Source of the DNA: Thermoplasmatota archaeon
GTDB taxonomy: Archaea; Thermoplasmatota; E2; JACPAO01; JAHFTW01
DNA length: 52,763 nt
Direction of reading: 5' to 3'
Assembly: GCA_049617695.1 (NCBI GenBank)
Contig: JBMZJT010000005.1
Span: 2,965 to 55,727, forward strand
In this document: positions 1 through 52,763 of the stretch, in pieces
How positions within the stretch are numbered: the first letter of the stretch is position 1
Layout: every line of letters begins with the position of its first letter
The notes under the pieces: model-generated
Seen by the model: the letters and a program-made list of their open reading frames with translations, nothing else
Told to the model about the DNA's origin: nothing
The model's database searches: none
Position numbers and translations under genes: made by a program

Positions 1-22
1 GAGGAGGGGGTTTCAGGGTTGC

Positions 23-2233
23 CTAGAAGGCGATGTCTTCGTAGTAGCCGAAGTTGCAACCTTCGAGGCCGAACGCGACGTGGTCCTGGGCTTCCAGGGT
101 GTCCAAGTCGTGGGCGCTGACGCCTAGGCCACTGATGCTGTAAACGCTCACGGGGAGCATCGGCCAGCGGTCCGGGAAGCCGAGGAAGTAGCTGCGTTCG
201 ATTTCCATGCTCCCACAGGGGCGGCTCTGGCCATCTTCGAGCAGGTGGTTTTGGTCCACTTCGCCGTACAGACGCAGTTCCTTGCGGGCCTGGTCGACTT
301 CGATGAGCTGCAAGCCGATGTGGTGGCTTTCACGGTACTCCCATTCCTGGGCTTCCGCATTCCAGACTTCGCCGTAGTTGTGGCTGCTAAGGGGAACGGC
401 CAGCATGTCAAGGCGGTCCCAGTAGGTGAACGCCTTGTGTTCGTGCAGGGCCACGCTGTAGCTCCAGCCGTCGCCACCGGCGCTGAGGTCCATCACGTCG
501 GCGCGCACGGGGCGGCTTTCATCCGAGATGTCGAACAGGCTCACTTGGAGGCGACTCCAGTCGAGGCCGATGTCATCCTTGCCGGGCCCGATACCGATGG
601 TCAGCAACAGTTCATCCGAGAGCGGGTGAATGTACGTGCTGACACCGGGGATTTCGAGTTCGCCCAGAATCTTGGGATCCGTCGGGTCTTCGAGGTCAAT
701 GATCCAGAGGGGGTCGATCTGCTCGAAGGTGATCAGGTAGGCACGGTCGTCTGTGAAGCGAGCCGACCAGAGACGTTCTTCGGGCGCAATGTCACCGACG
801 CGGCCAGTCTCGATGAGCGCCTTGCCGAAGCTGCGCAGCACGACGAGGTGGTTCATCATCGGATCGGGGTCTTCGACCCACCAGCGGCCCCATTGACCCG
901 TCGTGGTGGCCACGCGGAGTTGATCCTGGTGGACATCGATGCCGAATTGGTCTTGGACAATGCCGTCAACGCGTCCACTGGCGCGGTGGTCCACGTCCAG
1001 GCCATCGAGGTCGAACCAATGCAGGTTGGTTGCTTCGGTCAATTGCGGCTGGGCCCAGTACCACCAATCGTTCTGGGCGGAGGACGCCAGCACGATGGAT
1101 CCGGGCGCGCCGTAGACAATGGGGTGGCCACTGATGATCTGCGTAACTTGGTGATCCAGGCCATCCACATCCATGGCAAGGATGCTGGACACGCTGCGAC
1201 CGGTATCGTCCGGCGTGGTCAGGAACCGTTGGCAGGCTGCCTCGGTGATGGGTTCGGCGACCAAACTGGAGCCGGCTTGCGTGTAGATGCGAGGCATGTG
1301 ATCTTGAAGCGTCAGGTTCGCCAGAATCGCCCGGTTGTGTTCGACGGCATCCAATGCTTCCTGTTCCATCAAGGCGCGGCGCTGACTTTCCGGCATGCGT
1401 TCCCAGTCCTCCCATTCCATGGAGCGGGCTTCCATGATGGGCCAAGGGTTCACGTAGTCGATCAAACCCAAGTTGCGCTCCCATTCATGGGCCACGACGT
1501 AGGCATGGCCATCGATGAGGCGGCTGCTGACATGAGAGCCCTCCACCCAGACCTCATCCAAGATGCTGGGAGACGCTCGATCAGCCAGGCTGTAGACTGC
1601 AATGCGCGTCATGGAAGGCGCGTAGTAACTGGATGCCGCGATGTCTGCGCTGCGGCGTTCCTCCGTCTTGGGCCCTTCACCTTGGGTGATGATCACAAGG
1701 CGGTCATCGGCGGCACCGGCTCCGCGCGGGGCGAGCAACAATTGACCACCCCAGAAGGAACCGACCGACGTGCGACTGACCTCGGTCAAGTTGCCGACGG
1801 TCTCACTGTGGAGAATGATCAGCTGGCCTTGTTGCAAGACGTACGTCCATTCGCCATCCGTCTTCATCAAATCCGCTTCATCCGCGCCCGCCTCCTGATT
1901 GTTGGTCCCGGTGACATCGGCGTCGCGAGCCAACGCCCCCGACGCGGCCGACGGCGCGCCATCTCCGGCTGATTCAGCCACCGCCATGACCTCCATGTCA
2001 TCAAAGAAGAAATGACGGTGGTACGAGCCTTGAAGGGACTGATCCAACCGGACCCGCGCTTCAAGATCTGCGCGTTCGTTCAGCACATCAAGCAAATCGA
2101 TGCAGCGATCTTGCGCCACGGGCGTCGGATCACCTCTTGTGATGGCGTCAAAAAAGAACGGCGAAACCGAAGCAGGGCCGCCGCCGAGGCAGCCCGCCAG
2201 GGGCAAGAATAGAAGCACGATCCAAGCGCGCAT
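23..2233 (-). CDS. Secreted beta-propeller domain lipoprotein (Beta_propel-type)
   Basis: ATG 2233 (MRAWIVLL..LAGC lipobox); motifs TNNQEAGADEADLMKTDG, SSRLIDG, LRVATT, SARF, TFEQIDPL, GELEIPGVSTYIHP characteristic of this family. Confidence 0.85.
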   Translation of the reverse strand: MRAWIVLLFLPLAGCLGGGPASVSPFFFDAITRGDPTPVAQDRCIDLLDVLNERADLEARVRLDQSLQGSYHRHFFFDDMEVMAVAESAGDGAPSAASGALARDADVTGTNNQEAGADEADLMKTDGEWTYVLQQGQLIILHSETVGNLTEVSRTSVGSFWGGQLLLAPRGAGAADDRLVIITQGEGPKTEERRSADIAASSYYAPSMTRIAVYSLADRASPSILDEVWVEGSHVSSRLIDGHAYVVAHEWERNLGLIDYVNPWPIMEARSMEWEDWERMPESQRRALMEQEALDAVEHNRAILANLTLQDHMPRIYTQAGSSLVAEPITEAACQRFLTTPDDTGRSVSSILAMDVDGLDHQVTQIISGHPIVYGAPGSIVLASSAQNDWWYWAQPQLTEATNLHWFDLDGLDVDHRASGRVDGIVQDQFGIDVHQDQLRVATTTGQWGRWWVEDPDPMMNHLVVLRSFGKALIETGRVGDIAPEERLWSARFTDDRAYLITFEQIDPLWIIDLEDPTDPKILGELEIPGVSTYIHPLSDELLLTIGIGPGKDDIGLDWSRLQVSLFDISDESRPVRADVMDLSAGGDGWSYSVALHEHKAFTYWDRLDMLAVPLSSHNYGEVWNAEAQEWEYRESHHIGLQLIEVDQARKELRLYGEVDQNHLLEDGQSRPCGSMEIERSYFLGFPDRWPMLPVSVYSISGLGVSAHDLDTLEAQDHVAFGLEGCNFGYYEDIAF

Positions 2234-2292
2234 ACACCTCAATGGGTGGCGCCTAGAGATATAGGCGTCCCCGTTGGTTGGAAATTTCCGAC

Positions 2293-2610
2293 CTACCAAG
2301 CGCCAGGATGGTCGCCTTCACCGCGCTGGTGGGGAACAAAAGGCTGGGGCAATTTGCCTTCGTGACGGTCGGCCAACTCTTGTGGCGTGATGCACTTCAG
2401 GTCCAACGCATGGACCACACCACTCTGGATATGCGGCGTAAATGCGGCGAGAATCGGGCGTTGGCGCTGGAAGCTGCGCTGACCTTCAAAGGAGGCGGCC
2501 ACCACGACGACATGCCAATGGTCGCCGCCGCCGTTGAGGTCCGTGGGGTGAACTTGGGCATCGGGGACAACGCCCACAATGGTATCAATCAGGAAACGTT
2601 CGTGGTCCAT
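2293..2610 (-). CDS. bolA: BolA/IbaG family protein
   Basis: ATG 2610; GGGDHW..VVAASFEG..QRQR...VHAL.LK BolA pattern. Confidence 0.85.
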   Translation of the reverse strand: MDHERFLIDTIVGVVPDAQVHPTDLNGGGDHWHVVVVAASFEGQRSFQRQRPILAAFTPHIQSGVVHALDLKCITPQELADRHEGKLPQPFVPHQRGEGDHPGAW

Positions 2611-2632
2611 GCCTTGGCGAGTGCGGCGGCTG

Positions 2633-3730
2633 CTATGGGCATTGCCCCAATGCTTGTTCGATGTCCGCCAGCAAATCGGCCCCGTCTTCGATGCCGACAC
2701 TGATGCGAACCAGTCCGGAGGTGATGCCCTCGGCGGCGCGCTGCGCATCCGTTGCGTAGGCGTGGCTGGTCTCAATCGGGAGGCTCACCAGACTTTCGAC
2801 GCCGCCGAGGCTCGCGGCCGGCGTCAGGAGACGCGTCGCGCGTCGAAACGCGATGGCCGATTCCTCGGAACCAAGATCCAGCGTGACCATCCCGCAAGGC
2901 CCTGCGGGCAACGTCGCATGATGGACTGCCTTGATTTTGGGATGACCCTCCAATGCCTTGGCAATCATGTTGGCGTTTGCCCCATGAGCAGCCATCCGCA
3001 GTGGCAACGTCTTCATGCCGCGTGCCACGAGGTAAGCTGCCAAGGGATCGAGCACCGCGCCGAGGTTACGCCGAGTCGTCCACAAAGCGTCGCGATCCTG
3101 TTGGCGATGGACGATGAAGCCGCTCATGACGTCCGTGTGCCCGCCCAGGTATTTGGTGCCAGAATGGACGACGATGTGGGCGCCAAGATCAAGCGGTCGT
3201 TGCAGGACGGGCGTGGCAAACGTCGCATCGACGCAGAGGCGCGCCCCCACTTCGCGAGCAACTTCCGCCCAGGCTTTCACGTCGGGAACACGAAGCAATG
3301 GATTCGTGATCGACTCCATCCAAACCACGGTCGTGCCATCCGGAACGCTGCGGGGCCCGTCCGCGTCGAACACGTGGACATGGACACCCATCGGCTCCAA
3401 TTCTTCTCGGAGATACGCCATCGTGCCGCCGTACACGCCACGCATGACCGCTAAGGTGTCTCCTGGCTTGCAAAATGCCTGGCAAACCGCCTGAATCGCG
3501 GCCATGCCACTTGCGAAAGCCAAGGCGCCATCCGCATGTTCCAGTTGGGCAAGCTTGGCCTCAAGCGCCTCGACCGTGGGATTGTCGTACCGCGTGTAGA
3601 TGTAAGGCGCGTGTGAACCATCCCGGCGTTCGGGGTATCGATACGTCGTGGAGTGGACGATTTCCTGGTTGGCGGCTCCATGAATCGGGTCTGGGCGTTC
3701 GCCCCCGTGCACCGCGTCGGTCGCGTCCAC
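2633..3730 (-). CDS. PLP-dependent cystathionine gamma-synthase/lyase family enzyme
   Basis: GTG 3730 (start inferred); YTRYDNPT, FASGMAAI, ESITNP, VDATFATP, HSGTKYLGGH (PLP Lys), SLGGVESL, VRISVGIE. Confidence 0.92.
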   Translation of the reverse strand: MDATDAVHGGERPDPIHGAANQEIVHSTTYRYPERRDGSHAPYIYTRYDNPTVEALEAKLAQLEHADGALAFASGMAAIQAVCQAFCKPGDTLAVMRGVYGGTMAYLREELEPMGVHVHVFDADGPRSVPDGTTVVWMESITNPLLRVPDVKAWAEVAREVGARLCVDATFATPVLQRPLDLGAHIVVHSGTKYLGGHTDVMSGFIVHRQQDRDALWTTRRNLGAVLDPLAAYLVARGMKTLPLRMAAHGANANMIAKALEGHPKIKAVHHATLPAGPCGMVTLDLGSEESAIAFRRATRLLTPAASLGGVESLVSLPIETSHAYATDAQRAAEGITSGLVRISVGIEDGADLLADIEQALGQCP

Positions 3731-3755
3731 GTGGCTCGAGGTACGCAATGGTTGA

Positions 3756-3762
3756 TGAATGC
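3756..3762 (+). repeat. Left target-site duplication TGAATGC (7 bp)
   Basis: Identical to 34341-34347; directly abuts the left terminal inverted repeat. Confidence 0.9.
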
Positions 3763-3774
3763 CTGCACTTCTCG
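3763..3774 (+). repeat. Left terminal inverted repeat CTGCACTTCTCG
   Basis: Exact reverse complement of CGAGAAGTGCAG at 34329-34340. Confidence 0.9.
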
Positions 3775-3781
3775 AAAAGGC

Positions 3782-3904
3782 TGAGGCCGTATCTTTCCTC
3801 CTGTCGGGGACCTCACAGTGATTGGTTCGTTCAAATACTACGCAGAGCAAGATCGCGCGTGGCGAGTGCATTTCCTAGCAGTTCTGTGAGGTCCGCTGAG
3901 GTTC
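3782..3904. repeat. Left subterminal TGAGG(T)/ACCTCA motifs
   Basis: TGAGG 3782, ACCTCA 3810, TGAGGT 3887 and 3897; GTGAGGTCCGCTGAGGTTC closely resembles the reverse complement of the right-end cluster (GTGAGGTCGATGAGGTTC). Confidence 0.7.
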
Positions 3905-3947
3905 AGGCGAACCTTCTGGCGGGACCGACCCGTGGTTCACCGCCGCA

Positions 3948-4982
3948 TTAGTTGATGCGCCGGTGCGCCCATGCCAAGACCCCAATCATGCCTAGCAGAG
4001 AAACGGTAGCGATGCCCGGCGATTCTTCATCCAGCGGGACTTCGGCTTCGTACAGCACGGCCATCGCCTCATCTTGGGTCAACTGGACGCCTTCGGCGTT
4101 GGCGTAGGCAAACCAGCTTTGCCGGCCGCCGATGTCGGTGGTGAAATCCAGCCGCAAGGGAGCAACGACACCATTTCCGGGCGTCAAGTCCAACGTGAAC
4201 GATGAACTGGCGCCGCCTTCGAGGCTTTCCGGATTTGGGCGCCCGTTGATTGTCCAGTTGCCCATGGAGGGCACTTGGAGCATGAAGTGCTGGCCTTGGC
4301 TGGCGAGGGTGTTGTTGACGGTGAACGTGTACGTGCCGTCCGAACCCGCGACGGCGACTTCCAGGAACTTGGCAGAGCCCGTGAGGGGGACCGTATCGAC
4401 GACACGGCCTTCGCCCATGGCGGGGAAAATCACGGTGGGGGGTGCCGAGAAGGGGATCTCTTGGCCAAGGACGGGGTCAAAGAAACCGCCCGGCGCCACA
4501 TCGCGCGGACTTCCATCAACGGAGGACAGGACGACGAGGTTTGCGACCTCATGCCCATCCCATTCGGGAATCGGAACCCATGCGTGGATTTGGAGCACAT
4601 TGCCATCCGCGATTTGGTGTTCGAGCTGTTCGAAGTCCGTGGTGACCTCGGCGCCATCGTGGGCAATCCAGCGCGTGTAGCTTTGGCCCCCAACGTCGAA
4701 GGTGAATTCCAGACCCCACGACGCGCCACCCGTCGGGCGAACGGTGCCATCGCCGGCGAAATTTCCCTTGAAGTAGACCCCGTGCGAGGCAAGAGCCGTG
4801 TTGTAGCCATCGCCCACGTAGACGTCCCAGATCTCGAATCCTTCCCACGGGAAGCTGTCCTCATGCCCCTCGAAGTCGCTGAGCGCGTACGTGTCAAACT
4901 TGTTGAGCTCGAGAGCGCCGTGCGCAGCTACGCCGGGGGCAGCCATGATGGCGAGTGCCAGGGCCATGGGCAGGATTCGCAT
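3948..4982 (-). CDS. Exported protein of unknown function with C-terminal PG-TM-basic sorting tail
   Basis: Signal peptide MRILPMAL..VAAHG (start 4982 inferred); C-terminus EESPG-hydrophobic-HRRIN. Confidence 0.8.
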   Translation of the reverse strand: MRILPMALALAIMAAPGVAAHGALELNKFDTYALSDFEGHEDSFPWEGFEIWDVYVGDGYNTALASHGVYFKGNFAGDGTVRPTGGASWGLEFTFDVGGQSYTRWIAHDGAEVTTDFEQLEHQIADGNVLQIHAWVPIPEWDGHEVANLVVLSSVDGSPRDVAPGGFFDPVLGQEIPFSAPPTVIFPAMGEGRVVDTVPLTGSAKFLEVAVAGSDGTYTFTVNNTLASQGQHFMLQVPSMGNWTINGRPNPESLEGGASSSFTLDLTPGNGVVAPLRLDFTTDIGGRQSWFAYANAEGVQLTQDEAMAVLYEAEVPLDEESPGIATVSLLGMIGVLAWAHRRIN

Positions 4983-5040
4983 ACGCGGCCATCCGCGCCC
5001 GGCCATAGAAGCTCCGGCCTCCAGAGTTCGAAGCCGCATG

Positions 5041-5487
5041 CTATCGGCGCCTCACAAGAGCGACGACGAGGGCGCCGAGGATGGCGACCATGCCGAGGCC
5101 GGGCGCACCTTCGGATTCGGGCGTCGGCGCGATGGCCTCGCCTTCCATGCCCGCAAATCGATGTGGATCGCACCAGTACGCCATCGTTGTCGTACCGGAG
5201 GGCACCGTGAATTCAATGGTCGCGTTTTCGCCGGGCTTGATGATGGGCGTCGCGACATCCACGCCTTCGAAGTGGACGTTGTGCGGCGCTGCGCCCTTGT
5301 TCTCGAGGCGAATGGAGTAGGATTGCCCCGGCTCAAGATTCAGCGAAGGGTTGCGCTCTGACAATCCTTGCAGTTGGAACCAGTATTCACCGCCGCCATC
5401 ATGGGCTTCCAGCACGATACTTTCGGCTTGGGCGCTTGCCAGCGGAGTCAGCAGGAGGATCGCGAGCCCGAGGGCGGCGAGGCGCAT
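5041..5487 (-). CDS. Surface-anchored cupredoxin (type 1 blue copper protein)
   Basis: Signal peptide; PHNV His ligand; YWCDPH..AGM Cys/His/Met loop; EGAPG-TM-RRR tail. Confidence 0.88.
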   Translation of the reverse strand: MRLAALGLAILLLTPLASAQAESIVLEAHDGGGEYWFQLQGLSERNPSLNLEPGQSYSIRLENKGAAPHNVHFEGVDVATPIIKPGENATIEFTVPSGTTTMAYWCDPHRFAGMEGEAIAPTPESEGAPGLGMVAILGALVVALVRRR

Positions 5488-5900
5488 CAGTCGCAGTTGC
5501 TCCAGAGGTGCACGGCGTCGTCGATGACGTGGACCTTGAAGTCCGGGCCCGTGCACTTTGCCGGGTCGATGCTCTTGAAATTCAGAGGGTTGTTCCCCTC
5601 AAAGACCTGAATCTTCACTGGGCCTGCCGCGGCCTTCACGGAAAATACGGACTTGAAATCGGAGTCCTTGGTGCCTTCACTTGCGGCTTGGCCAGCGGTG
5701 CTGTAGGTGCCGGAACCAAGCTCCTTGCCGTCCTGGGTCACCTTGAGCGTGATGGTGCGATCGTCTCCGTTGACGTTGTGCGCGCCCTTGATGGGCACGG
5801 TGTAGGAAGCGGCCGGCGTCGTGTCGCCCCCATCGGACGAAGCGCACCCCGCAAGAAGGAGAGAAACGAGCAGTCCAGCAACAAGCAATGGTTTGTGCAT
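5487..5900 (-). CDS. Small lipoprotein of unknown function
   Basis: ATG 5900, LLAGC lipobox; stop overlaps the start of the cupredoxin gene. Confidence 0.75.
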   Translation of the reverse strand: MHKPLLVAGLLVSLLLAGCASSDGGDTTPAASYTVPIKGAHNVNGDDRTITLKVTQDGKELGSGTYSTAGQAASEGTKDSDFKSVFSVKAAAGPVKIQVFEGNNPLNFKSIDPAKCTGPDFKVHVIDDAVHLWSNCD

Positions 5901-6037
5901 GTTCACGGCCACATGTGCCGCGTTCAACGGTCTTCGGTTCCGGGACCGGTTTTGACGTTCATGGCAACAAATCGGACAAACTTCGCATCCATCCCCCCTA
6001 CCGGCCGCTTTACGCAACTGGCTGGGTCGTGGACCTC

Positions 6038-7651
6038 ATGCGCACGCTGTTGATTACCGCCACCCTACTGACGGTCACGCTTGCCGGATGCTTTGGCTTC
6101 GACTCCGATGACGGCTTCGACTACGTCCCGGGCGAGAACTTCAAAGAAACCGGCCGAACCGTCCACCTCAAGGCGACCGTCCTTGACTTGGTGCAGAAAG
6201 AAATCTACCCAGGCATGGAGGCCAACATGTGGGCGTTCTGCTTCAAACCCGCCCGAGAAGACGACACGTACAGTGCGGCCGCCATCGAATACCTTCCCGA
6301 CCAGGAAGTGGATACTACGGAGACGGCTTGGCAAGGCACCTGCAGCACGCCCGGCCCCACGATTCGCGTCGGTCAGGGCGACAAGGTCATCGTGGACTTT
6401 GAGAACAACCACGTGCATCCGCACACCATTCACTGGCACGGCCAATACGTACCCTGGGAGAGCGATGGCGTTCCGGGTAGCACCCAGGACAGCGTCAAGC
6501 CTGGTGAATCGTTCCGCTACGAATTCATTGCAAGCCGCGCCGGCAGCCTGTGGTACCACTGCCATGTCGACACGCAGTTCCACGTCATGCAGGGTCTGTA
6601 TGGCATGTTCATCGTGGAACCCCAGGAGACCCAATGGGAGCCGGACGTCGATCGCGACGTCGTGTGGACCCTTGGCACCCTCAAGCGTGACCTGGTCGAA
6701 GCGACCCCCGAGCGCGTCGAAAACCCTCACGTCGACCACCAGAACCTGGGTGACTGCGGTGTCACGGGCGAACAGCAATGCCAGAATCCCCCCGTCGATG
6801 TCACGCCGGATACATTCCTCATCAATGGCGTCAGCTTCCCCAAGACATTGCAACGGGAAGATACCTGGATTCTCTTGGAGCCGGGCGAATCGATTCGACT
6901 CCGAATCTTGAACGCAGGCACCACCGTCGAGACCATCCACACGCACGGGCACGACATGCTTGTCACGCACATCGATGGCAACCCGCTGCATCCCAACGCG
7001 CGCTACTACGTCGATACGATTCCCATCATGCCGGCGCAGCGCATTGACGTCGCCATCGAAGGCCGCGCGGGCAACGAGGGAGTCTGGGTCGTGCATACGC
7101 ACGTCGTCGATCACGTGACCAACGACGGTCAATACCCCGGCGGCATGCTATCAAAAATTGCCTACCCCGGCTTCGAAAACGACCTCACGCCGTTCGCAGG
7201 CGTGGAACTCGCCGGCGGTCTGCCCTACACGCCCCCGATTGACTTGCCCGATGACTACGACCGTTCGACGACGCGCGGCATGGAAACGGGTGCTGAGTCC
7301 AGCGAGCAGTGGACGTTCCCGGTGGAATTGCCCTGCGCCGTCAAGAGTATCCGCTTCAACGTGGAAGCCAATTCAGTCAGCAACGCCATCCAGGCCCTCA
7401 ACGAGTTGCACCTGGAAATCTTTGGACCGGATGGCAACGAGATCGTCGAAGAAGACCTGGGAACGGCGCGCTCGTTCGAATGGATTTACGACGCGCAAAG
7501 CAGTGAGCTACACCTCGAGGAAGGGGCCTACAACGTGACGTTGTCCGGCCGTGCAGTCGACACGACCATTCGGATGACGGTCTCTGTTGACTACTACGAT
7601 TCTCTTGAAGAGATGGCCTACGATGGCAACCCATGCGACGAGGACCATTGA
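6038..7651 (+). CDS. Two-domain multicopper oxidase lipoprotein (type C-like) with extra C-terminal beta domain
   Basis: LAGC lipobox; HTIHWHG, WYHCHVDTQFHVMQGL, TIHTHG, VHTHVVDH copper motifs. Confidence 0.9.
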   Translation: MRTLLITATLLTVTLAGCFGFDSDDGFDYVPGENFKETGRTVHLKATVLDLVQKEIYPGMEANMWAFCFKPAREDDTYSAAAIEYLPDQEVDTTETAWQGTCSTPGPTIRVGQGDKVIVDFENNHVHPHTIHWHGQYVPWESDGVPGSTQDSVKPGESFRYEFIASRAGSLWYHCHVDTQFHVMQGLYGMFIVEPQETQWEPDVDRDVVWTLGTLKRDLVEATPERVENPHVDHQNLGDCGVTGEQQCQNPPVDVTPDTFLINGVSFPKTLQREDTWILLEPGESIRLRILNAGTTVETIHTHGHDMLVTHIDGNPLHPNARYYVDTIPIMPAQRIDVAIEGRAGNEGVWVVHTHVVDHVTNDGQYPGGMLSKIAYPGFENDLTPFAGVELAGGLPYTPPIDLPDDYDRSTTRGMETGAESSEQWTFPVELPCAVKSIRFNVEANSVSNAIQALNELHLEIFGPDGNEIVEEDLGTARSFEWIYDAQSSELHLEEGAYNVTLSGRAVDTTIRMTVSVDYYDSLEEMAYDGNPCDEDH

Positions 7652-8442
7652 TGCGAATCGCCATGATGCTCGTGGCCGTCATGTTGGCCGGGTGCGCCTC
7701 GGAGCCTGCTGACGAGCCCGACGAGCTCCAGCACGTAGCTTCGGAGGCCTTTGAGCCGGTGAGCTGGCAATTTGATGGCGAGTTCATCGCCGGCGGAGTC
7801 GACGAGCCCATTCGATACACGTTCAACGTGCCGGAAGGCGCTACTGAAATCGAAGGGCTCCTGACTTGGACGATTCCAGGCGGTGCACTTGACTTTGTGT
7901 TCATTGACCCAGCAGGCAACCAGAACGGTGACGGTTGGGCCGAGTCCAGCACCCGCCGGTACGTCACGACGACATACCCCGTGGTGGCCGGCGAGTGGAC
8001 CGTGGAGGTTTCGGCCCAGCAAGGCGTTGACATCCACTTTGCAATGCAAGTGGAAGCCCGTGAAGCCAAGCCGTACGGCGCCATCGCCGACACCATCACG
8101 ATTCCTCCGGGCAACGCGCTGCGCGGCACGCAAGGGTCGGCGGCATGGACCACGGTCATGGGCCGCGACTTTGGTGAAGTGAACCTGAACATGGTGCCCG
8201 GTGATTGGTTCAACTTCACTTGGACGAGCACGGCCCCCGTGTACTACAACGTCCACTTTCACAACGAAGGCACCACGGACCGACCGATCGAATACACCGG
8301 GACCGAACTAACCGGCAACTTCACGGCACCCAACAACGAGGTGTACAGCATGCTTTGGCGCAACGAAGGAACCGAGTCGGCTTCAGTGACCTACAGCTTG
8401 GATGGCCATTACAGACTCCACTCAATTTCGCGGGACGTATGA
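7651..8442 (+). CDS. Lipoprotein with two beta-sandwich-like domains
   Basis: ATG overlaps the MCO stop (TGATG); MLAGC lipobox; YNVHFH motif. Confidence 0.75.
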   Translation: MRIAMMLVAVMLAGCASEPADEPDELQHVASEAFEPVSWQFDGEFIAGGVDEPIRYTFNVPEGATEIEGLLTWTIPGGALDFVFIDPAGNQNGDGWAESSTRRYVTTTYPVVAGEWTVEVSAQQGVDIHFAMQVEAREAKPYGAIADTITIPPGNALRGTQGSAAWTTVMGRDFGEVNLNMVPGDWFNFTWTSTAPVYYNVHFHNEGTTDRPIEYTGTELTGNFTAPNNEVYSMLWRNEGTESASVTYSLDGHYRLHSISRDV

Positions 8443-8462
8443 CCCGTCATTGATCCCGGGAG

Positions 8463-9335
8463 CTACGGTGCCCGGATGGCGTGCCAGGAAATCCCCGCGT
8501 CCACAGACTCGAACACATGTCCGCCCGACGTGCTGGCAAACACGTGGCGCGCGTCAGAAGGATCGAATGCAAAAGCAACAGGCGACTTTGCCGACGCCAG
8601 CACGGGCTCATTGATGGGCGCCCAGGTGACGCCCCCGTCCGTGCTGTGGCGGCCATCGCCCGCTCGATGATCCCCCGTCGATGCAAACAACACCCGCCCG
8701 TCGCGCGATACAGCCAGGGACGAAAACGGCGCGCCGCCATCATCGAAAACAGGTTGCCAACCGGTCAGATTGGTAAGGTCAGCGGTTGCAAACAACCCGG
8801 AGGTGGTCGCGGCAAAGAAGGTCTCTTTTGCCGCAGCCAATGTGATGACCGGGGCTGGGCCTTCGATGTCGCGCCAGGTTGCGCCGCCGTCAAATGAGTG
8901 CTTGATGGCCCCCTCCCATGCGCCGGCCACAACGTCCGCCCGGCCGGGGAATCCTGTAAGTGCGTGAAAGTCAACTTCGGCCTTGAGACTCCGTTGCTCC
9001 CATGTTTCAGCGCCATCCAGCGACCGTCGGAGCCCCAAGTGCACCCCGCCATAGTCGCGGGGGTCGTTTGGGTGGCCACTGGCGTAGAAGACGATGTCAC
9101 GGACGCCGTCCTGTGTCAAGCCCATGTAGTCGTAGCGTTCGTCTCCTGCGTACGCCCACGTCCACTGACCCTTCGACTCGGTGCCAACGACAACCCCGTA
9201 GTGCGTGCCGAGAAACAAGGCGCCCTCGGCGGGCACGAAAACCGCATCGTGCACGTGCGTAAACTCCACCGGAGGCGTGGGAGCCGTACACCCTGCAAGC
9301 AAGGCGATCAGAACGAGCGGGAGGCATCGACCCAT
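8463..9335 (-). CDS. BNR/WD40-like repeat lipoprotein (F510_1955-like)
   Basis: LAGC lipobox; HVH, GTHYG, DYMG, SGHP, DFHAL motifs; repeated S.DGG.TW Asp-boxes. Confidence 0.8.
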   Translation of the reverse strand: MGRCLPLVLIALLAGCTAPTPPVEFTHVHDAVFVPAEGALFLGTHYGVVVGTESKGQWTWAYAGDERYDYMGLTQDGVRDIVFYASGHPNDPRDYGGVHLGLRRSLDGAETWEQRSLKAEVDFHALTGFPGRADVVAGAWEGAIKHSFDGGATWRDIEGPAPVITLAAAKETFFAATTSGLFATADLTNLTGWQPVFDDGGAPFSSLAVSRDGRVLFASTGDHRAGDGRHSTDGGVTWAPINEPVLASAKSPVAFAFDPSDARHVFASTSGGHVFESVDAGISWHAIRAP

Positions 9336-9463
9336 GTTGGTTGAGGCGCCTCGTGGAATGAAGAAATTGCGACGCGCGGACCTTGTGATGTGGCGCTGGC
9401 ATGGCGATGCAGAGGTCGTTGCTGCAAAACAGGAAGGTCGTAGGCAGTTGGCGTCTGCCGTCA

Positions 9464-10141
9464 TCATCCCTCCTGGGCTGGCCGCAAGCGGCCGTCTGCC
9501 ATCGTGTAGATGCGGTCGGCGAACACGGCCAAGCGTTCATCGTGACTCACAACGACGACCGTGCCGCCCCGGTGTGAGAAAGCGGACAACAAGGAGGCCG
9601 CACGCTTCCCGCTGGCTGTGTCCAAGTTGGCCGTCGGTTCATCGGCAAACACGACCTTCGGCCGGTGCCCGATGGCTCTGGCAATGGCAACTCGCTGTTT
9701 TTCGCCCCCGCTCAACTGGTCGGGCAAGAGGTGGGCTCGGTCCGCAAGGTCCACCGAGGAAAGGGCGTCCACGGCCATTCGGCGTGCTCGTCGGCCGCCA
9801 ATGCTGCGGAGGTTCAGTGCCACCTCGACGTTCTCGCGGGCGGTGAGGTTGGCCAATAGACGAAAGTCTTGGAAGACGAAGCCAACATTTTGGCGCCTCA
9901 TGTTGGCAAGTACCGCGCTCGATTGCCCCGTCAGCCGGGCGCCCGAGAGGCGCAATTGACCGGCATCGGGCGTCATGAGCCCCGCCAACATGGCCAATAG
10001 CGTCGTCTTGCCACTTCCGCTCGGGCCCTGGATGAGGACAAACTCCCCGGGCCGCGCAATGAAATCTGCGCCGTCGACCGCCCGCGTTCCGGTTCGACCG
10101 CGGCCGTAGCGCTTGCTCAAGCCCTTGGCCTGCAACGTCAT
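9464..10141 (-). CDS. ABC transporter ATP-binding protein (LolD/MacB type)
   Basis: GPSGSGKT, LSGGEKQRVAIARA, FADEPTANLD, VSHD; ATG 10141 overlaps the permease stop. Confidence 0.93.
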   Translation of the reverse strand: MTLQAKGLSKRYGRGRTGTRAVDGADFIARPGEFVLIQGPSGSGKTTLLAMLAGLMTPDAGQLRLSGARLTGQSSAVLANMRRQNVGFVFQDFRLLANLTARENVEVALNLRSIGGRRARRMAVDALSSVDLADRAHLLPDQLSGGEKQRVAIARAIGHRPKVVFADEPTANLDTASGKRAASLLSAFSHRGGTVVVVSHDERLAVFADRIYTMADGRLRPAQEG

Positions 10142-11241
10142 ACCCGAAACACCTCCGCAGGATCCATCGATGCAATGCGCCGAACCGGCAGCAACGTCGC
10201 CACCCCGGTAATGAGGACGGCCTCGACCACGACCCATCCAATACCCGCCCACGTGATGTCCGCGCGCATTTGCGGAATCACCCACTCCGCGATGGCATCG
10301 GCCAGGAAGGTCAGGGCAACGCCCATCTTCGTTCCCAGCGCGGTCGAAACGATGCTGTACTGAAGGACCATGCCGCGTAGCTTCCGCTGCGGCGCGCCCA
10401 TGGCCTTGAGGACGCCGTACTCCGCCCGCCGCTCCATCGTCGCGGTATACACGGTCAATCCAACGACGACGGCGCCGACAACAAAACCGAGGACCATTAC
10501 GGTGGCAATGACCGGCAAGAACGCTTCACGGCTGCCCCGTGAATTGACCTCCGAAAATTCATCCCGCGTCCAGGTCTTGCTGGCCGGAATCAATTCCTGG
10601 ACCGCCCGGATGGTGGATCCTGGGCTGCCATCAACTTCCAACAGGTAGTAGTTCACGACGTCCGGTGATGGTGCAAGTGCGCGGGCCGCGTCCACGTGAA
10701 TGAATGCGAAGTTGCTGAACAGCGTGCTGGCACCCCTGCTGATGCCGACGACTTCGAACGTCGCATTGCCAAGCGTCAGGTCATCACCAATTTCGACGCC
10801 TTCGACGGATGCAAAAACGCGGTCGACGACGATGTCATTGCCGCCTTCAACGAGGCGCCCCGAATGCATGCTCCAAGGCCCGCCCATCCCGGTGGCGGGG
10901 TCATAGCCGACCAAGAACAAGTCTGCACCCTCACCGACGGAGGCCACATGCACGGATTTCCCCATCAACGGTGATGCAGCAACCACGCCGGGGAGCGCAG
11001 CTAGCTTGCCCGCAAGATCTCCTGGCAGGGTGCTTTGTCCGTGGAACAAGTCCCGGGTGTCTTCCTGGGTCACCCAGAGATCGGCTCCGGCGTTGTCAAC
11101 GAAGGCGCCAGCTTGCGCGATTTGGCCGACATAGGTCGCGTGAAGAAACAGCATGAGCAGCACGGCGAACGCTAGGCCCCCGGCGCTGATGGCGAGTCGC
11201 CACGGATCGCGCCACAAGTTGCGCGCCGCGATGTTCACCAT
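10138..11241 (-). CDS. ABC transporter permease (FtsX/MacB-like)
   Basis: N-terminal TM, large extracytoplasmic loop, ERRAEYGVLKAMGA motif, three C-terminal TMs, DPAEVFR end. Confidence 0.88.
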   Translation of the reverse strand: MVNIAARNLWRDPWRLAISAGGLAFAVLLMLFLHATYVGQIAQAGAFVDNAGADLWVTQEDTRDLFHGQSTLPGDLAGKLAALPGVVAASPLMGKSVHVASVGEGADLFLVGYDPATGMGGPWSMHSGRLVEGGNDIVVDRVFASVEGVEIGDDLTLGNATFEVVGISRGASTLFSNFAFIHVDAARALAPSPDVVNYYLLEVDGSPGSTIRAVQELIPASKTWTRDEFSEVNSRGSREAFLPVIATVMVLGFVVGAVVVGLTVYTATMERRAEYGVLKAMGAPQRKLRGMVLQYSIVSTALGTKMGVALTFLADAIAEWVIPQMRADITWAGIGWVVVEAVLITGVATLLPVRRIASMDPAEVFRV

Positions 11242-11796
11242 CTACGGGGACTGCTTCTTGGCCCACTGCGCAATGCCGATGCCGACGATGAGGCCGCCAA
11301 GCACCCACATGACACCGCGGTTGAAACTCGAGCCGGAATCGCCGTGGACGTGGTCATGTCCATCGCCCTCCACGGTGGATCCGGCGCCGGCAATGTGGGC
11401 GGCATGCTCCTCTGTGGTTTCCCCAATCTTGTGCATCTGCGCCCCCTGGTTCACCCAAGTCACCGTGTCGCCCACCATGATCGTCAACTCTTCAGGGTCG
11501 AAGTCCCATTCCTCAAAGTTCTCCGGCTCGATGACATTGATCGTGTGATTCTGGGGGGGAGATCCGTCGGAGGCAACAACCACAATTTTGGCTTGCATCC
11601 AAGGGTGAGGGTGGCAATGGTACTCGAAGGTCATCTCTTCGATGAACGTGTGGCTCCAGGTTTCGTTTGCCAACATGTCGTCGCCCAGGACGCCGCCATG
11701 TTCATCGTCGCTCGACGCAGAATCATCGTGCCCGGGCCCAGCGGCGACATTGATTGCCACGGCAAGAAGAGCGATCGGAATCCATCGAAGTTGCAT
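11242..11796 (-). CDS. Membrane-anchored cupredoxin, apparently circularly permuted
   Basis: Signal peptide; YHCHPHPWM precedes FDPEELTIMVGDTVTWVN...MH; His-rich linker and C-terminal TM. Confidence 0.8.
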   Translation of the reverse strand: MQLRWIPIALLAVAINVAAGPGHDDSASSDDEHGGVLGDDMLANETWSHTFIEEMTFEYHCHPHPWMQAKIVVVASDGSPPQNHTINVIEPENFEEWDFDPEELTIMVGDTVTWVNQGAQMHKIGETTEEHAAHIAGAGSTVEGDGHDHVHGDSGSSFNRGVMWVLGGLIVGIGIAQWAKKQSP

Positions 11797-11884
11797 AGCC
11801 GGTTCGAAACCCCTACGCTATATGAGTCTCATTTGACGGTCTTCGCGCAGCGCCCCGCGCCGCCGCCCTTATTTCACGAGCAAG

Positions 11885-12175
11885 ATGGCTGCAACCATGT
11901 CCAACTTCACGACAGCGTCCACCATTTTCGCCGCGCTCGTGCTTGCTGCAGCCACCGCGCTGGCCATCATCATCTGGCGTGCATCGGAGCGACTTGGCGA
12001 GCGGCGACTGCGGTTCATCGCAGGGGGGTTCGCAGTTCTGGCACTCAAGAGCGCGGTGTCCATTCTTTCCATTCAGCACACCATCGCACACCATGAGGTC
12101 ACGGAGGCCATTGGAACGGCCTTCGATGTCGCCATGATTTCCTTGATGGCGGCGCCGCTCTGGGTCAAGGAATAA
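11885..12175 (+). CDS. Small three-TM membrane protein paired with a transcriptional regulator
   Basis: Three hydrophobic segments; 4 bp upstream of the wHTH gene, an arrangement common in archaea. Confidence 0.7.
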   Translation: MAATMSNFTTASTIFAALVLAAATALAIIIWRASERLGERRLRFIAGGFAVLALKSAVSILSIQHTIAHHEVTEAIGTAFDVAMISLMAAPLWVKE

Positions 12176-12179
12176 CTCC

Positions 12180-12995
12180 ATGGAAGAGGACCTGCGTTCC
12201 CGCATCTTGCGCCTCGTGGAGCGGTACCCCGGCCTCCACTTGCGTGAGATTCAACGCCGCGCAGACTGTAGTCCCATGTTGGCCGAATACCACTTGAACG
12301 TCCTGGAAAAATTGGGCCTCGTCACAAGCACCTCGCATGGACGCTACCGTGACTTCTTCCCCGCCCGACACGAGGCGCTGCCCCTGGATTCAACCGCGAA
12401 GAAGTGGCTGGGACTGTTGCGCCGTCCGCCCATCCTCGCCATCGGCCTACTGCTGTTGGAGCGCGGATCCATGCGGCCAATCCAGATTGCGAGGGAACTC
12501 GGCTTGGCGAGCAGCACCGCCAGCTACCAAGTCCGTGTGGGTGTGGAGGCCGGCCTGCTCATCCAAGAGGACATTGATGGAAGGAACCTGCTGCGGCTCG
12601 CAGACCCCGCACGTGTCCTGGCGTTGCTTCAGGCATACCACCCAACGCCCGACGCGGTGTCCGACTATGCCTCCTTGTGGAGTCGGATCTTTGCGCGGCC
12701 CGCGCCAGCTCAACCGGAGACCGTCCCCCTGGAATCCACCGCGGGGGTTCCAGACGAGGTCCGGGATGCGTCGCGAGCGGTGCAAACCGTCTTCGCCGCT
12801 CTCCAGGCCGGGCCCATGACGCAGAAAGATTTGTGCCTCGAAACTGGACATGCCAGGCGAACCGTGTACGGTGCCCTGCAAAAGTTGGACGCCATGGGCC
12901 TGCTCACGTCACACGTCCATTTGCTTGATACCCGGCAAACACGGTACTGGCTCAAGGACGAATACCGCGCTGCCGACTCGCAACCGAAGCCGTAA
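12180..12995 (+). CDS. Multi-winged-helix transcriptional regulator
   Basis: RILRLVERYPGLHLREIQR..YHL.VLE, second HTH (IARELGLASSTASY), third HTH (TQKDLCLETGHARRTVY..L...DTRQTRY). Confidence 0.85.
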   Translation: MEEDLRSRILRLVERYPGLHLREIQRRADCSPMLAEYHLNVLEKLGLVTSTSHGRYRDFFPARHEALPLDSTAKKWLGLLRRPPILAIGLLLLERGSMRPIQIARELGLASSTASYQVRVGVEAGLLIQEDIDGRNLLRLADPARVLALLQAYHPTPDAVSDYASLWSRIFARPAPAQPETVPLESTAGVPDEVRDASRAVQTVFAALQAGPMTQKDLCLETGHARRTVYGALQKLDAMGLLTSHVHLLDTRQTRYWLKDEYRAADSQPKP

Positions 12996-13019
12996 GCCCG
13001 TGACCCAATCGGGCTCCTC

Positions 13020-13883
13020 ATGCGCGCCATCCTGCTCTTTGCCATCCTGCTGGCACCACTGACTGCAGCCCAGGTTCCATCCGCCGCCTTCGAGATGACT
13101 GTGGCAGGGCCCGAAATCTTGCCGCCCATGGCTTCGTCCTCCTATTCGCTGACCGTCACCGTTGGCTGCATGGAAGTCCTGGAAAACTCCGGCGAAGCGG
13201 ACGTCACCGCATCAGCCCTCGAACTGCCTGAGGGTATCACCGCTGAATCCGTCGAGATTCACTTCGGCATCGAGGACTGCCTTGGCGAAGAAGCAATCAC
13301 GCAAACCACGACCATCGATCTTGTCGTTGGTGCCAATGCGCATGGCCTCGAACCGTTCACCATCACATTCGAAGCAGCACTTGGGGACCACACGGCGGAA
13401 GCCCAAGTGCCTGACGCCATGGTGGATTACCTACCCGGCCACACCATGACGCCAGACGGCGACCAGGTGTTCCTGGTGGACGGCGACAGCTTCGCCTTCG
13501 ACTTGATTCTGAACTTCACGTCCAACGCCAAGACGATGGTCATGTTCGAAAACAAGGTCGTCAGCGGCTCCGCAATTCTCACCGGCCTCAAGGCACAGAT
13601 CGTCGACGTCGAGACCACCAAGTCCGTCACCAACAACATCGTCTTCACCGCTCCCGAAGAAGCTTGGACCGAAGAGACCGTGACATTCTACACCTACAGC
13701 CACTGCCTTGATGGCCCGGACTGCGGCGAAAACTTCGAGCAAAACATCACCTGGACTTTCCGGAACTCCGACCCGAATGTGCCGGCCAATGATGGCCAAG
13801 TCGACGAAGAAGCTCCGGGGCTTGCCCTGCCCATTGTCCTTGCGGCGCTGGCAGGGCTTGCCATTGTGCGTCGTCGCCTGTAA
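13020..13883 (+). CDS. Exported protein with sorting tail; paralog of 16521-17417
   Basis: Signal peptide; shared blocks DY.PGHTMTP.GDQ and WTEETVTFYTYSHCLD; EEAPG-TM-RRRL. Confidence 0.85.
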   Translation: MRAILLFAILLAPLTAAQVPSAAFEMTVAGPEILPPMASSSYSLTVTVGCMEVLENSGEADVTASALELPEGITAESVEIHFGIEDCLGEEAITQTTTIDLVVGANAHGLEPFTITFEAALGDHTAEAQVPDAMVDYLPGHTMTPDGDQVFLVDGDSFAFDLILNFTSNAKTMVMFENKVVSGSAILTGLKAQIVDVETTKSVTNNIVFTAPEEAWTEETVTFYTYSHCLDGPDCGENFEQNITWTFRNSDPNVPANDGQVDEEAPGLALPIVLAALAGLAIVRRRL

Positions 13884-13915
13884 CGGCAGCACAAGCGCGG
13901 TTAGCCATATCCATC

Positions 13916-14003
13916 CGGCCATTCACCTAAGTGCCGAACATGCTATGGGATGCTTGCCTGGAGAGAACCCGTGTTCTATGTGCTGACCACGGGGCCGATT
14001 ACA
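13916..14003 (+). repeat. Imperfect direct repeat, copy 1 (left of the MerB cassette)
   Basis: CGGCCATTCACCTAAGT...GAGAACCCGTGTTCTATGTGCTGACCA...CCGATTACA; block spacing matches 15839-15938. Confidence 0.8.
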
Positions 14004-14032
14004 GAGTCCGGTAGCCCGCGACTACACTTTGA

Positions 14033-14422
14033 TTACGCCGCGTCCGCCGGCGGGTGATTTTCGGCCCATTCGATGAGTGGCACGAGTGCCGCACGTAGGG
14101 ATGTTCCCGCGTCAGTAAGTCGATACGACACGGCCGGCGGCGATTGGTCGGGGTCCACGGTGCGCACGGCGAGGCTCTTCTCTTGCAGTTCAGACAAGGC
14201 CCCTGAAAGGGCGCGCGGACTGATACCTGGAATGGCCTTCTTTGCCGCGCTGAAGCGCACCTCTGGAAAGTTGCCCAGGATGCCAATGACCAGCAGCACC
14301 CATCGTTTGCTGATGAGTTGAAGCGCTCCTTCGAGCGGGTCGATGCAATACGTGCGGCCGTCGACGACGATATTGCAAGCATCTTCGCGCGCCATGGGTA
14401 TGGGTTCGGTCGGTGTAACCAT
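14033..14422 (-). CDS. HxlR-family winged-helix regulator
   Basis: C.DPLEGALQLISKRWVL.., RFS, IPGISPRALSGALSEL, PPAVSYRLT.AG..L; start may be 14395. Confidence 0.88.
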   Translation of the reverse strand: MVTPTEPIPMAREDACNIVVDGRTYCIDPLEGALQLISKRWVLLVIGILGNFPEVRFSAAKKAIPGISPRALSGALSELQEKSLAVRTVDPDQSPPAVSYRLTDAGTSLRAALVPLIEWAENHPPADAA

Positions 14423-14452
14423 GTACGCGTCAAAGTAGCGGAACGTGATATA

Positions 14453-14467
14453 GTACGCTAAGCGTAC
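14453..14467. promoter_or_regulatory. Perfect palindrome GTACGCT-A-AGCGTAC, candidate operator
   Basis: Lies in the divergent intergenic region between the HxlR gene and the MerB operon, 2 bp before ATG 14470. Confidence 0.55.
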
Positions 14468-14469
14468 CT

Positions 14470-14673
14470 ATGTTCATGGACCTCGTTCTGAAAACGACTG
14501 TCACTTGCAACACCTGCAACCACCAATTTCCCGCAACCATGCCGGAGGATTCCTGTCAGCAAGCCATCGACTGCCCGGCTTGCAATTACCGGCTGGTCAG
14601 AGAAGCGCCCCATTGCTGCGTCTTCTGCACACATGCCGAGCACAAATGCCCGCCCGAGCAGGTGAGCGCATGA
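14470..14673 (+). CDS. GDCCVxC-family small Cys-rich metal-binding protein
   Basis: TC..C.H....MP.DSC....CP.C......HCCVFC.....CPPEQ pattern; this family often sits in mer loci. Confidence 0.82.
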   Translation: MFMDLVLKTTVTCNTCNHQFPATMPEDSCQQAIDCPACNYRLVREAPHCCVFCTHAEHKCPPEQVSA

Positions 14674-15278
14674 GCGACCCACACGCGCCGGCAGTTCTTG
14701 CTGCTTGGAAGGAACTCAGGCACGGCATGCGACTGGACGGCCTGACGTTCGCCCGACGCGCCTTCGATGCGATTCTTGATGGCGTCCCCATGACGATCGA
14801 GGAAACGGCAGCAGCCGTCGGCGCCACGGAGCAACAGGCAGCCGACTTTGTGGACTTCTTCCAACGCGCTGGCCTGATGAACCTGGATGGACAAACCATC
14901 GTGGGCTCGCTGGGATTGACGACCCAGAAAACCGAGTACGATGTTTGCATCAATGGCCGTGATTTGCATGTGTGGTGCGCCTTGGACGCTGTCGGCATTC
15001 CGGCCGCGTTGCACGCCGATGCCCAAGTCCGCGTTGCAAGCTTCGTTGACCTGGACATTCATCATGGGAAGCTGCGGGAGGCAAAGCCCAGCTCGCTACG
15101 AATCAGCCTCGCAAGTCCGTTCATCGCGCAAGACATGCGGCAAGAAATCTGCCCGTCGATTGCGTTTCATGAGGAGGCTGGCCCAGAGCACCCCGATATG
15201 GCGTGGCTCACGCTCGAGGAGGCCATGGAACTGGGCACAATCATCTGGGAACGGCCCAAGTCCGAGAAAACGGTGTGA
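14670..15278 (+). CDS. merB: Organomercurial lyase MerB-like protein
   Basis: IVGSLGLT, WCALD (catalytic Cys/Asp), DMRQEICP.I.F (second catalytic Cys); ATG overlaps the upstream stop. Confidence 0.75.
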   Translation: MSDPHAPAVLAAWKELRHGMRLDGLTFARRAFDAILDGVPMTIEETAAAVGATEQQAADFVDFFQRAGLMNLDGQTIVGSLGLTTQKTEYDVCINGRDLHVWCALDAVGIPAALHADAQVRVASFVDLDIHHGKLREAKPSSLRISLASPFIAQDMRQEICPSIAFHEEAGPEHPDMAWLTLEEAMELGTIIWERPKSEKTV

Positions 15279-15333
15279 CTCTGTGGCACAAAGTATCACC
15301 GAGCATCAAGAAGGCCCACGGCCATCCTTAGGC

Positions 15334-15834
15334 ATGGATCTACCCAGGCCCGGCCTTCTCGGCATCCTGATTCGACTCACCCTTGGCGTGCTCGTCCTCT
15401 TCATGGGCTACGGCGCCATCGTGGACGCGCCCAGTTTCTGGGATGGATACACTGACCCGCTTGGCTCGCTTGGCTACCTAGTCCCGCTCGCCTTGTTCAG
15501 CAGTTGGGTCGTCAACGAACTCGTGCAGAAATCGTGGGGCTGGAAACCGCTTGGGGCCTTGCTGGCAGGCCTGGGCGTTGCCGTCGGCCTCGGCGCTGTG
15601 CAGGGGGACGCGTTTGGGCCAGCGTTTGGCACCTACGTTTGGACCTGGGCGCTTGGTTTTTCGCTTCTACTCGGGCCCGCGCATCTGTTGGCCGCCGCGC
15701 TCCGGACGCCGGGTTGCGAAATGAGGTCCTACGCCCACCTGCGCGCCAAGTTGGCCGGGGGCGACGTAGGCGCCACGGTGTGCCCGGGTTGGATTGATCG
15801 CGCCGACGGCATTCGATTGTTTGGCAAGTGGTAG
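15334..15834 (+). CDS. Membrane protein with C-terminal GCE...C motif
   Basis: ATG 15334; about four TM segments; PGCEMRS...VCPG.ID. Confidence 0.7.
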   Translation: MDLPRPGLLGILIRLTLGVLVLFMGYGAIVDAPSFWDGYTDPLGSLGYLVPLALFSSWVVNELVQKSWGWKPLGALLAGLGVAVGLGAVQGDAFGPAFGTYVWTWALGFSLLLGPAHLLAAALRTPGCEMRSYAHLRAKLAGGDVGATVCPGWIDRADGIRLFGKW

Positions 15835-15838
15835 GGTG

Positions 15839-15938
15839 CGGTCATTCACCTAAGTCGCGGATGCCCTTGTGGGTGATTACCAAGCGAGAACCCCGTGTTC
15901 TATGTGTGTTCTACGTGCTGACCATCGGACCGATTACA
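15839..15938 (+). repeat. Imperfect direct repeat, copy 2 (right of the MerB cassette)
   Basis: CGGTCATTCACCTAAGT...GAGAACCCC-GTGTTCTATGT-GTGTTCTACGT-GCTGACCA...CCGATTACA; the 11-mer is duplicated relative to copy 1. Confidence 0.8.
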
Positions 15939-16041
15939 AGGTACGCTAAGCGCCTACTTTTTCTCCTTCTTCTCTCCTTATGGAACTTGTACTGGACTTA
16001 TTGTGAAGTCCGGTTGTGTTCACGTAGAACACGCATAGAAC
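15897..16041. repeat. 21-bp inverted repeat pair enclosing a T-rich tract and an inner palindrome
   Basis: 15897-15917 vs 16021-16041 match 20/21 as an inverted repeat; ACTGGACTT-N6-AAGTCCGGT at 15991-16014. Confidence 0.8.
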
Positions 16042-16175
16042 GCCCTGTGCAGCGTAGGCGCCGGATTCGCCGAAGGATCGTGGAGGACTGGCTCCGCGAC
16101 GTGGTGCTATCGAAGCAGCATTTGACCGGACGCAGGCATCGCAATGCTGCGGTTCCGGCAGGCGGGAGCGGGTGG

Positions 16176-16471
16176 CTAAACGAAGCGCCGGCGCATCCAC
16201 CCCAACGCGCCGATCATGCCGAGCAGGGCAACGACAGCAATGCTCGGGGACTGTTCATCCAGCGGGACTTCGGCTTCGTACAGCACGGCCATTGCTTCAT
16301 CTTGCGTCAACTGGACGCCTTGGGCGTTGGCATAGGCAAACCACGATTGCCGGCCGCCAATATCCGTGGTGAAATCAAGTCGCAGGGGCGCAACGACGCC
16401 GTTGCCAGGCGTCAAATCCAACGTGAAGGACGTGCTGGCACCGCCTCCGAGGCTTTCGGGATTGGGGCGCC
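16176..16471 (-). pseudogene. 5'-truncated duplicate of the 3' end of gene 3948-4982
   Basis: Colinear with 3948-4243 (constant offset 12228); encodes near-identical DLTPGNGVVAPLRLDFTTDIGGRQSWFAYANA...; similarity stops abruptly at 16471. Confidence 0.88.
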
Positions 16472-16520
16472 GCGGGGTCCATTTTCCGACGAGTGAATTG
16501 CCCGGCGACGAACGGGCGGG

Positions 16521-17417
16521 CTATGCTCGGCGCATCAGCAGAGCGGTTGCAACGAGAACTAGCATCAATAGGAAACTGCCCGGCCCAGGGATGCCTTTTG
16601 CCGCATCCCCCTCACCACGAGGAGCGCTGACCCCCGGGTTCGCATTCACGAACGTCCAAACAGGGTTCGCCTCATTGGTGGGGTCACAGCCTTCCCGGTC
16701 GAGGCAATGACTGTACGTGTAGAACGTCACGGTCTCTTCGGTCCATTCTCCCTCAGGGGCAGTCCACGTCACGGTGTATGTGGTGCTCGTTTCGCCGGTT
16801 GGGACTTCGAAGATCTTGTGCGTCAGTCCATTCAGGGTGCCGCCGCTGACGACGCGGTCTTCGAACATCACCATGGTGCGCGCGTTCGCCGCGATGTCGA
16901 GGTCCAACGTGAAGGAATACGAACCGTTTTCGACTTGGAAGGTTTGATCGCCGTTTGGCGTCATGGTGTGGCCGGGGACGTAGTCGACAGCTAGGCCTTC
17001 GATGGTGGCCTCTGCGGTCGTGGCTGTGCCGGAGGCGTCGTTAAAGCTTGCCTGGAGATCAACGTTGAATGGCTCCAGGCCCGGGGCATCAGCCGACGGG
17101 GTGAGCCCTACGCTGCCCGTCTTCGTGATGATGAGGTCCTCGTCGCCAGCACAATCTGCCAGACTGACGGCAATCGTGGCTGGCGTCGTCGAAATCCAGG
17201 ATGGCAACGTTGCATCAACGCTGATGCTGGATTGTTCCAGGCCTTGGAGGATGAGCGCACAGCCGAGGGTCACTTCAACGTCGATGCTCGTGGTCCCCGC
17301 GGGGTCAAGGTACACCTCATCGACTGCCGCCGCTAGATCGAAGTCCGATGCAGGAATTTGCGCTGAAACCGCTGGAATCAGGGCGAGCGTTAGGGTGGCT
17401 AGGATGATTCGTTTCAT
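16521..17417 (-). CDS. Exported protein with sorting tail; paralog of 13020-13883
   Basis: MKRIILATL signal peptide; shared blocks with 13020; KGIPG-TM-MRRA. Confidence 0.85.
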   Translation of the reverse strand: MKRIILATLTLALIPAVSAQIPASDFDLAAAVDEVYLDPAGTTSIDVEVTLGCALILQGLEQSSISVDATLPSWISTTPATIAVSLADCAGDEDLIITKTGSVGLTPSADAPGLEPFNVDLQASFNDASGTATTAEATIEGLAVDYVPGHTMTPNGDQTFQVENGSYSFTLDLDIAANARTMVMFEDRVVSGGTLNGLTHKIFEVPTGETSTTYTVTWTAPEGEWTEETVTFYTYSHCLDREGCDPTNEANPVWTFVNANPGVSAPRGEGDAAKGIPGPGSFLLMLVLVATALLMRRA

Positions 17418-17424
17418 GGTATCC

Positions 17425-19074
17425 TCAGTGTGCGTGTCCGTGGCCGTCTGCGCCGCAAGGCGACCCGGCTTCGTTGTGTTCCGTGGCATCATCGATGTAA
17501 TCGAGGACCCAGTTCATCTCGGCAACCGCATCCACGGCTTGACCCGTCAATTGTGCCGTGTAGGGCCCCGCCTTGAATGGCGGCGCGGTTCCCGAGGCAT
17601 ACGTGTACGTCCATTCCGCGTACCGGGTGTCTGCGATGTCTAGCGTTTCGAAGGCATCACCGTTGGCGTCGCGCAACACGAGTTGCAGGTCATTGAGCAG
17701 TTGCTGTGCCGTGCCCGGAGAATCGATGGCGATGCTGAACCGGGCCGACTTCACCGCGCATGGCAATTCGAGGGGAATCTCCCAGGATTCGTCGACTTCG
17801 AGGCTGGTGCCGAGGCCTCGCTTCGTGACCATGTCCACGTCGTCCGGGAACTCCAAGGGTGGAATGTACGCCAGGCCACCGGGCAATTCCGCCTTGAACG
17901 GTGCAAGATCGTCTTCGTAGCCGGGGTAGATGATCTTCGTCAAACTTCCTCCTGGATATTGGCCGTCATTGGTCACATGGTTCACGACGTGCGTGTGGAA
18001 GACCCAGATGCCTTCGTTGTCCTCGCGGCCTTCGATGACGAGGTCCAGTCGTTCGCCGGGGCCAATCGGAACTGTGTCCTTGAACACGCGCGCGGATTCC
18101 GGTACCGGGTTGCCATCCGTGTGGGTCACCTCGAAGTCATGGCCGTGCGGGTGGAGCGTCTCAAACGTTGTTCCTGCATTCAACACGCGCAGCCGCAAGC
18201 GTTCTCCCGGTTCAATCTCGACAAGTCCCCCCATTTGACTCAACGTGTAAGGGAAGCTGACGCCGTTGATCATGAACGTGTCCGCCGTGATGTCCAGGCT
18301 TGGGTTCTGACAACCGGGTTGCCCGGTTTCGCCACACGAACCCAGGTGCTGGTGGTCAACATGCGGATTCTCCTGGCGGGCAGGCGTGTTTTCCATGAGC
18401 TCGCGGCGCAGCGTGCTCAGAACCAGGACCTGTTCGCGGTCAATGTCCTTGGGTTCCTGGCTCTTGTCCTGGGGTTCGACGATGAAGACGCCGAAGAGGC
18501 CCTGCATGACGTGGAGCTGCGTGTCCACGTGGCAGTGGTACCAGAGGGTCCCTGCGCGCTTCGCCTCGAATTCGTAGGTGAACGTGTCACCCGGCGCGAC
18601 GCTGTCCTGCGTGCTGCCCGGGACACCGTCACTGTGATTCGGCACGTACTGCCCGTGCCAGTGGATCGTGTGGTGATGCACATGGTTGTTCTCGAATTGC
18701 ACGATCACCTTGTCGCCTTGATTGACGCGAATGGTGGGCCCGGGCGTGCTGCAGGTGCCTTGCCATTCCGGATTGGCGACGTCGACGACCTGGTCCGGGA
18801 AGTATTCGACTGCGTCGACCGAATATTGGTCCTCGGGGTCGAGTGCCTTGAAGCAGAATGCCCATGCATTGACGTTCAAACCAGGGTAGACCGGCTTGTC
18901 GAGCAAGTCGAGAACCGTGGAGCGCAGCTTGATGGTCTTGCCGGTCGGCTTGTAGTCTTCGCCCGGCTCGAAATCATTGCTGCCACTGCTGAAGCCGAAG
19001 CAACCAGACAACGTCACAAACAGAAGCAGGGAAGCTCCCAGTACGGCCTTTCCCGGAACTGCGCGCGAACTCAT
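17425..19074 (-). CDS. Two-domain multicopper oxidase lipoprotein (type C-like), paralog of 6038-7651
   Basis: LSGC lipobox; HTIHWHG, WYHCHVDTQLHVMQGL, TLHPHG, FHTHVVNH; His-rich C-terminus. Confidence 0.9.
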   Translation of the reverse strand: MSSRAVPGKAVLGASLLLFVTLSGCFGFSSGSNDFEPGEDYKPTGKTIKLRSTVLDLLDKPVYPGLNVNAWAFCFKALDPEDQYSVDAVEYFPDQVVDVANPEWQGTCSTPGPTIRVNQGDKVIVQFENNHVHHHTIHWHGQYVPNHSDGVPGSTQDSVAPGDTFTYEFEAKRAGTLWYHCHVDTQLHVMQGLFGVFIVEPQDKSQEPKDIDREQVLVLSTLRRELMENTPARQENPHVDHQHLGSCGETGQPGCQNPSLDITADTFMINGVSFPYTLSQMGGLVEIEPGERLRLRVLNAGTTFETLHPHGHDFEVTHTDGNPVPESARVFKDTVPIGPGERLDLVIEGREDNEGIWVFHTHVVNHVTNDGQYPGGSLTKIIYPGYEDDLAPFKAELPGGLAYIPPLEFPDDVDMVTKRGLGTSLEVDESWEIPLELPCAVKSARFSIAIDSPGTAQQLLNDLQLVLRDANGDAFETLDIADTRYAEWTYTYASGTAPPFKAGPYTAQLTGQAVDAVAEMNWVLDYIDDATEHNEAGSPCGADGHGHAH

Positions 19075-19124
19075 TGTGCGCCACGACTCCCCTGTTGACT
19101 TAGGCGTGATGCTAAGGGAAGGGT

Positions 19125-20006
19125 TCACTCTTCATACGGCCGCCTCGATCGAGCGAACGCGAAGGCAGCCACCAAAGCGGCCGTTGCTGCCCAGGTCGGC
19201 AGCGGTGCGTCGCGACTCGGGGCGACTTCCAGGATTGGGCGGACCTGGACACTCCAATCCGGCATGTCGTGCCAACTGCGCAAGACCACCACTTGTTGCC
19301 CTGGTTCCTCGGCTGTAAATCGAACATCGATGCAAGCGTGGAACCGAGGAATCGAACGACAATCTTGCCAATCCGCTGAAGAACCGGTCCAATTCCACGA
19401 CTGGAGGGTCTCGTAGAATGAACCATCCTGGCTTGGGCGGATGCGATCGATTTGGACGATCATCGAGCCGTTGAACGGTTCATCCGGCGTGTCAAAGCTG
19501 CCCCGGACGGGAACCATGGTCATATCGAAGCGTACCTCATCGCCGGGCTTGGCCTCGATGTTGAACAGCAGCGGCCCGGCTTGCTCTGGCATTGACTTTC
19601 CGATGCAATCGCAGGTCTGGTCAAAGAACACGGTCAGCAGCACCGGCGCGTCGTCAAGGCTGGTCAGGGTCAAAGTCGGCCAGCCGGTATGCTGCAAGCG
19701 GGTCGTCGCTTCGTTGATGCCGGCCGTCCAATTCCAAGTCACGGCCCAGGCATCATCATCGAGTCGCGCCGTGATGTTGCCCGATGATACCGCATGGAAC
19801 ATGAGAAACCAATCCTCTTCGAGCGGAGCGCCACCGAAAGCCAATGTCTGGTTCATGGAGCTCTGCGGCGCGAGCGTGAGGTTCCAGGATTCGATGTGTT
19901 GCAGGTACGAACCGAACGGAAGCACCTTGCCATCCCCGACCTCCCCGTGTCCAACCACCGCGGGCGTGGCGAGGATGCAGAACAACACGAATGCGGCCAG
20001 GCGCAT
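19125..20006 (-). CDS. Exported protein with C-terminal TM anchor
   Basis: MRLAAFVL..VVGHG signal; CDC motif; RDAP-TM-RSRR tail. Confidence 0.75.
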   Translation of the reverse strand: MRLAAFVLFCILATPAVVGHGEVGDGKVLPFGSYLQHIESWNLTLAPQSSMNQTLAFGGAPLEEDWFLMFHAVSSGNITARLDDDAWAVTWNWTAGINEATTRLQHTGWPTLTLTSLDDAPVLLTVFFDQTCDCIGKSMPEQAGPLLFNIEAKPGDEVRFDMTMVPVRGSFDTPDEPFNGSMIVQIDRIRPSQDGSFYETLQSWNWTGSSADWQDCRSIPRFHACIDVRFTAEEPGQQVVVLRSWHDMPDWSVQVRPILEVAPSRDAPLPTWAATAALVAAFAFARSRRPYEE

Positions 20007-20063
20007 AGGTCGCGGCCACCAGTCGGACCTGAAAGCCGTGATGCTACCGGGACCAACCATGAT

Positions 20064-20090
20064 TGCTAAGCTCGGGCTCCCCTCTTAGCA
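20064..20090. promoter_or_regulatory. Spaced palindrome TGCTAAG-N13-CTTAGCA, candidate operator
   Basis: Perfect 7-bp arms in the divergent intergenic region between two MCO-containing operons. Confidence 0.45.
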
Positions 20091-20145
20091 CACGGCTTAA
20101 TCCACCACGAACTTGAGCCGCTTCCAACCATGTGGAGTTCAACCA

Positions 20146-20790
20146 ATGCTCGCCGGGGATGATGCCCGGCTGGCCCGCCGACAACGCCACGAGCAGACCA
20201 TGAAGGAGACGCGCCTCCAGCGAATGGTGTCGAAATACTGGAAGCAAGCGGCTCTCCTGGCCGGCGTAGCCCTCCTGGTGACCGCTGTCGCCGTGACCCA
20301 ACAAAGCGGCATCATCGCTTCCAAAGAATGCCCCGGTCACTGGCACGCATCCTTCCAAGTCGTAGTGGATGACGAAATCGTCAACATGGCCTCCACGAGC
20401 GCCCAGAACGCGGAAGCTCCCGGCTTCCACATGCACGGTAACGACAACCTACTCCACACGCACCCATCGGCACCTCGGTGCATTCCACTGGGAGCCGCCC
20501 TCTCGTCATTGAATGTGGATGTTTCCTCGAAGGCCATCGACGTCGGGTTCCTACCTGGAGCCGACCGATCCACGGTCGAAGGAAACCACGAAGTGGGCTC
20601 CGGTAAGGAACTGGCCATCTACTACGAGCCCTGGCAGGGAGAGTGGCGGCAAGTTTCGACGTCCTTCTTGAAGGAGCAAATTCCCAACGGTGCCCGGCTC
20701 CTCGTGACCTACGGCGCGCTTGACGAAGACACCATTGCACGTCAGCAAGCCTCAGTGCCCGAGATCCCGGACAACTACAAGCCCCAGTGA
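20146..20790 (+). CDS. Membrane-anchored His-motif protein of unknown function
   Basis: One N-terminal TM; HWHA, FHMHG.DN.LHTH motifs; start uncertain (20146/20200). Confidence 0.7.
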   Translation: MLAGDDARLARRQRHEQTMKETRLQRMVSKYWKQAALLAGVALLVTAVAVTQQSGIIASKECPGHWHASFQVVVDDEIVNMASTSAQNAEAPGFHMHGNDNLLHTHPSAPRCIPLGAALSSLNVDVSSKAIDVGFLPGADRSTVEGNHEVGSGKELAIYYEPWQGEWRQVSTSFLKEQIPNGARLLVTYGALDEDTIARQQASVPEIPDNYKPQ

Positions 20791-20794
20791 TTCC

Positions 20795-22060
20795 ATGATC
20801 GTACGCGCATTCCTGATGTCCGCCTTGTTCTGCTTGGTGTCCCTTGCCGGATGCTTCGGCTCTGGCAACGACTCTGCAGAAGCACCGCGTGAAACCCATG
20901 TGCACGAGATCGACTTGCTGGTCAATCCTTCCACGAGCACGACCGTGCCATTGTACACGCTCAATGATGGCGAGCGCCAAATGGAAGTCGTGGCGATGGG
21001 CTTCGAGTTGCCCGGCCAAGAAGGGCTCGAGCTGCCCAATCCGGAAATCCGGGTGCATGAAGGGGACACGGTCATCATCCGAGTCCAGAACCTCAACCCG
21101 CTGGCGCATACGTTCCACCTACATGGAGGCCTCGTCGATTGGGACATGGACGGCGTGCCCTACCTTACGCAGGAACCGATTCACCAGGGCGAGACGTACG
21201 AATACGTGTTCGAGGACATGAAGCCAGGGACGTACTTCTATCACTGCCACGTGGACGTGGCGCATCACATGGACCTGGGAATGTACGGTGCTTTCATCGT
21301 TGAAGAAGCCGAGCCCGAGTACGAGTTTGATGACGAGTTCACCTTGATGATCGATGAGTGGGACAACTGTCACGTGCACGGCAACACAGACCCTCTCACG
21401 GGCACAGAGAATTCCGGGGAATTCAGCGAACGCGCCGAATGCCTGGAGCGCTTCCTCCAGGACAACCTGGCCCAGAACCAACTCCTCAACGCGGCCAGAA
21501 ATCCAGTCTGCAACATGGATCCTCCACCCGATATTGCGGACGCATTGGACTGTGGGGCGCATGGAAACCCACCCCCACAACAGGAACCAAGATCCTGGTA
21601 TCCAACGACCTTCCCCGTCTACGCTCCAAAATACAACACGTATCTCATCAACGGCAAGGCATTCCCTGACACCGAGCCGCTCGTCGTCGAGGAAGGCAAG
21701 ACCTACAAGATCCGACTCGTCAACGTTGGAGAACAGATGCACAGCATCCACATCCACGGCCACAAGGCGCTCGTCACCCACCGGGATGGCTACCAACTGG
21801 ACTCGCCGTTCTACGTGGATACCCTGGGCATCATGCCTGGGGAGCGCTACGATGTGCTCGTCGACGCAGACAACCCCGGGCTCTGGGCATTCCATGATCA
21901 CGTGGGCCTCAACGTGATGAATGACAACCAAAGCCCCGGGGGCATGTTCACCTGCATGGCTTACGACGACTTCCGCGGCGTCGACGCCTACCAAATGGAA
22001 CGTGCCATCGATTGCATCACAGAAGCACGCAAATTGTTCCAACCCCACGGTGGACACTGA
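20795..22060 (+). CDS. Two-domain multicopper oxidase lipoprotein (type C-like)
   Basis: LAGC lipobox; HTFHLHG, YHCHVDVAHHMDLGM, HSIHIHG, FHDHV. Confidence 0.9.
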   Translation: MIVRAFLMSALFCLVSLAGCFGSGNDSAEAPRETHVHEIDLLVNPSTSTTVPLYTLNDGERQMEVVAMGFELPGQEGLELPNPEIRVHEGDTVIIRVQNLNPLAHTFHLHGGLVDWDMDGVPYLTQEPIHQGETYEYVFEDMKPGTYFYHCHVDVAHHMDLGMYGAFIVEEAEPEYEFDDEFTLMIDEWDNCHVHGNTDPLTGTENSGEFSERAECLERFLQDNLAQNQLLNAARNPVCNMDPPPDIADALDCGAHGNPPPQQEPRSWYPTTFPVYAPKYNTYLINGKAFPDTEPLVVEEGKTYKIRLVNVGEQMHSIHIHGHKALVTHRDGYQLDSPFYVDTLGIMPGERYDVLVDADNPGLWAFHDHVGLNVMNDNQSPGGMFTCMAYDDFRGVDAYQMERAIDCITEARKLFQPHGGH

Positions 22061-22064
22061 CACC

Positions 22065-22307
22065 ATGAACCTACAGCGGCCGTCCACGCGGCGCCTGTTG
22101 GCTGCGTTTCGGGACGGTGAGCGCCTGGCATCGAAGGACCTGCAGGAGCGCACAGGCCTGGCGCGCCGGACCATCCATACGGTCGTCAACGAATTGCTGG
22201 ATGCCGGCATCCTTCGCCGCCGCCACACATTCTCTGACACGCGACTTCAACTCTACGAACTGGCCATGCCCTATGAAGAAATCCAACACGCGTTAGGACA
22301 GCGTTGA
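22065..22307 (+). CDS. Small winged-helix regulator (MarR-like)
   Basis: KDLQERTGLARRTIH..V.EL.DAG.L......DTR...Y; resembles the C-terminal domain of 12180-12995. Confidence 0.8.
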   Translation: MNLQRPSTRRLLAAFRDGERLASKDLQERTGLARRTIHTVVNELLDAGILRRRHTFSDTRLQLYELAMPYEEIQHALGQR

Positions 22308-22332
22308 AGAACAACACAACTTCGAAGCATCC

Positions 22333-23415
22333 ATGCGCGCCCTGCCGATGACCATGATCGCATTGTTCATCGTGGCCTCCAACGTCTCCGCCGGCCCCGG
22401 TCATCAAGGCCCGGCGCCCGTCGAAGAATCCATGTTCGTGCACTTCACGGATCAAGGAATGGCGCTGCACCCCACACAACCCACGGCATACGAGAGCCTC
22501 ACAAGCGACGCAATGCCCGCATGCGGCGATGTCTTGTCGTGGCAGGCAGCTTTCAACCAGGGCAACCCAGCGGATGGTGTGCAGGCCGGATTGCTGTCAC
22601 GGCAAGCCGACTTGGACACGGCGCGCCCCAAACTGACGTGGTTCCTGCAAGCCACGATTCCCGGCGCAGGCGGCGCATCTCCTGCGCCTCTTCCCGATGT
22701 CCATCTCGTGGCGAGTCTTCGCACCGGAATGGACACGGTGGCCGTGGAAGATGGTACCGAGCTCGCCCGAGCCGAGGAAACCATCACGCTGGCAACGACC
22801 GCCATGGATGGCGTCTATGTGCTGGAATCTCGATTGACCTGGGCAAACGAACCCCTGCTGCCCAGTGGAGAAGCATTGCAACTAGAAGTCAGCTTGAACT
22901 TCGGCCCCGAACCATGCCAAACCCCGCTGCCCGGCATTGCCCCCTACGCGGATGCTGACCACCAGCCCCGGATTGATTGGAAGGTCTACGATCCCGTGCG
23001 CCTCGACGACTTTCGCGCCCAAGACGACCATGGCACCGTCACCCTCACACTGGAAGCGACCAGCCCCTGGGGCTCCGGGCACATCGCACCCGTCGACGAC
23101 CCCACGATCGCAGGCGGAATCGGCCCCGTGAGCGGCGTGACCCGAACCGGCATCGAAGAAGGGGACCTCCTGCGCATCACGTGGACCTGGCTCCAAGGCT
23201 CGGCCCCCAACGGCACCTACCGCGCCGACATCCTGATCCAGGACATCTTCGGCGCAGTTTCGACGCCAGACAACATCGTCTTCACCGTTGGTGACAACCG
23301 CGAACCGAGACAAGTGCCACTGGAGCCAGAGCCAGTCAAGGAATCGCCTGGCCTGGGCATTGCCGCGTTACTCGCCGTTTTCGGCTTGGTTATGAAGAAC
23401 CGAAGCAAATTGTAG
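22333..23415 (+). CDS. Exported protein with sorting tail
   Basis: Signal peptide ..VSAGPGH; KESPG-TM-KNRSKL. Confidence 0.8.
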   Translation: MRALPMTMIALFIVASNVSAGPGHQGPAPVEESMFVHFTDQGMALHPTQPTAYESLTSDAMPACGDVLSWQAAFNQGNPADGVQAGLLSRQADLDTARPKLTWFLQATIPGAGGASPAPLPDVHLVASLRTGMDTVAVEDGTELARAEETITLATTAMDGVYVLESRLTWANEPLLPSGEALQLEVSLNFGPEPCQTPLPGIAPYADADHQPRIDWKVYDPVRLDDFRAQDDHGTVTLTLEATSPWGSGHIAPVDDPTIAGGIGPVSGVTRTGIEEGDLLRITWTWLQGSAPNGTYRADILIQDIFGAVSTPDNIVFTVGDNREPRQVPLEPEPVKESPGLGIAALLAVFGLVMKNRSKL

Positions 23416-23455
23416 GACATCCTTCATCAAGACGCCCACATCGAACCAATCCGCC

Positions 23456-24043
23456 GTGGGCCTGTCTCGATTCCAACTCTTATTGATTGCCGCCGCCGCG
23501 ACCCTGCTCGTCGCGGCAATCTGGATGGCGTCCTCCAATCAAGAACCAGAGCTCAACCAAGCCGGTCCGCGCCACGGCGATGGGTCGCCAATCTATCTCT
23601 TCCAAAGCTACGATTGCGCAACGTGCTGGAACTTCACGGTAAACGGGGAACTCGAGAGCGTATTGGATGCTGCCGTGGCATCCGGACGCAGCGTCGTTTG
23701 GAAGACCGTAGCCCCCGGAAATCCCTACGGCGCAGTCGCATCGCATTGCGTGCTGGAGCAATTCCCGACGCAATGGCAATCATGGAACGAAGCCGCGTTT
23801 GCCGAGCAACTCGAACCCGGAACGGGCTGGACCTCTCTTGACCGCATCCTGTTCATGACGGAATCCCACTTCCTCATGCCACAAGACCAAACCCAGATCT
23901 TCGAAGCCTGCCTCTACGAAGGGCCTTGGCAGGAACAAGTTGCACTGGACACGAATTGGTGGAACAACAGCGTCCCGCTCCCAGCCTTATACGCCGATGG
24001 GCAATGGCACCCAGCTACCGCGCAAGCCATCAGGAACCCGTAA
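23456..24043 (+). CDS. Membrane-anchored DsbA/thioredoxin-fold protein
   Basis: N-terminal TM; FQSYDCATCW CxxC; ASHC..EQ; P.LY.DG. Confidence 0.7.
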   Translation: MGLSRFQLLLIAAAATLLVAAIWMASSNQEPELNQAGPRHGDGSPIYLFQSYDCATCWNFTVNGELESVLDAAVASGRSVVWKTVAPGNPYGAVASHCVLEQFPTQWQSWNEAAFAEQLEPGTGWTSLDRILFMTESHFLMPQDQTQIFEACLYEGPWQEQVALDTNWWNNSVPLPALYADGQWHPATAQAIRNP

Positions 24044-24045
24044 CC

Positions 24046-24420
24046 ATGGTCGTTATCTCCGTCAGTCTCACAAGCGATGAACTCCACAATTTCGACGCCG
24101 TCGTCGAGCATGTCGGCTACGACAGCCGGAGCAGTGCCATCCGTGATGCTTTGCACCACTTCATCGCGGAACACCGCCTCGAATTCAAGGAAGCCACCGA
24201 CGTCGTCCTGACGCTCGCATACGATGCAGAACGCCGGCAAGATCAGGTCCACGAACTGGTCCACGACCACCAGGACATCATCCAAACCAGCTTGCACAAC
24301 CACCGCGGCTCGCGGTGCCTGGACGTCTTGGTCGTCCACGGTGAAGGAAATCAGATTCACGAACTCATGGACAAGCTCACGCGAATCAAAGATGTCCGCG
24401 TGACCATCAGTTCACTATAG
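24046..24420 (+). CDS. nikR: NikR-like ribbon-helix-helix metal-responsive regulator
   Basis: VISVSL...FD....GY.SRSSAIRDAL RHH domain; LHNH....CL.V metal-binding ACT domain. Confidence 0.82.
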   Translation: MVVISVSLTSDELHNFDAVVEHVGYDSRSSAIRDALHHFIAEHRLEFKEATDVVLTLAYDAERRQDQVHELVHDHQDIIQTSLHNHRGSRCLDVLVVHGEGNQIHELMDKLTRIKDVRVTISSL

Positions 24421-24461
24421 GGCGTGGAGCAGACTCAAGCGACCTGCCAAGCAATCGTCGA

Positions 24462-25073
24462 TCAAGATGGCACGGAGCCTAGGGCGTTCCTGAGAACCTT
24501 GTAAGCGGACCGGGAAAACAGCAACAAAAGGACAGATGCAATCAAGAGGTCAGGCCACCCAGCGTCGAACACGACCACCATGGCCGCAGCAACGATGACC
24601 GCCATGCCCTCGTAGATGTCGTTGCGGCTGCACTCCCAGGCCGAGGCCATGTTGATGTCGCCGTGCCGATAGGGCGTGATCAATGCCAGGCTCACGGCGT
24701 TCGCGGCCAGGTTGGCCACAGCGATGGCACCCATTGCCTCAAAGATGGGCACTGCAGGGTGCAGAAGGCGCCACCCGATCTGGATGGCCACGGCGACAGC
24801 CGCCAAGGCAATGAGGGTGCCCTTCACAATGGCCACGCGGCGCTGCGCAGCCACGGATGCCCCCACCACGGCGAGGCTCAAACCATACGTGAGCGCGTCG
24901 CCAAAATTGTCCAGTCCTCCGGAGAGCAACGATGTGGACTTGCTCACGATGGACCCGAAGACGACCATTCCGAACGTCGTCACGTTGACGGCAAGGACAA
25001 TCGTGAGCACACGGCGCTGCTTTGCATGCAACTCGCCCAGGTCCATGACGGGATCACAACAGGCATCAGCCAC
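24462..25073 (-). CDS. Short cation diffusion facilitator (CDF)-family transporter
   Basis: GTG start inferred (MADACCD); S.SLL...LD.FGDA.TY and SAWECSRND motifs; about six TMs. Confidence 0.82.
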   Translation of the reverse strand: MADACCDPVMDLGELHAKQRRVLTIVLAVNVTTFGMVVFGSIVSKSTSLLSGGLDNFGDALTYGLSLAVVGASVAAQRRVAIVKGTLIALAAVAVAIQIGWRLLHPAVPIFEAMGAIAVANLAANAVSLALITPYRHGDINMASAWECSRNDIYEGMAVIVAAAMVVVFDAGWPDLLIASVLLLLFSRSAYKVLRNALGSVPS

Positions 25074-25178
25074 ACGCTCGAACGAATGCACTCCTTCATA
25101 ATCCGTGACCAACCGGTTGGCAACGTACGGCGAAAATCTTAGCAATCACGATATGAACTCGGCAACGTGGCCACGATT

Positions 25179-25643
25179 ATGCACATCGGCGCTTCAGTGG
25201 CGTTCTGTTTGCTGATCGCCCCAATCGCTATTGCCCACGGCGGCGAGGAGGAAACCGTCCTGTTCGTCGAAGCGTTCGACGATGATGGATTCTACTTCAA
25301 AATCGAAGGCTACGACGGTAAGAACCCGACCATCGTCTTCCAACCCGACACCACGTACCACATCAACTTCTACAACCGAGGAACAACGCCCCACAACTTC
25401 CGCGTCCACGAACTTCCAGACTTCGGCACGCCCATGATTGAGGGGGGAGAATCGGCGCAACTCGAATTCACGGTACCAACGTCCGGACTTGACGCGTATT
25501 GGTGCGACCCCCACCGTGATCTCGGAATGGAAGGTAAGGCCGTGAAGAACCCGGACGACTTGAAGGAGGATGCGCCTGGATGGGGCATCATCAGCGCCCT
25601 AGGCGCCTTGGGGCTCGTTATGATGATTCGCCGCCGCGGTTAG
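25179..25643 (+). CDS. Surface-anchored cupredoxin, paralog of 5041-5487
   Basis: NPT, PHNF, YWCDPH..LGM; EDAPG-TM-RRRG. Confidence 0.88.
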   Translation: MHIGASVAFCLLIAPIAIAHGGEEETVLFVEAFDDDGFYFKIEGYDGKNPTIVFQPDTTYHINFYNRGTTPHNFRVHELPDFGTPMIEGGESAQLEFTVPTSGLDAYWCDPHRDLGMEGKAVKNPDDLKEDAPGWGIISALGALGLVMMIRRRG

Positions 25644-25680
25644 GACACGATTCAATAATCCCCAACATTGAGGACCCTTT

Positions 25681-28143
25681 GTGCCGCACCATGCTCATGA
25701 TCACGCACACGCCGACCACGAGCATGGCGAACACGCACACCGCTCCGTTTCACAACAGTGCGATCAGGACGCCAGTGGCACGTCGCTGAGAATCAACATT
25801 CCCGTCATCCTACCGGAAGGCTCTGATTGCGACGCCTGCGGCGAACGCATCGTAGAAGCCATGCAGGGTCGACGCGGCGTCCAAGATGTCCACCTGGACC
25901 GAGAGAACGACGCCGTGGTGCTGTGCCTTCACTACGACCCCAACCTACTCACCCTTGAAGCCCTCGAGCGGCAAGTCGAAGCCGTCGGCGGCCAAATCGG
26001 TACACAGTTCCAGCACCGCACCTGGATGGTGCGCGACATGGATTGCGCTGACTGTGCCATGACCATCGAGCACGTGATCGGGCGCCTCGACGGCGTGCAA
26101 TCCGTCGTCGTCAACTACGCAGCAGGGAAGATGCGCGTCGAATTCGACGGCAAGGCGATCCATGCCCGAGCGATCCAGAAAAAGGTCCAATGGCTTGGCT
26201 ACGATGTCCAGGAACCTTCCCACGGTCACGGCCATGGCGACCACGATCATGACCACGCCCACGGTGCCGGCCTCAAAGTCGCTATCCTGAGCGGCGTCTT
26301 CCTCGCGCTGGGCTTCCTCGGAGAGACCTTCACGGATCTCCCCTTCCGCTACTTGCTACCACTCTATCTTGGCGCGTACCTCACGGGCGGCTACGACGCG
26401 ACCCGGCATGGCGTCAAGGCAGCCATCAAACTCCGCTTCGACATAGAATTCCTGATGGTCGTCGCGGCCATCGGCGCGGCCATCCTTGGCGAATGGGCAG
26501 AAGGCGCACTGCTTCTCTTCCTGTTCAGCCTCGGCCACGCACTGGAGCACTCGGCCATGGACAAAGCCCGCCATGCCATGCATGCACTGGGCGAAATCTC
26601 ACCAAAGACCGCACGCGTATATCGCGATGGCACAGAAATGGAGCTCCCCGTAGCCCAAGTGCAACGAGGAGACGAAGTCATCGTCCGCCCCGGGGAACGC
26701 CTGCCGGTGGACGGCATCGTGATCCGAGGCCATAGCAGCTTGGATCAATCCGCAATTACGGGAGAAAGCATCCCCGTCGAAGCCAGGGCCGAGGCATCCG
26801 TGTTTGCAGGATCCGTCAATGGCGATGGAAGTCTGCGCATTCGGACAACCAAGTTGTCCAGTGAATCCACGATGGCGCGCATCGTCAAGCTCGTGGAAGA
26901 GGCGCAGACCCAGAAATCCTCCACGCAGCGATTCACGGAGCGATTCAGCCGCATCTTTGTCCCGAGCAGCCTCGTGTTCGTGGCATTGGTCATCGCCGTG
27001 CCAGCCATCCTGAACATGGCACCTGCGACCGCAATAGGTAGTCGCATCGGGCTTCCGATATCCGAATCATTCCTGCGTGGGATGACCATCCTCGTTGCCG
27101 CCAGCCCATGCGCCCTGGCGATCAGCACGCCGGCCGCGGTCCTGAGCGGCATCGCGCAAGCTGCACGCAGCGGCGTCCTCGTCAAGGGAGGAGCCCACCT
27201 CGAAAACCTGGGAACCGTGCACACGGTGGCCTTTGACAAAACCGGCACCCTGACCATGGGTCGACCAGAGGTCACCGACCTCGCTCCCTTGGATACCAAC
27301 GAAGTTGAACTCTTGACGTACGCGGCGGCAGCAGAGGAACATTCCTCTCATCCACTGGCAAAAGCCATCACGGCGCGCGCCGAATCTCTCGTCTTGCCGG
27401 AGGCAGGGGACCTTCAGACACATGCCGGCCGAGGCATCGAAACCCTCGTTGACGGGGAACCAATCCTCGTTGGGAATCTCAAGCTCTTCCCCGATGCGCC
27501 CGACCAAATCCAGTTGGATGTCGACCGATTCGAGGAGGAAGGAAAGACCACGATGGTCGTCAAACGTGGCGATCGCTTCCTTGGCGTCATCGCCGTAGCA
27601 GATCAAGTACGCCCAGAAGCTGCGCAAGTCTTGGCCAAATTGAAGGCCGGCGGCGTGCAACGCATCGTCATGCTCACCGGCGACCACGAACGCGTCGCCA
27701 AGGTCATCGCCAACCAAGTCGGCGTCACTGAGGTCCGCGCGAACCTGCTACCCGAAGACAAGGTCGCGGCCATCAAGGAATTGGCCCGGGATGGCCCCGT
27801 CGCCATGGTAGGCGACGGCATCAACGATGCACCTGCCATGGCCAACGCAACAGTCGGCATTGCCATGGCCGCCCATGGGACCGATGTCGCCATGGAAACC
27901 GCCGATGTCGCGCTCATGGCAGACAGCCTCGACAAACTGCCCTTCGCCCTCGGCGTCAGCAAATCCAGCCGGCGCATCATCCAACAGAATCTCTTCGTCA
28001 GCCTCGGGACCATTGCACTGCTCATTCCATTCGCTTTGTTTGGATGGGCTGGAATCGGGATTGCCATCATCTTCCACGAAGGCAGCACACTATTGGTCGT
28101 CGGCAATGCACTGCGCCTTCTGCGATACGGAGCCACCTCATGA
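25681..28143 (+). CDS. Heavy-metal-translocating P1B-type ATPase (Zn/Cd/Co; SPC/HEGST signature)
   Basis: His-rich N-terminus, HMA CDAC and CADC, TGES, SPCAL, DKTGT, HP, GDGINDAP, HEGST. Confidence 0.95.
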   Translation: MPHHAHDHAHADHEHGEHAHRSVSQQCDQDASGTSLRINIPVILPEGSDCDACGERIVEAMQGRRGVQDVHLDRENDAVVLCLHYDPNLLTLEALERQVEAVGGQIGTQFQHRTWMVRDMDCADCAMTIEHVIGRLDGVQSVVVNYAAGKMRVEFDGKAIHARAIQKKVQWLGYDVQEPSHGHGHGDHDHDHAHGAGLKVAILSGVFLALGFLGETFTDLPFRYLLPLYLGAYLTGGYDATRHGVKAAIKLRFDIEFLMVVAAIGAAILGEWAEGALLLFLFSLGHALEHSAMDKARHAMHALGEISPKTARVYRDGTEMELPVAQVQRGDEVIVRPGERLPVDGIVIRGHSSLDQSAITGESIPVEARAEASVFAGSVNGDGSLRIRTTKLSSESTMARIVKLVEEAQTQKSSTQRFTERFSRIFVPSSLVFVALVIAVPAILNMAPATAIGSRIGLPISESFLRGMTILVAASPCALAISTPAAVLSGIAQAARSGVLVKGGAHLENLGTVHTVAFDKTGTLTMGRPEVTDLAPLDTNEVELLTYAAAAEEHSSHPLAKAITARAESLVLPEAGDLQTHAGRGIETLVDGEPILVGNLKLFPDAPDQIQLDVDRFEEEGKTTMVVKRGDRFLGVIAVADQVRPEAAQVLAKLKAGGVQRIVMLTGDHERVAKVIANQVGVTEVRANLLPEDKVAAIKELARDGPVAMVGDGINDAPAMANATVGIAMAAHGTDVAMETADVALMADSLDKLPFALGVSKSSRRIIQQNLFVSLGTIALLIPFALFGWAGIGIAIIFHEGSTLLVVGNALRLLRYGATS

Positions 28144-29564
28144 AACACCTGTCCATCCTGCTTCTCTTCCTGCTTCTTACCCCTGCGGCGGTAGCCCAGG
28201 ATGATGGCCATGATCACGACGAGCCGGGCCTGACGGAGGAAGTCCGAACTACTCCGCCGTTGTTCTTGATGGCCGACGGCTCGTTGGTCGAGCAGGGCGG
28301 CAGCGGCCAGGAATGCCTGGCAGTGGATGCGCAGAGTGGCACGCAAACAGCATCGTTTGCAACAACGCTGGCAAACGCAACCCACCACATTGAATCGAGC
28401 ACCGTATCGCTCTCCTTGGCGTTCACAGCCAACAGCAACCCGGGCAGTGGCTTCCGTCTCGATGCAGCGCTTCAGCAAGGAAACGCGCCTTCGTCATCGG
28501 CGAGCAGGACGTATGGGCCGGGTGCCTCCGTCGGTAGCCCCATCAACCTCGCCTTTGACGTCGATGACGCAGAGCCAAGCCTCGGAGCAACGACGCTCAC
28601 ACTCACCCTTACTCCCACGGCCATCGGCGGCGCCTTGCCCGGCGTCCTGGACGTTGGCATCCAGTGCGGCCCCGAATCCAGGCTGCACGCATTCGATTAC
28701 GCAGTCTTCACGGAATCAGAAGGAGACCCCTTCGATGACGGCCACGGGCACGACGAGGAAGGCGAAATCAAGACGCTTTACGTCATCCTGATTGCAATCG
28801 GAGCGGCCATCGTCACGTTCCTCGCCGGCATTCTTCCGTTGATCGGCAAGGCGCTTGCCCCGCAACGGCTCCACCTCTTCCTCGGCATCACGGCAGGCCT
28901 CCTGCTCTCCATCGCGATGGTGGACTTGATTCCGGAGGCCATCCAGGAAGGAGGGGGAAGTGTCGCATGGACGGTTGCTTTGGGCATCTTGATCCTCTAC
29001 GGAGTCAAGCACCTAGCTGGGGAGACGCACAGCCACGCCGACCACAGTGAACACCCCAGCCACCATGCGCCAGATGCGGATGATGAGCACACCGACCAAC
29101 ATGCAGGACGCTTCGCAGTGGTCGCCTTCGGTGCGCTGTTGTTTCATCGCCTCGTAGATGGTTTGGCACTTCCCGGTGCATTCGCTGCGGGAGGCGATGT
29201 CGGGTTTGCAGCTAGCAGCGCCATCCTCATCCATCAATTCCCGGACGGCCTCGCAGCCGCGAGCATATTCCTAGGCGCCGGATGGCACCGCAAGAAGATT
29301 CTCCTCGCCGTGGCCGGCCTCGCGTTTGCAACACCACTGGGAAGTCTAGCCGGCCTTGCCTTTGCCGGCATCGACGGCGCACTCCCACACCTATTGGCTC
29401 TGGCGGCTGCGACATTCATCTTCATCGCACTAGCCGAACTTCTGCCCGAACTGCGAGCAAAGCAGTACCGATTCATCGTCGTCGTCGGTTTCCTACTCGG
29501 CTACGGCTTGACGTTTGGAATCGAACTCTTTGCCGAGCTGTTTGGAGGAGGACACGGCCATTGA
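28140..29564 (+). CDS. ZIP-family metal transporter with N-terminal exported domain
   Basis: Signal peptide, ~190-aa soluble domain, then AG.LL..A..DLIPEA, His-rich loop, H.LVDG, HQFPDG, FIFIAL.ELLPE. Confidence 0.85.
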   Translation: MKHLSILLLFLLLTPAAVAQDDGHDHDEPGLTEEVRTTPPLFLMADGSLVEQGGSGQECLAVDAQSGTQTASFATTLANATHHIESSTVSLSLAFTANSNPGSGFRLDAALQQGNAPSSSASRTYGPGASVGSPINLAFDVDDAEPSLGATTLTLTLTPTAIGGALPGVLDVGIQCGPESRLHAFDYAVFTESEGDPFDDGHGHDEEGEIKTLYVILIAIGAAIVTFLAGILPLIGKALAPQRLHLFLGITAGLLLSIAMVDLIPEAIQEGGGSVAWTVALGILILYGVKHLAGETHSHADHSEHPSHHAPDADDEHTDQHAGRFAVVAFGALLFHRLVDGLALPGAFAAGGDVGFAASSAILIHQFPDGLAAASIFLGAGWHRKKILLAVAGLAFATPLGSLAGLAFAGIDGALPHLLALAAATFIFIALAELLPELRAKQYRFIVVVGFLLGYGLTFGIELFAELFGGGHGH

Positions 29565-29567
29565 ACC

Positions 29568-29813
29568 ATGACGCCGGACGTCTCCCGACCTACATTCTGG
29601 CAAGTGTTTGCCAAAGCCAACCCGTGGATCTGGATCCCCCTCTTCCTATGGCTCACGCAAGTCTGGGCCATCTGGGACAGTGATTTCACGATGGAAGTGA
29701 CGATGCTCCAATTGCCGTTCGTGATGGCGTTCCAGGTCGTGATCTTCCTCATTGCTCGGGAACGAATTGTCGAGTCTGGGGCTTCGATGGATGAACGCGA
29801 AACCAGTAACTGA
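29568..29813 (+). CDS. Small two-TM membrane protein
   Basis: Starts 3 bp after the ZIP stop; two hydrophobic segments. Confidence 0.55.
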   Translation: MTPDVSRPTFWQVFAKANPWIWIPLFLWLTQVWAIWDSDFTMEVTMLQLPFVMAFQVVIFLIARERIVESGASMDERETSN

Positions 29814-30002
29814 ACAGGCCGTCAAGGCAGCCATTTGGAGGCGGGCCTCAAAACGGGACAGGCAGTCTCGGTTTCCATCGAGTGCCCCGGCCAGGCTCCC
29901 GTGGCGCCACGCAACCGAACCTTCCGCCATCATCCCCGACGACGCAATCAGCAGGTTCTGCGAACGCGACGCATTTTCTACGTGTCTCGCGGGACTGCCA
30001 AT

Positions 30003-30272
30003 TCAGCAATGCATCGGGCCCGAGCCGCGAAATTCGGGCAACAGGAACGTCTTGGCTCCGCGCCATGGTTCGTTAGGCCGTGATAGGCCATGCACGATGC
30101 CTCGGTTGAATTCCAAGAAGAGTTCTAGGTAGTGCTCGGCTTCATCGTCGCCGTCGAGTAATTTGTCGAGCGGGAAGCCGTATTCGGCGCATTTGGATAG
30201 GAGTGCTTGGGCTTCCTCAAGGTCATTCCAAGTCTTGTCGGGAATCTGGGGAGGTTGAGCCTCTTCAGTCAT
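30003..30272 (-). CDS. Hypothetical acidic protein
   Basis: ATG overlaps the stop of the HAD gene; plausible composition. Confidence 0.55.
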   Translation of the reverse strand: MTEEAQPPQIPDKTWNDLEEAQALLSKCAEYGFPLDKLLDGDDEAEHYLELFLEFNRGIVHGLSRPNEPWRGAKTFLLPEFRGSGPMHC

Positions 30273-30739
30273 ATTTCGCGCCCCTCCGTCACAGATTCAA
30301 TACGCTTGGGGATTGGCGGAAGTGTGCCGTCACGGAACAGTTTGGCATCGAGGAACTGGACTTGGGCGATGCGGGCAGCGGTCTGGTCAATTCGGAGGTT
30401 ATCCCCTACGTACAGGGAAATCCTTGCATCCCTCATCGCCTGGGCTTTCCACGCGGCCTGCGAGGTGCAATCCAGGCCCACGCGGGTAGGTCTGGTGATC
30501 ACCGGCAGACCTTGGCCCACAAATGCGCGCAGCCAGTACGATAGCGAGCTGGCATGGCGCGCATCGCGGCCTGTGATGATGACAACTTCATGGCCGGCGG
30601 CAAGGATTCTCCGGACCCACTTCACGGCGCCCAGTAGCGCGGCGCTGTTGGCCAACGTCCAAGTGGGATCTTCATAGTTGATGCGTGCGCCCTGCGGCCA
30701 AACGGACAGAGTGCCGTCGAAGTCGAATCCAATTCGCAT
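30269..30739 (-). CDS. Capless HAD-superfamily phosphatase (phage PNKP/5'-nucleotidase-like)
   Basis: IGFDFDGT (motif I), ITGR (II), K (III), YVGDN..D (IV). Confidence 0.8.
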   Translation of the reverse strand: MRIGFDFDGTLSVWPQGARINYEDPTWTLANSAALLGAVKWVRRILAAGHEVVIITGRDARHASSLSYWLRAFVGQGLPVITRPTRVGLDCTSQAAWKAQAMRDARISLYVGDNLRIDQTAARIAQVQFLDAKLFRDGTLPPIPKRIESVTEGREI

Positions 30740-30792
30740 ACTTGTGCATGCGTGGCCATGATGACGGCCGTCGTGGTTGGGGGCAGGCAAAG

Positions 30793-30984
30793 CTACTGCG
30801 CAGGGGGCTCATCTACACGGTAGACTTCGTCGTCTATCGGGCAGTATCCGCGACCGTCAAGGGTGCGGTTGGTGGGGCCTGGGCCGCCGGAATCGCGGAC
30901 ATAGACTCGCAACATAGGCCCGCCACACCGAGGGCAGACTAGGCGCGGGCGGTTCCCCATGCGCCTCCAGAAGGCCTTGAGCAT
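30793..30984 (-). CDS. Small zinc-ribbon protein
   Basis: CPRC...YCPID. Confidence 0.55.
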   Translation of the reverse strand: MLKAFWRRMGNRPRLVCPRCGGPMLRVYVRDSGGPGPTNRTLDGRGYCPIDDEVYRVDEPPAQ

Positions 30985-31262
30985 TTACAACAAGCCATGT
31001 TGAATGTGCCCATTACCGGAGTGATGTCTTCTCTTGGCAATAGGGGCAAGGAAACCTACGTAAACAAGTCACCAGTGATGAACAAAAACCTCTAATGTGC
31101 CTATTAGAATCGGCCTGCATGGGTTGCCGCTCGCGCGGCCAACCTGCTCGCCAAGCGATGGGTAGTCGGCGGCCAGAAAGACCACTGCGACCCCAAACGC
31201 CCGCTGAGTATCTTCACTCGCCCCGTGCGTGTACTCAAGAACGCAAGTCGGAACGCGTAAGT

Positions 31263-31913
31263 ATGCGTTGGGCGCGTTGTCCCAGCGTGAGCGCCACGAC
31301 AGTCACGGCTTCGAGTGAGTTGCGAAAGGCGTTCTTCGCAGGCTTGGCCCAATCATCGATGCAGCCAGGCGACATGGTGGAGCTCGCAATTGCCAGCAAC
31401 GATCCGGGAATCATTACGGCATTCACGAAAGAACTGGTCGACGCCGGCAACCATGTGGCTCTCGAACACATGATGGCGCGATTGATGTCCTCGAAGCAGC
31501 CGGATTCAAGACCGGCCCAGGTCGAAGTCCCCACCCCGGAACCGAAACGGCCGAGTATTTTGCCGATCCCGGAAGAATGGGACATCAAGGGACATCCTAT
31601 CGCCGGCATTTTTGATGGCTTTCACGAAGACCTGGACCAACCATACAGTACGACTGACTCCACAACGGTGGGCAAGCGACTTGCCAAAGCGTTCCAGGCG
31701 CTTGGCCCCGGCGAAGCCCTAACAACTCATCAAATTCATCGAGCAGGCCTCGGTTTTGCTGAGCTGCCAAAGGATCGCCCCGAATTGCGTCACACAATCC
31801 GCAACGGCCGAGCGCGTGCCAACGAGATCCTCGAAGAAAAGAAGCTAACAACTCAAGCCGTGCAGGTGCACGGCCGAATGTACGCGTACTACCTCCGGGA
31901 GGTTGGTACCTAA
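31263..31913 (+). CDS. Hypothetical protein with possible C-terminal winged helix
   Basis: Start uncertain (31263 ATG or 31287 GTG); ALGPGEALTTHQIH...RARANEIL...GRMYAYYL. Confidence 0.55.
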   Translation: MRWARCPSVSATTVTASSELRKAFFAGLAQSSMQPGDMVELAIASNDPGIITAFTKELVDAGNHVALEHMMARLMSSKQPDSRPAQVEVPTPEPKRPSILPIPEEWDIKGHPIAGIFDGFHEDLDQPYSTTDSTTVGKRLAKAFQALGPGEALTTHQIHRAGLGFAELPKDRPELRHTIRNGRARANEILEEKKLTTQAVQVHGRMYAYYLREVGT

Positions 31914-32024
31914 ACGAGCACCGGACTCCTTCGAGTCCGCAAAAATGGCCACACCTGGGGGCAGCAACCAGTAGCACGGAACCTGCTCCCCAGGAGGTGG
32001 CCATCACCTAGGCGGTGACAATCA

Positions 32025-32627
32025 GTGGAAGCCAGAACCCCGACAAAAGACTTGCCAAACGGCAACGGACGCGTTCCAGCCGTTACCATCAACATCTTCC
32101 TTGACAGCGGCGGCGCCACCGTCGCGCAAGGCCCTCCTGTTGAACCTCCCCGTCCGAGCCCTGAACCGGCCATCGATGATTTCCTGAACGGAGAAACCAG
32201 CGAGCCGGAAGACGACGCTGATGAGATCATCCTGCGCGAGCGGTTCTATGCTCTCGACATCGAGGCGGAGCACGTCATCGTTGCCCTCATGGATCAGCCA
32301 GGTCGATTCACCGTCAACCAAATCTGGGCAAAGCTACGCGAATACTGGGATACGGAAGACCTCTGGACGCCAGAAACGTGGGCCGCGGGAATCAAGCGAA
32401 GTACCGGCGGCATGAAACTGGAGCCGCGGTTCAGCTCGGCAGAAGACGCGGGCCGCCCCATCCCCAAGGCGATCGACCCAAGTGGCCTCCGGGAACGCCT
32501 TCGCAAAGCAATCAACAACGCGGCCATCCTGGAACACGGCAAGCCCGTTGATGTGTACCAAGAACCCGGTGGACAAGGCCGTGAGACTGTGTATGTCGTG
32601 ACCGCCCTGGGAGACGAGGAGGAATGA
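32025..32627 (+). CDS. Hypothetical protein with possible winged helix
   Basis: Pro/acidic N-terminal linker; ALMDQPGRFTVNQIW...LRERLRKAI...ETVY. Confidence 0.6.
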   Translation: MEARTPTKDLPNGNGRVPAVTINIFLDSGGATVAQGPPVEPPRPSPEPAIDDFLNGETSEPEDDADEIILRERFYALDIEAEHVIVALMDQPGRFTVNQIWAKLREYWDTEDLWTPETWAAGIKRSTGGMKLEPRFSSAEDAGRPIPKAIDPSGLRERLRKAINNAAILEHGKPVDVYQEPGGQGRETVYVVTALGDEEE

Positions 32628-32978
32628 ATGCCGCCTGCTCCCGACATGGATCGGTTCACCATGGAAGCCGTGGTTGACGTGCTCATTCACCACCCCGGCT
32701 ACCATACCGTCGTATCCACGGCGACCCGCGTCCTAACGGAACGCAAGTACGACGACATCCTACTATGGTTCACCACCAGGCGCTCCGGCGAACACGGGAC
32801 ACTGCTCCACCGAACTCCAGGAGAAATCAAAGCCGTTGAGCGTCGTCGCCGACGCGTCAACGACCTGCTATCCGCAGGCGTCCTCTACGTGGATCACAAG
32901 CGCAACTGGGTTGGCGAGCGCGTCCATGCCCGCCACCAGCAGGAAATCACGTTCCTGACGAAGCGAGTCCAGAAATGA
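32628..32978 (+). CDS. Hypothetical basic protein, possible winged helix, coupled to the transposase
   Basis: Abuts the upstream stop; VLIHHPGYHTV...VNDLLSAGVLYVD; stop overlaps the transposase ATG. Confidence 0.6.
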   Translation: MPPAPDMDRFTMEAVVDVLIHHPGYHTVVSTATRVLTERKYDDILLWFTTRRSGEHGTLLHRTPGEIKAVERRRRRVNDLLSAGVLYVDHKRNWVGERVHARHQQEITFLTKRVQK

Positions 32979-34288
32979 ACCCCTGGAGCAAGCTGTTTCG
33001 CAGCATCGTCGTCTGCATCACACTTCGCTGCGGGGCCCCAAAACCCACAGAATTGGCTCGCGGCGCCATTCATGCTGGGCAATCAGGTGCGAACTGGTCC
33101 CATGTAGAATTGGCAGGCCTCGCCTGCTCCCGGCCATCCAGTACCACGAGCACATGGCTGGCCAAACTCAGCGAACGCCCCCTCGAGGCGCTTTCATGGT
33201 GCCTGCAACTCGTTGCACGAGCCTTGGTCGCATGGGTGTCCGCGGACCATGATCACTACGTCCTCAGCGTCGACCAACACCTCGAAGAGCACCGCGACCC
33301 GCCCCCGAAGGAGCGACGCAGCAAGAACCCGGAGGCATTGCACAACTTCCTCGTGAAGAACACCAAAAAGCAAGGCGGCACCAAATGGGCACTACCATTG
33401 GCCTGCGGCCTCCTGATCTGGAAGCACAAGGGCCACGAATACCGATGGCCAATCTTTCTTCGATTCCTGCTCCCCACGCAGTACATTGCCACGAACCACC
33501 ACGCCATTTACACGCAAGCCATGGATGCAGTCGGCATCACGGCCACGCTCAGTGCCGACGCCGGATTCTCCTACCGCAGCATCGTCGAGGCATGGCTCGG
33601 GGAGGGGCGGCGCTTCGTCATTCGCGTGGCGTTTCGACGAAGCGGATGGCAATTCTTCTACGACGTCCAAGGGAAGCGACACAAAGTCACCACGTACATG
33701 CGGCGATTCGCCGAGCGCAAACCGCTTCCCCCGCCGTTCATCGTGAAAGTTCGTGGAACTCCCGTTCTGCGAAGCCGACGCATCAAATCGATACGGGGCC
33801 GCTTCTGGCCGGACGGCCCCCTTGTGAACATCACCTTCGTGGCTGCATACGTCGTTGTGAATGGCAAGCTGGTCTTCAGTGAGAAGCACTGCCACGTGTA
33901 CGTATCTCACAAAGGGCTTAGCGGGGAGGCGGCTCGGCAAGTTTTCCGGAGGAGGTGGCCGGTGGAGGTGTACTTCCGACAGGGGCGAGACGATCGCCCT
34001 GATTGGCGTGCCCACAATCGCAATCGATTCGAATTGTACATCGGACTCCACATGCTTCGAACCGCTCTTGGTTTGCTCATCCAAGCCACGATGACGGGCC
34101 AGGGCATTGAGGAACTTGGCAAGCACAAGGTTGGTCGATTCGGCATCCCGCTCGTCACGCGGTCCCTCCTGCACCACCACGAACACGGTCGAGTTGTGCG
34201 CAAACACGCGCCGGATCCGCCGCCGATCCCCATCGACGATGCGGTTCGCGAGAGCACGCAGCGCTGGCTCATGCTGCAGCAGGATTGA
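32975..34288 (+). CDS. DDE transposase, IS4 superfamily (ISH3/IS701-like)
   Basis: LSVD (D100), ADAGF (D195), FVIR, FRRRWPVEVYFRQGR (E331; variant of Y-2-R-3-E-6-K). Confidence 0.85.
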   Translation: MNPWSKLFRSIVVCITLRCGAPKPTELARGAIHAGQSGANWSHVELAGLACSRPSSTTSTWLAKLSERPLEALSWCLQLVARALVAWVSADHDHYVLSVDQHLEEHRDPPPKERRSKNPEALHNFLVKNTKKQGGTKWALPLACGLLIWKHKGHEYRWPIFLRFLLPTQYIATNHHAIYTQAMDAVGITATLSADAGFSYRSIVEAWLGEGRRFVIRVAFRRSGWQFFYDVQGKRHKVTTYMRRFAERKPLPPPFIVKVRGTPVLRSRRIKSIRGRFWPDGPLVNITFVAAYVVVNGKLVFSEKHCHVYVSHKGLSGEAARQVFRRRWPVEVYFRQGRDDRPDWRAHNRNRFELYIGLHMLRTALGLLIQATMTGQGIEELGKHKVGRFGIPLVTRSLLHHHEHGRVVRKHAPDPPPIPIDDAVRESTQRWLMLQQD

Positions 34289-34291
34289 GCA

Positions 34292-34321
34292 ACCTCAGAA
34301 CCTCATCGACCTCACTGAGGT
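34292..34321. repeat. Right subterminal ACCTCA x3 plus TGAGGT
   Basis: ACCTCA at 34292, 34300, 34309 and TGAGGT at 34316 (palindrome ACCTCA-C-TGAGGT). Confidence 0.75.
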
Positions 34322-34328
34322 AGCCCGA

Positions 34329-34340
34329 CGAGAAGTGCAG
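34329..34340 (-). repeat. Right terminal inverted repeat CGAGAAGTGCAG
   Basis: Exact reverse complement of 3763-3774. Confidence 0.9.
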
Positions 34341-34347
34341 TGAATGC
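34341..34347 (+). repeat. Right target-site duplication TGAATGC
   Basis: Identical to 3756-3762; abuts the right TIR. Confidence 0.9.
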
Positions 34348-34386
34348 GGCGCAACGGTGAAATGGTTGGAGCGCAGAAGCGGTGCC

Positions 34387-35298
34387 ATGAGGTGGGTTGC
34401 TGCCATCTGCATCATTGGATTGCTGCTGGCTGGCTGTACGGAGGAAGCTGCGCCGACGCCTGCAGCACCTCAGCCGGTGGTTCCGACCACCCCGCCGTCA
34501 GAAGATCCCGGAATTCCCGTGACCAACGAGACGGAAACCTCCGTGTTCCCGATTACGTACAGTCACCAGGATTGCGAAGCCATTGTGTTCATTCACGCCG
34601 TGGATTTTGCGACGGCAAACCAGCTCCTGCCGTTGGGTTACACGGCGGCTGACATGGGCTACTTGATGGACCTGCCCGCCAACATCAACCTGGCCGCGAT
34701 TGGCCTCATCACGTACACCTGCCAAGAAGATGATCTCGGCGTCGGGGCCCACACGCAGGCGGCGCTGTCCGTTTTCATCAATGCCCCTGTTTTGGAAGGC
34801 GTCCAGGCCAGCCGCGAGGAGGTCTTCATCAACGTCTACGAACTGCATCGCTTCTTTTCGGATGACGCCCAAGCAGCGCGTTACCAATTGGCGGGGTGGA
34901 ACGTCACCACCGGCCTGACGGGAGGCGTTTCCAACGTCATCGCGCCGCCAGCCGATTTGGATGATCATCGATTGCCACAGCCGGGCAGTGGCGCCTCGGA
35001 AGGCATCCTCAACGGGACGCAACAATGGATTGGCGGTGTGTCGGGCGCGACGGGTTTCCGCCTGAAACATGAACAGGTCCGCTTTTGGCAGGAGACCCCA
35101 GACGGGGTCAGCATGGTTGGGTTTACGCTTGACAAGCATGGCCGGGGCGCCGTCAGCCTCTGTCAATACGCGGAAGGCAGCCTCATCGCGCAAACCATTG
35201 GGCGGACGTCATGCCAACCCGGCGAAAACTTCGGCTTGACCGTCTCGGACTTCAACGTCGTCGGGACCATCGAACACTTCCCTGGTGTCAGCGCTTGA
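34387..35298 (+). CDS. Lipoprotein of unknown function
   Basis: MRWVAA..LLAGC lipobox followed by a Pro-rich linker. Confidence 0.75.
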   Translation: MRWVAAICIIGLLLAGCTEEAAPTPAAPQPVVPTTPPSEDPGIPVTNETETSVFPITYSHQDCEAIVFIHAVDFATANQLLPLGYTAADMGYLMDLPANINLAAIGLITYTCQEDDLGVGAHTQAALSVFINAPVLEGVQASREEVFINVYELHRFFSDDAQAARYQLAGWNVTTGLTGGVSNVIAPPADLDDHRLPQPGSGASEGILNGTQQWIGGVSGATGFRLKHEQVRFWQETPDGVSMVGFTLDKHGRGAVSLCQYAEGSLIAQTIGRTSCQPGENFGLTVSDFNVVGTIEHFPGVSA

Positions 35299-37292
35299 AA
35301 CGCTGGCTCATCCTCCTGTTGCTGGTGCCCGTCGCGACCAGTGGACCGCAACACGAAGCGGCCATTCTCGAAGCCCACGTGGACGCCACGTTCCACCCGA
35401 ATCTGGACCCGGCGAGCATGCGCGAAATCTTCGACGTGCTTCCAGCCGGGCAGGGCAGTTCCGGCGAGGGCTGTCATCATGCGGGCACATTCCGTTATGA
35501 GCCTGGAAAATTCCAATTCCAGGAACAACGCGAAGAATCTGGTTGCGGCGAAGTGCAACTTGAGGTCGACATTCCGGAGGGCGTGGATGAAATTGGCATT
35601 CGCTTCTTGACGAACCGGGTCATCGATTATTCCAGTCAAGATGAGCGTCTGCAATTGACGCCGGACAATCCGCAACGGCTGCGCATCTATGACGAGCGCC
35701 GGGCCTTGGTGCAGGAATTCACCGTCTACCAGGACCGTGCACCGCACGCCGCTGCAGATGTCGAATACGCCATTGTCGTGCCGACCGACGATCTAGGTCG
35801 CAACATGACACTTGGCTGGTATTTTGAGGACACGGGCAGCGGCCTGGCGCCTCTTGTCGGCAGTCAAACGGGCCGCCAATTCACGGCCCGCGTCCATGAT
35901 GTTCGTATCACGTTACGCGACCTCCCGGTGGACATGGCGCCGCCGGAAACGGTGCAATCCATCGAGACCAACGACGTGATTCTTGACACGATGGAAGCTC
36001 GTGTGACGATTCCCGCGAACGTCGCCGGCCCCGACGCGTGGCTCACGGTGCGCCACCTTGGCATTGTCATGCCGGAGCGCGTTTGGTCACCCAATGGGAC
36101 CTTGATTGACGACTTCGAACAGATTGTCACGGGCACGCAGCATCAATTGCGGTTGCAGGCGGCCGAAGCCGGCACGTATGTGGTGGCATTCAGTGGCAGC
36201 ACGCCGGTCCCGATTGTGCCACCGCCGCCTCCGACGCGGATTCCTTGGCTTCTGGTTGCAGCCCTGTCGCTATGTGGCGCCTTGTACGTGACCGCCACCA
36301 CACACCAAGGCCTGTTCTACCGAGACCATGCCCAGCACCAGCGGCGCACGGCGCAACGCAAGAACGTGGAAATCGCCCTTCTCGGCTTGACATTGTCCGG
36401 CTTGACCGGGTACACCTTGGCCACGCAACGGCAGGCCATGACGACCCTCCCCATCGAAGGCGTCGCCCTCGGCCTCTACGCCTTGTTGGCCATTTTCGGC
36501 TTGCTCTGCATCATTCACCTCGGCATCGGCGTCTTGCGGCGCAGCTATGCACGGGAACTGCGCCACGCCGAAGAAGTCGAACAAGCCAATGCCGTCCTTG
36601 CACGCAGCAACCGCGACCTGGAACAATTTGCCTACGTCGCCAGTCACGACTTGCAAGAGCCCCTGCGCAAGGTCGCCAGCTTCACCAGCCTACTCGACCG
36701 CCGCTACGAGGACGCCCTGGACGATCGTGGGCGCAAGTACGTCCACAACGCCCACGACGCCGCCGTCCGGGCCCGGCAATTGATCCGCGACCTCTTGGCC
36801 TTCAGCCGCATTGGCCAAGACCACCCCAAGGAACCCACCGATCTCAACGATGTGCTGCGAGACGTGCGCCAGGACTTGGCCGCATCCATCAGGCAAGCCC
36901 ATGCCAGCGTCGTCGTCGAGGAACTACCCACCATTGACGGGTCGCCGTCGCTGCTGCAACAGTTGTTCACCAACCTGGTCGGCAACGCCATCAAGTACCG
37001 CCACCCAGACCGACACCCCGAGGTGCACATCGTGGCCACGAAGGGTCGCCATCACTGGACAATCCACGTGCGCGACAATGGCCTCGGCATCGCCAAAGAA
37101 CATCAAGCCCAGGTCTTCCAAATCTTCCAGCGACTCCATGGACGGGGTAGCCAATACGAAGGCAGCGGCATCGGATTGGCCATCTGCCAGCGCATCACAG
37201 AATTCCATGGCGGGGAAATCGGACTCACGTCCAAGGCGGACGTCGGCTCCGACTTTTATGTCACATTCCCCATCCGGAGGGCTGATGGCTGA
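35295..37292 (+). CDS. Membrane sensor histidine kinase with large extracellular domain (Cph1-like kinase core)
   Basis: TTG start inferred; LEQFAYVASHDLQEPLRKV H-box, NLVGNAIKY, DNGLGI, FQRLH, GSGIGLAIC. Confidence 0.9.
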   Translation: MKRWLILLLLVPVATSGPQHEAAILEAHVDATFHPNLDPASMREIFDVLPAGQGSSGEGCHHAGTFRYEPGKFQFQEQREESGCGEVQLEVDIPEGVDEIGIRFLTNRVIDYSSQDERLQLTPDNPQRLRIYDERRALVQEFTVYQDRAPHAAADVEYAIVVPTDDLGRNMTLGWYFEDTGSGLAPLVGSQTGRQFTARVHDVRITLRDLPVDMAPPETVQSIETNDVILDTMEARVTIPANVAGPDAWLTVRHLGIVMPERVWSPNGTLIDDFEQIVTGTQHQLRLQAAEAGTYVVAFSGSTPVPIVPPPPPTRIPWLLVAALSLCGALYVTATTHQGLFYRDHAQHQRRTAQRKNVEIALLGLTLSGLTGYTLATQRQAMTTLPIEGVALGLYALLAIFGLLCIIHLGIGVLRRSYARELRHAEEVEQANAVLARSNRDLEQFAYVASHDLQEPLRKVASFTSLLDRRYEDALDDRGRKYVHNAHDAAVRARQLIRDLLAFSRIGQDHPKEPTDLNDVLRDVRQDLAASIRQAHASVVVEELPTIDGSPSLLQQLFTNLVGNAIKYRHPDRHPEVHIVATKGRHHWTIHVRDNGLGIAKEHQAQVFQIFQRLHGRGSQYEGSGIGLAICQRITEFHGGEIGLTSKADVGSDFYVTFPIRRADG

Positions 37293-37776
37293 GGCGTCTG
37301 TTCGCATTGTGCCGTCGCAGCGGCATGCGGCGCTTCTGGCCGAGCAGGTTGCGCGCCTGCGCCAGGAAGGACCCGTGATTTTGGTCAGCTTCATGCGCAC
37401 CTGCGACCATTGGCGCAAGGAGTTGGGCGCCGGCGAAGATTTGTTCTTCGTGGACGTCACAGGACACGGACCGCCGGGGATCGCCTTCGGCGTCGATGTG
37501 CATTACGTGGATTCGCCGGTGAAGCTGGAGTTGGTGGCACTCGTGTTGGACCGCGTGGTGCGCCGACTCGGCGGCGGCCAAATCGTGATCGACGATTTGG
37601 GCACGGCCTGCATGGTCAACAACGTGGGCGCGACCGTTGAATTTGCGCATCTTCTCATCAATCGCAGTCGGCAACAAGGTTGCCCCCTGCACCTTTTCCT
37701 CTCCGACGCGGCGTCGCCTGCGTTGGCAGATGCCCTACGCGGCTTGGCCGTGGACAGCACGGAGACTTTGGCATGA
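37285..37776 (+). CDS. Degenerate RecA/KaiC-like domain protein (DUF835/DUF7504-like)
   Basis: Overlaps both neighbours; FFVD, SP..LE, IVIDDLGT pattern without a Walker A motif. Confidence 0.6.
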   Translation: MAEASVRIVPSQRHAALLAEQVARLRQEGPVILVSFMRTCDHWRKELGAGEDLFFVDVTGHGPPGIAFGVDVHYVDSPVKLELVALVLDRVVRRLGGGQIVIDDLGTACMVNNVGATVEFAHLLINRSRQQGCPLHLFLSDAASPALADALRGLAVDSTETLA

Positions 37777-38171
37777 AACTGGACATTCTGATTGTGGACG
37801 ACGACCCGGCCGACATCGACATGTTGACGGATTTCTTGGCGGAGGCGCCCTTTGAAGCCGTGTACACGACGGCAGCCGACGGCGGCGAGGGGCTGGCCCA
37901 ATTGCGCGAGCATACGCCAGACCTCGTGATCCTGGATCTGAACATGCCGCGCATGGGAGGCCACGAAATGTTGGCGGCCATGCAGGAAGACGCGCAGATG
38001 GCGAAGGTGCCAGTCGTGGTGCTGACGACGTCGGATCGCGACGAAGACGTGGAAGCCTCCTTCATGGGCAAGGCGAAGGCGTTTGTTACGAAGCCCCACG
38101 ACGTCGAGGGCTTCGAGGCGCTTTTGCAGCTGCTTGAGGACTTTGCACGGGCCTACGTCTGGAAGAAGTAG
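37773..38171 (+). CDS. Single-domain response regulator (Rcp1-like)
   Basis: ILIVDDD, PDLVILDLNMPRMGG, VVLTTS, FVTKP. Confidence 0.92.
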   Translation: MKLDILIVDDDPADIDMLTDFLAEAPFEAVYTTAADGGEGLAQLREHTPDLVILDLNMPRMGGHEMLAAMQEDAQMAKVPVVVLTTSDRDEDVEASFMGKAKAFVTKPHDVEGFEALLQLLEDFARAYVWKK

Positions 38172-38231
38172 GTTCACTGACCCCAACGTCCGGACTCACA
38201 ACCTCAAATGGCTTGTCCGACCTCCGTGCCC

Positions 38232-39440
38232 ATGATGAGCCTGGTCGAGGAGGAACTGGGAGGCCCGACGGTCTTCAAGGACCTGGCCAAACTGGATTTT
38301 GATTACGTCCCTGAGGAACTGCCCAATCGTGATGACGCCATCAAATTCCTGGCGCGCACCTACCGTGGCTTGACCCAGGGAGGCACCCGCGAACACGCAC
38401 TCCTTTGGGGGAGCGTCGGCACCGGGAAGACCGTGGTCGCCAAACGCTTCGCCCGAGACTTCCAAAGCGTCCTGCAGAAGCAAGGCAAGCGCTTCGAGTA
38501 CGTTCACGTCAACTGCCGCCGCCGCAAGAGCAGCAGCCTGGCCATGCTCGGCATCCTGAACCACTTCGAACCCCACTACCCCGAACGTGGTTTCAGTGTC
38601 GGCGAAATGATGCGCGACCTGCGCAAACACCTGGAACGCCGCGACTGCCACGTCATGGTCATCCTGGACGAGGTAGACGCCCTCCTGCGCGCCGACGGCA
38701 GCAACCTCGTCTACGACCTGACTCGATTCAACGACGAAGTCGGCCAACAATGGGTCGGCATCAGCCTCGTGCTGATCAGCCAACAAATGGTGCTGGACCA
38801 ACTTGACGACGCGGCACTCTCCACGTTCAAGCGCAGCAACGTCTACGAAACCCAGCCCTACGGAGGCGACCAGATTGAAGCCATCATCGAACAGCGCGTC
38901 GACCTGGCCTTCAATCCCGGCACCGTGGACCACGAAGTCGTCAGCCTGATTGGGGATATCGCCGGCGAGCAATCCGGCGGCCAAGGCGGCCCTGGTGACG
39001 CCCGTCTCGCCATTGAACTCCTTTGGAAAGCAGGCGTCCTAAGCGACGACGAACGCGCCGATCTGGTCGGACCAGAACAAGTCCGCGCCGCCAAGGCCGA
39101 GACGTACTCCGTCGTCACGGAAACCAAGCTGCGCAACCAGCCCAAGCATCCCTTGCTCGTCTTGCTGGCCCTCGCCCGGCGCCTGTCACGCGACAATGCA
39201 GCGTACGCAACCACGGGTGAAGTGGAGAAGGCCTACGCCCTCATCTGCGAGGAACACGACGAGACGCCGCGCGGCCACACCCAGTTCTGGAAGTACCTCA
39301 AGCAACTCCAGGACGCAGGATTCCTGTACGCCAAACTCAGCGGCAAAGGCCAGGCCGGCACCACCCAGTGGCTCAGCATTCCCGACATCCCAACCAAGAT
39401 CCTGGAAGCCAAGGTGCTGGAAATCCTGGGCGACCACTGA
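38232..39440 (+). CDS. cdc6: Orc1/Cdc6 replication initiation protein
   Basis: DYVPEELPNR, GSVGTGKT, VNC, ILDEVD, GDARLAIELL, C-terminal wHTH. Confidence 0.93.
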   Translation: MMSLVEEELGGPTVFKDLAKLDFDYVPEELPNRDDAIKFLARTYRGLTQGGTREHALLWGSVGTGKTVVAKRFARDFQSVLQKQGKRFEYVHVNCRRRKSSSLAMLGILNHFEPHYPERGFSVGEMMRDLRKHLERRDCHVMVILDEVDALLRADGSNLVYDLTRFNDEVGQQWVGISLVLISQQMVLDQLDDAALSTFKRSNVYETQPYGGDQIEAIIEQRVDLAFNPGTVDHEVVSLIGDIAGEQSGGQGGPGDARLAIELLWKAGVLSDDERADLVGPEQVRAAKAETYSVVTETKLRNQPKHPLLVLLALARRLSRDNAAYATTGEVEKAYALICEEHDETPRGHTQFWKYLKQLQDAGFLYAKLSGKGQAGTTQWLSIPDIPTKILEAKVLEILGDH

Positions 39441-39470
39441 ACTCAAGCACTCGACCCCCGTCCCCGCGCC

Positions 39471-42425
39471 GTGGTCCTGCTCAACGCCTCCAATTCGCAC
39501 CTGTTCTGGAAGGACAAGGATCCGGTCCCCCTGGAAGGCAAACATGCGGCGAACTTGCTGGCGTTTCCCAGGGGCGACGAAACCATGGCCGCCGCGCGCG
39601 AACGTCTCCTGGACCTCGTGGGCGAAGCCGGCGACGACCCCGACGCCCACCCATTGGCCAAGGTGCTCGAGATCGGCGAGCCGTTGCACTACGAATCGTT
39701 CTGGGATCATGGCCGCCGGCGTGAAGTCCTCCCCGTCGCCGCCAAGCGACCCTACTGGGTGCCCGACGTCTCGGACAGTCTGTTCTTCGACCATGGATTC
39801 TACACGGTCGAGCATGACATTCCGTACATCGAACGGACCCTGGCCGATTTGTGTGCCGAAAAGGATTGGTGGATGTGGGACACCAAGGGTCGCAAGCAGG
39901 ACCTCGATGTTCTGACATACGACATCGAGACGACGCAGTACGGCGAAGGCAAGCGCGAAGTCCCCGTCGACATGATTGGCTGGACCGATTTCTCGGTGCA
40001 ATACGAGGCAAGCAAAGACCTCGATACGGAGGCCTTCGACTTCCGATTCCACGACTTGCCGCAGGATTGGGCAGACCGCGAGATCGAACAACGCATCGCT
40101 CGCAACGTCGATGAGGAAATGGACATGCTGATGGAATTCACCCAGCATGCCGTTCGCTACGACCTCATCGCCGGCCACAACGTCCTGGGTTTCGACAACC
40201 TACAGATTCGCGAGCGCATCCGGACGTTCCTGCAACGCGACGAGAAGCAGCAGAACCTCAGCAAGGGCATGCGGGATTGGTTCCAGGAATTCACGAGCGT
40301 CTGGAGTCGTCGCGACCGCAGCTTCCACTTCGGCACCAGCAGCGACATCTGCGTTTGGCATCCCGTCACGCTGGACACATTCCACGCCGCCAGGAAGTTC
40401 TACTTCTTCCACGACGATTTCACCCTCAAAGGCCTCGCGCCGTGGCTCGGCGTCGACGTGCCCGGCCGCGTCTACATGGAGCCGGACCACATGAGCCTGA
40501 CCGACCCAAAGACGCTCGAGTACAACAAGCACGACGTCCAGGAACAGGTCGGCATCACGCAGATGCTCATCGCGCAGGCACTTCCACTGGCTTTCACGGT
40601 CAACATGCCCCTCGACAGTTTGCTGACCGGGGGCAACACGAAGATGTGGGACCACATGAGTCTCCTGCGCGCCCGTCGGCGCCGGCGCATCATGCCGGCC
40701 ACCTGCCGCGCTCAGGGAATCGCCCATGCCATTCATCGACACGTTGGCAAGAGCTTCCCGACCCGCGAGGAAGTCGCCGAGGCGGCGTTGTCCATCCCGG
40801 AATCGGATCGGCAATCCGCCAAGGAATTCATCCGCGTCGCCAAGCAAGGCCCCGAAATGCCGTTCTGGTGCGAACACCCGGGCATCATCGTGCGCCCCGG
40901 GGCACCAAAGGAAAATCCGCACGGCTATGCCATCGTGGGCGGCCTGACGCTGAAGCCCGACTCCGATCTTCAAAGCCATTTCACACCGTGGTACCACGTC
41001 GTCGAAGCCGACGTCGGAGCCATGTATCCAACGATTCTCAAGGCCCGCAACCTGACCGCTGACACCGTCCAACCAGCCAAGGCCGACGAAGAGGCCGACG
41101 ACTGGATTTGGCTCATGGATCTCGATCCTGAATTCACCCAAAGTGGCCGATACCAGGTTCGCAAAGCGACCGAGGATGACGACTTCACCGGCGGCCGCGG
41201 ATGGCTCATCGGTGTCAAACACGCCAAGGAACCCGGCACCGTCAACCAAGCGATGACCGGCATCCTGCACACAATTCAGCAGGTCAAGGACGCCCGCGCC
41301 CGGGCCAAGCGGGAAGGCGCCAGCAAGGACGACATTCGCATTCTGGACATGACCTACGCCAGCCTCAAGGCGGCGCGCAACGCAGGCACCCACGGCATCC
41401 TGGTGGCGGTCAATGTGAGTTGCCGCCAGTTCAATGTCTGGGGTGGCGCCAACATCACGACGATTGGCCAGCAAGTTCTGCATGACACGCGCCGTGAATT
41501 CGAGAAGAAAGGCATCCGCGTGGTGTATGGCGACACGGACGGCATCTACCTGGGTTGCAGCAAGTCCGCTGGCAACCTGCCGCACCTGGCGGCGGCGCTG
41601 GGCGCAGACGTCGAACCAGAATCTGACAAATGGATCACGCTCCCCGACGCCGCCGTCGGGGCCGTGCAGGAAGCCAACGACAAGTGGCGCAAGGCCCTCA
41701 ATTATGATGACTTCGAGCTGGAGGCCGAGCAATATGATGCCATGGTCTTCGTGGTGCACAAGAACTACCTGAAGTTCAAGGCCAAGGGCGACGACGTCGT
41801 TCTGGAGACCAAGGGCAACAACTTCAAGGGCAGCGACAAGGCGCCGCTGGCCCAGCGCCTCTTGGGCCCGATCATGAAGCAAGCCCTGGCCGACGTGGCG
41901 CAGTGGGACGAGGAAGAGGATGCCCGCGAACGCATGAAGAGCGCCATCAAGCGGGCGACGCGGGACGCCGTGCAGGAGCTAAAACTCGGGGACATCGGGC
42001 AACACGACATCGTCTTGACGCAGAAAGTCGCCCCGATTCGAGGGTACAAGCCCAACGCCGACGGCAGCCTCAGCACCTTCGCCGTGCGGACCGCCGCCAT
42101 CGAGCATTTGCTTGGTGAGCAGATCACCGCCGCTCGGAAGTTCAAGTTCATTGTCTGCAAGGATCCCTTGCCCCTGTATCACAACCCGCAGGAACAAGAA
42201 CGGGTGCGGCAGCACATGGCGAACCAAGGTTACAACTTGGTCGTCAAGAAGCCCCGCAAGGCGAGCATCAAGCCCATTGAGTACATGTGGCCGGCCGAGA
42301 AGGTCGAGGACCACATGATTGACTTCCAGTGGTACAAGGATATGGTCGAGGCGTACATCAAGGGCGCATTCGGCTTTGATTCACTGGAGTTGGCAGTGCA
42401 GCGGGATCTCAGCTCCTGGTTCTGA
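39471..42425 (+). CDS. polB: Family B DNA polymerase (divergent)
   Basis: Exo I DIET, Exo II GHNVLGFD, Exo III YNKHD; Pol A DVGAMYPTI, Pol B KAARNAGTHG, Pol C YGDTDG. Confidence 0.9.
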   Translation: MVLLNASNSHLFWKDKDPVPLEGKHAANLLAFPRGDETMAAARERLLDLVGEAGDDPDAHPLAKVLEIGEPLHYESFWDHGRRREVLPVAAKRPYWVPDVSDSLFFDHGFYTVEHDIPYIERTLADLCAEKDWWMWDTKGRKQDLDVLTYDIETTQYGEGKREVPVDMIGWTDFSVQYEASKDLDTEAFDFRFHDLPQDWADREIEQRIARNVDEEMDMLMEFTQHAVRYDLIAGHNVLGFDNLQIRERIRTFLQRDEKQQNLSKGMRDWFQEFTSVWSRRDRSFHFGTSSDICVWHPVTLDTFHAARKFYFFHDDFTLKGLAPWLGVDVPGRVYMEPDHMSLTDPKTLEYNKHDVQEQVGITQMLIAQALPLAFTVNMPLDSLLTGGNTKMWDHMSLLRARRRRRIMPATCRAQGIAHAIHRHVGKSFPTREEVAEAALSIPESDRQSAKEFIRVAKQGPEMPFWCEHPGIIVRPGAPKENPHGYAIVGGLTLKPDSDLQSHFTPWYHVVEADVGAMYPTILKARNLTADTVQPAKADEEADDWIWLMDLDPEFTQSGRYQVRKATEDDDFTGGRGWLIGVKHAKEPGTVNQAMTGILHTIQQVKDARARAKREGASKDDIRILDMTYASLKAARNAGTHGILVAVNVSCRQFNVWGGANITTIGQQVLHDTRREFEKKGIRVVYGDTDGIYLGCSKSAGNLPHLAAALGADVEPESDKWITLPDAAVGAVQEANDKWRKALNYDDFELEAEQYDAMVFVVHKNYLKFKAKGDDVVLETKGNNFKGSDKAPLAQRLLGPIMKQALADVAQWDEEEDARERMKSAIKRATRDAVQELKLGDIGQHDIVLTQKVAPIRGYKPNADGSLSTFAVRTAAIEHLLGEQITAARKFKFIVCKDPLPLYHNPQEQERVRQHMANQGYNLVVKKPRKASIKPIEYMWPAEKVEDHMIDFQWYKDMVEAYIKGAFGFDSLELAVQRDLSSWF

Positions 42426-42461
42426 CAACCTTAAGTCCCAACCCCCACCTCGCCACCGCAT

Positions 42462-42656
42462 ATGGCCCGGTTCAAGGCCCAGCGCGGCCTCGCCAGCACC
42501 CTTCTGTACGTCCTGACCGCCGCATGGCTTGGCCTGTGGATCTTTGGTTGGATCAGTGGCGAGCAAGGCCTCGCCCAGCCTGCCTTCTACGTTTTCTGGA
42601 CGTTCCTCGCGGCGACCCTCGTCTTTGCAGGCCTGCGCGGCGCCATCGAAGAATAA
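42462..42656 (+). CDS. Small two-TM membrane protein
   Basis: Two hydrophobic segments; CTTAAG about 30 bp upstream. Confidence 0.55.
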   Translation: MARFKAQRGLASTLLYVLTAAWLGLWIFGWISGEQGLAQPAFYVFWTFLAATLVFAGLRGAIEE

Positions 42657-42701
42657 CACCGGCATCGTCGCCTCTTTGTGGGGCGCCTCGTGTCGCGGCC
42701 T

Positions 42702-43169
42702 GTGCGCCACTGGCTGATGAAGTCCGAACCGGACGTCTATTCCATCGACGACCTGCAGCGTGACGGCTCGACCCATTGGGACGGCATCCGCAACTACCAG
42801 GCTCGCAATTTGATGCGAGACGAGATGAAGGTCGGCGACAAGGTGTTGTTCTACCATTCCAACGCCAAGCCGCCCGGCGCCATTGGCATCGCCACAGTCT
42901 GTAAGGAAGCGTACCCAGACCACACCCAGTTCGAGCCGGGCACGAAGTACTTCGACCCCAAGGCAGACCCGGACAATCCGCCGTGGCTCATGGTCGATAT
43001 CGCGTACGAAGCGCACTTGCCGCGGCTTGTCTCCATCACAGAAATGAAGGCCAATCCCAAGCTCGACGAGATGGCCGTGACGCAGCGGTTCCAACGCCTC
43101 AGCGTCCAGCCGGTCCGTCCCGAGGAATGGGATGAGGTCCTGGCGATGGCTGAGCGCGATCCCGCTTAG
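42702..43169 (+). CDS. EVE domain protein
   Basis: WLMKSEP..YSIDDL, WDGIRNYQARN, FYHS, RLSVQPV. Confidence 0.93.
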   Translation: MRHWLMKSEPDVYSIDDLQRDGSTHWDGIRNYQARNLMRDEMKVGDKVLFYHSNAKPPGAIGIATVCKEAYPDHTQFEPGTKYFDPKADPDNPPWLMVDIAYEAHLPRLVSITEMKANPKLDEMAVTQRFQRLSVQPVRPEEWDEVLAMAERDPA

Positions 43170-43942
43170 CCGAGGATTGTCTGGCGGTAGGTCCTGCGGT
43201 TGATCAGGGCCAACAAGCCTCCGATGATCAGGGCCAAGCCGAGACCGATGGCCAGATCCGGCAATGCATCGGCCCAGCCTTCGAACATCAGATCTCGCAG
43301 GCCGACGATCACGTAGTTGACCGGGTTGAAGTCGATGATCGTCTGCAGCCAATCGGGCAGCAACGCGCCAGGCATGAACGCCTCACTCAGGAACAAGAGC
43401 ACGAAGAAGAGCGGGAAGACGCTCTGGGTCGCTTGATCGCTGCGAGTCTTCATGGCGAGAATCATGACGGCGAGGCCAGTTGTCAGCAAGCCGAATAGGA
43501 CGCCGACGAGAATCATGACGACGGCGCCGACCGCGCCGGTTTCCACGCGCGCTCCGAGGGCGACGGCGAGCAAGAGAATGATGAGTGCCTGGCCGCCGAC
43601 GCGCGTGGATTCTGCCAGAAGGCGGGCGAAGATGACGCCGGCGGGGCTGGCTGGGGTGGTGCGCAGTTTGTCGAAGTAACCTGTGCGCAGGTCGACGATG
43701 AACGCGGCACTGCTGTTGGCCATGCCGAGGACGGCAGTCAGGAGGATGATGGCTGGCGCGATGAATTCGTAGTAGCTGTCGGCGACGCCGTTGTAGGGGT
43801 GCCCAGGCGTGTCGAGGGTGTTGCTAAAGACGCTGCCAAAGAGGAGCAATTGGATGATGGGCATCGCGATGCCAAACACCAAGACGACTGGAATGCGCGG
43901 CATTTGGCGCATGTTGCGCGCATAGAGTTGCCAGAAACTCAC
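43166..43942 (-). CDS. ABC-2 type permease (DrrB-like)
   Basis: Six TMs; D..G.FDKLRTTP; LP.WLQ.I..FNP..Y. Confidence 0.88.
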   Translation of the reverse strand: MSFWQLYARNMRQMPRIPVVLVFGIAMPIIQLLLFGSVFSNTLDTPGHPYNGVADSYYEFIAPAIILLTAVLGMANSSAAFIVDLRTGYFDKLRTTPASPAGVIFARLLAESTRVGGQALIILLLAVALGARVETGAVGAVVMILVGVLFGLLTTGLAVMILAMKTRSDQATQSVFPLFFVLLFLSEAFMPGALLPDWLQTIIDFNPVNYVIVGLRDLMFEGWADALPDLAIGLGLALIIGGLLALINRRTYRQTILG

Positions 43943-44895
43943 AGGGACCCCTCCTCACCGAGGCGTTCGCCTGTGTAGCGCAGGAACGCATCATCGAGTG
44001 TGGGCGTGACGACTTTGGTGCTGCGCACGCCGAGGCCGACTTGATCCACGATGCGCAGCGCAGGCAGGAGGCTGGCGCCGCCGTCGGGGACTTGAATGTG
44101 CATGTGGCCGTCGTCAAAGCGGGACGGAACTTTGCGAAAGGCATGACGCAATCGCTGGCGTTGTTCATCCGTCGGTTCTCGATTGAAGGCGACGTCGATG
44201 GTGTCGGCGCCGACGCTGCGCTTGAGGCCTTCGGGGGTGTCGATGGCGGCGATGCGACCTTTGGCCATGATTGCGATGCGGTCGCACAATTTGTCGGCCT
44301 CCTCCATGTAGTGGGTGCTCATGATGACCGTGAGGCCTTTGTCGCGACGCAATCGACGCAGGACGTCCCAAAGTTCCTGGCGGCTTTGCGGGTCCAGGCC
44401 CGTCGTGGGTTCGTCCAGGAACAAGACGTCTGGTTCGTGGATGATGCTGACGGCCAAGTCGAGGCGTCGCTGCATGCCGCCGCTGAAGGCGCTGACGCGG
44501 CGACGGGCGTGTTGGCTCAGGTCAAAGGTCCGCAGGAGCTCGGCCGCGCGCTTCTTGGCTTCGGCTTTGGAAATGCCGTGGATGCGGGCATGGAACACCA
44601 GCATCTCTTCGGCGGTGGCAAGGTCGTCGATGCCGACTTCTTGCATGGCAAATCCAATGCGCCGCCGAATCGCACCTGCTTGCTTGCCGACGTCGTGCCC
44701 GAGGACGCGGGCCGCGCCGCCCGTGGCATGGTGAAGGGTTCCCAGGATGTGCATGGTCGTCGTTTTGCCCGCGCCGTTGGGGCCGAGCAAACCGAAGATC
44801 TCCCCCTTGCGGACCTCAAAGCTGACGCCTTGGACGGCGTGGGTGCCGTCTTGGTACGTCTTTTGCAGATCGCGAACCTGGATGACCGGTTCCAT
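43939..44895 (-). CDS. ABC transporter ATP-binding protein (DrrA-like)
   Basis: GPNGAGKT, FSGGMQRRL, LDEPTTGLD, TH, PTLDDAFL.YTG. Confidence 0.93.
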   Translation of the reverse strand: MEPVIQVRDLQKTYQDGTHAVQGVSFEVRKGEIFGLLGPNGAGKTTTMHILGTLHHATGGAARVLGHDVGKQAGAIRRRIGFAMQEVGIDDLATAEEMLVFHARIHGISKAEAKKRAAELLRTFDLSQHARRRVSAFSGGMQRRLDLAVSIIHEPDVLFLDEPTTGLDPQSRQELWDVLRRLRRDKGLTVIMSTHYMEEADKLCDRIAIMAKGRIAAIDTPEGLKRSVGADTIDVAFNREPTDEQRQRLRHAFRKVPSRFDDGHMHIQVPDGGASLLPALRIVDQVGLGVRSTKVVTPTLDDAFLRYTGERLGEEGSL

Positions 44896-45014
44896 TGGGC
44901 GTGCGACTCACGGGAGGGGTTTCATGGCTTCGCCAGGGGCCACGAAATCGACGCCGCACGAGCCCGTCATATGACGGCCTCAATCCCATATAGGCTGCCC
45001 AACTGGCATGCCCC

Positions 45015-46337
45015 ATGAGCTTCGACACCGACCGCATCCGCAGCCAATTTCCGGTACTAGCACGCCACATCGAAGGTGTCGACGGCCCCTTACCGCTGGT
45101 CTTCATGGACCACGGCGCCAGCACCCACGCACCGCAGCCGGTCCTCGACGCTGTCATGGACCTGCACACCCAGCGCTACGCCAACATTCACCGAGGCAAC
45201 CACACGCTCAGCCTCGAATCCAGCGATCTCTTTGACAGCGCCGCCAGCGACTTCGCCTCCTTCATTGGCGCCACGCGCAGCGTCGAACAAGGCGACGACG
45301 CCTTTGCCATGCTTGGCAACACGACCGACGCACTCAGTTTGGCCGCGCACCTCATGGCCGACACGCCCGGCGCCACCTTGACCACGTTGGCCGAGCACCA
45401 CAGCAACGACCTGCCCCACCGTGCCCGCGGCGACGTCCTGCACGCCGACGTGGACCACCAAGGCCGCGTCGTCATGGACGACTTCTCGGCGAAGCTGGAA
45501 GAAAACGACGTCAAGCTGGTGGCCGTCACCGGTTGCAGCAACGTCACCGGCTACATGCCACCCATTCACGACATGGCTCGCTTGGCCCACGAACATGGCG
45601 CGAAGATCCTCGTCGACGCGGCCCAATTGTACGCCCATCAAGCCATTGACGTCAAGCCCCGCGACCACCCCGAGCACATCGACATGCTCGCCGCCGCCGG
45701 CCACAAGGCCTACGCGCCGTTTGGCAGCAGCTTCCTCTACGCGCCCACCGAATTGATGGACGCGGCCAGCCCGTACATGCCTGGAGGCGGCACCGTCGAA
45801 TGGGTCACCGATCAAAACGCCTGGTTCACCAAGGGCCCCGACCGCCACATGGGCGGCACCCCCAACATCACCGGCGTCGTGGCATTCGCCGCCGCAACCC
45901 GATTCCTTGCCGGCATTGGCATGGACAACGTCCGCGCCCACGAAGTCGAACTCACCGAACTGGGCCTCAAACACTTCGAGGATCTCCGAGAGCGCCACGG
46001 CATCGATCTGTTCGGCCCCAAGACCAGTCAAGAGAAGGCCGGCGTGTTCAGCTTCACCGTGCCCGACGTGCGCCACGACGTCGTGAGCAAAGTCCTGAGC
46101 ACCGAAGCCGGCATCGCCACGCGCAACGGCTGCTTCTGCGCCCACCCACTCCTGCACCGGCTCCTTGGACTCGGCGTCGAACTGCCCGGCGCCACCCGCG
46201 CCACCATCGGCATCTACCAGCAAGCCAGCGACTTGGAACTGCTCGTCGAACACCTGGACATCATCGCACGCAAGGCCTGGAAAGGCGACCACGGCAACGG
46301 CGCGCCGACCGTCCAGACCACCGTCGAAGTCAGCTGA
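45015..46337 (+). CDS. Class V aminotransferase / SufS-like cysteine desulfurase
   Basis: DHGAS, YANIHRG, EHHSN, VDAAQ, GHK (PLP Lys), GTPN, RNGCFCAHP. Confidence 0.88.
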   Translation: MSFDTDRIRSQFPVLARHIEGVDGPLPLVFMDHGASTHAPQPVLDAVMDLHTQRYANIHRGNHTLSLESSDLFDSAASDFASFIGATRSVEQGDDAFAMLGNTTDALSLAAHLMADTPGATLTTLAEHHSNDLPHRARGDVLHADVDHQGRVVMDDFSAKLEENDVKLVAVTGCSNVTGYMPPIHDMARLAHEHGAKILVDAAQLYAHQAIDVKPRDHPEHIDMLAAAGHKAYAPFGSSFLYAPTELMDAASPYMPGGGTVEWVTDQNAWFTKGPDRHMGGTPNITGVVAFAAATRFLAGIGMDNVRAHEVELTELGLKHFEDLRERHGIDLFGPKTSQEKAGVFSFTVPDVRHDVVSKVLSTEAGIATRNGCFCAHPLLHRLLGLGVELPGATRATIGIYQQASDLELLVEHLDIIARKAWKGDHGNGAPTVQTTVEVS

Positions 46338-46389
46338 ACGCAGCATCGAAGCTGCAAACCCTGATGCCTGGCAGGCTCATCTCACAAGC

Positions 46390-46701
46390 ATGCGCACACT
46401 GATTGCCGCGAGCTTGTTCCTGATTGCCCTCGCCGGTTGCACCGATGCCGACGACGTCTGGCACTACCAATTCACCCAGTGCGAAGACGCCCCCTGGGGC
46501 AACGTGAACGACGCCGCTGCGCTGGAATCGCACTACGGCTTTGCTTTCAAGGACGTTGAGGAAACCACGGATGGCGGCGCCTATGCCTCCGTCTGCGGCG
46601 GCGCCAGCGACCGCCACCTCGAAGCCACGCCTGTCGATGGCGACGCGACCAAACTCAAGGCCGATGGCTGGAAGGAAGGCCCAACGCCTCAAGTCGAATA
46701 G
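46390..46701 (+). CDS. Small lipoprotein
   Basis: MRTLI..LAGC lipobox; TQC..PW motif. Confidence 0.7.
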   Translation: MRTLIAASLFLIALAGCTDADDVWHYQFTQCEDAPWGNVNDAAALESHYGFAFKDVEETTDGGAYASVCGGASDRHLEATPVDGDATKLKADGWKEGPTPQVE

Positions 46702-47576
46702 GCCGACCGCCACCACAGGTAGCCCGCGACGCTGGCCAAACACAACCACAGGCCTAGCAATTCGATGGGCGCGAACGTGAAGTCCAGCAGCCACCACGCG
46801 AAGAACACCGTCGCCGCCAATTCCAGGGCGACCAGGATGTTGACTTCGCCACTGGGTGCCATGCGCAGCGCGGATTGGAACATGGCCAAGGCCGCCAACG
46901 TCGGCACCAGCACCTGAATCGCGGTCCACATCCACGTCTCGGCGGTGAACGTGCCGAAGGCAGGCAAGGGCTCCGTCGCGACGGCCATCGCCAAGAAACC
47001 GATGGCGCCAAGGAGTGTGCTGGCCAGCAGCAGGTCTTGCCACGGCAGCCCGCGGCCATGCTTGCGAAGCAGGACAGCATACATGCCCCAGGTCAAGCCG
47101 GCGCCGATGGCCAGTGTCATGCCCCAGGCATCCGGTGCAGGCACCGATCCACCGCCAGTCAATGCGAGCCATCCGCCGACGCCGAGGCCGAGAATCGCCG
47201 GCACGAAGGACCACCCGACTTGCTCACGAAGCCACAGCCAGCCAAAGAGCGCCGTCCAGAGAGGCGCCGTGTAGAAGCCGAGCGTCGTGTACGCAGCCGG
47301 GATGCGGGTTTGACTGTAGACAAAGAATGCAAAGCTCAGGAACGTCCCGACGACCAACGCACCAAACAGGGCCGGTTGTCGCAGAATGCGCCAGGCATTG
47401 GCAATGCGCTTGCGGCCAAAGTAGAGCGCCGGCAGCAGAAATGCCAGGCCGCCGCGGACCGCTTGGAGCCACATGGGGCTGTACTGGCGCAGCAGAATCT
47501 CATTGCCCGGACTGAGCAAACCCCAACAGGTGAAGGCGGCCGCCGCCAGGAGCAGGCCCTTGCGGCGCTCGTCCAC
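46689..47576 (-). CDS. DMT/EamA family transporter
   Basis: About ten TMs in two repeats; YTAPLW..LF..L.L.E. Confidence 0.88.
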   Translation of the reverse strand: MDERRKGLLLAAAAFTCWGLLSPGNEILLRQYSPMWLQAVRGGLAFLLPALYFGRKRIANAWRILRQPALFGALVVGTFLSFAFFVYSQTRIPAAYTTLGFYTAPLWTALFGWLWLREQVGWSFVPAILGLGVGGWLALTGGGSVPAPDAWGMTLAIGAGLTWGMYAVLLRKHGRGLPWQDLLLASTLLGAIGFLAMAVATEPLPAFGTFTAETWMWTAIQVLVPTLAALAMFQSALRMAPSGEVNILVALELAATVFFAWWLLDFTFAPIELLGLWLCLASVAGYLWWRSAYST

Positions 47577-50066
47577 CTACGCCTCGACCGTTTGACCGAG
47601 CTTATGCATCGCGGTCAAGACGTCCGTCATGCCGGCAAGTTGTTCGGGAATCTCGATGCCGTCAATGGGTGCTGCGAGGCTGAGACCAGCGTCTTGCTTG
47701 GCCTTCCACACGGCGGCGTTGAATTCGAGGACGGCCTCGGTGAGCGACTCGTCCACGTCAATGCCTAGCACTTGGGGGAAGCCGCTGTGGTGGACATCGA
47801 TGTCGTACACCTTGTCGGCGTAGTAGTGGCTCACGAAGGGACTGATCGGCGCCAGGAGCAGCAAGACACGGCGCACGACTTCGTGCAGTGTCCAGCACGC
47901 CGCCGGATCCGGATCGACGCCTTCGTCTGCGTTGCCATAGGCGCGGGTTTTGACCATTTCCAGGTAGTGGGGCGCAAACAGGTTCCACACGAAGGAGCGC
48001 AGTTTGTTGGCGGGGCCAAAGAAGTCCAGCTTGTCGTAGCCTTCCAAGGCTTCCTTGGTGAGTTGGTCCAATTCGCCGAGAATCCACGTGTCCACGGCGT
48101 GCAATTCGCCGGGGTGTTCGGGCTGGTCGAAGCGGCTGACGAAGTTGACGACGTTGGCCAGCTTCTGCAGGAACTTGCCCGTTCCCTGGATCTTCTGCTC
48201 GTCGATGCGGAAGTCGTCGCCGATGGTGCACTCGCCGGCAATCCATAGGCGGAAGGCGTCGCTGCCGAACTTGTCGATGACCTCGTCCGGGTTGATGACA
48301 TTGCCAACGGACTTGCTCATCTTGCGGCCGTGCTTGTCCATACCCATGCCGTGAATGACGACGTTCTCGAAGGGCTTGCTGCCCTTCAGAAGTTGGTTTT
48401 TGAGGCTGGCATAGTAGAGCCACGTGCGGACAATGTCGCGGCCGTTGATGCGCAGGCTGCACGTGTGGTCGTTCCACCATTCCTTGTCCTGCAAGTGGTT
48501 CAGAACGAAAAGGTGGCTGACGCTGCTGTCCATCCAGGTGTCGAAGACCTTCTCCTCGCCCTTCCAGGTCCAGCCATCATGGGCCTGCATGAAGTTGTTC
48601 AGCTCGCCTTGGACCTCGCGTGTCTCACGGTGCAGGACGCGGCTGTTGACCGGCGGGTCTTCGAGCCAGGGCCGGTAGTAGACGGCCTCCAAGTCACTAG
48701 CGGGCGGGACGATGACGTAGTCCGTTTCCTCGCCTTCTTCGTCGACGACGAACCACAACGGAATCTCGGTGTGGTAGTAGCGGCGGCGGCTGATGGGCCA
48801 GTCGATGCTGACCGTGTCAATCCAGTCCAGCAAGAGTTGGCGGTGCTTGGCCGGCACGAAGTCCATGTCCTTCGCGATGGCCTTCAATTCCTCCGTGACG
48901 TGGGTCTGCTTGACGTACCACTCCTTGAGGGAAATGACCTCGACGGCTGCCTTGGAGCGCTCCGAGATCGGGAATTTTTGTTGAATCGTGTCGAATTCAG
49001 GGAGCTTCCCGGCGGCTTCCAGGTCTTCGATGATTCGGCGGCGGGCATCTTCGACCAGGAGGCCCGCGTAGGCGCCGGCGACTTCCGTCATCCGGCCATC
49101 CATGCCGATGGCGGCGATGGCGTCGAGTTCCAATTCCCGGAACAGTTGCACATCCGCTTGGTCACCGTAACTGCACACCATCATGATGCCGCTGCCAAAG
49201 TCGGTCTTGACGTGCGGGTGGGCACGGATTTCGACTTCATTGCCCAGGCCCGTCGGCGTGTCCAGCGTGTGCGGATCGTCCTTGAGTTGACGCTTGCCGA
49301 AACCAGGCGCCGGACCCATGGACCGGTCGATGGGCAGCACGGCAGTCTTGCCGATGAGATGCTTGGTGTCCTCATTGTCCGGGTGGACCAGAACCATGCG
49401 GCAGGCGGCGATGAGTTCGGGCCGCGTGGTGCTGATGGTGATCTCTTCGCCTGTTTCCTTGACCGTCCAGGTGACGTGGTTCAAGCGGGTTTTGCGTTCA
49501 TCGTAGAACACTTCGGCATCGGCGATGGTCGTGCCGAGTTTGGGGTCGAAGGTGTTGGGACGCAATTCCTCGATGATGAGGCCTTGCTCGAAGAGCTTCA
49601 GAAACTGCGCCTGGCTGAAGGCGCGGTAGTCAGGACTGTCCGTTTCGTAGCCGTTGTCGAAATCGCAGCTCAGGCCGATGCGGCGCCCAATGCGCTTCAT
49701 GTCGTCGCTGTACACCGAGATTTCCTTGCGGCATTCTTCATTGAATTCGGCGCGGTCCCAGAAGCGCATCGGCTTCTTGTGCTTCTTTTCGACCGTGAAC
49801 TCGATGTTGATGCCGTTGCGATCCGTGCCCCACGGGAACAAGACATCGTGACCCGACATCCGCTTGGAGCGCGCAATCATGTCAATGAGACTGTAACCCG
49901 CGACGGCCCCAATGTGCCAGCGACCACTCGGGTACGGCGGCGGCGTGTCGATGCTCCAGACCGGCTTGGCGCCGTCGCCGACGAACGGCGGCACCCGCCC
50001 AGCGACCTCGCCAGAGATCCGGGATTCCAGTTCGACGTTCCACTTCTCGAGGGCCTTGTCGGTCAT
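47577..50066 (-). CDS. valS: Valine--tRNA ligase (archaeal type)
   Basis: DTPPPYPSG.WHIG, TTRPEL, DWPISR.RYY.T.IP, DTWMDSS, KMSKS. Confidence 0.93.
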   Translation of the reverse strand: MTDKALEKWNVELESRISGEVAGRVPPFVGDGAKPVWSIDTPPPYPSGRWHIGAVAGYSLIDMIARSKRMSGHDVLFPWGTDRNGINIEFTVEKKHKKPMRFWDRAEFNEECRKEISVYSDDMKRIGRRIGLSCDFDNGYETDSPDYRAFSQAQFLKLFEQGLIIEELRPNTFDPKLGTTIADAEVFYDERKTRLNHVTWTVKETGEEITISTTRPELIAACRMVLVHPDNEDTKHLIGKTAVLPIDRSMGPAPGFGKRQLKDDPHTLDTPTGLGNEVEIRAHPHVKTDFGSGIMMVCSYGDQADVQLFRELELDAIAAIGMDGRMTEVAGAYAGLLVEDARRRIIEDLEAAGKLPEFDTIQQKFPISERSKAAVEVISLKEWYVKQTHVTEELKAIAKDMDFVPAKHRQLLLDWIDTVSIDWPISRRRYYHTEIPLWFVVDEEGEETDYVIVPPASDLEAVYYRPWLEDPPVNSRVLHRETREVQGELNNFMQAHDGWTWKGEEKVFDTWMDSSVSHLFVLNHLQDKEWWNDHTCSLRINGRDIVRTWLYYASLKNQLLKGSKPFENVVIHGMGMDKHGRKMSKSVGNVINPDEVIDKFGSDAFRLWIAGECTIGDDFRIDEQKIQGTGKFLQKLANVVNFVSRFDQPEHPGELHAVDTWILGELDQLTKEALEGYDKLDFFGPANKLRSFVWNLFAPHYLEMVKTRAYGNADEGVDPDPAACWTLHEVVRRVLLLLAPISPFVSHYYADKVYDIDVHHSGFPQVLGIDVDESLTEAVLEFNAAVWKAKQDAGLSLAAPIDGIEIPEQLAGMTDVLTAMHKLGQTVEA

Positions 50067-50157
50067 GGGGACAGCGGCGCGGACGAGGGCCGGTTTGAAA
50101 GCGGTTTGGAGGACCCTACCCCGGAATTCTAGCAATCAAAACAGCTAGGACATCAAA

Positions 50158-50634
50158 ATGAAACGAATCGTCGCAATCGCAACGCTAACCCTGCTAGTCT
50201 CCATCTCCCTCGCCCCGACGACCTCCGCGAGTCCCATCGGAGTTTGCAATTCAACAAGCAGCCCCGCACACATTTGCATTGCTTATGGAAGCGCAATCGA
50301 AGAGCGCCGCGTGGTCGCTCTCGACGGACGGGACTACTGGGACGCCCTGATTGGCACGTGCACCATCCCATTGCCCACGGGCGGATCTACCATCATCCCC
50401 GCGGTTTGGATTGCACAAAACGGGGGCGAAGCAACCACGTGCCACCCGTTCACAGGAGGAACGTTTACCGCTATTGCAGGCCTCGAACAAGTAGCAGTCC
50501 CTGATGCGACGGGCTCCGAGGGCGTATTTGTGGGCATCTACGAAGCCGACATCTCGAGCACGGTATTGGGCTTCGGTGTTACTGGAGTACCTGCTGTTGC
50601 TCCAGGAGTCACGATCACAGCGGGCATCTGGTAG
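50158..50634 (+). CDS. Exported hypothetical protein
   Basis: MKRIVAIA signal peptide; four Cys. Confidence 0.65.
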   Translation: MKRIVAIATLTLLVSISLAPTTSASPIGVCNSTSSPAHICIAYGSAIEERRVVALDGRDYWDALIGTCTIPLPTGGSTIIPAVWIAQNGGEATTCHPFTGGTFTAIAGLEQVAVPDATGSEGVFVGIYEADISSTVLGFGVTGVPAVAPGVTITAGIW

Positions 50635-50736
50635 ACTGCCCCGCACTTGCTTTTCCCCCTCATCCTTCGTCACGCATGCAACCCCTGGCTTGCAACATCC
50701 TTTAAGACCCCCTTGAGTCCCTGCGCGTTGAAGGCC

Positions 50737-51636
50737 ATGCGGTTGAACAACTTCCTCCTGCTCTTGACGCTCCTGCTCGTGCCCTTGTCCGGCTGCCTCG
50801 GATTTGGCGACGAAGGCGAAGATGACCACAGCGACGACTGTGACCACCTCGAAGGCGACGCCCACGATGCTTGCCACGAAGCTGAAGGCGGCCACGGTGG
50901 CGAAGGCAACGAAACCCATGGCGGCAACGGCGGCCACGAGGGCAACGAAACGGAAGTGCCCAACGAGCTGCCCAACGCCACCCTCATCATGACGGCCGAC
51001 AGCGACGGCCGCGTCCTCACCGGCACCGATTTCATCCTGCCCGGCGAGAACGTCACCTTCAGCGCCGTCGGCAGCTCCGACAGCGATGGCGAAATCGACC
51101 TCATCGGCCTGACCGTGAAGGACTCCAACGAGACCCGCACGGTCCAGCTCCTGGACGACGCTGGCAACTTCGTCAACGTCAGCCTCCAGTTCAACTACGT
51201 CGGCGCCGTCGAAGTCACCCTGCGTGTCCTCGACAACCGCGGCGAAGGCATCCAACTGGCCTCCAACGTCTTCGTCAACGAACGCGAGACGCACACCACG
51301 GCCGCCGACAACCTGTACGCACCGAACCAAAGCGGCTGCACGCCCGCCGGCTACAACGAACAAGCGATCCTGATTGCCCAGCAGTTCTACACGAACGAGC
51401 CATTCATCGTCAACGCGGGCGCCAAGTGGTTCTCCGTCAGTGCCACCGGCACCGACCACGTCGCGATCTGCGGCCCCGATGGCGAGCTCGCCACCGGGGG
51501 AAGCGCTGCGGAAACCGAAGAAGGCAACTGGACCCCCAGCCCGCGCGACTACTACGTCGCCATCTACCCGGACGGCCCCGCGACCTCCGTGGACTTCGAG
51601 ATCATCGTCCACTACGAGTCCAAGCCGGCTGCCTAA
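50737..51636 (+). CDS. Lipoprotein with His/Glu/Gly-rich linker and PKD-like domain
   Basis: LSGC lipobox; His-rich segment; V.FSA.GSSDSDG.I and VTL.V.DN.G PKD patterns; TTTAAG at 50701. Confidence 0.78.
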   Translation: MRLNNFLLLLTLLLVPLSGCLGFGDEGEDDHSDDCDHLEGDAHDACHEAEGGHGGEGNETHGGNGGHEGNETEVPNELPNATLIMTADSDGRVLTGTDFILPGENVTFSAVGSSDSDGEIDLIGLTVKDSNETRTVQLLDDAGNFVNVSLQFNYVGAVEVTLRVLDNRGEGIQLASNVFVNERETHTTAADNLYAPNQSGCTPAGYNEQAILIAQQFYTNEPFIVNAGAKWFSVSATGTDHVAICGPDGELATGGSAAETEEGNWTPSPRDYYVAIYPDGPATSVDFEIIVHYESKPAA

Positions 51637-51679
51637 GCCACTTCGGCTTCCTTTTTCCCCTCCCCCCTTTGACCGCCTC

Positions 51680-52120
51680 GTGCGGTTCCATTGGCTGCGC
51701 CTTCGGGCCACGGCTCATGCAACAGAAGACCCTGAGCGCGTGCGCGCCGCCATGCAGCACCTCACGGGCCTCGACGACGGCGCCTTCCAGGCATTGACCG
51801 AGGAGAACCAGGTCGATGCCCATCATGGCGGCGACGTCCGGTTCCTGGAAACCACGGTATCTCGATCCGCCGATGTGCGACGCATCGTCAAGCAACTCGT
51901 CGACGCGACGCCGACCTTGGCCGACGAACTCGAGGCGCGGACGGACGACGACGGCATCGTGTACCTCCGCTTTGGCAAACAGGACGCCTACCAGGGACGG
52001 ACCACGGCGACGCGCAGTGATGATGCGGTGCAAGTGCGCATCAAACCCATGGTCCACCCAGCCAGCCGGCAAGGCGCCATCGATGCCATGGCGCAACTCT
52101 TGGAGACCGGCCAGGTCTAG
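51680..52120 (+). CDS. Archaeal RNA-binding domain protein (UPF0201/DUF54-like)
   Basis: HATED.ERV..A, HHG, R.DD....YLR..KQ.AY.G. Confidence 0.8.
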   Translation: MRFHWLRLRATAHATEDPERVRAAMQHLTGLDDGAFQALTEENQVDAHHGGDVRFLETTVSRSADVRRIVKQLVDATPTLADELEARTDDDGIVYLRFGKQDAYQGRTTATRSDDAVQVRIKPMVHPASRQGAIDAMAQLLETGQV

Positions 52121-52185
52121 CGTTCTCTTCAAAGGCCTTTATTTGGAGGAGGGGAGTCCTCGTTCTGCTTCGGAGCGAGCTGCGC

Positions 52186-52763
52186 GTGGCAGAGCCAGAT
52201 TTTGAAACCACATGCCCCGTGTGTGCGCACGACTTCGACGTCCCCGGCGATGCAGCCGAGGCGCCGTGCCCCAAGTGCGGTGCGATCATTGAATTTGAAG
52301 CCGATGACGCCGAGGCTCGCCGCCAAGCGACCCTTGCTGCGCAGGAGGCCGCTCGTCAGGAACGCGAGGCCGCCAAGGCCGCTGCGGCGCAGGCACGGGC
52401 CGAAGCCAAGGCCCGCAAGCAAGCCGAGAAGCAAGCTGCCAAGCAGCGGCGCCTGCGGGAAAAGGAAGAAGCCCGCAAGGCGGCTGAAGTGGCCAAGGCC
52501 AAGAAGCAAGCCGAAGCCGCCAAGGCCCGCGCGGCCAAGGAAGCAGCAACCGCAAAGAAGCAGGCAGAAGCCGAACAACGAGCCCGCCTGAAGGCCGAAC
52601 AAGATGCCAAGGCAGCCAAAGCCAAAGCTGAAACGGAGGCCAAGAAGCAAGCCGAGGCGGCAAAAGCCCGCGCAGCCAAGGAAGCAGCCGCCGCGAAAAA
52701 ACAGGCAGAAGCCGAAAAGCAAGCCCGTCTGAAGGCTGAGCAAGATGCGGCGGCCGCCAAAGC
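52186..52763 (+). CDS. Zinc-ribbon protein with Ala/Lys/Glu-rich repetitive coiled coil (runs off the window end)
   Basis: Read manually, not in the ORF track: GTG-AEPDFETTCPVC...CPKCG then KKQAEAAKARAAKEAA.. repeated with a 141-nt (47-aa) period (52501 vs 52642). Confidence 0.75.
   Translation, partial: MAEPDFETTCPVCAHDFDVPGDAAEAPCPKCGAIIEFEADDAEARRQATLAAQEAARQEREAAKAAAAQARAEAKARKQAEKQAAKQRRLREKEEARKAAEVAKAKKQAEAAKARAAKEAATAKKQAEAEQRARLKAEQDAKAAKAKAETEAKKQAEAAKARAAKEAAAAKKQAEAEKQARLKAEQDAAAAK

Follow-up and report, generated by a model that had tools for sequence, protein, structure and literature searches.

The 52,763-nt stretch of DNA analysed here (the window), from a marine host whose archaeal origin was tested, carries a block of metal-homeostasis genes beside a lone transposase gene, which raises the question of whether this block is a single mobile element. 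We conclude, with a probability of roughly 0.87, that positions 3763–34340 form one non-composite (unit) transposon with a single Tn5-like DDE transposase and a metal cargo, and that TGAATGC was duplicated on its insertion. An earlier note on this DNA had proposed a non-composite unit transposon with ~26 kb of cargo and one terminal transposase, and this proposal is supported by the ends, by an empty site and by a second insertion site. One pair of terminal inverted repeats (TIRs) encloses the transposase and the passenger genes, the target-site duplication lies outside the pair, and no IS copies flank the element.

Ends of the Element

The duplication and TIR were found exactly as the earlier note gave them (3756–3774 and 34329–34347). 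The inverted repeat is a perfect 12-bp pair with an exact 7-bp duplication on both sides, and the element measures 30,578 bp with both TIRs included. The insertion point is a divergent intergenic spacer of 23–53 bp that separates a lipoprotein-like gene from a gene for a Cys/Met PLP-enzyme. With up to one mismatch allowed, the TIR 12-mer occurs in the whole window at the two element ends only. Three of the four GACCTCAC octamers in the window also sit at these ends (two in the left subterminal region, at 3809 and 3886), and in the scanned 52.8-kb window 100-bp windows with at least three ACCTCA/TGAGGT hexamers were found only there.

Perfect 12-bp inverted pairs are common in the window (319 with any flank), and just one has a flanking direct repeat of at least 7 bp. 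Simulated windows (order-2 Markov models of the window, n = 300) gave at least one such flanked pair in 8 cases, so the TIR and duplication alone reach only about p = 0.03 window-wide. A chance origin of the ends is untenable, however, because one arm adjoins the genome's sole transposase gene copy, because the hexamer-dense 100-bp windows are confined to both element ends, and because contigs from other sequencing runs break exactly at 3762/3763.

Empty Site and Second Site in Other Populations

Assembled Logan contigs of two runs (X2 and X4) from an independent study, other than the likely source of the window, were compared with the window. The predicted empty site was present in both: contigs 3597 and 3610 nt long agree with the window over 2500–3762 and 2487–3762, respectively, with 0 differences, and the next 30 letters are those of the window from 34348 onward, a sequence unique in the window, with a single TGAATGC at the join. 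The left breakpoint thus lies where the earlier note had placed it. X2 and X4 also contain a contig that matches the window from 3763 on after a different flank. The 30 letters of this flank are an exact stretch of contig C6 of the genome studied here (G000), ending at position 30610, within a 97-bp divergent intergenic spacer that is uninterrupted in this genome. The second-site contig ends inside the first cargo gene, at ~3978, and thus physically links ~216 bp of the element. The Logan contigs are fragmented, and the evidence for the second site consists of this left junction together with even depth across the left 20 kb (15.7–31 over 3763–20000 in both runs). Both runs show the unoccupied site as well as a second left junction, which marks the element as recently mobile within one archaeal species.

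These contigs also bear on another account, in which the transposase belongs to an ordinary short IS (~1.5–3.3 kb) that may or may not include the two upstream ORFs, the 12-mer at 3763 is a chance match or relic and the metal genes are chromosomal. IS4-family elements are normally 1.2–5.4 kb long (PMC2266710), and the abundance of chance inverted pairs would accommodate this account, but the contigs that run from 3762 straight into 34348 contradict it, and the 3763 end recurs at another locus in X2 and X4. A closer partner for the right end is also lacking among the 12-mers of the window (≤1 mismatch), the 7-bp duplication brackets the distal pair, the subterminal repeats are common to both distal ends, and the ends are 12–17 kb apart in two relatives too. 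We therefore regard a short IS as extremely unlikely.

Cargo

The unit transposon carries ~26 kb of copper/metal-homeostasis genes, roughly 25–30 genes by ORF picking (Table 1). A truncated paralogous segment of the first cargo gene lies at 16182–16471 (repeat D1; 83% identity to 3954–4243), and multicopper oxidases 1 and 2 share inverted repeats I1–I3 (70–81% identity; 6324–7195 versus 17896–18770). Among the scanned element ORFs we found no resolvase, no integrase, no second end pair and no internal duplication from a secondary insertion.

Table 1. Features of the element, in window coordinates.
Feature	Position	Strand	Basis or remark
Left 7-bp target-site duplication, TGAATGC	3756–3762		Sequence; single copy in X2 and X4 empty-site contigs
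Left terminal inverted repeat, CTGCACTTCTCG	3763–3774	+	X2/X4 contig matches start at 3763 after foreign flank
Left subterminal region, non-coding	3775–3947		ACCTCA/TGAGGT at 3810, 3887, 3897
First cargo gene, 363 aa, no family	3948–5039	-	Profile scan
Cupredoxin (plastocyanin/azurin-type copper-binding protein)	5041–5556	-	PF00127, E 7.6e-6
Multicopper oxidase 1	5888–7651	+	PF07732, E 1.3e-30; PF07731; PF00394
ABC ATPase	9464–10285	-	Profile scan; block 9464–11241
MacB/FtsX-type permease	10138–11241	-	Profile scan; block 9464–11241
Cupredoxin	11242–11796	-	PF00127, E 2.9e-8
Winged-helix (MarR/ArsR-type) regulator	12180–12995	+	Profile scan
HxlR-type regulator	14033–14422	-	PF01638, E 1.3e-16
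MerB (alkylmercury lyase)-domain protein	14505–15278	+	PF03243, E 2.2e-12
Multicopper oxidase 2	17425–19128	-	Inverted paralog of oxidase 1
Multicopper oxidase 3	20720–22060	+	Profile scan
NikR-type metal-responsive regulator	23926–24420	+	PF08753, E 6.3e-14
Cation diffusion facilitator (cation efflux)	24462–25145	-	PF01545
Cupredoxin	25167–25643	+	PF00127
Heavy-metal P-type ATPase with HMA domain (CopA-like)	25681–28143	+	PF00122, E 8.9e-52; PF00403, E 2.5e-21
ZIP-family metal transporter	28044–29564	+	PF02535, E 1.6e-27
200-aa ORF, no family; starts three-gene string ending in transposase	32025–32627	+	Stop abuts next start
116-aa ORF, no family	32628–32978	+	Overlaps transposase start by 4 nt
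Tn5-like DDE transposase, 437 aa (D100, D195, E331)	32975–34288	+	PF01609, invariant residues, modelled fold
Right subterminal region	34289–34328		ACCTCA/TGAGGT at 34292, 34300, 34309, 34316
Right terminal inverted repeat, CGAGAAGTGCAG on + strand	34329–34340	-	Mirrors left TIR
Right 7-bp target-site duplication, TGAATGC	34341–34347		Sequence

Transposase

The transposase gene is one open frame without a frameshift, transcribed toward the right end, and its stop codon lies 52 bp inside that end, as previously described. The claim that it is the only transposase in the window holds among 48 scanned window ORFs, and a family tblastn covering the window and the relatives' elements revealed neither a second copy nor a remnant (best E 0.11). 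The gene, like the element as a whole, is single-copy in this genome (an 85%-complete MAG) and nearly an orphan, with 4 matches among 1.84 billion representatives.

Its earlier assignment to the IS4 superfamily stands for the fold, the catalytic triad and a weak Pfam match, but not for the NCBIfam transposase models or the lysine of the YREK signature. The DDE_Tnp_1 profile (PF01609) was passed narrowly (24.4 bits against a cut-off of 23). Curated NCBIfam transposase models exist for IS4, ISH3, IS701 and IS1634, and no NCBIfam family was matched at E ≤ 0.01. Ranks 1–5 of a PDB fold search with the structure model (pLDDT 74, pTM 0.75) were all Tn5 transposase chains (E 2.2e-11 to 4.1e-10; TM 0.50–0.55). 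D100, D195, R327 and E331 are invariant in 11 aligned sequences. The signature of the window protein is F324-x2-R327-x3-E331-x6-R338; its relatives retain the Y, R and E of YREK, with a variable K position.

The transposase would bind both ends, 30.6 kb apart, and pair them. The fold suggests that the element may be excised by Tn5-type cut-and-paste chemistry, and insertion would proceed via cuts staggered by 7 bp. The two ORFs that precede the transposase gene (200 and 116 aa) may have an accessory or regulatory role; no counterpart of the 116-aa ORF was detected beside distant relatives of the transposase.

Distant Relatives

A genome of the same order (G025) encodes three relatives of the transposase (C24, C38 and C76; 24–26% identity). 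In all three copies a conserved end resembling that of the window lies ~185–200 bp beyond the transposase stop (CGAAAAGTCCTG or CGAAAAGTCGTG, versus CGAGAAGTGCAG in the window). The ends thus go with the enzyme family, because termini beside such distant homologs resemble the window TIR. An inverted partner end was found for two of the three copies, at 12,334 and 16,933 bp, and both resolved elements share an identical 16-nt distal end (CAGCACTTTTCGGGTC) and have the transposase at one end. The flanking duplication is 7 bp for C24 and only 6 bp, of low complexity (GCGGCG), for C38. The cargo of these two elements is of another kind, with a defence system of the Hma type and a JAB+E1 module, versus metal genes in the window. 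The far end was not found for four relatives (G161, G013, G022 and G025:C76, the contig of the last stopping 9.3 kb from the near end), and the large-cargo layout was seen in 3 of 7 full-length copies examined. Against the earlier proposal would have stood homologs that always lie in an ordinary ~1.5-kb IS; this was not seen, the two definable relatives measuring 12.3 and 16.9 kb. Cargo carriage looks like a family trait, because the long layout recurs in relatives whose cargo is unrelated.

The similarity of the termini also argues against a reading in which the 30.6-kb block is moved by an integrase acting from another place, or by homologous or illegitimate recombination, with the transposase as a passenger or dead gene. 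A single-copy and very divergent transposase, whose role is predicted from sequence and model, would fit that reading. It has a very slight probability, however: the ORF is intact and the DDE triad invariant, TIRs with a 7-bp duplication are a signature of DDE transposition and not of site-specific integration, and sequence comparison found no long homology between the two insertion sites.

The layout of the relatives likewise bears on the history of the element, which might have begun as a short IS, with a metal-resistance island later inserted or recombined between the left end and the transposase and the 30-kb size an accident of one lineage. The cargo is indeed mosaic, as the paralogous modules show (3954–4243/16182–16471 and 6324–7195/17896–18770), and the two populations diverge by as much as ~4% over 4099–6795, versus 0–1 bases in other stretches. 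Moreover, 33-kb and 53-kb contigs from other marine runs carry an island ~92–93% identical to 3981–15856 only, its similarity beginning at 3981, not 3763. Yet the scan of the ORFs gave no integrase, second end pair or duplication pointing to such a later insertion, the long layout recurs with unrelated cargo, and none of the family members was seen in a short form (four copies being without a located far end); we consider this origin unlikely. It concerns the history of the unit transposon rather than its present-day nature, because the unit now moves as a whole.

Candidate Family and Significance

We lean, with some reserve, towards the view that "giant" unit transposons of a Tn5-like kind form an archaeal family not described before, with this element as its founding member. 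One highly divergent DDE transposase, possibly aided by the two small upstream ORFs, would pair ends 12–30 kb apart and so shuttle whole adaptive islands from one short divergent promoter region to another in the chromosomes of marine archaea. The islands would be copper/metal resistance genes in the present element, and Hma and ubiquitin-like defence modules in its relatives. On this view the family would be an archaeal functional counterpart, with IS4/Tn5 chemistry, of the bacterial Tn3/Tn21-type resistance transposons.

The element offers a population-level case of 30 kb of metal-resistance genes moved by one Tn5-like enzyme within one archaeal species, and its relatives carry anti-virus defence systems. 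It is a concrete vehicle by which adaptive islands can spread horizontally among uncultured marine archaea, and its cargo is several times the size known so far for IS4/Tn5-type chemistry. The system is compact, with one protein and defined ends of 12 bp, and might find use in archaeal genetics as a tool for inserting large cargo.

Comparison with Known Elements

The closest known systems are IS50/Tn5 and the IS4 family, which also have a single DDE transposase without a frameshift. Tn5 is the best structural match, and its triad is D97/D188/E326 (versus D100/D195/E331 here). The window protein and its relatives have the Y/F-x2-R-x3-E part of the family signature, but the window protein lacks the full Y-(2)-R-(3)-E-(6)-K. 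According to a survey of the IS4 family (PMC2266710), groups with a variant YREK do not belong to IS4 proper and count as "emerging families". Its Table 1 lists ends starting 5'-CT, as here, for the subgroups IS10, IS50 and ISPepr1, and a duplication of 7–8 bp for ISPepr1, a range that includes the 7 bp of the window. The duplications given there are ~7–13 bp for the IS4 family and 4–6 bp for emerging families; ours are 7 bp (window and G025:C24) and 6 bp (G025:C38). The element is unlike IS4-family members in its archaeal host, its unconserved YREK lysine, its lack of a match to the curated IS4, ISH3, IS701 and IS1634 models, and its size: these members span 1.2–5.4 kb with essentially the transposase only, versus 30,578 bp here and 12,334 and 16,933 bp in the relatives. 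In Tn5 and Tn10 the cargo lies between two IS copies, whereas here it lies inside a single end pair. A composite transposon of that type was rejected on the single transposase copy in the genome and the lack of a remnant near the left end (best E 0.11).

Transporter IS (tIS; ISfinder/TnCentral) similarly have one transposase, one inverted-repeat pair and passengers within, but the present element differs in its Tn5-like enzyme and its much larger cargo. Tn3-family unit transposons resemble it in being non-composite, with one DDE transposase (large in Tn3), short TIRs and adaptive cargo, for instance metal resistance, that runs to tens of kb. The Tn3 transposase has ~1000 aa and belongs to a different family, the TIRs are ~38 bp and the duplications 5 bp long, and a resolvase/res system serves replicative transposition; these hallmarks are absent from the window element. 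Casposons are likewise multi-gene archaeal elements with TIRs and target-site duplications, but as described they carry a Cas1 integrase and PolB and no DDE Tn5-like transposase. Aloposons, archaeal elements called transposons, are characterized by tRNA-gene integration and giant proteins (PMC8813620) and differ from the window element in having no DDE Tn5-like transposase.

The earlier note knew of no such architecture at this size in archaea. A 2019 survey of archaeal integrated elements reports that passenger-gene DNA transposons, common in bacteria, were not detected in archaea (PMC6563490). Tn7-like elements, mostly with defence cargo, are the only such transposons reported in archaea since then (10.1101/2025.07.27.667033), and the present element is of another kind. 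Tn7-like elements require TnsB, TnsC and TniQ, in some cases together with TnsA, and use att sites, whereas the window element has one Tn5-like gene and two or more distinct target sites, all intergenic. Assignment to the Tn7-like group was rejected, the TnsB, TnsC and TniQ families being absent among the scanned element ORFs. Elsewhere in the window, a TniB match belongs to an Orc1/Cdc6 gene outside the element.

Element boundaries and movement between sites

The 30.6-kb element (3763–34340; 30,578 bp) is a cargo transposon of the non-composite type, recently mobile and with one Tn5-like transposase at its end; exact ends, an empty site and a second site bear out the unit transposon with one terminal transposase that the earlier note had proposed. 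The claimed terminal repeats and 7-bp duplication were exact in the window sequence, with TGAATGC followed by CTGCACTTCTCG at 3756–3774 and CGAGAAGTGCAG followed by TGAATGC at 34329–34347. Allowing one mismatch, the 12-mer occurred at two sites only in the window, both of them element ends. When the window was simulated 300 times with an order-2 Markov model, a perfect 12-bp inverted pair with a direct repeat of at least 7 bp on its flanks arose in eight simulations; the real window held exactly one pair of this kind among its 319 perfect 12-bp inverted pairs. By itself the repeat pair is suggestive (p ~0.03 window-wide).

The ACCTCA/TGAGGT hexamer was present in 38 copies in the 52.8-kb window, of which seven fell within the outermost 200 bp of the element on the left and 100 bp on the right; no 100-bp stretch away from the two element ends contained three copies or more. 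Three of the four window copies of the octamer GACCTCAC also lay within the two end regions. These subterminal repeats, common to both ends, link the far left end with the right end beside the transposase, as evidence separate from the 12-bp repeat. G+C content was even over both junctions and no tRNA gene was found. The transposase and both end regions were single-copy in the host metagenome-assembled genome (MAG). An exact 12-mer on host contig C66 was rejected as a further end and attributed to chance, because it lies within a ribosomal-protein gene.

A search of the Logan index with the leftmost 10 kb of the window gave matches in the sequencing run X1, probably the source run, in three runs of a different study (X2–X4) and in eight marine runs belonging to two additional studies. 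The fraction of sampled words held was 0.85–0.89 in X2–X4 and 0.18 in each of the eight marine runs. We compared the contigs of X2, X4 and two of the marine runs (X5, X9) with window positions 1–20000. Contigs of 3597 nt (X2) and 3610 nt (X4) matched the left flank to 3762 with 0 differences and ran on with GGCGCAACGGTGAAATGGTTGGAGCGCAGA, whose only occurrence in the window, at 34348, immediately follows the right TGAATGC. The flank to 3762 is therefore joined to 34348, which is the empty site predicted beforehand, with TGAATGC in single copy. X2 and X4 each also held a contig matching from 3763 inward, to ~3978 only. The 30 letters before 3763 in these contigs are an exact stretch of another host contig, C6, ending at 30610; in the MAG this site is uninterrupted and forms part of a spacer of 97 bp that separates two divergent genes, with starts at 30553 (- strand) and 30651 (+ strand). 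None of the X2 or X4 pieces listed bridged 3762/3763. In one population of this species the element is located on contig C5, and in another at least its left end, together with the first part of the cargo, is located at the C6 site, with the C5 site empty.

Between the two populations the flank showed 0 differences over 423–2209 and 2500–3762, and most cargo pieces differed by 0–1 bases each. Flank identity together with near-identical cargo indicates that the insertions are recent, as the earlier note had suggested. The stretch 4099–6795 diverged by up to ~4% between populations, with a 117-nt block at 5804–5922 replaced by 114 other letters, which suggests recombination inside the element at this stretch.

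The X5/X9 marine contigs (33.4 kb, 52.7 kb) matched 3981–15856 at ~92–93%, the similarity starting at 3981 and not at the element end, with replaced blocks of 2242 nt at 8376/8512 and 3919 nt at 14425/14965. These two runs gave no cover over parts of 1–3980 and beyond 16.7 kb. The match marks a related copper island, carried by another organism or in another context, from which the cargo may have come.

Transposase family and proposed mechanism

No second transposase or remnant was found in the window, in agreement with the earlier description of the enzyme as the only one there, and the position of its stop also agrees (table). The single Pfam match was marginal (DDE_Tnp_1; 24.4 bits vs a cut-off of 23) and no NCBIfam family matched. 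In an 11-sequence alignment, D100, D195, R327 and E331 were invariant and W328 nearly so, the motif being Y/F-x2-R-x3-E, without conservation of the lysine that ends the IS4 'YREK' signature. An AlphaFold model built from this alignment (pLDDT 74, pTM 0.75) was used instead of the single-sequence model (pLDDT 35.5). Searched against the PDB with Foldseek, the predicted model placed Tn5 transposase chains at ranks 1–5 (E 2.2e-11 to 4.1e-10; TM 0.50–0.55), followed by the Tn5 inhibitor and then piggyBac; phmmer gave 0 matches among PDB sequences. The marginal or absent family matches, the invariant residues and the fold together place the enzyme among Tn5-like DDE transposases, in a family outside the curated models. 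The earlier assignment to the IS4 superfamily stands as regards the DDE triad and the Tn5-like fold, but not as regards the signature lysine or the curated NCBIfam models.

Among 1.84 billion representative proteins searched exhaustively with HMMER, four matched at E <= 1e-3, namely one cluster at 97% identity (P0001) and three proteins at 22–25%. A word-based protein search returned P0001 only, and with an alignment profile P0001 and P0005 only. Counting the host, matches were found in four of 197 genomes at class level and in five of 401 by a phylum-level profile search, the latter all in two families of one order. No relatives were found in the genome contigs searched or in JGI metagenome contigs, and a single-protein locus search returned nothing beyond the contig of G025 itself, a genome carrying distant relatives. 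Against plasmids, tblastn gave no match for the window transposase or for that of G025 contig C24. The transposase belongs to a new and rare archaeal family that is restricted to one order.

Tn5 and Tn10 move by hairpin-mediated cut-and-paste. On the structural model, the chemistry and logic of the element are predicted to be those of DDE transposons. The transposase would bind the terminal 12 bp, with the ACCTCA repeats as probable further binding sites, synapse both ends, excise the element in the manner of Tn5 and Tn10, and integrate it with 7-bp staggered cuts. The two ORFs preceding it (200 aa and 116 aa) are perhaps accessory, with no specific role supported: neither matched a Pfam or NCBIfam family, their Atlas scores (0.80–0.88) were below the level of meaningful matches, and no counterparts were found beside the transposases of the relatives.

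Features of the element, its flanks and two related elements (window coordinates, or contig coordinates for G025)
Feature	Location	Coordinates	Details
Beta-propeller protein	left of element		
BolA-like protein	left of element		
Cys/Met-metabolism PLP enzyme	left of element	probable TTG start 3748	- strand; start 8 bp from duplication
200-aa ORF	element	32025–32627	first of a tight three-gene string at the element's end
116-aa ORF	element	32628–32978	second of the string
Transposase, 437 aa	element	32975–34288	last of the string; stop 52 bp from element end
Lipoprotein-like gene	right of element	start GTG at 34357 or ATG at 34387	
Histidine kinase	right of element		
Orc1/Cdc6	right of element	38208–39440	
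Family-B DNA polymerase	right of element	39471–42425	directly after Orc1/Cdc6
EVE-domain protein and ABC transporter	right of element		
Aminotransferase, EamA transporter, class-I tRNA synthetase	right of element		
Related element	G025 contig C24	6089–18422	12,334 bp; exact 7-bp duplication GCGCCCA; JAB peptidase, E1-like enzyme, unknowns
Related element	G025 contig C38	1634–18566	16,933 bp; 6-bp duplication GCGGCG; Hma-type set

Related elements

G025, which belongs to the same order, held three full-length transposase copies with 24–26% identity to that of the window. A terminus ~185–200 bp past the stop was conserved in all three (...CCGAAAAGTCCTG, or ...GTCGTG in one) and resembles the window's ...CGAGAAGTGCAG; end sequences track the transposase family. 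Two of these copies lie in elements with both ends resolved (table); the same 16-mer, CAGCACTTTTCGGGTC, stands at the distal end of each and has no other exact occurrence in G025. The C38 element carries an SNF2/PLD helicase, a methylase and an AAA+ ATPase (locus L022, 4112–16387; HmaA 2.6e-55, HmaB 5.1e-39, HmaC 2.4e-96), and the C24 element a JAB and E1-like ubiquitin-type module (locus L024, 9341–14603). By gene content, the cargo of both is predicted to serve anti-virus defence.

For the third copy, on C76, the partner end was not found within the contig, which stops 9.3 kb from the near end. For copies in three further genomes (G161:C17, G013:C24, G022:C26), scans for terminal repeats with duplications and blastn-short searches for far ends remained at background level, and an end-motif scan gave nothing convincing; a candidate end in G022 was discarded as no partner end was found. 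With two G025 copies and the window resolved, the long one-transposase layout is present in three of the seven full-length copies analysed, none of the seven speaks against it, and as far as it can be resolved it appears to be a family trait. The earlier note had proposed to check whether homologs have similarly distant ends with a different 7-bp duplication. Widely spaced ends were indeed found, one pair with a 7-bp duplication, but the other duplication is 6 bp and the far ends of four copies were not found. The opposite case, homologs always lying in ordinary short IS, was not observed, both relatives with resolved ends lying in long elements.

The window's exact 12-mer also occurred at G025:C86:9127 (locus L047, 1501–1516), in apparent coding sequence, and was treated as chance because its flank misfits the C76 duplication and a reversed-pattern control gave two matches. 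A metagenome scan with the G025-type end pattern gave three loci, none with a family transposase, which we ascribe to chance (~2 expected, a rough estimate). An end-like 17-mer lacking a detected transposase (C57:10148–10164) and a C-terminal transposase fragment (C19:14877–15314) were also observed in G025; these and the C86 feature may be relics or chance matches.

Comparison with known systems

By the IS4 criteria of PMC2266710, Table 1 included, the element resembles the IS4 family in its DDE core, its frameshift-free transposase gene, ends that begin 5'-CT and a duplication length within the range of ISPepr1, whereas its incomplete YREK motif, its size and the lack of a match to curated models set it apart. 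Transporter IS (tIS) are described as confined to the IS1595 and IS66 families. Krupovic et al. (2019; PMC6563490) stated that no passenger-carrying DNA transposons had been detected in archaea, and a 2025 preprint (10.1101/2025.07.27.667033) describes Tn7-like cargo elements in archaea with multi-protein machinery. Aloposons (PMC8813620) target tRNA genes and differ in nature from this element. No Tn5/IS4-like unit transposon with >10 kb of cargo in archaea was found in the partial literature covered, which leaves most subscription journals outside. What is new is the family of the enzyme, the domain of the host and, for Tn5-like DDE chemistry, the size of the cargo.

Cargo

By gene content the cargo is devoted to metal handling, with three multicopper oxidases, three cupredoxins, an ABC/FtsX pair, a CopA-like P-type ATPase, a CDF exporter, a ZIP transporter and a MerB-domain protein, together with NikR-, HxlR- and MarR-type regulators. 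The MerB-domain ORF (14505–15278) overlaps a longer family-less ORF in another frame (14941–15834), and the gene model here is uncertain. Three pairs of paralogous segments with 70–83% identity (3954–4243 vs 16182–16471; 6324–7195 vs 17896–18770; 13422–13711 vs 16699–16988), one direct and the others inverted, include two of the three multicopper oxidases, and the cargo looks to have been built from duplicated copper modules.

Target sites and host genome

The host MAG is 85% complete (1.67 Mb, 72 contigs), and the window corresponds to positions 2965–55727 of its contig C5. It encodes ribosomal protein S8e, which among 14 control genomes was present only in the four archaeal ones, and the host is therefore an archaeon. 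In GTDB relatives the left-flank gene was only ~64–72% identical (65–69% at the best 10 places), and searches there did not recover the right-flank gene.

Removal of the element leaves a short divergent intergenic spacer at the C5 target, as had been noted, of 23–53 bp. Together with the C6 spacer this is, at n = 2, a hint of a preference for short divergent spacers, which may also be chance. At the two sites in this species the sequence right of each duplication starts alike (GGCGCAAC vs GGCCCAAG). The insertion parts both neighbouring genes from their native upstream DNA. The Orc1/Cdc6 and family-B DNA polymerase genes (38208–42425) lie ~4 kb right of the element, and the insertion may be close to a replication origin.

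Follow-up and report, generated by a model that had tools for sequence, protein, structure and literature searches.

A circularly permuted type-1 cupredoxin family in an order of Thermoplasmatota

The permuted cupredoxin and its locus

The window, which is the complete stretch of 52,763 nucleotides analysed here, originates from a Thermoplasmatota archaeon. Its genes make up an island for metal handling, with three multicopper oxidases of two domains each, two cupredoxins of normal order and NikR-like, CDF, ZIP, MerB-like and Zn/Cd-type ATPase genes; the P-type ATPase of the window scored best as a Zn/Cd type. The gene under study is located on the minus strand and encodes a protein of 184 amino acids. 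The features of this gene and of its surroundings are as follows.

11242..11796, minus strand: open reading frame of the permuted type-1 cupredoxin, 184 amino acids including a signal peptide, arms rich in His and a membrane anchor at the C-terminus (translation and homologs)
11740..11796, minus strand: predicted signal peptide, residues 1-19, a hydrophobic helix with AAA followed by GPGH (hydropathy; helix 5-18 in the model; putative cleavage site)
11575..11691, minus strand: cupredoxin half that is normally C-terminal and here comes first, residues 36-74, aligning with amicyanin 68-104
11614-11616, 11605-11607 and 11596-11598, minus strand: ligands C61, H64 and M67 of the Cys-His-Met loop, in the first-placed half
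11548..11574, minus strand: linker from the old C-terminus to the old N-terminus, residues 75-83, in the model a loop between strands 68-74 and 83-89
11416..11547, minus strand: cupredoxin half that is normally N-terminal and here comes second, residues 84-127, aligning with amicyanin 28-55
11431-11433, minus strand: lone ligand H122, in the second-placed half, which also has an E-P...W-x-F-x-P insert
11332..11415, minus strand: H131 and H134 in an EHAxHI helix, H149 and H151 in a His-rich tether, possible additional metal sites
11251..11319, minus strand: predicted C-terminal transmembrane anchor, residues 160-182 (hydropathy and model)
11818..11837, minus strand: conserved promoter element, made up of GTCAAATGA and then a TATA-like box, located 41 nt upstream of the ATG, candidate operator
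11885..12995, plus strand: divergent genes for a DUF7521-like small membrane protein (likely start 11897) and a winged-helix ArsR/MarR-type regulator (Pfam/NCBIfam; DUF7521 below cut-off)
5888..7651, plus strand: multicopper oxidase of two domains, of which only domain 1 has a T1 cysteine, candidate redox partner
8463..11241, minus strand: genes immediately downstream of the permuted gene, for a MacB/FtsX permease, an ABC ATPase and a BNR (F510_1955-like) protein

The type-1 copper of amicyanin is bound by His, Cys, His and Met. Amicyanin (1AAC) was the best match of the 184-aa protein among solved structures (phmmer, E 4.3e-11), and it was matched in two blocks in reverse order, residues 37-73 of the query corresponding to 68-104 and residues 97-124 to 28-55 of amicyanin. 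The Pfam family PF00127 scored 34.5 bits (cut-off 21.2), again in two stretches. In the canonical order of this family the lone His lies ahead of the Cys-His-Met loop; in the 184-aa protein the blocks are reversed, and judged by its sequence it is a variant and no ordinary member of PF00127. C61, H64, M67 and H122 align with the four ligands of amicyanin, and H122 is invariant in all 23 rows of the alignment. The order of the halves and the retention of all four ligands at these positions had been proposed in an earlier note on this DNA; both were borne out, the former by the reversed amicyanin match and a scan with half-domain profiles, the latter by the sequence conservation among homologs. 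As that note had also stated, the other cupredoxins of the window (5044 and 25167) have the normal order.

Between the signal helix and the anchor there is room for a single domain's worth of sequence, and the permuted domain begins and finishes in the loop after the lone-His strand. The short connection between the halves is common: in 61 of 75 archaeal permuted domains the spacer between the half-profile matches has 7-9 residues. Downstream of the domain, H131, H134 and H151 are invariant in all 11 close homologs, and the motif EHxxH[IV] is present in 19 of the 39 standalone permuted proteins.

AlphaFold models were calculated with two alignments. With 11 rows the pLDDT of the core was 76-95; with 23 rows it reached 93-98 over residues 41-130, and the linker region (residues 71-80) was predicted with a pLDDT of 94. 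Among 48,161 chains the engineered circularly permuted azurin 5SYD was for both models the sole match with Z>=5 (Z 5.2 and 5.8, rmsd 3.5 and 3.9, 90 and 91 residues aligned). Even the value of 5.8 is middling, as a Z below 8 may reflect a common arrangement, and rank 2 scores 4.8. In this model the superposition comprises both halves, residues 24-119, and stops before H122. Foldseek returned 5SYD at rank 1 (first model) and rank 2, at E values of 0.15-0.2, and over all five fold searches it came first four times and second once. Because of the middling Z values, these matches count only alongside the sequence match. The order-dependent fold searches had no normal cupredoxin among the matches listed, which says nothing about folds differing. 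That both halves join in one barrel is supported by the confident model superposing on the permuted azurin and by the finding of the same unit inserted in other domains. The predicted model is a Greek-key beta-sandwich formed by one chain, with the reservation of the middling Z.

Gene integrity, family breadth and origin

An unusual order of this kind could also result from a misassembly or from a decaying remnant of a two-domain gene, and the profile matches include tandem cupredoxin arrays as a frequent type. However, a 1301-base stretch containing the gene was found whole within a single contig in three of four sequencing runs (X1, X5 and X10). The X1 contig is identical to the stretch and possibly its source data; X5 and X10 belong to two other studies and have 57 differences. 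No joints were listed across the stretch in these assembled contigs, which are not raw reads. Of the listed strain differences inside the gene, 15 of 22 fall at the third codon position, and 16 more differences are located in the stretch in addition to those listed. Comparison of the gene with four homologs yielded a dN of 0.27-0.47 versus a dS of 2.0-3.3; the gene is under strong purifying selection. A six-frame scan of the gene and 1.5 kb on each side (locus L081) with the half-domain profiles detected a sole C-then-N pair and no lost half nearby. The possibility of a misassembly or a broken two-domain gene, which the earlier note had raised, was not borne out. The other-study contigs, the six-frame scan, a dN far below dS and permuted homologs verified in 28 genomes rule such an artefact out, and exactly one full domain lies between signal peptide and anchor; we consider the probability of this explanation as negligible. 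The chain order is swapped and the four ligands are conserved, in an intact and conserved gene.

Many homologs with the same order were found across the window's Thermoplasmatota order. Already in a first homolog search 10 of 11 matches had the full permuted order, with 43-97% identity. The half-domain profiles identified 111 C-then-N matches, 78 of them distinct at 95% identity. One candidate, L005:4688-5884, was rejected as a permuted domain and excluded before all counts; it is a normal tandem protein with a low-scoring first half. Cys, His, Met and the lone His are all kept in 75 of the 78 distinct domains, and the other three have lost all four, a joint loss that is expected if the residues form one shared site. 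These three members may be one lineage, in which case they would represent a single loss event. The ligand-less members (L120:1504-1998, L121:1-939 and L124:1-726) have kept their His-rich tails, and the one in L120 still adjoins a DUF7521/HTH pair.

A class-wide search at E 1e-12 matched 29 of 197 genomes, all of them within the window's order (29 of 38 genomes), and none of the 159 genomes of the class outside this order. Inspection of the best locus in 30 genomes revealed 28 permuted proteins, one locus cut by a contig end and one protein in normal order. The permuted cupredoxin is an order-wide family in Thermoplasmatota, real and under selection, a breadth that the earlier note had not recognised. 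In the source annotations its members are named plastocyanin or hypothetical protein. The ESM Atlas provided only leads below 0.9, all cupredoxin-like or unnamed.

The permuted domain is not restricted to small proteins but is mobile and travels as one piece. It is located at the C-terminus of the larger surface proteins P0099, P0121 and P0124; the N-terminal part of P0121 has weak similarity to the window ORF 3948-5039 (E 0.002, 23%). In L118 (121-1824) it ends a CopC-CopD fusion, and in L097 (2-1932) a permuted cupredoxin follows directly 3' of CopC-CopD. In the lipoproteins P0199 and P0228 it sits within a PKD domain. Lipoproteins in which it interrupts a PKD-like domain are encoded at L005:7341-8789, L021:3435-4832, L122:1018-2271 and L004:7497-8837, three of the four next to a class III aminotransferase. 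The bacterial proteins P0272-P0274 and P0276 contain the permuted unit inside domain 2 of a two-domain multicopper oxidase and then carry a Kelch/galactose-oxidase-like domain. From 62 bacterial fusion loci (L130-L191) 47 open reading frames could be scored: the Cys-His-Met loop was present in 47 of 47, and the lone-His pattern after the loop in 44 of 47. This fusion of oxidase, permuted cupredoxin and Kelch/galactose-oxidase-like domain is widespread.

As the host domain resumes after the inserted unit, the halves should pack against one another and the termini lie near each other, which implies that the permuted C-then-N unit is a self-contained domain. The halves could instead pair between chains, resulting in a domain-swapped dimer or chain with sites built from two molecules in normal order. 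Such pairing is conceivable for any permuted chain, and a single-chain prediction cannot discriminate between the two arrangements; the confident intrachain model including the linker (residues 71-80), the conserved short spacer and the insertion of the unit within host domains nevertheless make pairing between chains very improbable.

Concerning the origin of the permutation, the E-P...W-x-F-x-P insert was found in 41 of 591 tandem N-halves, in 1 of 157 single domains and in 44 of 75 archaeal permuted domains. For the G-x-x-P motif ahead of the strand the corresponding numbers are 13 of 591, 0 of 157 and 23 of 75. Among the insert-bearing tandem junctions 10 of 37 have a C-to-N spacer of 8-10 residues, like the permuted linker; the tandem set had been retrieved by means of the permuted profile, so that insert, motif and spacer features are enriched in it. 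Tandem tri-cupredoxins with these features would represent the intermediate needed by a route of duplication and trimming, and on this circumstantial evidence an origin by tandem duplication and trimming seems plausible. Domain trees (178 and 76 domains, 81 columns) gave little resolution. Both the form inserted in bacterial oxidases and the one inserted in PKD domains are placed outside the main group, on branches that carry no starred support. In the small set of 76 domains one common origin could not be rejected (p-AU 0.33), but this is no demonstration of it. Our tentative generalization is that the natural type-1 module with swapped ligands could be a self-contained plug-in redox cassette, which is anchored beside an oxidase partner in the window, fused to CopC-CopD elsewhere and inserted in PKD and oxidase-radical-oxidase loops, and that archaea and bacteria may have arrived at the same cut on more than one occasion.

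Gene neighbourhood and proposed role

The transcript of the permuted gene is likely leaderless. No RNA data set was listed as containing the sequence, which has no bearing on whether the gene is expressed. The motif GTCAAAT[G/T]A and a TATA-like box are present with equal spacing upstream of the gene in eight other genomes. A matrix built from nine sites (seven other genomes) scored the window site with 27.5 bits, whereas the runner-up in the entire 1.67 Mb genome reached 14.2. The motif also occurs upstream of the oxidase in L003 and L105, and it was not found before any of the three oxidases in this genome. A perfect palindrome in the promoter, ATGAGACTCAT, was dropped as operator candidate, as it is not conserved in nine other loci. 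The divergent DUF7521-like/winged-helix pair adjoins the gene in eight of nine other close-subfamily genomes, the contig of the ninth ending there, and likely regulates the permuted gene. A homolog of the oxidase is nearby in seven of these nine genomes, in one case by a short edge match. The permease, ATPase and BNR genes probably share a transcript with the permuted gene; at the other permuted loci there was no match to the permease, and a BNR homolog was found in L003. This locus also contains CopZ, a two-HMA P-type ATPase and an AsnC-TRASH regulator.

Distant subfamilies of the order adjoin housekeeping genes, namely a glyoxalase-fold protein with biotin ligase (L110-L116), a transketolase-like gene (L112, L125) and an aminotransferase (L005, L021, L122), and no oxidase was detected within 1.5 kb of these loci. 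In total the genome encodes at least four normal-order cupredoxins, and COX1 and cytochrome b are encoded on other contigs, so that there are further roles and partners to be had.

Several further observations concern the surroundings. In all three two-domain oxidases of the window (5888-7651, 17425-19128 and 20720-22060) the T1 Cys is confined to domain 1. A local duplication is suggested for the first two, which are closely related paralogs and each have an uncharacterised anchored protein as neighbour; these neighbours (13020-13883 and 16521-17492) resemble each other as well. A short ORF (16176-16421, minus strand) nearly repeats the C-terminal end (3948-4275, minus strand) of ORF 3948-5039 and is a partial duplicate or a remnant. 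A gene of the MerB (alkylmercury lyase) type and, after it, one for a small membrane protein occupy positions 14597-15834, and 23926-29564 contains a NikR-like regulator, a CDF transporter, a cupredoxin, a His-rich Zn/Cd-type P-type ATPase and a ZIP protein with an exported N-terminal domain. Uncharacterised exported proteins with a sorting-like tail (PG, a hydrophobic stretch and RRR) are encoded at 3948-5556, 13020-13883, 16521-17492, 19125-20060 and 22333-23415, with no NCBIfam match at 1e-8. In L192 (5637-7390) a normal-order cupredoxin lies directly upstream of a multicopper-oxidase-like protein with a C-terminal cupredoxin.

The regulator pair and the two-domain oxidase beside the close relatives, the promoter motif shared with oxidases and the copper genes of L003 make a function as electron or copper partner in copper handling likely. 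The rearrangement itself is well supported, copper binding is likely, and it is the partner and the role that we infer. The reading that we favour, with some reserve, is that the permuted cupredoxin forms one barrel with a type-1 copper and acts at the outer face as electron (and copper) partner of the neighbouring oxidase in copper handling. The signal peptide would export the protein, and the C-terminal helix is predicted to anchor it on the outer face of the membrane. According to the model the 9-residue linker would, with high probability, close the barrel and bring His122 back beside Cys61, His64 and Met67. The resulting amicyanin-like blue site would quite likely cycle between Cu(I) and Cu(II), and the His-rich arms might gather copper as in CopI. 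The divergent regulator would co-regulate the permuted gene and the oxidase, and electrons may well pass to the oxidase for Cu(I) oxidation or copper buffering.

The strongest alternative to copper handling is a function in respiration, because the genome has COX1 and cytochrome b. The same permuted type-1 protein would then be a general membrane-bound carrier, from the quinol side to a terminal oxidase or as acceptor of a surface dehydrogenase, and would not be linked to copper handling in particular. Distant family members outside copper loci fit this role, and the available part of PMC9038741 proposes small one-domain blue copper proteins as replacement of cytochrome c in related Thermoplasmata. 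However, COX1 and cytochrome b are located on other contigs, the close subfamily retains the regulator pair, a dedicated promoter motif and an adjacent multicopper oxidase, and the CopC-CopD fusion also points away from respiration. We regard the respiratory role as rather unlikely.

Lower still is our estimate for a protein that is mainly a copper buffer or chaperone, or a stand-alone cuprous oxidase like CopI, with His-rich arms that store copper, a ligand site that passes it to oxidases or to an importer, and electron transfer as a secondary function. The 184 residues include 13 His, 28 of the 39 standalone proteins have at least four His within the 45 residues that follow the domain, and three members persist without any ligand. 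The CopC-CopD fusion fits this function too, and CopI, as far as described in the available text of PMC13308877, pairs a cupredoxin site with His-rich copper sites. On the other hand, the sequence is devoid of a CopI-like internal His/Met-rich segment, the compact CHPHPWM loop matches the electron-transfer loop of amicyanin, and in 4 of 39 proteins the tether has no His. Copper handling as electron partner of the oxidase is the role that we retain.

Comparison with known cupredoxins

The earlier note knew of no characterised natural permuted cupredoxin, and the literature search agrees with this: the full texts covered, with subscription journals largely outside coverage, included engineered permutants only and no natural one. 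In the accessible part of the CIRPIN main text (PMC13552848) there was no match for cupredoxin, azurin, plastocyanin or copper; its 18-million-pair database may list such pairs unnamed. The blue-copper site is a model case of a metal site shaped by the fold, and a natural family with the lone His behind the Cys loop offers a direct test of the influence of chain order on colour, potential, folding and stability. As a scaffold, the permuted cupredoxin has the further merit of already occurring in nature as an insert within other domains. Finally, the family exposes a blind spot, as order-dependent fold searches listed no normal cupredoxin and annotations say plastocyanin or hypothetical.

Amicyanin (1AAC, 1MDA) shares with the permuted protein the short C-x2-H-x2-M loop and a lone His after W-x-N. 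In contrast to amicyanin, plastocyanin and azurin, the permuted protein has the lone His after the Cys loop, a membrane anchor and His-rich arms. With the amicyanin model TIGR02657 it scored 50.6 bits, below the cut-off of 110.2, and among the 54 of 56 predicted window ORFs that were scanned there were no methylamine dehydrogenase genes.

The engineered azurins cpAz (5SYD), cpN42 and cpF114 likewise have a permuted cupredoxin barrel, but are man-made. We take 5SYD to be the azurin cut at Asn42. With the Asn42 cut, His46 is still ahead of Cys112, and the Phe114 cut is inside the ligand loop; the natural chain, unlike these engineered azurins, is opened directly behind the lone-His strand. The end of the superposition on 5SYD at 118-119, before H122, fits the differing cut point. 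In the available text of 10.1101/2025.10.10.681544, cpN42 and cpF114 keep a near-native Cu site, and the engineered permuted azurins are less stable than the wild type.

Uncharacterised tandem tri-cupredoxins (P0014, P0041-P0043 and P0050; P0042 is from Actinomycetota according to its source) have the insert and the G-x-x-P motif in common with the permuted family. They differ by the normal order within each domain and have no supported sister placement in the tree. CopI of Rubrivivax gelatinosus, a green cupredoxin of copper tolerance, is likewise an exported single cupredoxin with extra His-rich segments and a tie to copper handling (PMC13308877, available part). The comparison was made by description: CopI requires an internal His/Met-rich segment next to an N-terminal His-rich site (same source, same part), whereas inspection of the 184-aa sequence found the His-rich arms but no such segment. 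CopI is a functional analogue only.

Follow-up and report, generated by a model that had tools for sequence, protein, structure and literature searches.

Transposase gene with coupled upstream genes: probably a rare two-part insertion element of a marine archaeon

IS4/IS701-type elements are textbook one-gene transposons. In the window, by which we mean the whole 52,763-nt stretch of archaeal DNA analysed here, a DDE transposase gene is preceded on the same strand by three genes for orphan proteins (P1, P2 and P3), which raises the question of whether these genes belong to the element. The first-pass annotation had, by eye, called P1-P3 wHTH-like and suggested them as dedicated accessories of a possible multi-component transposition machinery. 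Since the few relatives seen in other genomes likewise have a helper gene closely coupled upstream, we conclude that the block probably represents a rare insertion element of two parts in a marine archaeon. The features of the block are as follows.

31263..31913, + strand: P1, orphan protein (216 aa as given by the first-pass annotation; ORF call)
31914..32024, + strand: P1-P2 spacer of 111 nt, with a 7-bp GC-rich hairpin (31922-31939) and then an A run
32025..32627, + strand: P2, orphan protein of 200 aa with a GTG start (ORF call)
32628..32978, + strand: P3, orphan protein of 116 aa (ORF call)
32975..34288, + strand: DDE transposase of 437 aa, catalytic residues D100, D195 and E331
34289..34342, + strand: probable right end (strain colinearity break; sequence)

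The co-oriented run of abutting or overlapping genes was found at the coordinates originally described: P2 and P3 abut (TGA-ATG), and P3 overlaps the transposase gene (ATGA), which is read in the -1 frame relative to P3. No slippery heptamer or A6G-type motif was evident at the junctions (e.g., CAGAAATGAACC and CCAAAATGAGG), and a frameshift fusion of the OrfA-OrfB type is therefore not indicated; instead, stop and start codons overlap at these junctions in the manner common for reinitiation. The 111-nt spacer with its hairpin and A run separates P1 from P2, and P1 may thus be a transcript of its own. The spacer hairpin folded at -14.9 kcal/mol (z -0.33), shuffled sequences folding equally well, and the promoter and terminator scans and both hairpin folds remained at shuffle level. 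The Rfam scan gave no match, and neither a tRNA gene nor an integrase was found in the window. The P1 frame is already open from 31095 and is thus longer than the called ORF, while the strain variants of P1 have their called start at 31374 (MVELAIAS..., 179 aa); for P2, an alternative start at 32052 would yield 191 aa, and its Atlas record begins at residue 10. P3 contains an RRRRR-rich stretch. In line with the suggested lack of an AAA ATPase, neither a P-loop nor an AAA protein was present among P1-P3.

The catalytic residues proposed for the transposase, D100, D195 and E331, proved invariant in both alignments (A1, five sequences; A2, seven sequences), the A2 homologues sharing 15-22% identity with the window protein. 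The F-2-R-3-E-6-R signature survived in part: F324-x2-R327-x3-E331-x6-R338 is present in the window transposase, but R327 and E331 are its only positions without variation among the homologues. Most of them have Y in place of F324, and R338 is not conserved; arginine occurs at E+7 in the window protein only (S and L in the others), as it does at E+4 (R335; N and A in the homologues). The N-terminal region is conserved across the family at P24, N40, S56, T57 and S59. The window protein matched PF01609 (DDE_Tnp_1) by a thin margin (24.4 bits against a cut-off of 23, E 2.9e-5), and all seven aligned members matched the same Pfam family. The NCBIfam IS701 models were matched by four of the seven members (NF049999, best E 7.2e-8) and by two of them (NF033540, best E 4.6e-8), and the ISH3-related NF033541 weakly by three (best E 2.6e-4); the window transposase itself matched no NCBIfam IS model at E <= 1. 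The window transposase is a distant member of the DDE_Tnp_1 (IS4/IS701/ISH3/IS5) superfamily; its family, a weak member, appears nearest to IS701.

Among the genomes searched, the transposase family was confined to one archaeal order, where it occurred in 6 of 38 genomes. Within the phylum, 5 of 401 sampled genomes had it, and within one genus 3 of 13. It was absent from the same-genus genome G001 (84% complete). Most family-bearing genomes have one copy each, and the window element is single-copy in its own genome. Genome G032 has three transposase copies, 52-61% identical and located at different, unrelated loci, as well as a remnant copy in which the catalytic E is replaced by G; three of these four copies or remnants lie directly upstream of ribosomal-protein genes. 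A search of 5.8 billion clusters with the window transposase returned its own 97% cluster only, and the seven-sequence profile added solely a G025 protein. No relative was found in a scan of metagenome and viral contigs, and tblastn of the window and G032 transposases against plasmids gave no match. Searching PDB sequences with the A2 and A4 profiles (A4 being the accessory family described below) gave nothing meaningful, the dTor rows having zero passing stretches, and a related-locus search with alignment A3, of closer sequences, recovered the three G032 loci and no others.

The gene arrangement was conserved across the family. At all seven full-length family loci (five genomes), a co-oriented ORF precedes the transposase gene, with a stop-to-start distance of -14 to 0 nt; the junction types comprised four ATGA, one TTGA, one TAG-ATG and two overlaps of 11 and 14 nt. 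At five of the seven loci this ORF belongs to a single accessory family (A4). Its profile matched five places among the order's 38 genomes, each directly upstream of a family transposase, and five proteins only among the 5.8 billion clusters. The C-terminal domain of A4 retrieved almost only winged-helix matches, and the A4 accessory looks like a candidate DNA-binding winged-helix protein. The number of upstream genes differs by lineage: one in G032, G025 and G013, three in the window, and four or five in G022, where abutting unknown ORFs precede the transposase gene. Co-folding of the G032 transposase with its accessory scored 0.01 against a mark of 0.32, a result that speaks neither for nor against contact between them.

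Sequence comparisons did not connect P1-P3 with this accessory family. Relatives of P1, P2 and P3 were detected only inside their own strain cluster. Searches for P1 and P2 in the 38 genomes of the order yielded only noise (E > 0.002). P3, compared with 1.84 billion representatives, found itself and three repeat-protein matches, none of them a relative; the latter (4211, 300 and 1618 aa) were dismissed as score-summing artefacts over 12, 4 and 7 weak stretches of tandem-repeat proteins. Comparisons of P1-P3 with each other and with the accessory family gave nothing significant by BLAST, phmmer or hhalign (hhalign probabilities against A4 of 0.2, 0.1, 0.1 and 0.09%), and the A4 profile had no match at E <= 0.01 in the window's own genome. 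The N-terminal ~75 aa of P1 showed a weak Smith-Waterman similarity to the G025-type accessory (p 3.7e-4, 3.7e-3 and 0.045), the partners being three mutually related proteins whose scores are marginal, not independent and without confirmation by hhalign. Pfam, NCBIfam, PHROG and PADLOC returned no match for P1-P3, even for the C-terminal parts at E <= 10. The single-sequence AF2 fold of P2 was unusable (pLDDT 36.6). The nearest named Atlas clusters of P3 were DsrD, MarR_2, Penicillinase_R, HTH_IclR and HTH_24, at 0.82-0.84 and hence under the 0.9 lead threshold, and the Atlas neighbours of P2 reached <=0.80. The idea of accessory proteins is therefore partly supported, in that the transposase gene was never found alone and had a coupled upstream ORF at each of the seven loci, but relatives of P1-P3 outside their strain cluster and homology of P1-P3 to A4 were not found. 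The supposed linkage to homologous transposases elsewhere accordingly holds for gene architecture and not for sequence homology of P1-P3.

The three proteins do share the PG-x-T pattern previously noted, the strings ALGPGEALTT (P1), LMDQPGRFTV (P2) and LIHHPGYHTV (P3) all being present in the ORFs. The expression PG..T[TV] matched 36 times in 695,505 residues of the own genome (1,900 ORFs of >=200 aa), corresponding to a chance of roughly 0.6-1.1% for each of P1-P3; although the pattern was picked post hoc, three adjacent matches do not plausibly arise by chance. A near variant, HPGTTSV, occupies the equivalent place in the G025 accessory. By eye, P1 appears to consist of a small N-terminal domain, a variable Pro-rich linker and a conserved C-terminal domain with ALGPGEALTT, and P2 appears to have the same layout, with LMDQPGRFTV inside. 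P1-P3 may be wHTH proteins of a transposition machinery, and they may also be of common origin. Variants of all four window proteins were found together on 31-39 contigs. The P1 cluster contained seven variants at 93-94% identity, in which 11 of the 12-13 differences fell in residues 68-105 (the linker), P2 had five variants at 95-95.5%, and the transposase had a 96.6% identical strain variant on 35 contigs. The amino-acid identities of the four proteins (96.6, 95.7, 95.5 and 93-94%) compare with a strain DNA identity of ~92.9%, and the amino-acid changes gather in linkers; the variation resembles that under purifying selection.

A probable right end of the element was located by comparing strains. 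Contigs of 63 kb and 74 kb from runs X5 and X9, representing two marine-metagenome strains, were colinear with the window over 26002..34342 with 596 differences and then continued into unlike sequence; X2 contigs likewise break at 34340/34341. As the strain contigs diverge after 34340-34342, the right end was therefore placed ~54 nt past the transposase stop, probably at 34342. This end has three direct (A/G)ACCTCA repeats at 34291, 34299 and 34308, followed by ...CCCGACGAGAAGTGCAG, and between the G032 copies homology stops a few bases after ...CCGAAAAGTC. Read inward, the inferred right terminus (CTGCACTT...) holds the YACT of the IS701 end consensus, given as ---YACT-Y--YR in a passage of PMC2266710. 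The element would thus span ~1.8 kb in G032 and, in the window, at least 2.3 kb from P2 to the right end or ~3.1 kb with P1.

Inward, the putative right end reads CTGCACTTC..., in agreement with YACT; no left end matching it was found, the best of six ACTT sites scoring 11/18, a score reached by 24 of 308 background sites. Terminal inverted repeats are, together with target duplications of 8-13 bp, a criterion of the IS4 family, and IS701 has a target duplication of exactly 4 bp. No inverted repeats above shuffle level were found in the window or the three G032 copies, the alignment of the reverse-complemented right end with the left region was at shuffle level, and the window and the G032 copies yielded neither a left end nor target duplications. 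An X2 contig joining 30180 to 35449 was rejected as a chance match with only 21 nt on a side, X14 contigs starting at 30934 and 31165 were set aside as left-end marks, being short and of low depth, and a 30-nt loose end from X5 had no match in the organism's own genome. The left-hand context of the element was the same in a strain ~7% diverged; together with the single copy, this means that recent movement is not supported. Within the G025 genus, the search for an empty site found none, the flanks having diverged too far (~73% identity). G001 has DNA in common with the window only from ~36,600 onward.

With regard to known systems, the family shares the DDE triad and the (Y/F)-x2-R-x3-E motif around the catalytic E with the IS701/IS4/ISH3/IS1634/IS5 group. 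It appears nearest to IS701. Four of the seven members match IS701 models, and the putative right terminus fits YACT. At ~1.8 to ~3.1 kb, the element exceeds the IS701 size of 1.4-1.55 kb; the IS701/IS4 group is described as single-gene, whereas this family has a constant, translationally coupled upstream gene. The IS4 definition, as a passage of PMC2266710 puts it, demands a complete Y-(2)-R-(3)-E-(6)-K motif; in our family the motif is incomplete, with F for Y in the window protein, and the family falls outside the definition because no K/R is conserved after E. It likewise differs from ISH3 (Y-(2)-R-(3)-E-(3)-R, CRGT ends, duplications of 4-5 bp), whose R at E+4 does not occur in the homologues and whose CRGT is not read at the putative right end. 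A small upstream DNA-binding protein, serving as regulator or end-binder, is known from two-gene insertion sequences (InsA of IS1, OrfA of IS3/IS911). Elements of the IS605 family encode an Arc ribbon-helix-helix repressor, according to bioRxiv 10.64898/2026.09.24.754181. The window block is similar to these in having a small upstream gene made with the transposase, with DNA binding putative here, and differs in the transposase superfamily, in the putative DNA-binding fold and in having three such genes instead of one.

On balance, with a confidence slightly above even, we regard the block as a resident single-copy member of a small, undescribed archaeal IS-like clade composed of a transposase and a coupled accessory gene. 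A distant IS701/IS4-type DDE transposase would always be expressed behind an upstream accessory by translational coupling. In the better-sampled members, the accessory would have two domains, a small one at the N-terminus and a winged-helix-like one at the C-terminus, joined by a Pro-rich linker. Its position in the window would be taken by three fast-evolving genes with a putative PG-x-x-T helix-cap motif (by eye, P1 and P2 two-domain and P3 the C-domain only), which most likely would have arisen from the accessory by duplication and divergence. Produced in cis with the transposase and putatively recognising specific DNA sequences, the accessory proteins may bind subterminal repeats at the element ends and help transpososome assembly, or may repress the element's own promoter, while the DDE enzyme would cut and join. 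The accessories may bind DNA and contact the transposase, and the element may be mobile at present.

The single copy, the lack of inverted or direct repeats among those searched for, the shared left flank in the ~7% diverged strain and the better conservation of all four proteins than of the DNA would also fit a domesticated module, in which the host retains an immobile transposase and its upstream genes as a set of regulators or nucleases and the coupling is due to a cellular role instead of transposition; the one copy in most family-bearing genomes fits as well. We consider this unlikely, given that presence is patchy (6/38 genomes, with G001 of the same genus lacking the family), that the syntenic positions expected of a host gene were not seen across the family, that G032 carries, besides a decayed remnant, three copies that have diverged and lie at unrelated loci, and that the strain breakpoint lies exactly behind a transposase gene with an intact catalytic triad. 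The variation of upstream gene sets by lineage would also suit a small cryptic integrated element, whose P1-P3 are of plasmid or virus type (a winged-helix replication initiator, regulators) or passengers and whose DDE enzyme is the integration module only. Precedents are the IS231 subgroup of IS4, with extra ORFs between left end and transposase gene that are varied cargo (resistance, virulence, metabolism), as set out in a passage of PMC2266710, and NitUzo-E2, described in PMC6563490 as a small cryptic integrated archaeal element with an integrase, a wHTH and two hypothetical proteins. The window block resembles IS231 in its added ORFs upstream of the transposase within the element, and the NitUzo-E2 type as a compact island of an archaeal genome in which a single recombinase is accompanied by small genes, wHTH or unknown. 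However, IS231 cargo includes no conserved partner, whereas in this family the partner occurs beside this transposase only, its gene overlapping the transposase start, and elements of the NitUzo-E2 type use tyrosine integrases and attachment sites instead of a DDE transposase. One would not expect passengers to retain overlapping stop and start codons at 7/7 loci at ~20% protein identity, nor a single accessory family to occur solely beside this transposase, and PHROGs, PADLOC and the plasmid and viral collections gave no match, which makes such an origin distinctly improbable. That P1-P3 are ordinary strain-specific orphans, with a coincidental motif, upstream of an old transposase gene seems very improbable: the missing homology to any family accessory and the spacer that sets P1 apart would agree with it, but the ATGA and TGA-ATG junctions, the rare PG..T[TV] motif in all three proteins, the coupled arrangement at 6/6 other family loci and the co-occurrence of the four genes on 31-39 contigs speak against it.

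Beyond the favoured reading of a resident clade member, the family may tentatively, and with rather low confidence, be viewed as a new IS701/IS4 offshoot of marine archaea whose transposition needs a translationally coupled winged-helix partner; the three diverged partners of the window may then form a heteromeric module for end recognition or targeting. If so, DNA recognition would have been split off the DDE enzyme and become diversifiable by gene duplication, with the window as the extreme form. Near the right ends, the conserved short tandem repeats that lead into ...AAGT (34291-34340 in the window; TCAGCCGAAAAGTC in G032) would be the binding sites of the partners, and targeting directed by the partner would account for the position of three of the four G032 copies or remnants directly before ribosomal-protein genes. 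The tiny size of the family limits the practical value. A clade with an always-coupled partner would show how a transposase can relinquish end recognition, regulation or the choice of target to a separate protein, providing a natural experiment and adding a type of mobile element for poorly known uncultured marine archaea.

The block formed by the transposase gene (Tnp) and three upstream genes for small orphan proteins (P1-P3) occupies four forward-strand frames at exactly the coordinates reported in the first-pass annotation. The co-oriented run described there is also present, P2 and P3 abutting as TGA-ATG and P3 overlapping Tnp by ATGA. The 111-nt spacer between P1 and P2 contains a 7-bp hairpin, whose folding was no better than that of shuffled sequence. 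A metal-handling cluster lies upstream of the block, adjoined by a divergent trio of genes with a HAD-type phosphatase, and an unknown lipoprotein-like gene, a histidine kinase, a response regulator and an Orc1/Cdc6 gene follow on its 3' side. The G+C content of the block did not differ from that of its surroundings. Neither a tRNA gene nor an integrase was found within the 52,763-nt window.

Features of the block and its surroundings
20720-29564: metal-handling cluster (multicopper oxidase, cation-efflux (CDF) protein, plastocyanin-like copper protein (cupredoxin), heavy-metal P-type ATPase with HMA domain, and ZIP transporter with a long, His-rich N-terminal part)
30003-30984, minus strand: three overlapping or abutting ORFs diverging from P1 (89-aa unknown; 173-aa HAD-IIIA/PNKP-phosphatase-like protein, matches weak; 63-aa Cys-rich zinc-ribbon-like protein)
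31263-31913, plus strand: P1, within a frame open from 31095
32025-32627, plus strand: P2, GTG start, 200 aa
32628-32978, plus strand: P3, 116 aa
32975-34288, plus strand: Tnp, 437 aa
34291-34314: three (A/G)ACCTCA direct repeats at 8-9-nt spacing, just 3' of the Tnp stop
38208-39440: Orc1/Cdc6 gene (Cdc6_lid, Cdc6_C, AAA_22), 4 kb downstream of the block

The window Tnp passed the Pfam DDE_Tnp_1 cut-off narrowly (24.4 bits, cut-off 23) and matched none of the NCBIfam IS models. Four more genomes from the same archaeal order contain relatives with 15-26% identity: three full copies and one remnant in G032 and one copy apiece in G022, G025 and G013; a fifth genome (G008) holds a fragment of 62 residues. 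DDE_Tnp_1 was matched by all seven family members and IS701 models by four of the seven (best E 4.6e-8), the matches to IS5, IS4 and ISH3 models being weaker. The catalytic residues proposed earlier, D100, D195 and E331, proved invariant in alignments of 5 and 7 sequences, as did R327. The F-2-R-3-E-6-R signature, read earlier as a variant of the IS4 motif, is present in the window Tnp, but most relatives have Y in place of its F and its last R is not conserved, and the family is therefore not IS4 proper by the criteria in the excerpted text of PMC2266710. It occurs in 6 of the 38 genomes of the order and in 5 of 401 sampled across the phylum, and it forms two clusters among 5.8 billion; none was found in plasmid, viral or JGI metagenome collections. 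One strain variant in the window Tnp cluster (P0010), 332 aa long on a 1,983-nt contig, has 19 of its last 21 residues changed (312 to the end, 332), the catalytic E position included; either a frameshift in this copy or an error of assembly would account for the change.

At all seven full-length Tnp loci, a co-oriented upstream ORF stops between 14 nt inside the Tnp start and exactly at it. The junction is ATGA in the window, G032 (locus L004) and G013, TTGA in G025 and TAG directly followed by ATG in G022, and the other two G032 copies have overlaps of 11 and 14 nt. The upstream ORFs at five loci (three in G032, one each in G025 and G013) belong to a single family (A4, 22-45% identity), whose profile matched exactly those five Tnp-linked places in the order's 38 genomes and five proteins, no more, in a collection of 5.8 billion clusters. 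The AlphaFold2 model of a G032 accessory, built from five rows (mean pLDDT 74; about 90 over residues 68-165), comprises helices 71-81, 88-96 and 100-107, a long helix 123-141 and a terminal beta hairpin 145-161; with its helix, P-x-T helix cap, basic helix and hairpin, this predicted fold corresponds to the sketch of P1-P3 in the first-pass annotation. G022 has a different upstream ORF of 281 aa, and its C-terminal 30 residues are marginally similar to the A4 C-terminus (13 of 2000 shuffles reached the score). Three or four more abutting unknown ORFs precede it, giving a co-oriented run of four or five (L055:2378-4811; 145, 91, possibly 95, 228 and 281 aa), none of which matched Pfam; a multi-gene run upstream of this Tnp is therefore not specific to the window. 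The first two ORFs of the run have Cys/His clusters recalling, by eye only, SWIM-type zinc fingers.

The earlier proposal of accessory proteins is partly supported by the coupled ORF, present at every full-length Tnp locus. No relatives of P1-P3 themselves were found within the order (38 genomes), and hhalign against the accessory family gave probabilities below 1%. P1-P3 had no match in Pfam, NCBIfam, PHROG or PADLOC. The sole signal in shuffle-tested pairwise comparisons came from the N-terminal ~75 residues of P1 and the G025 accessory (Smith-Waterman, 0-1 of 1000-2000 shuffles, Gumbel p 3.7e-4), with the register unchanged against two collection relatives of the latter (p 3.7e-3 and 0.045); the three partners are 49-52% identical among themselves and hence not independent support. 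Language-model neighbours of P3 were winged-helix families (0.82-0.84, under the lead threshold), those of P2 scored no higher than 0.80, and the single-sequence fold of P2 was unusable (pLDDT 36.6). The P3 matches among 1.84 billion representatives were rejected as repeat-protein artefacts; phmmer against a 4211-aa protein (among P0003-P0005) gave E 2.8e-25 from 12 weak stretches against 116 aa, a clear example of E-value inflation by a tandem-repeat target.

The clearest evidence on the ends came from public contigs aligned to window positions 26000-40000. Marine-metagenome runs X5 and X9, each from a different study, yielded contigs (63 and 74 kb) that follow the window colinearly over 26002..34342 and run into unrelated sequence beyond. 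In a run possibly from the source population (X2), the match of one contig stops at 34340, with unlike sequence beyond, and another contig matches from 34341, after 3,333 unlike bases. These breaks place a rearrangement junction 52-54 nt past the Tnp stop, which would be the expected place of an IS end. A contig of run X14 follows the window colinearly over 26002..30903 (about 92% identity) before diverging. This would put the left edge of the variable block somewhere from 30903 to P1, although similarity may simply fall off there. DNA common to the three G032 copies reaches from about 80 nt 5' of the accessory start to the Tnp stop; the copies also have in common a motif about 170 nt past it, TCAGCCGAAAAGTC, which occurs in 2.9 Mb of G032 only at those three places and, with one mismatch, at one further site. 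Their homology stops a few bases past ...AAGTC(C/G)TG; the window junction lies a few bases past ...GAGAAGTGCAG, preceded by the three direct repeats. Read inward, this putative right end, CTGCACTT, includes the YACT found in the end consensus of IS701 as given in the excerpted PMC2266710. Neither ACCTCA nor its complement occurs in 30600-32150.

We favour, with modest confidence, the reading that the block is an IS-like element belonging to a hitherto undescribed clade close to IS701. Its Tnp would be translationally coupled to a preceding winged-helix-like accessory, which would be present in the window as three diverged forms (P1-P3). We infer that the accessories bind DNA, at the ends of the element or at its promoter. 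A domesticated, immobile module is a rather unlikely alternative. The block is single-copy in its own genome (1.67 Mb, 85% complete), and neither a matching inverted repeat nor a target duplication was found in the window or the G032 copies, so mobility is read from the evolutionary pattern and not from present-day movement. That pattern, namely patchy distribution, paralogues at differing loci and a decayed G032 remnant with its catalytic E replaced, speaks for a mobile element and against a host gene. All four genes are absent from the same-genus genome G001 (84% complete), whose DNA is similar to the window only beyond window position 36,600 or thereabouts.

It is less probable still that the block is a small integrated element with cargo or replicon genes upstream. 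IS231 resembles the block in having upstream ORFs, which there are varied cargo (excerpted PMC2266710). Chance neighbourhood appears quite improbable. Each of P1, P2 and P3 carries PG..T[TV], a pattern with 36 occurrences among the 695,505 residues encoded by long ORFs of the genome (~1% chance per protein), with HPGTTSV at the equivalent spot of the G025 accessory. Strain variants of the four genes co-occur on the same 31-39 contigs, with identities of 96.6% (Tnp), 95.7% (P3), 95.5% (P2) and 93-94% (P1) at a DNA identity of the strain of about 92.9% (596 differences in 8,341 nt); in P1, a Pro-rich linker holds 11 of the 12-13 changes. Judged from sequence, these data favour P1-P3 as real, related genes, and the variation would fit folded domains under constraint.

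Compared with the element we favour, one-gene IS4/IS701/ISH3 elements have the same enzyme without a partner gene. OrfA of IS1 and IS3, from other superfamilies, are small upstream partners and functional analogues. The Arc repressor of IS605 (bioRxiv 10.64898/2026.09.24.754181) is a further analogue from another superfamily. The word 'winged' is absent from a 2026 survey of archaeal IS (PMC13343696), and a literature search of main texts turned up no account of a coupled partner of this kind for IS4/IS701-type elements.

Of the three full G032 copies, two (among loci L004, L007 [= L026, L027] and L025) sit immediately upstream of genes for ribosomal proteins, L10e and L44e as judged by sequence, and the remnant (contig C19) lies upstream of an S12-like gene, adjoining a PIN-like ORF. 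At 20-35 nt past the conserved 3' motif of the G032 copies there are TATA-like boxes; this placement and these boxes could reflect a target preference or an outward promoter. The Orc1/Cdc6 gene belongs to the host, since its DNA is 80% identical to the same-genus genome, and may mark a replication origin close to the variable region; its product has an additional TniB match (28.5 bits), probably reflecting common AAA+ features. In three other metagenome runs the metal-handling cluster has colinear counterparts with about 92-93% identity, but G001 gave no DNA match to it.
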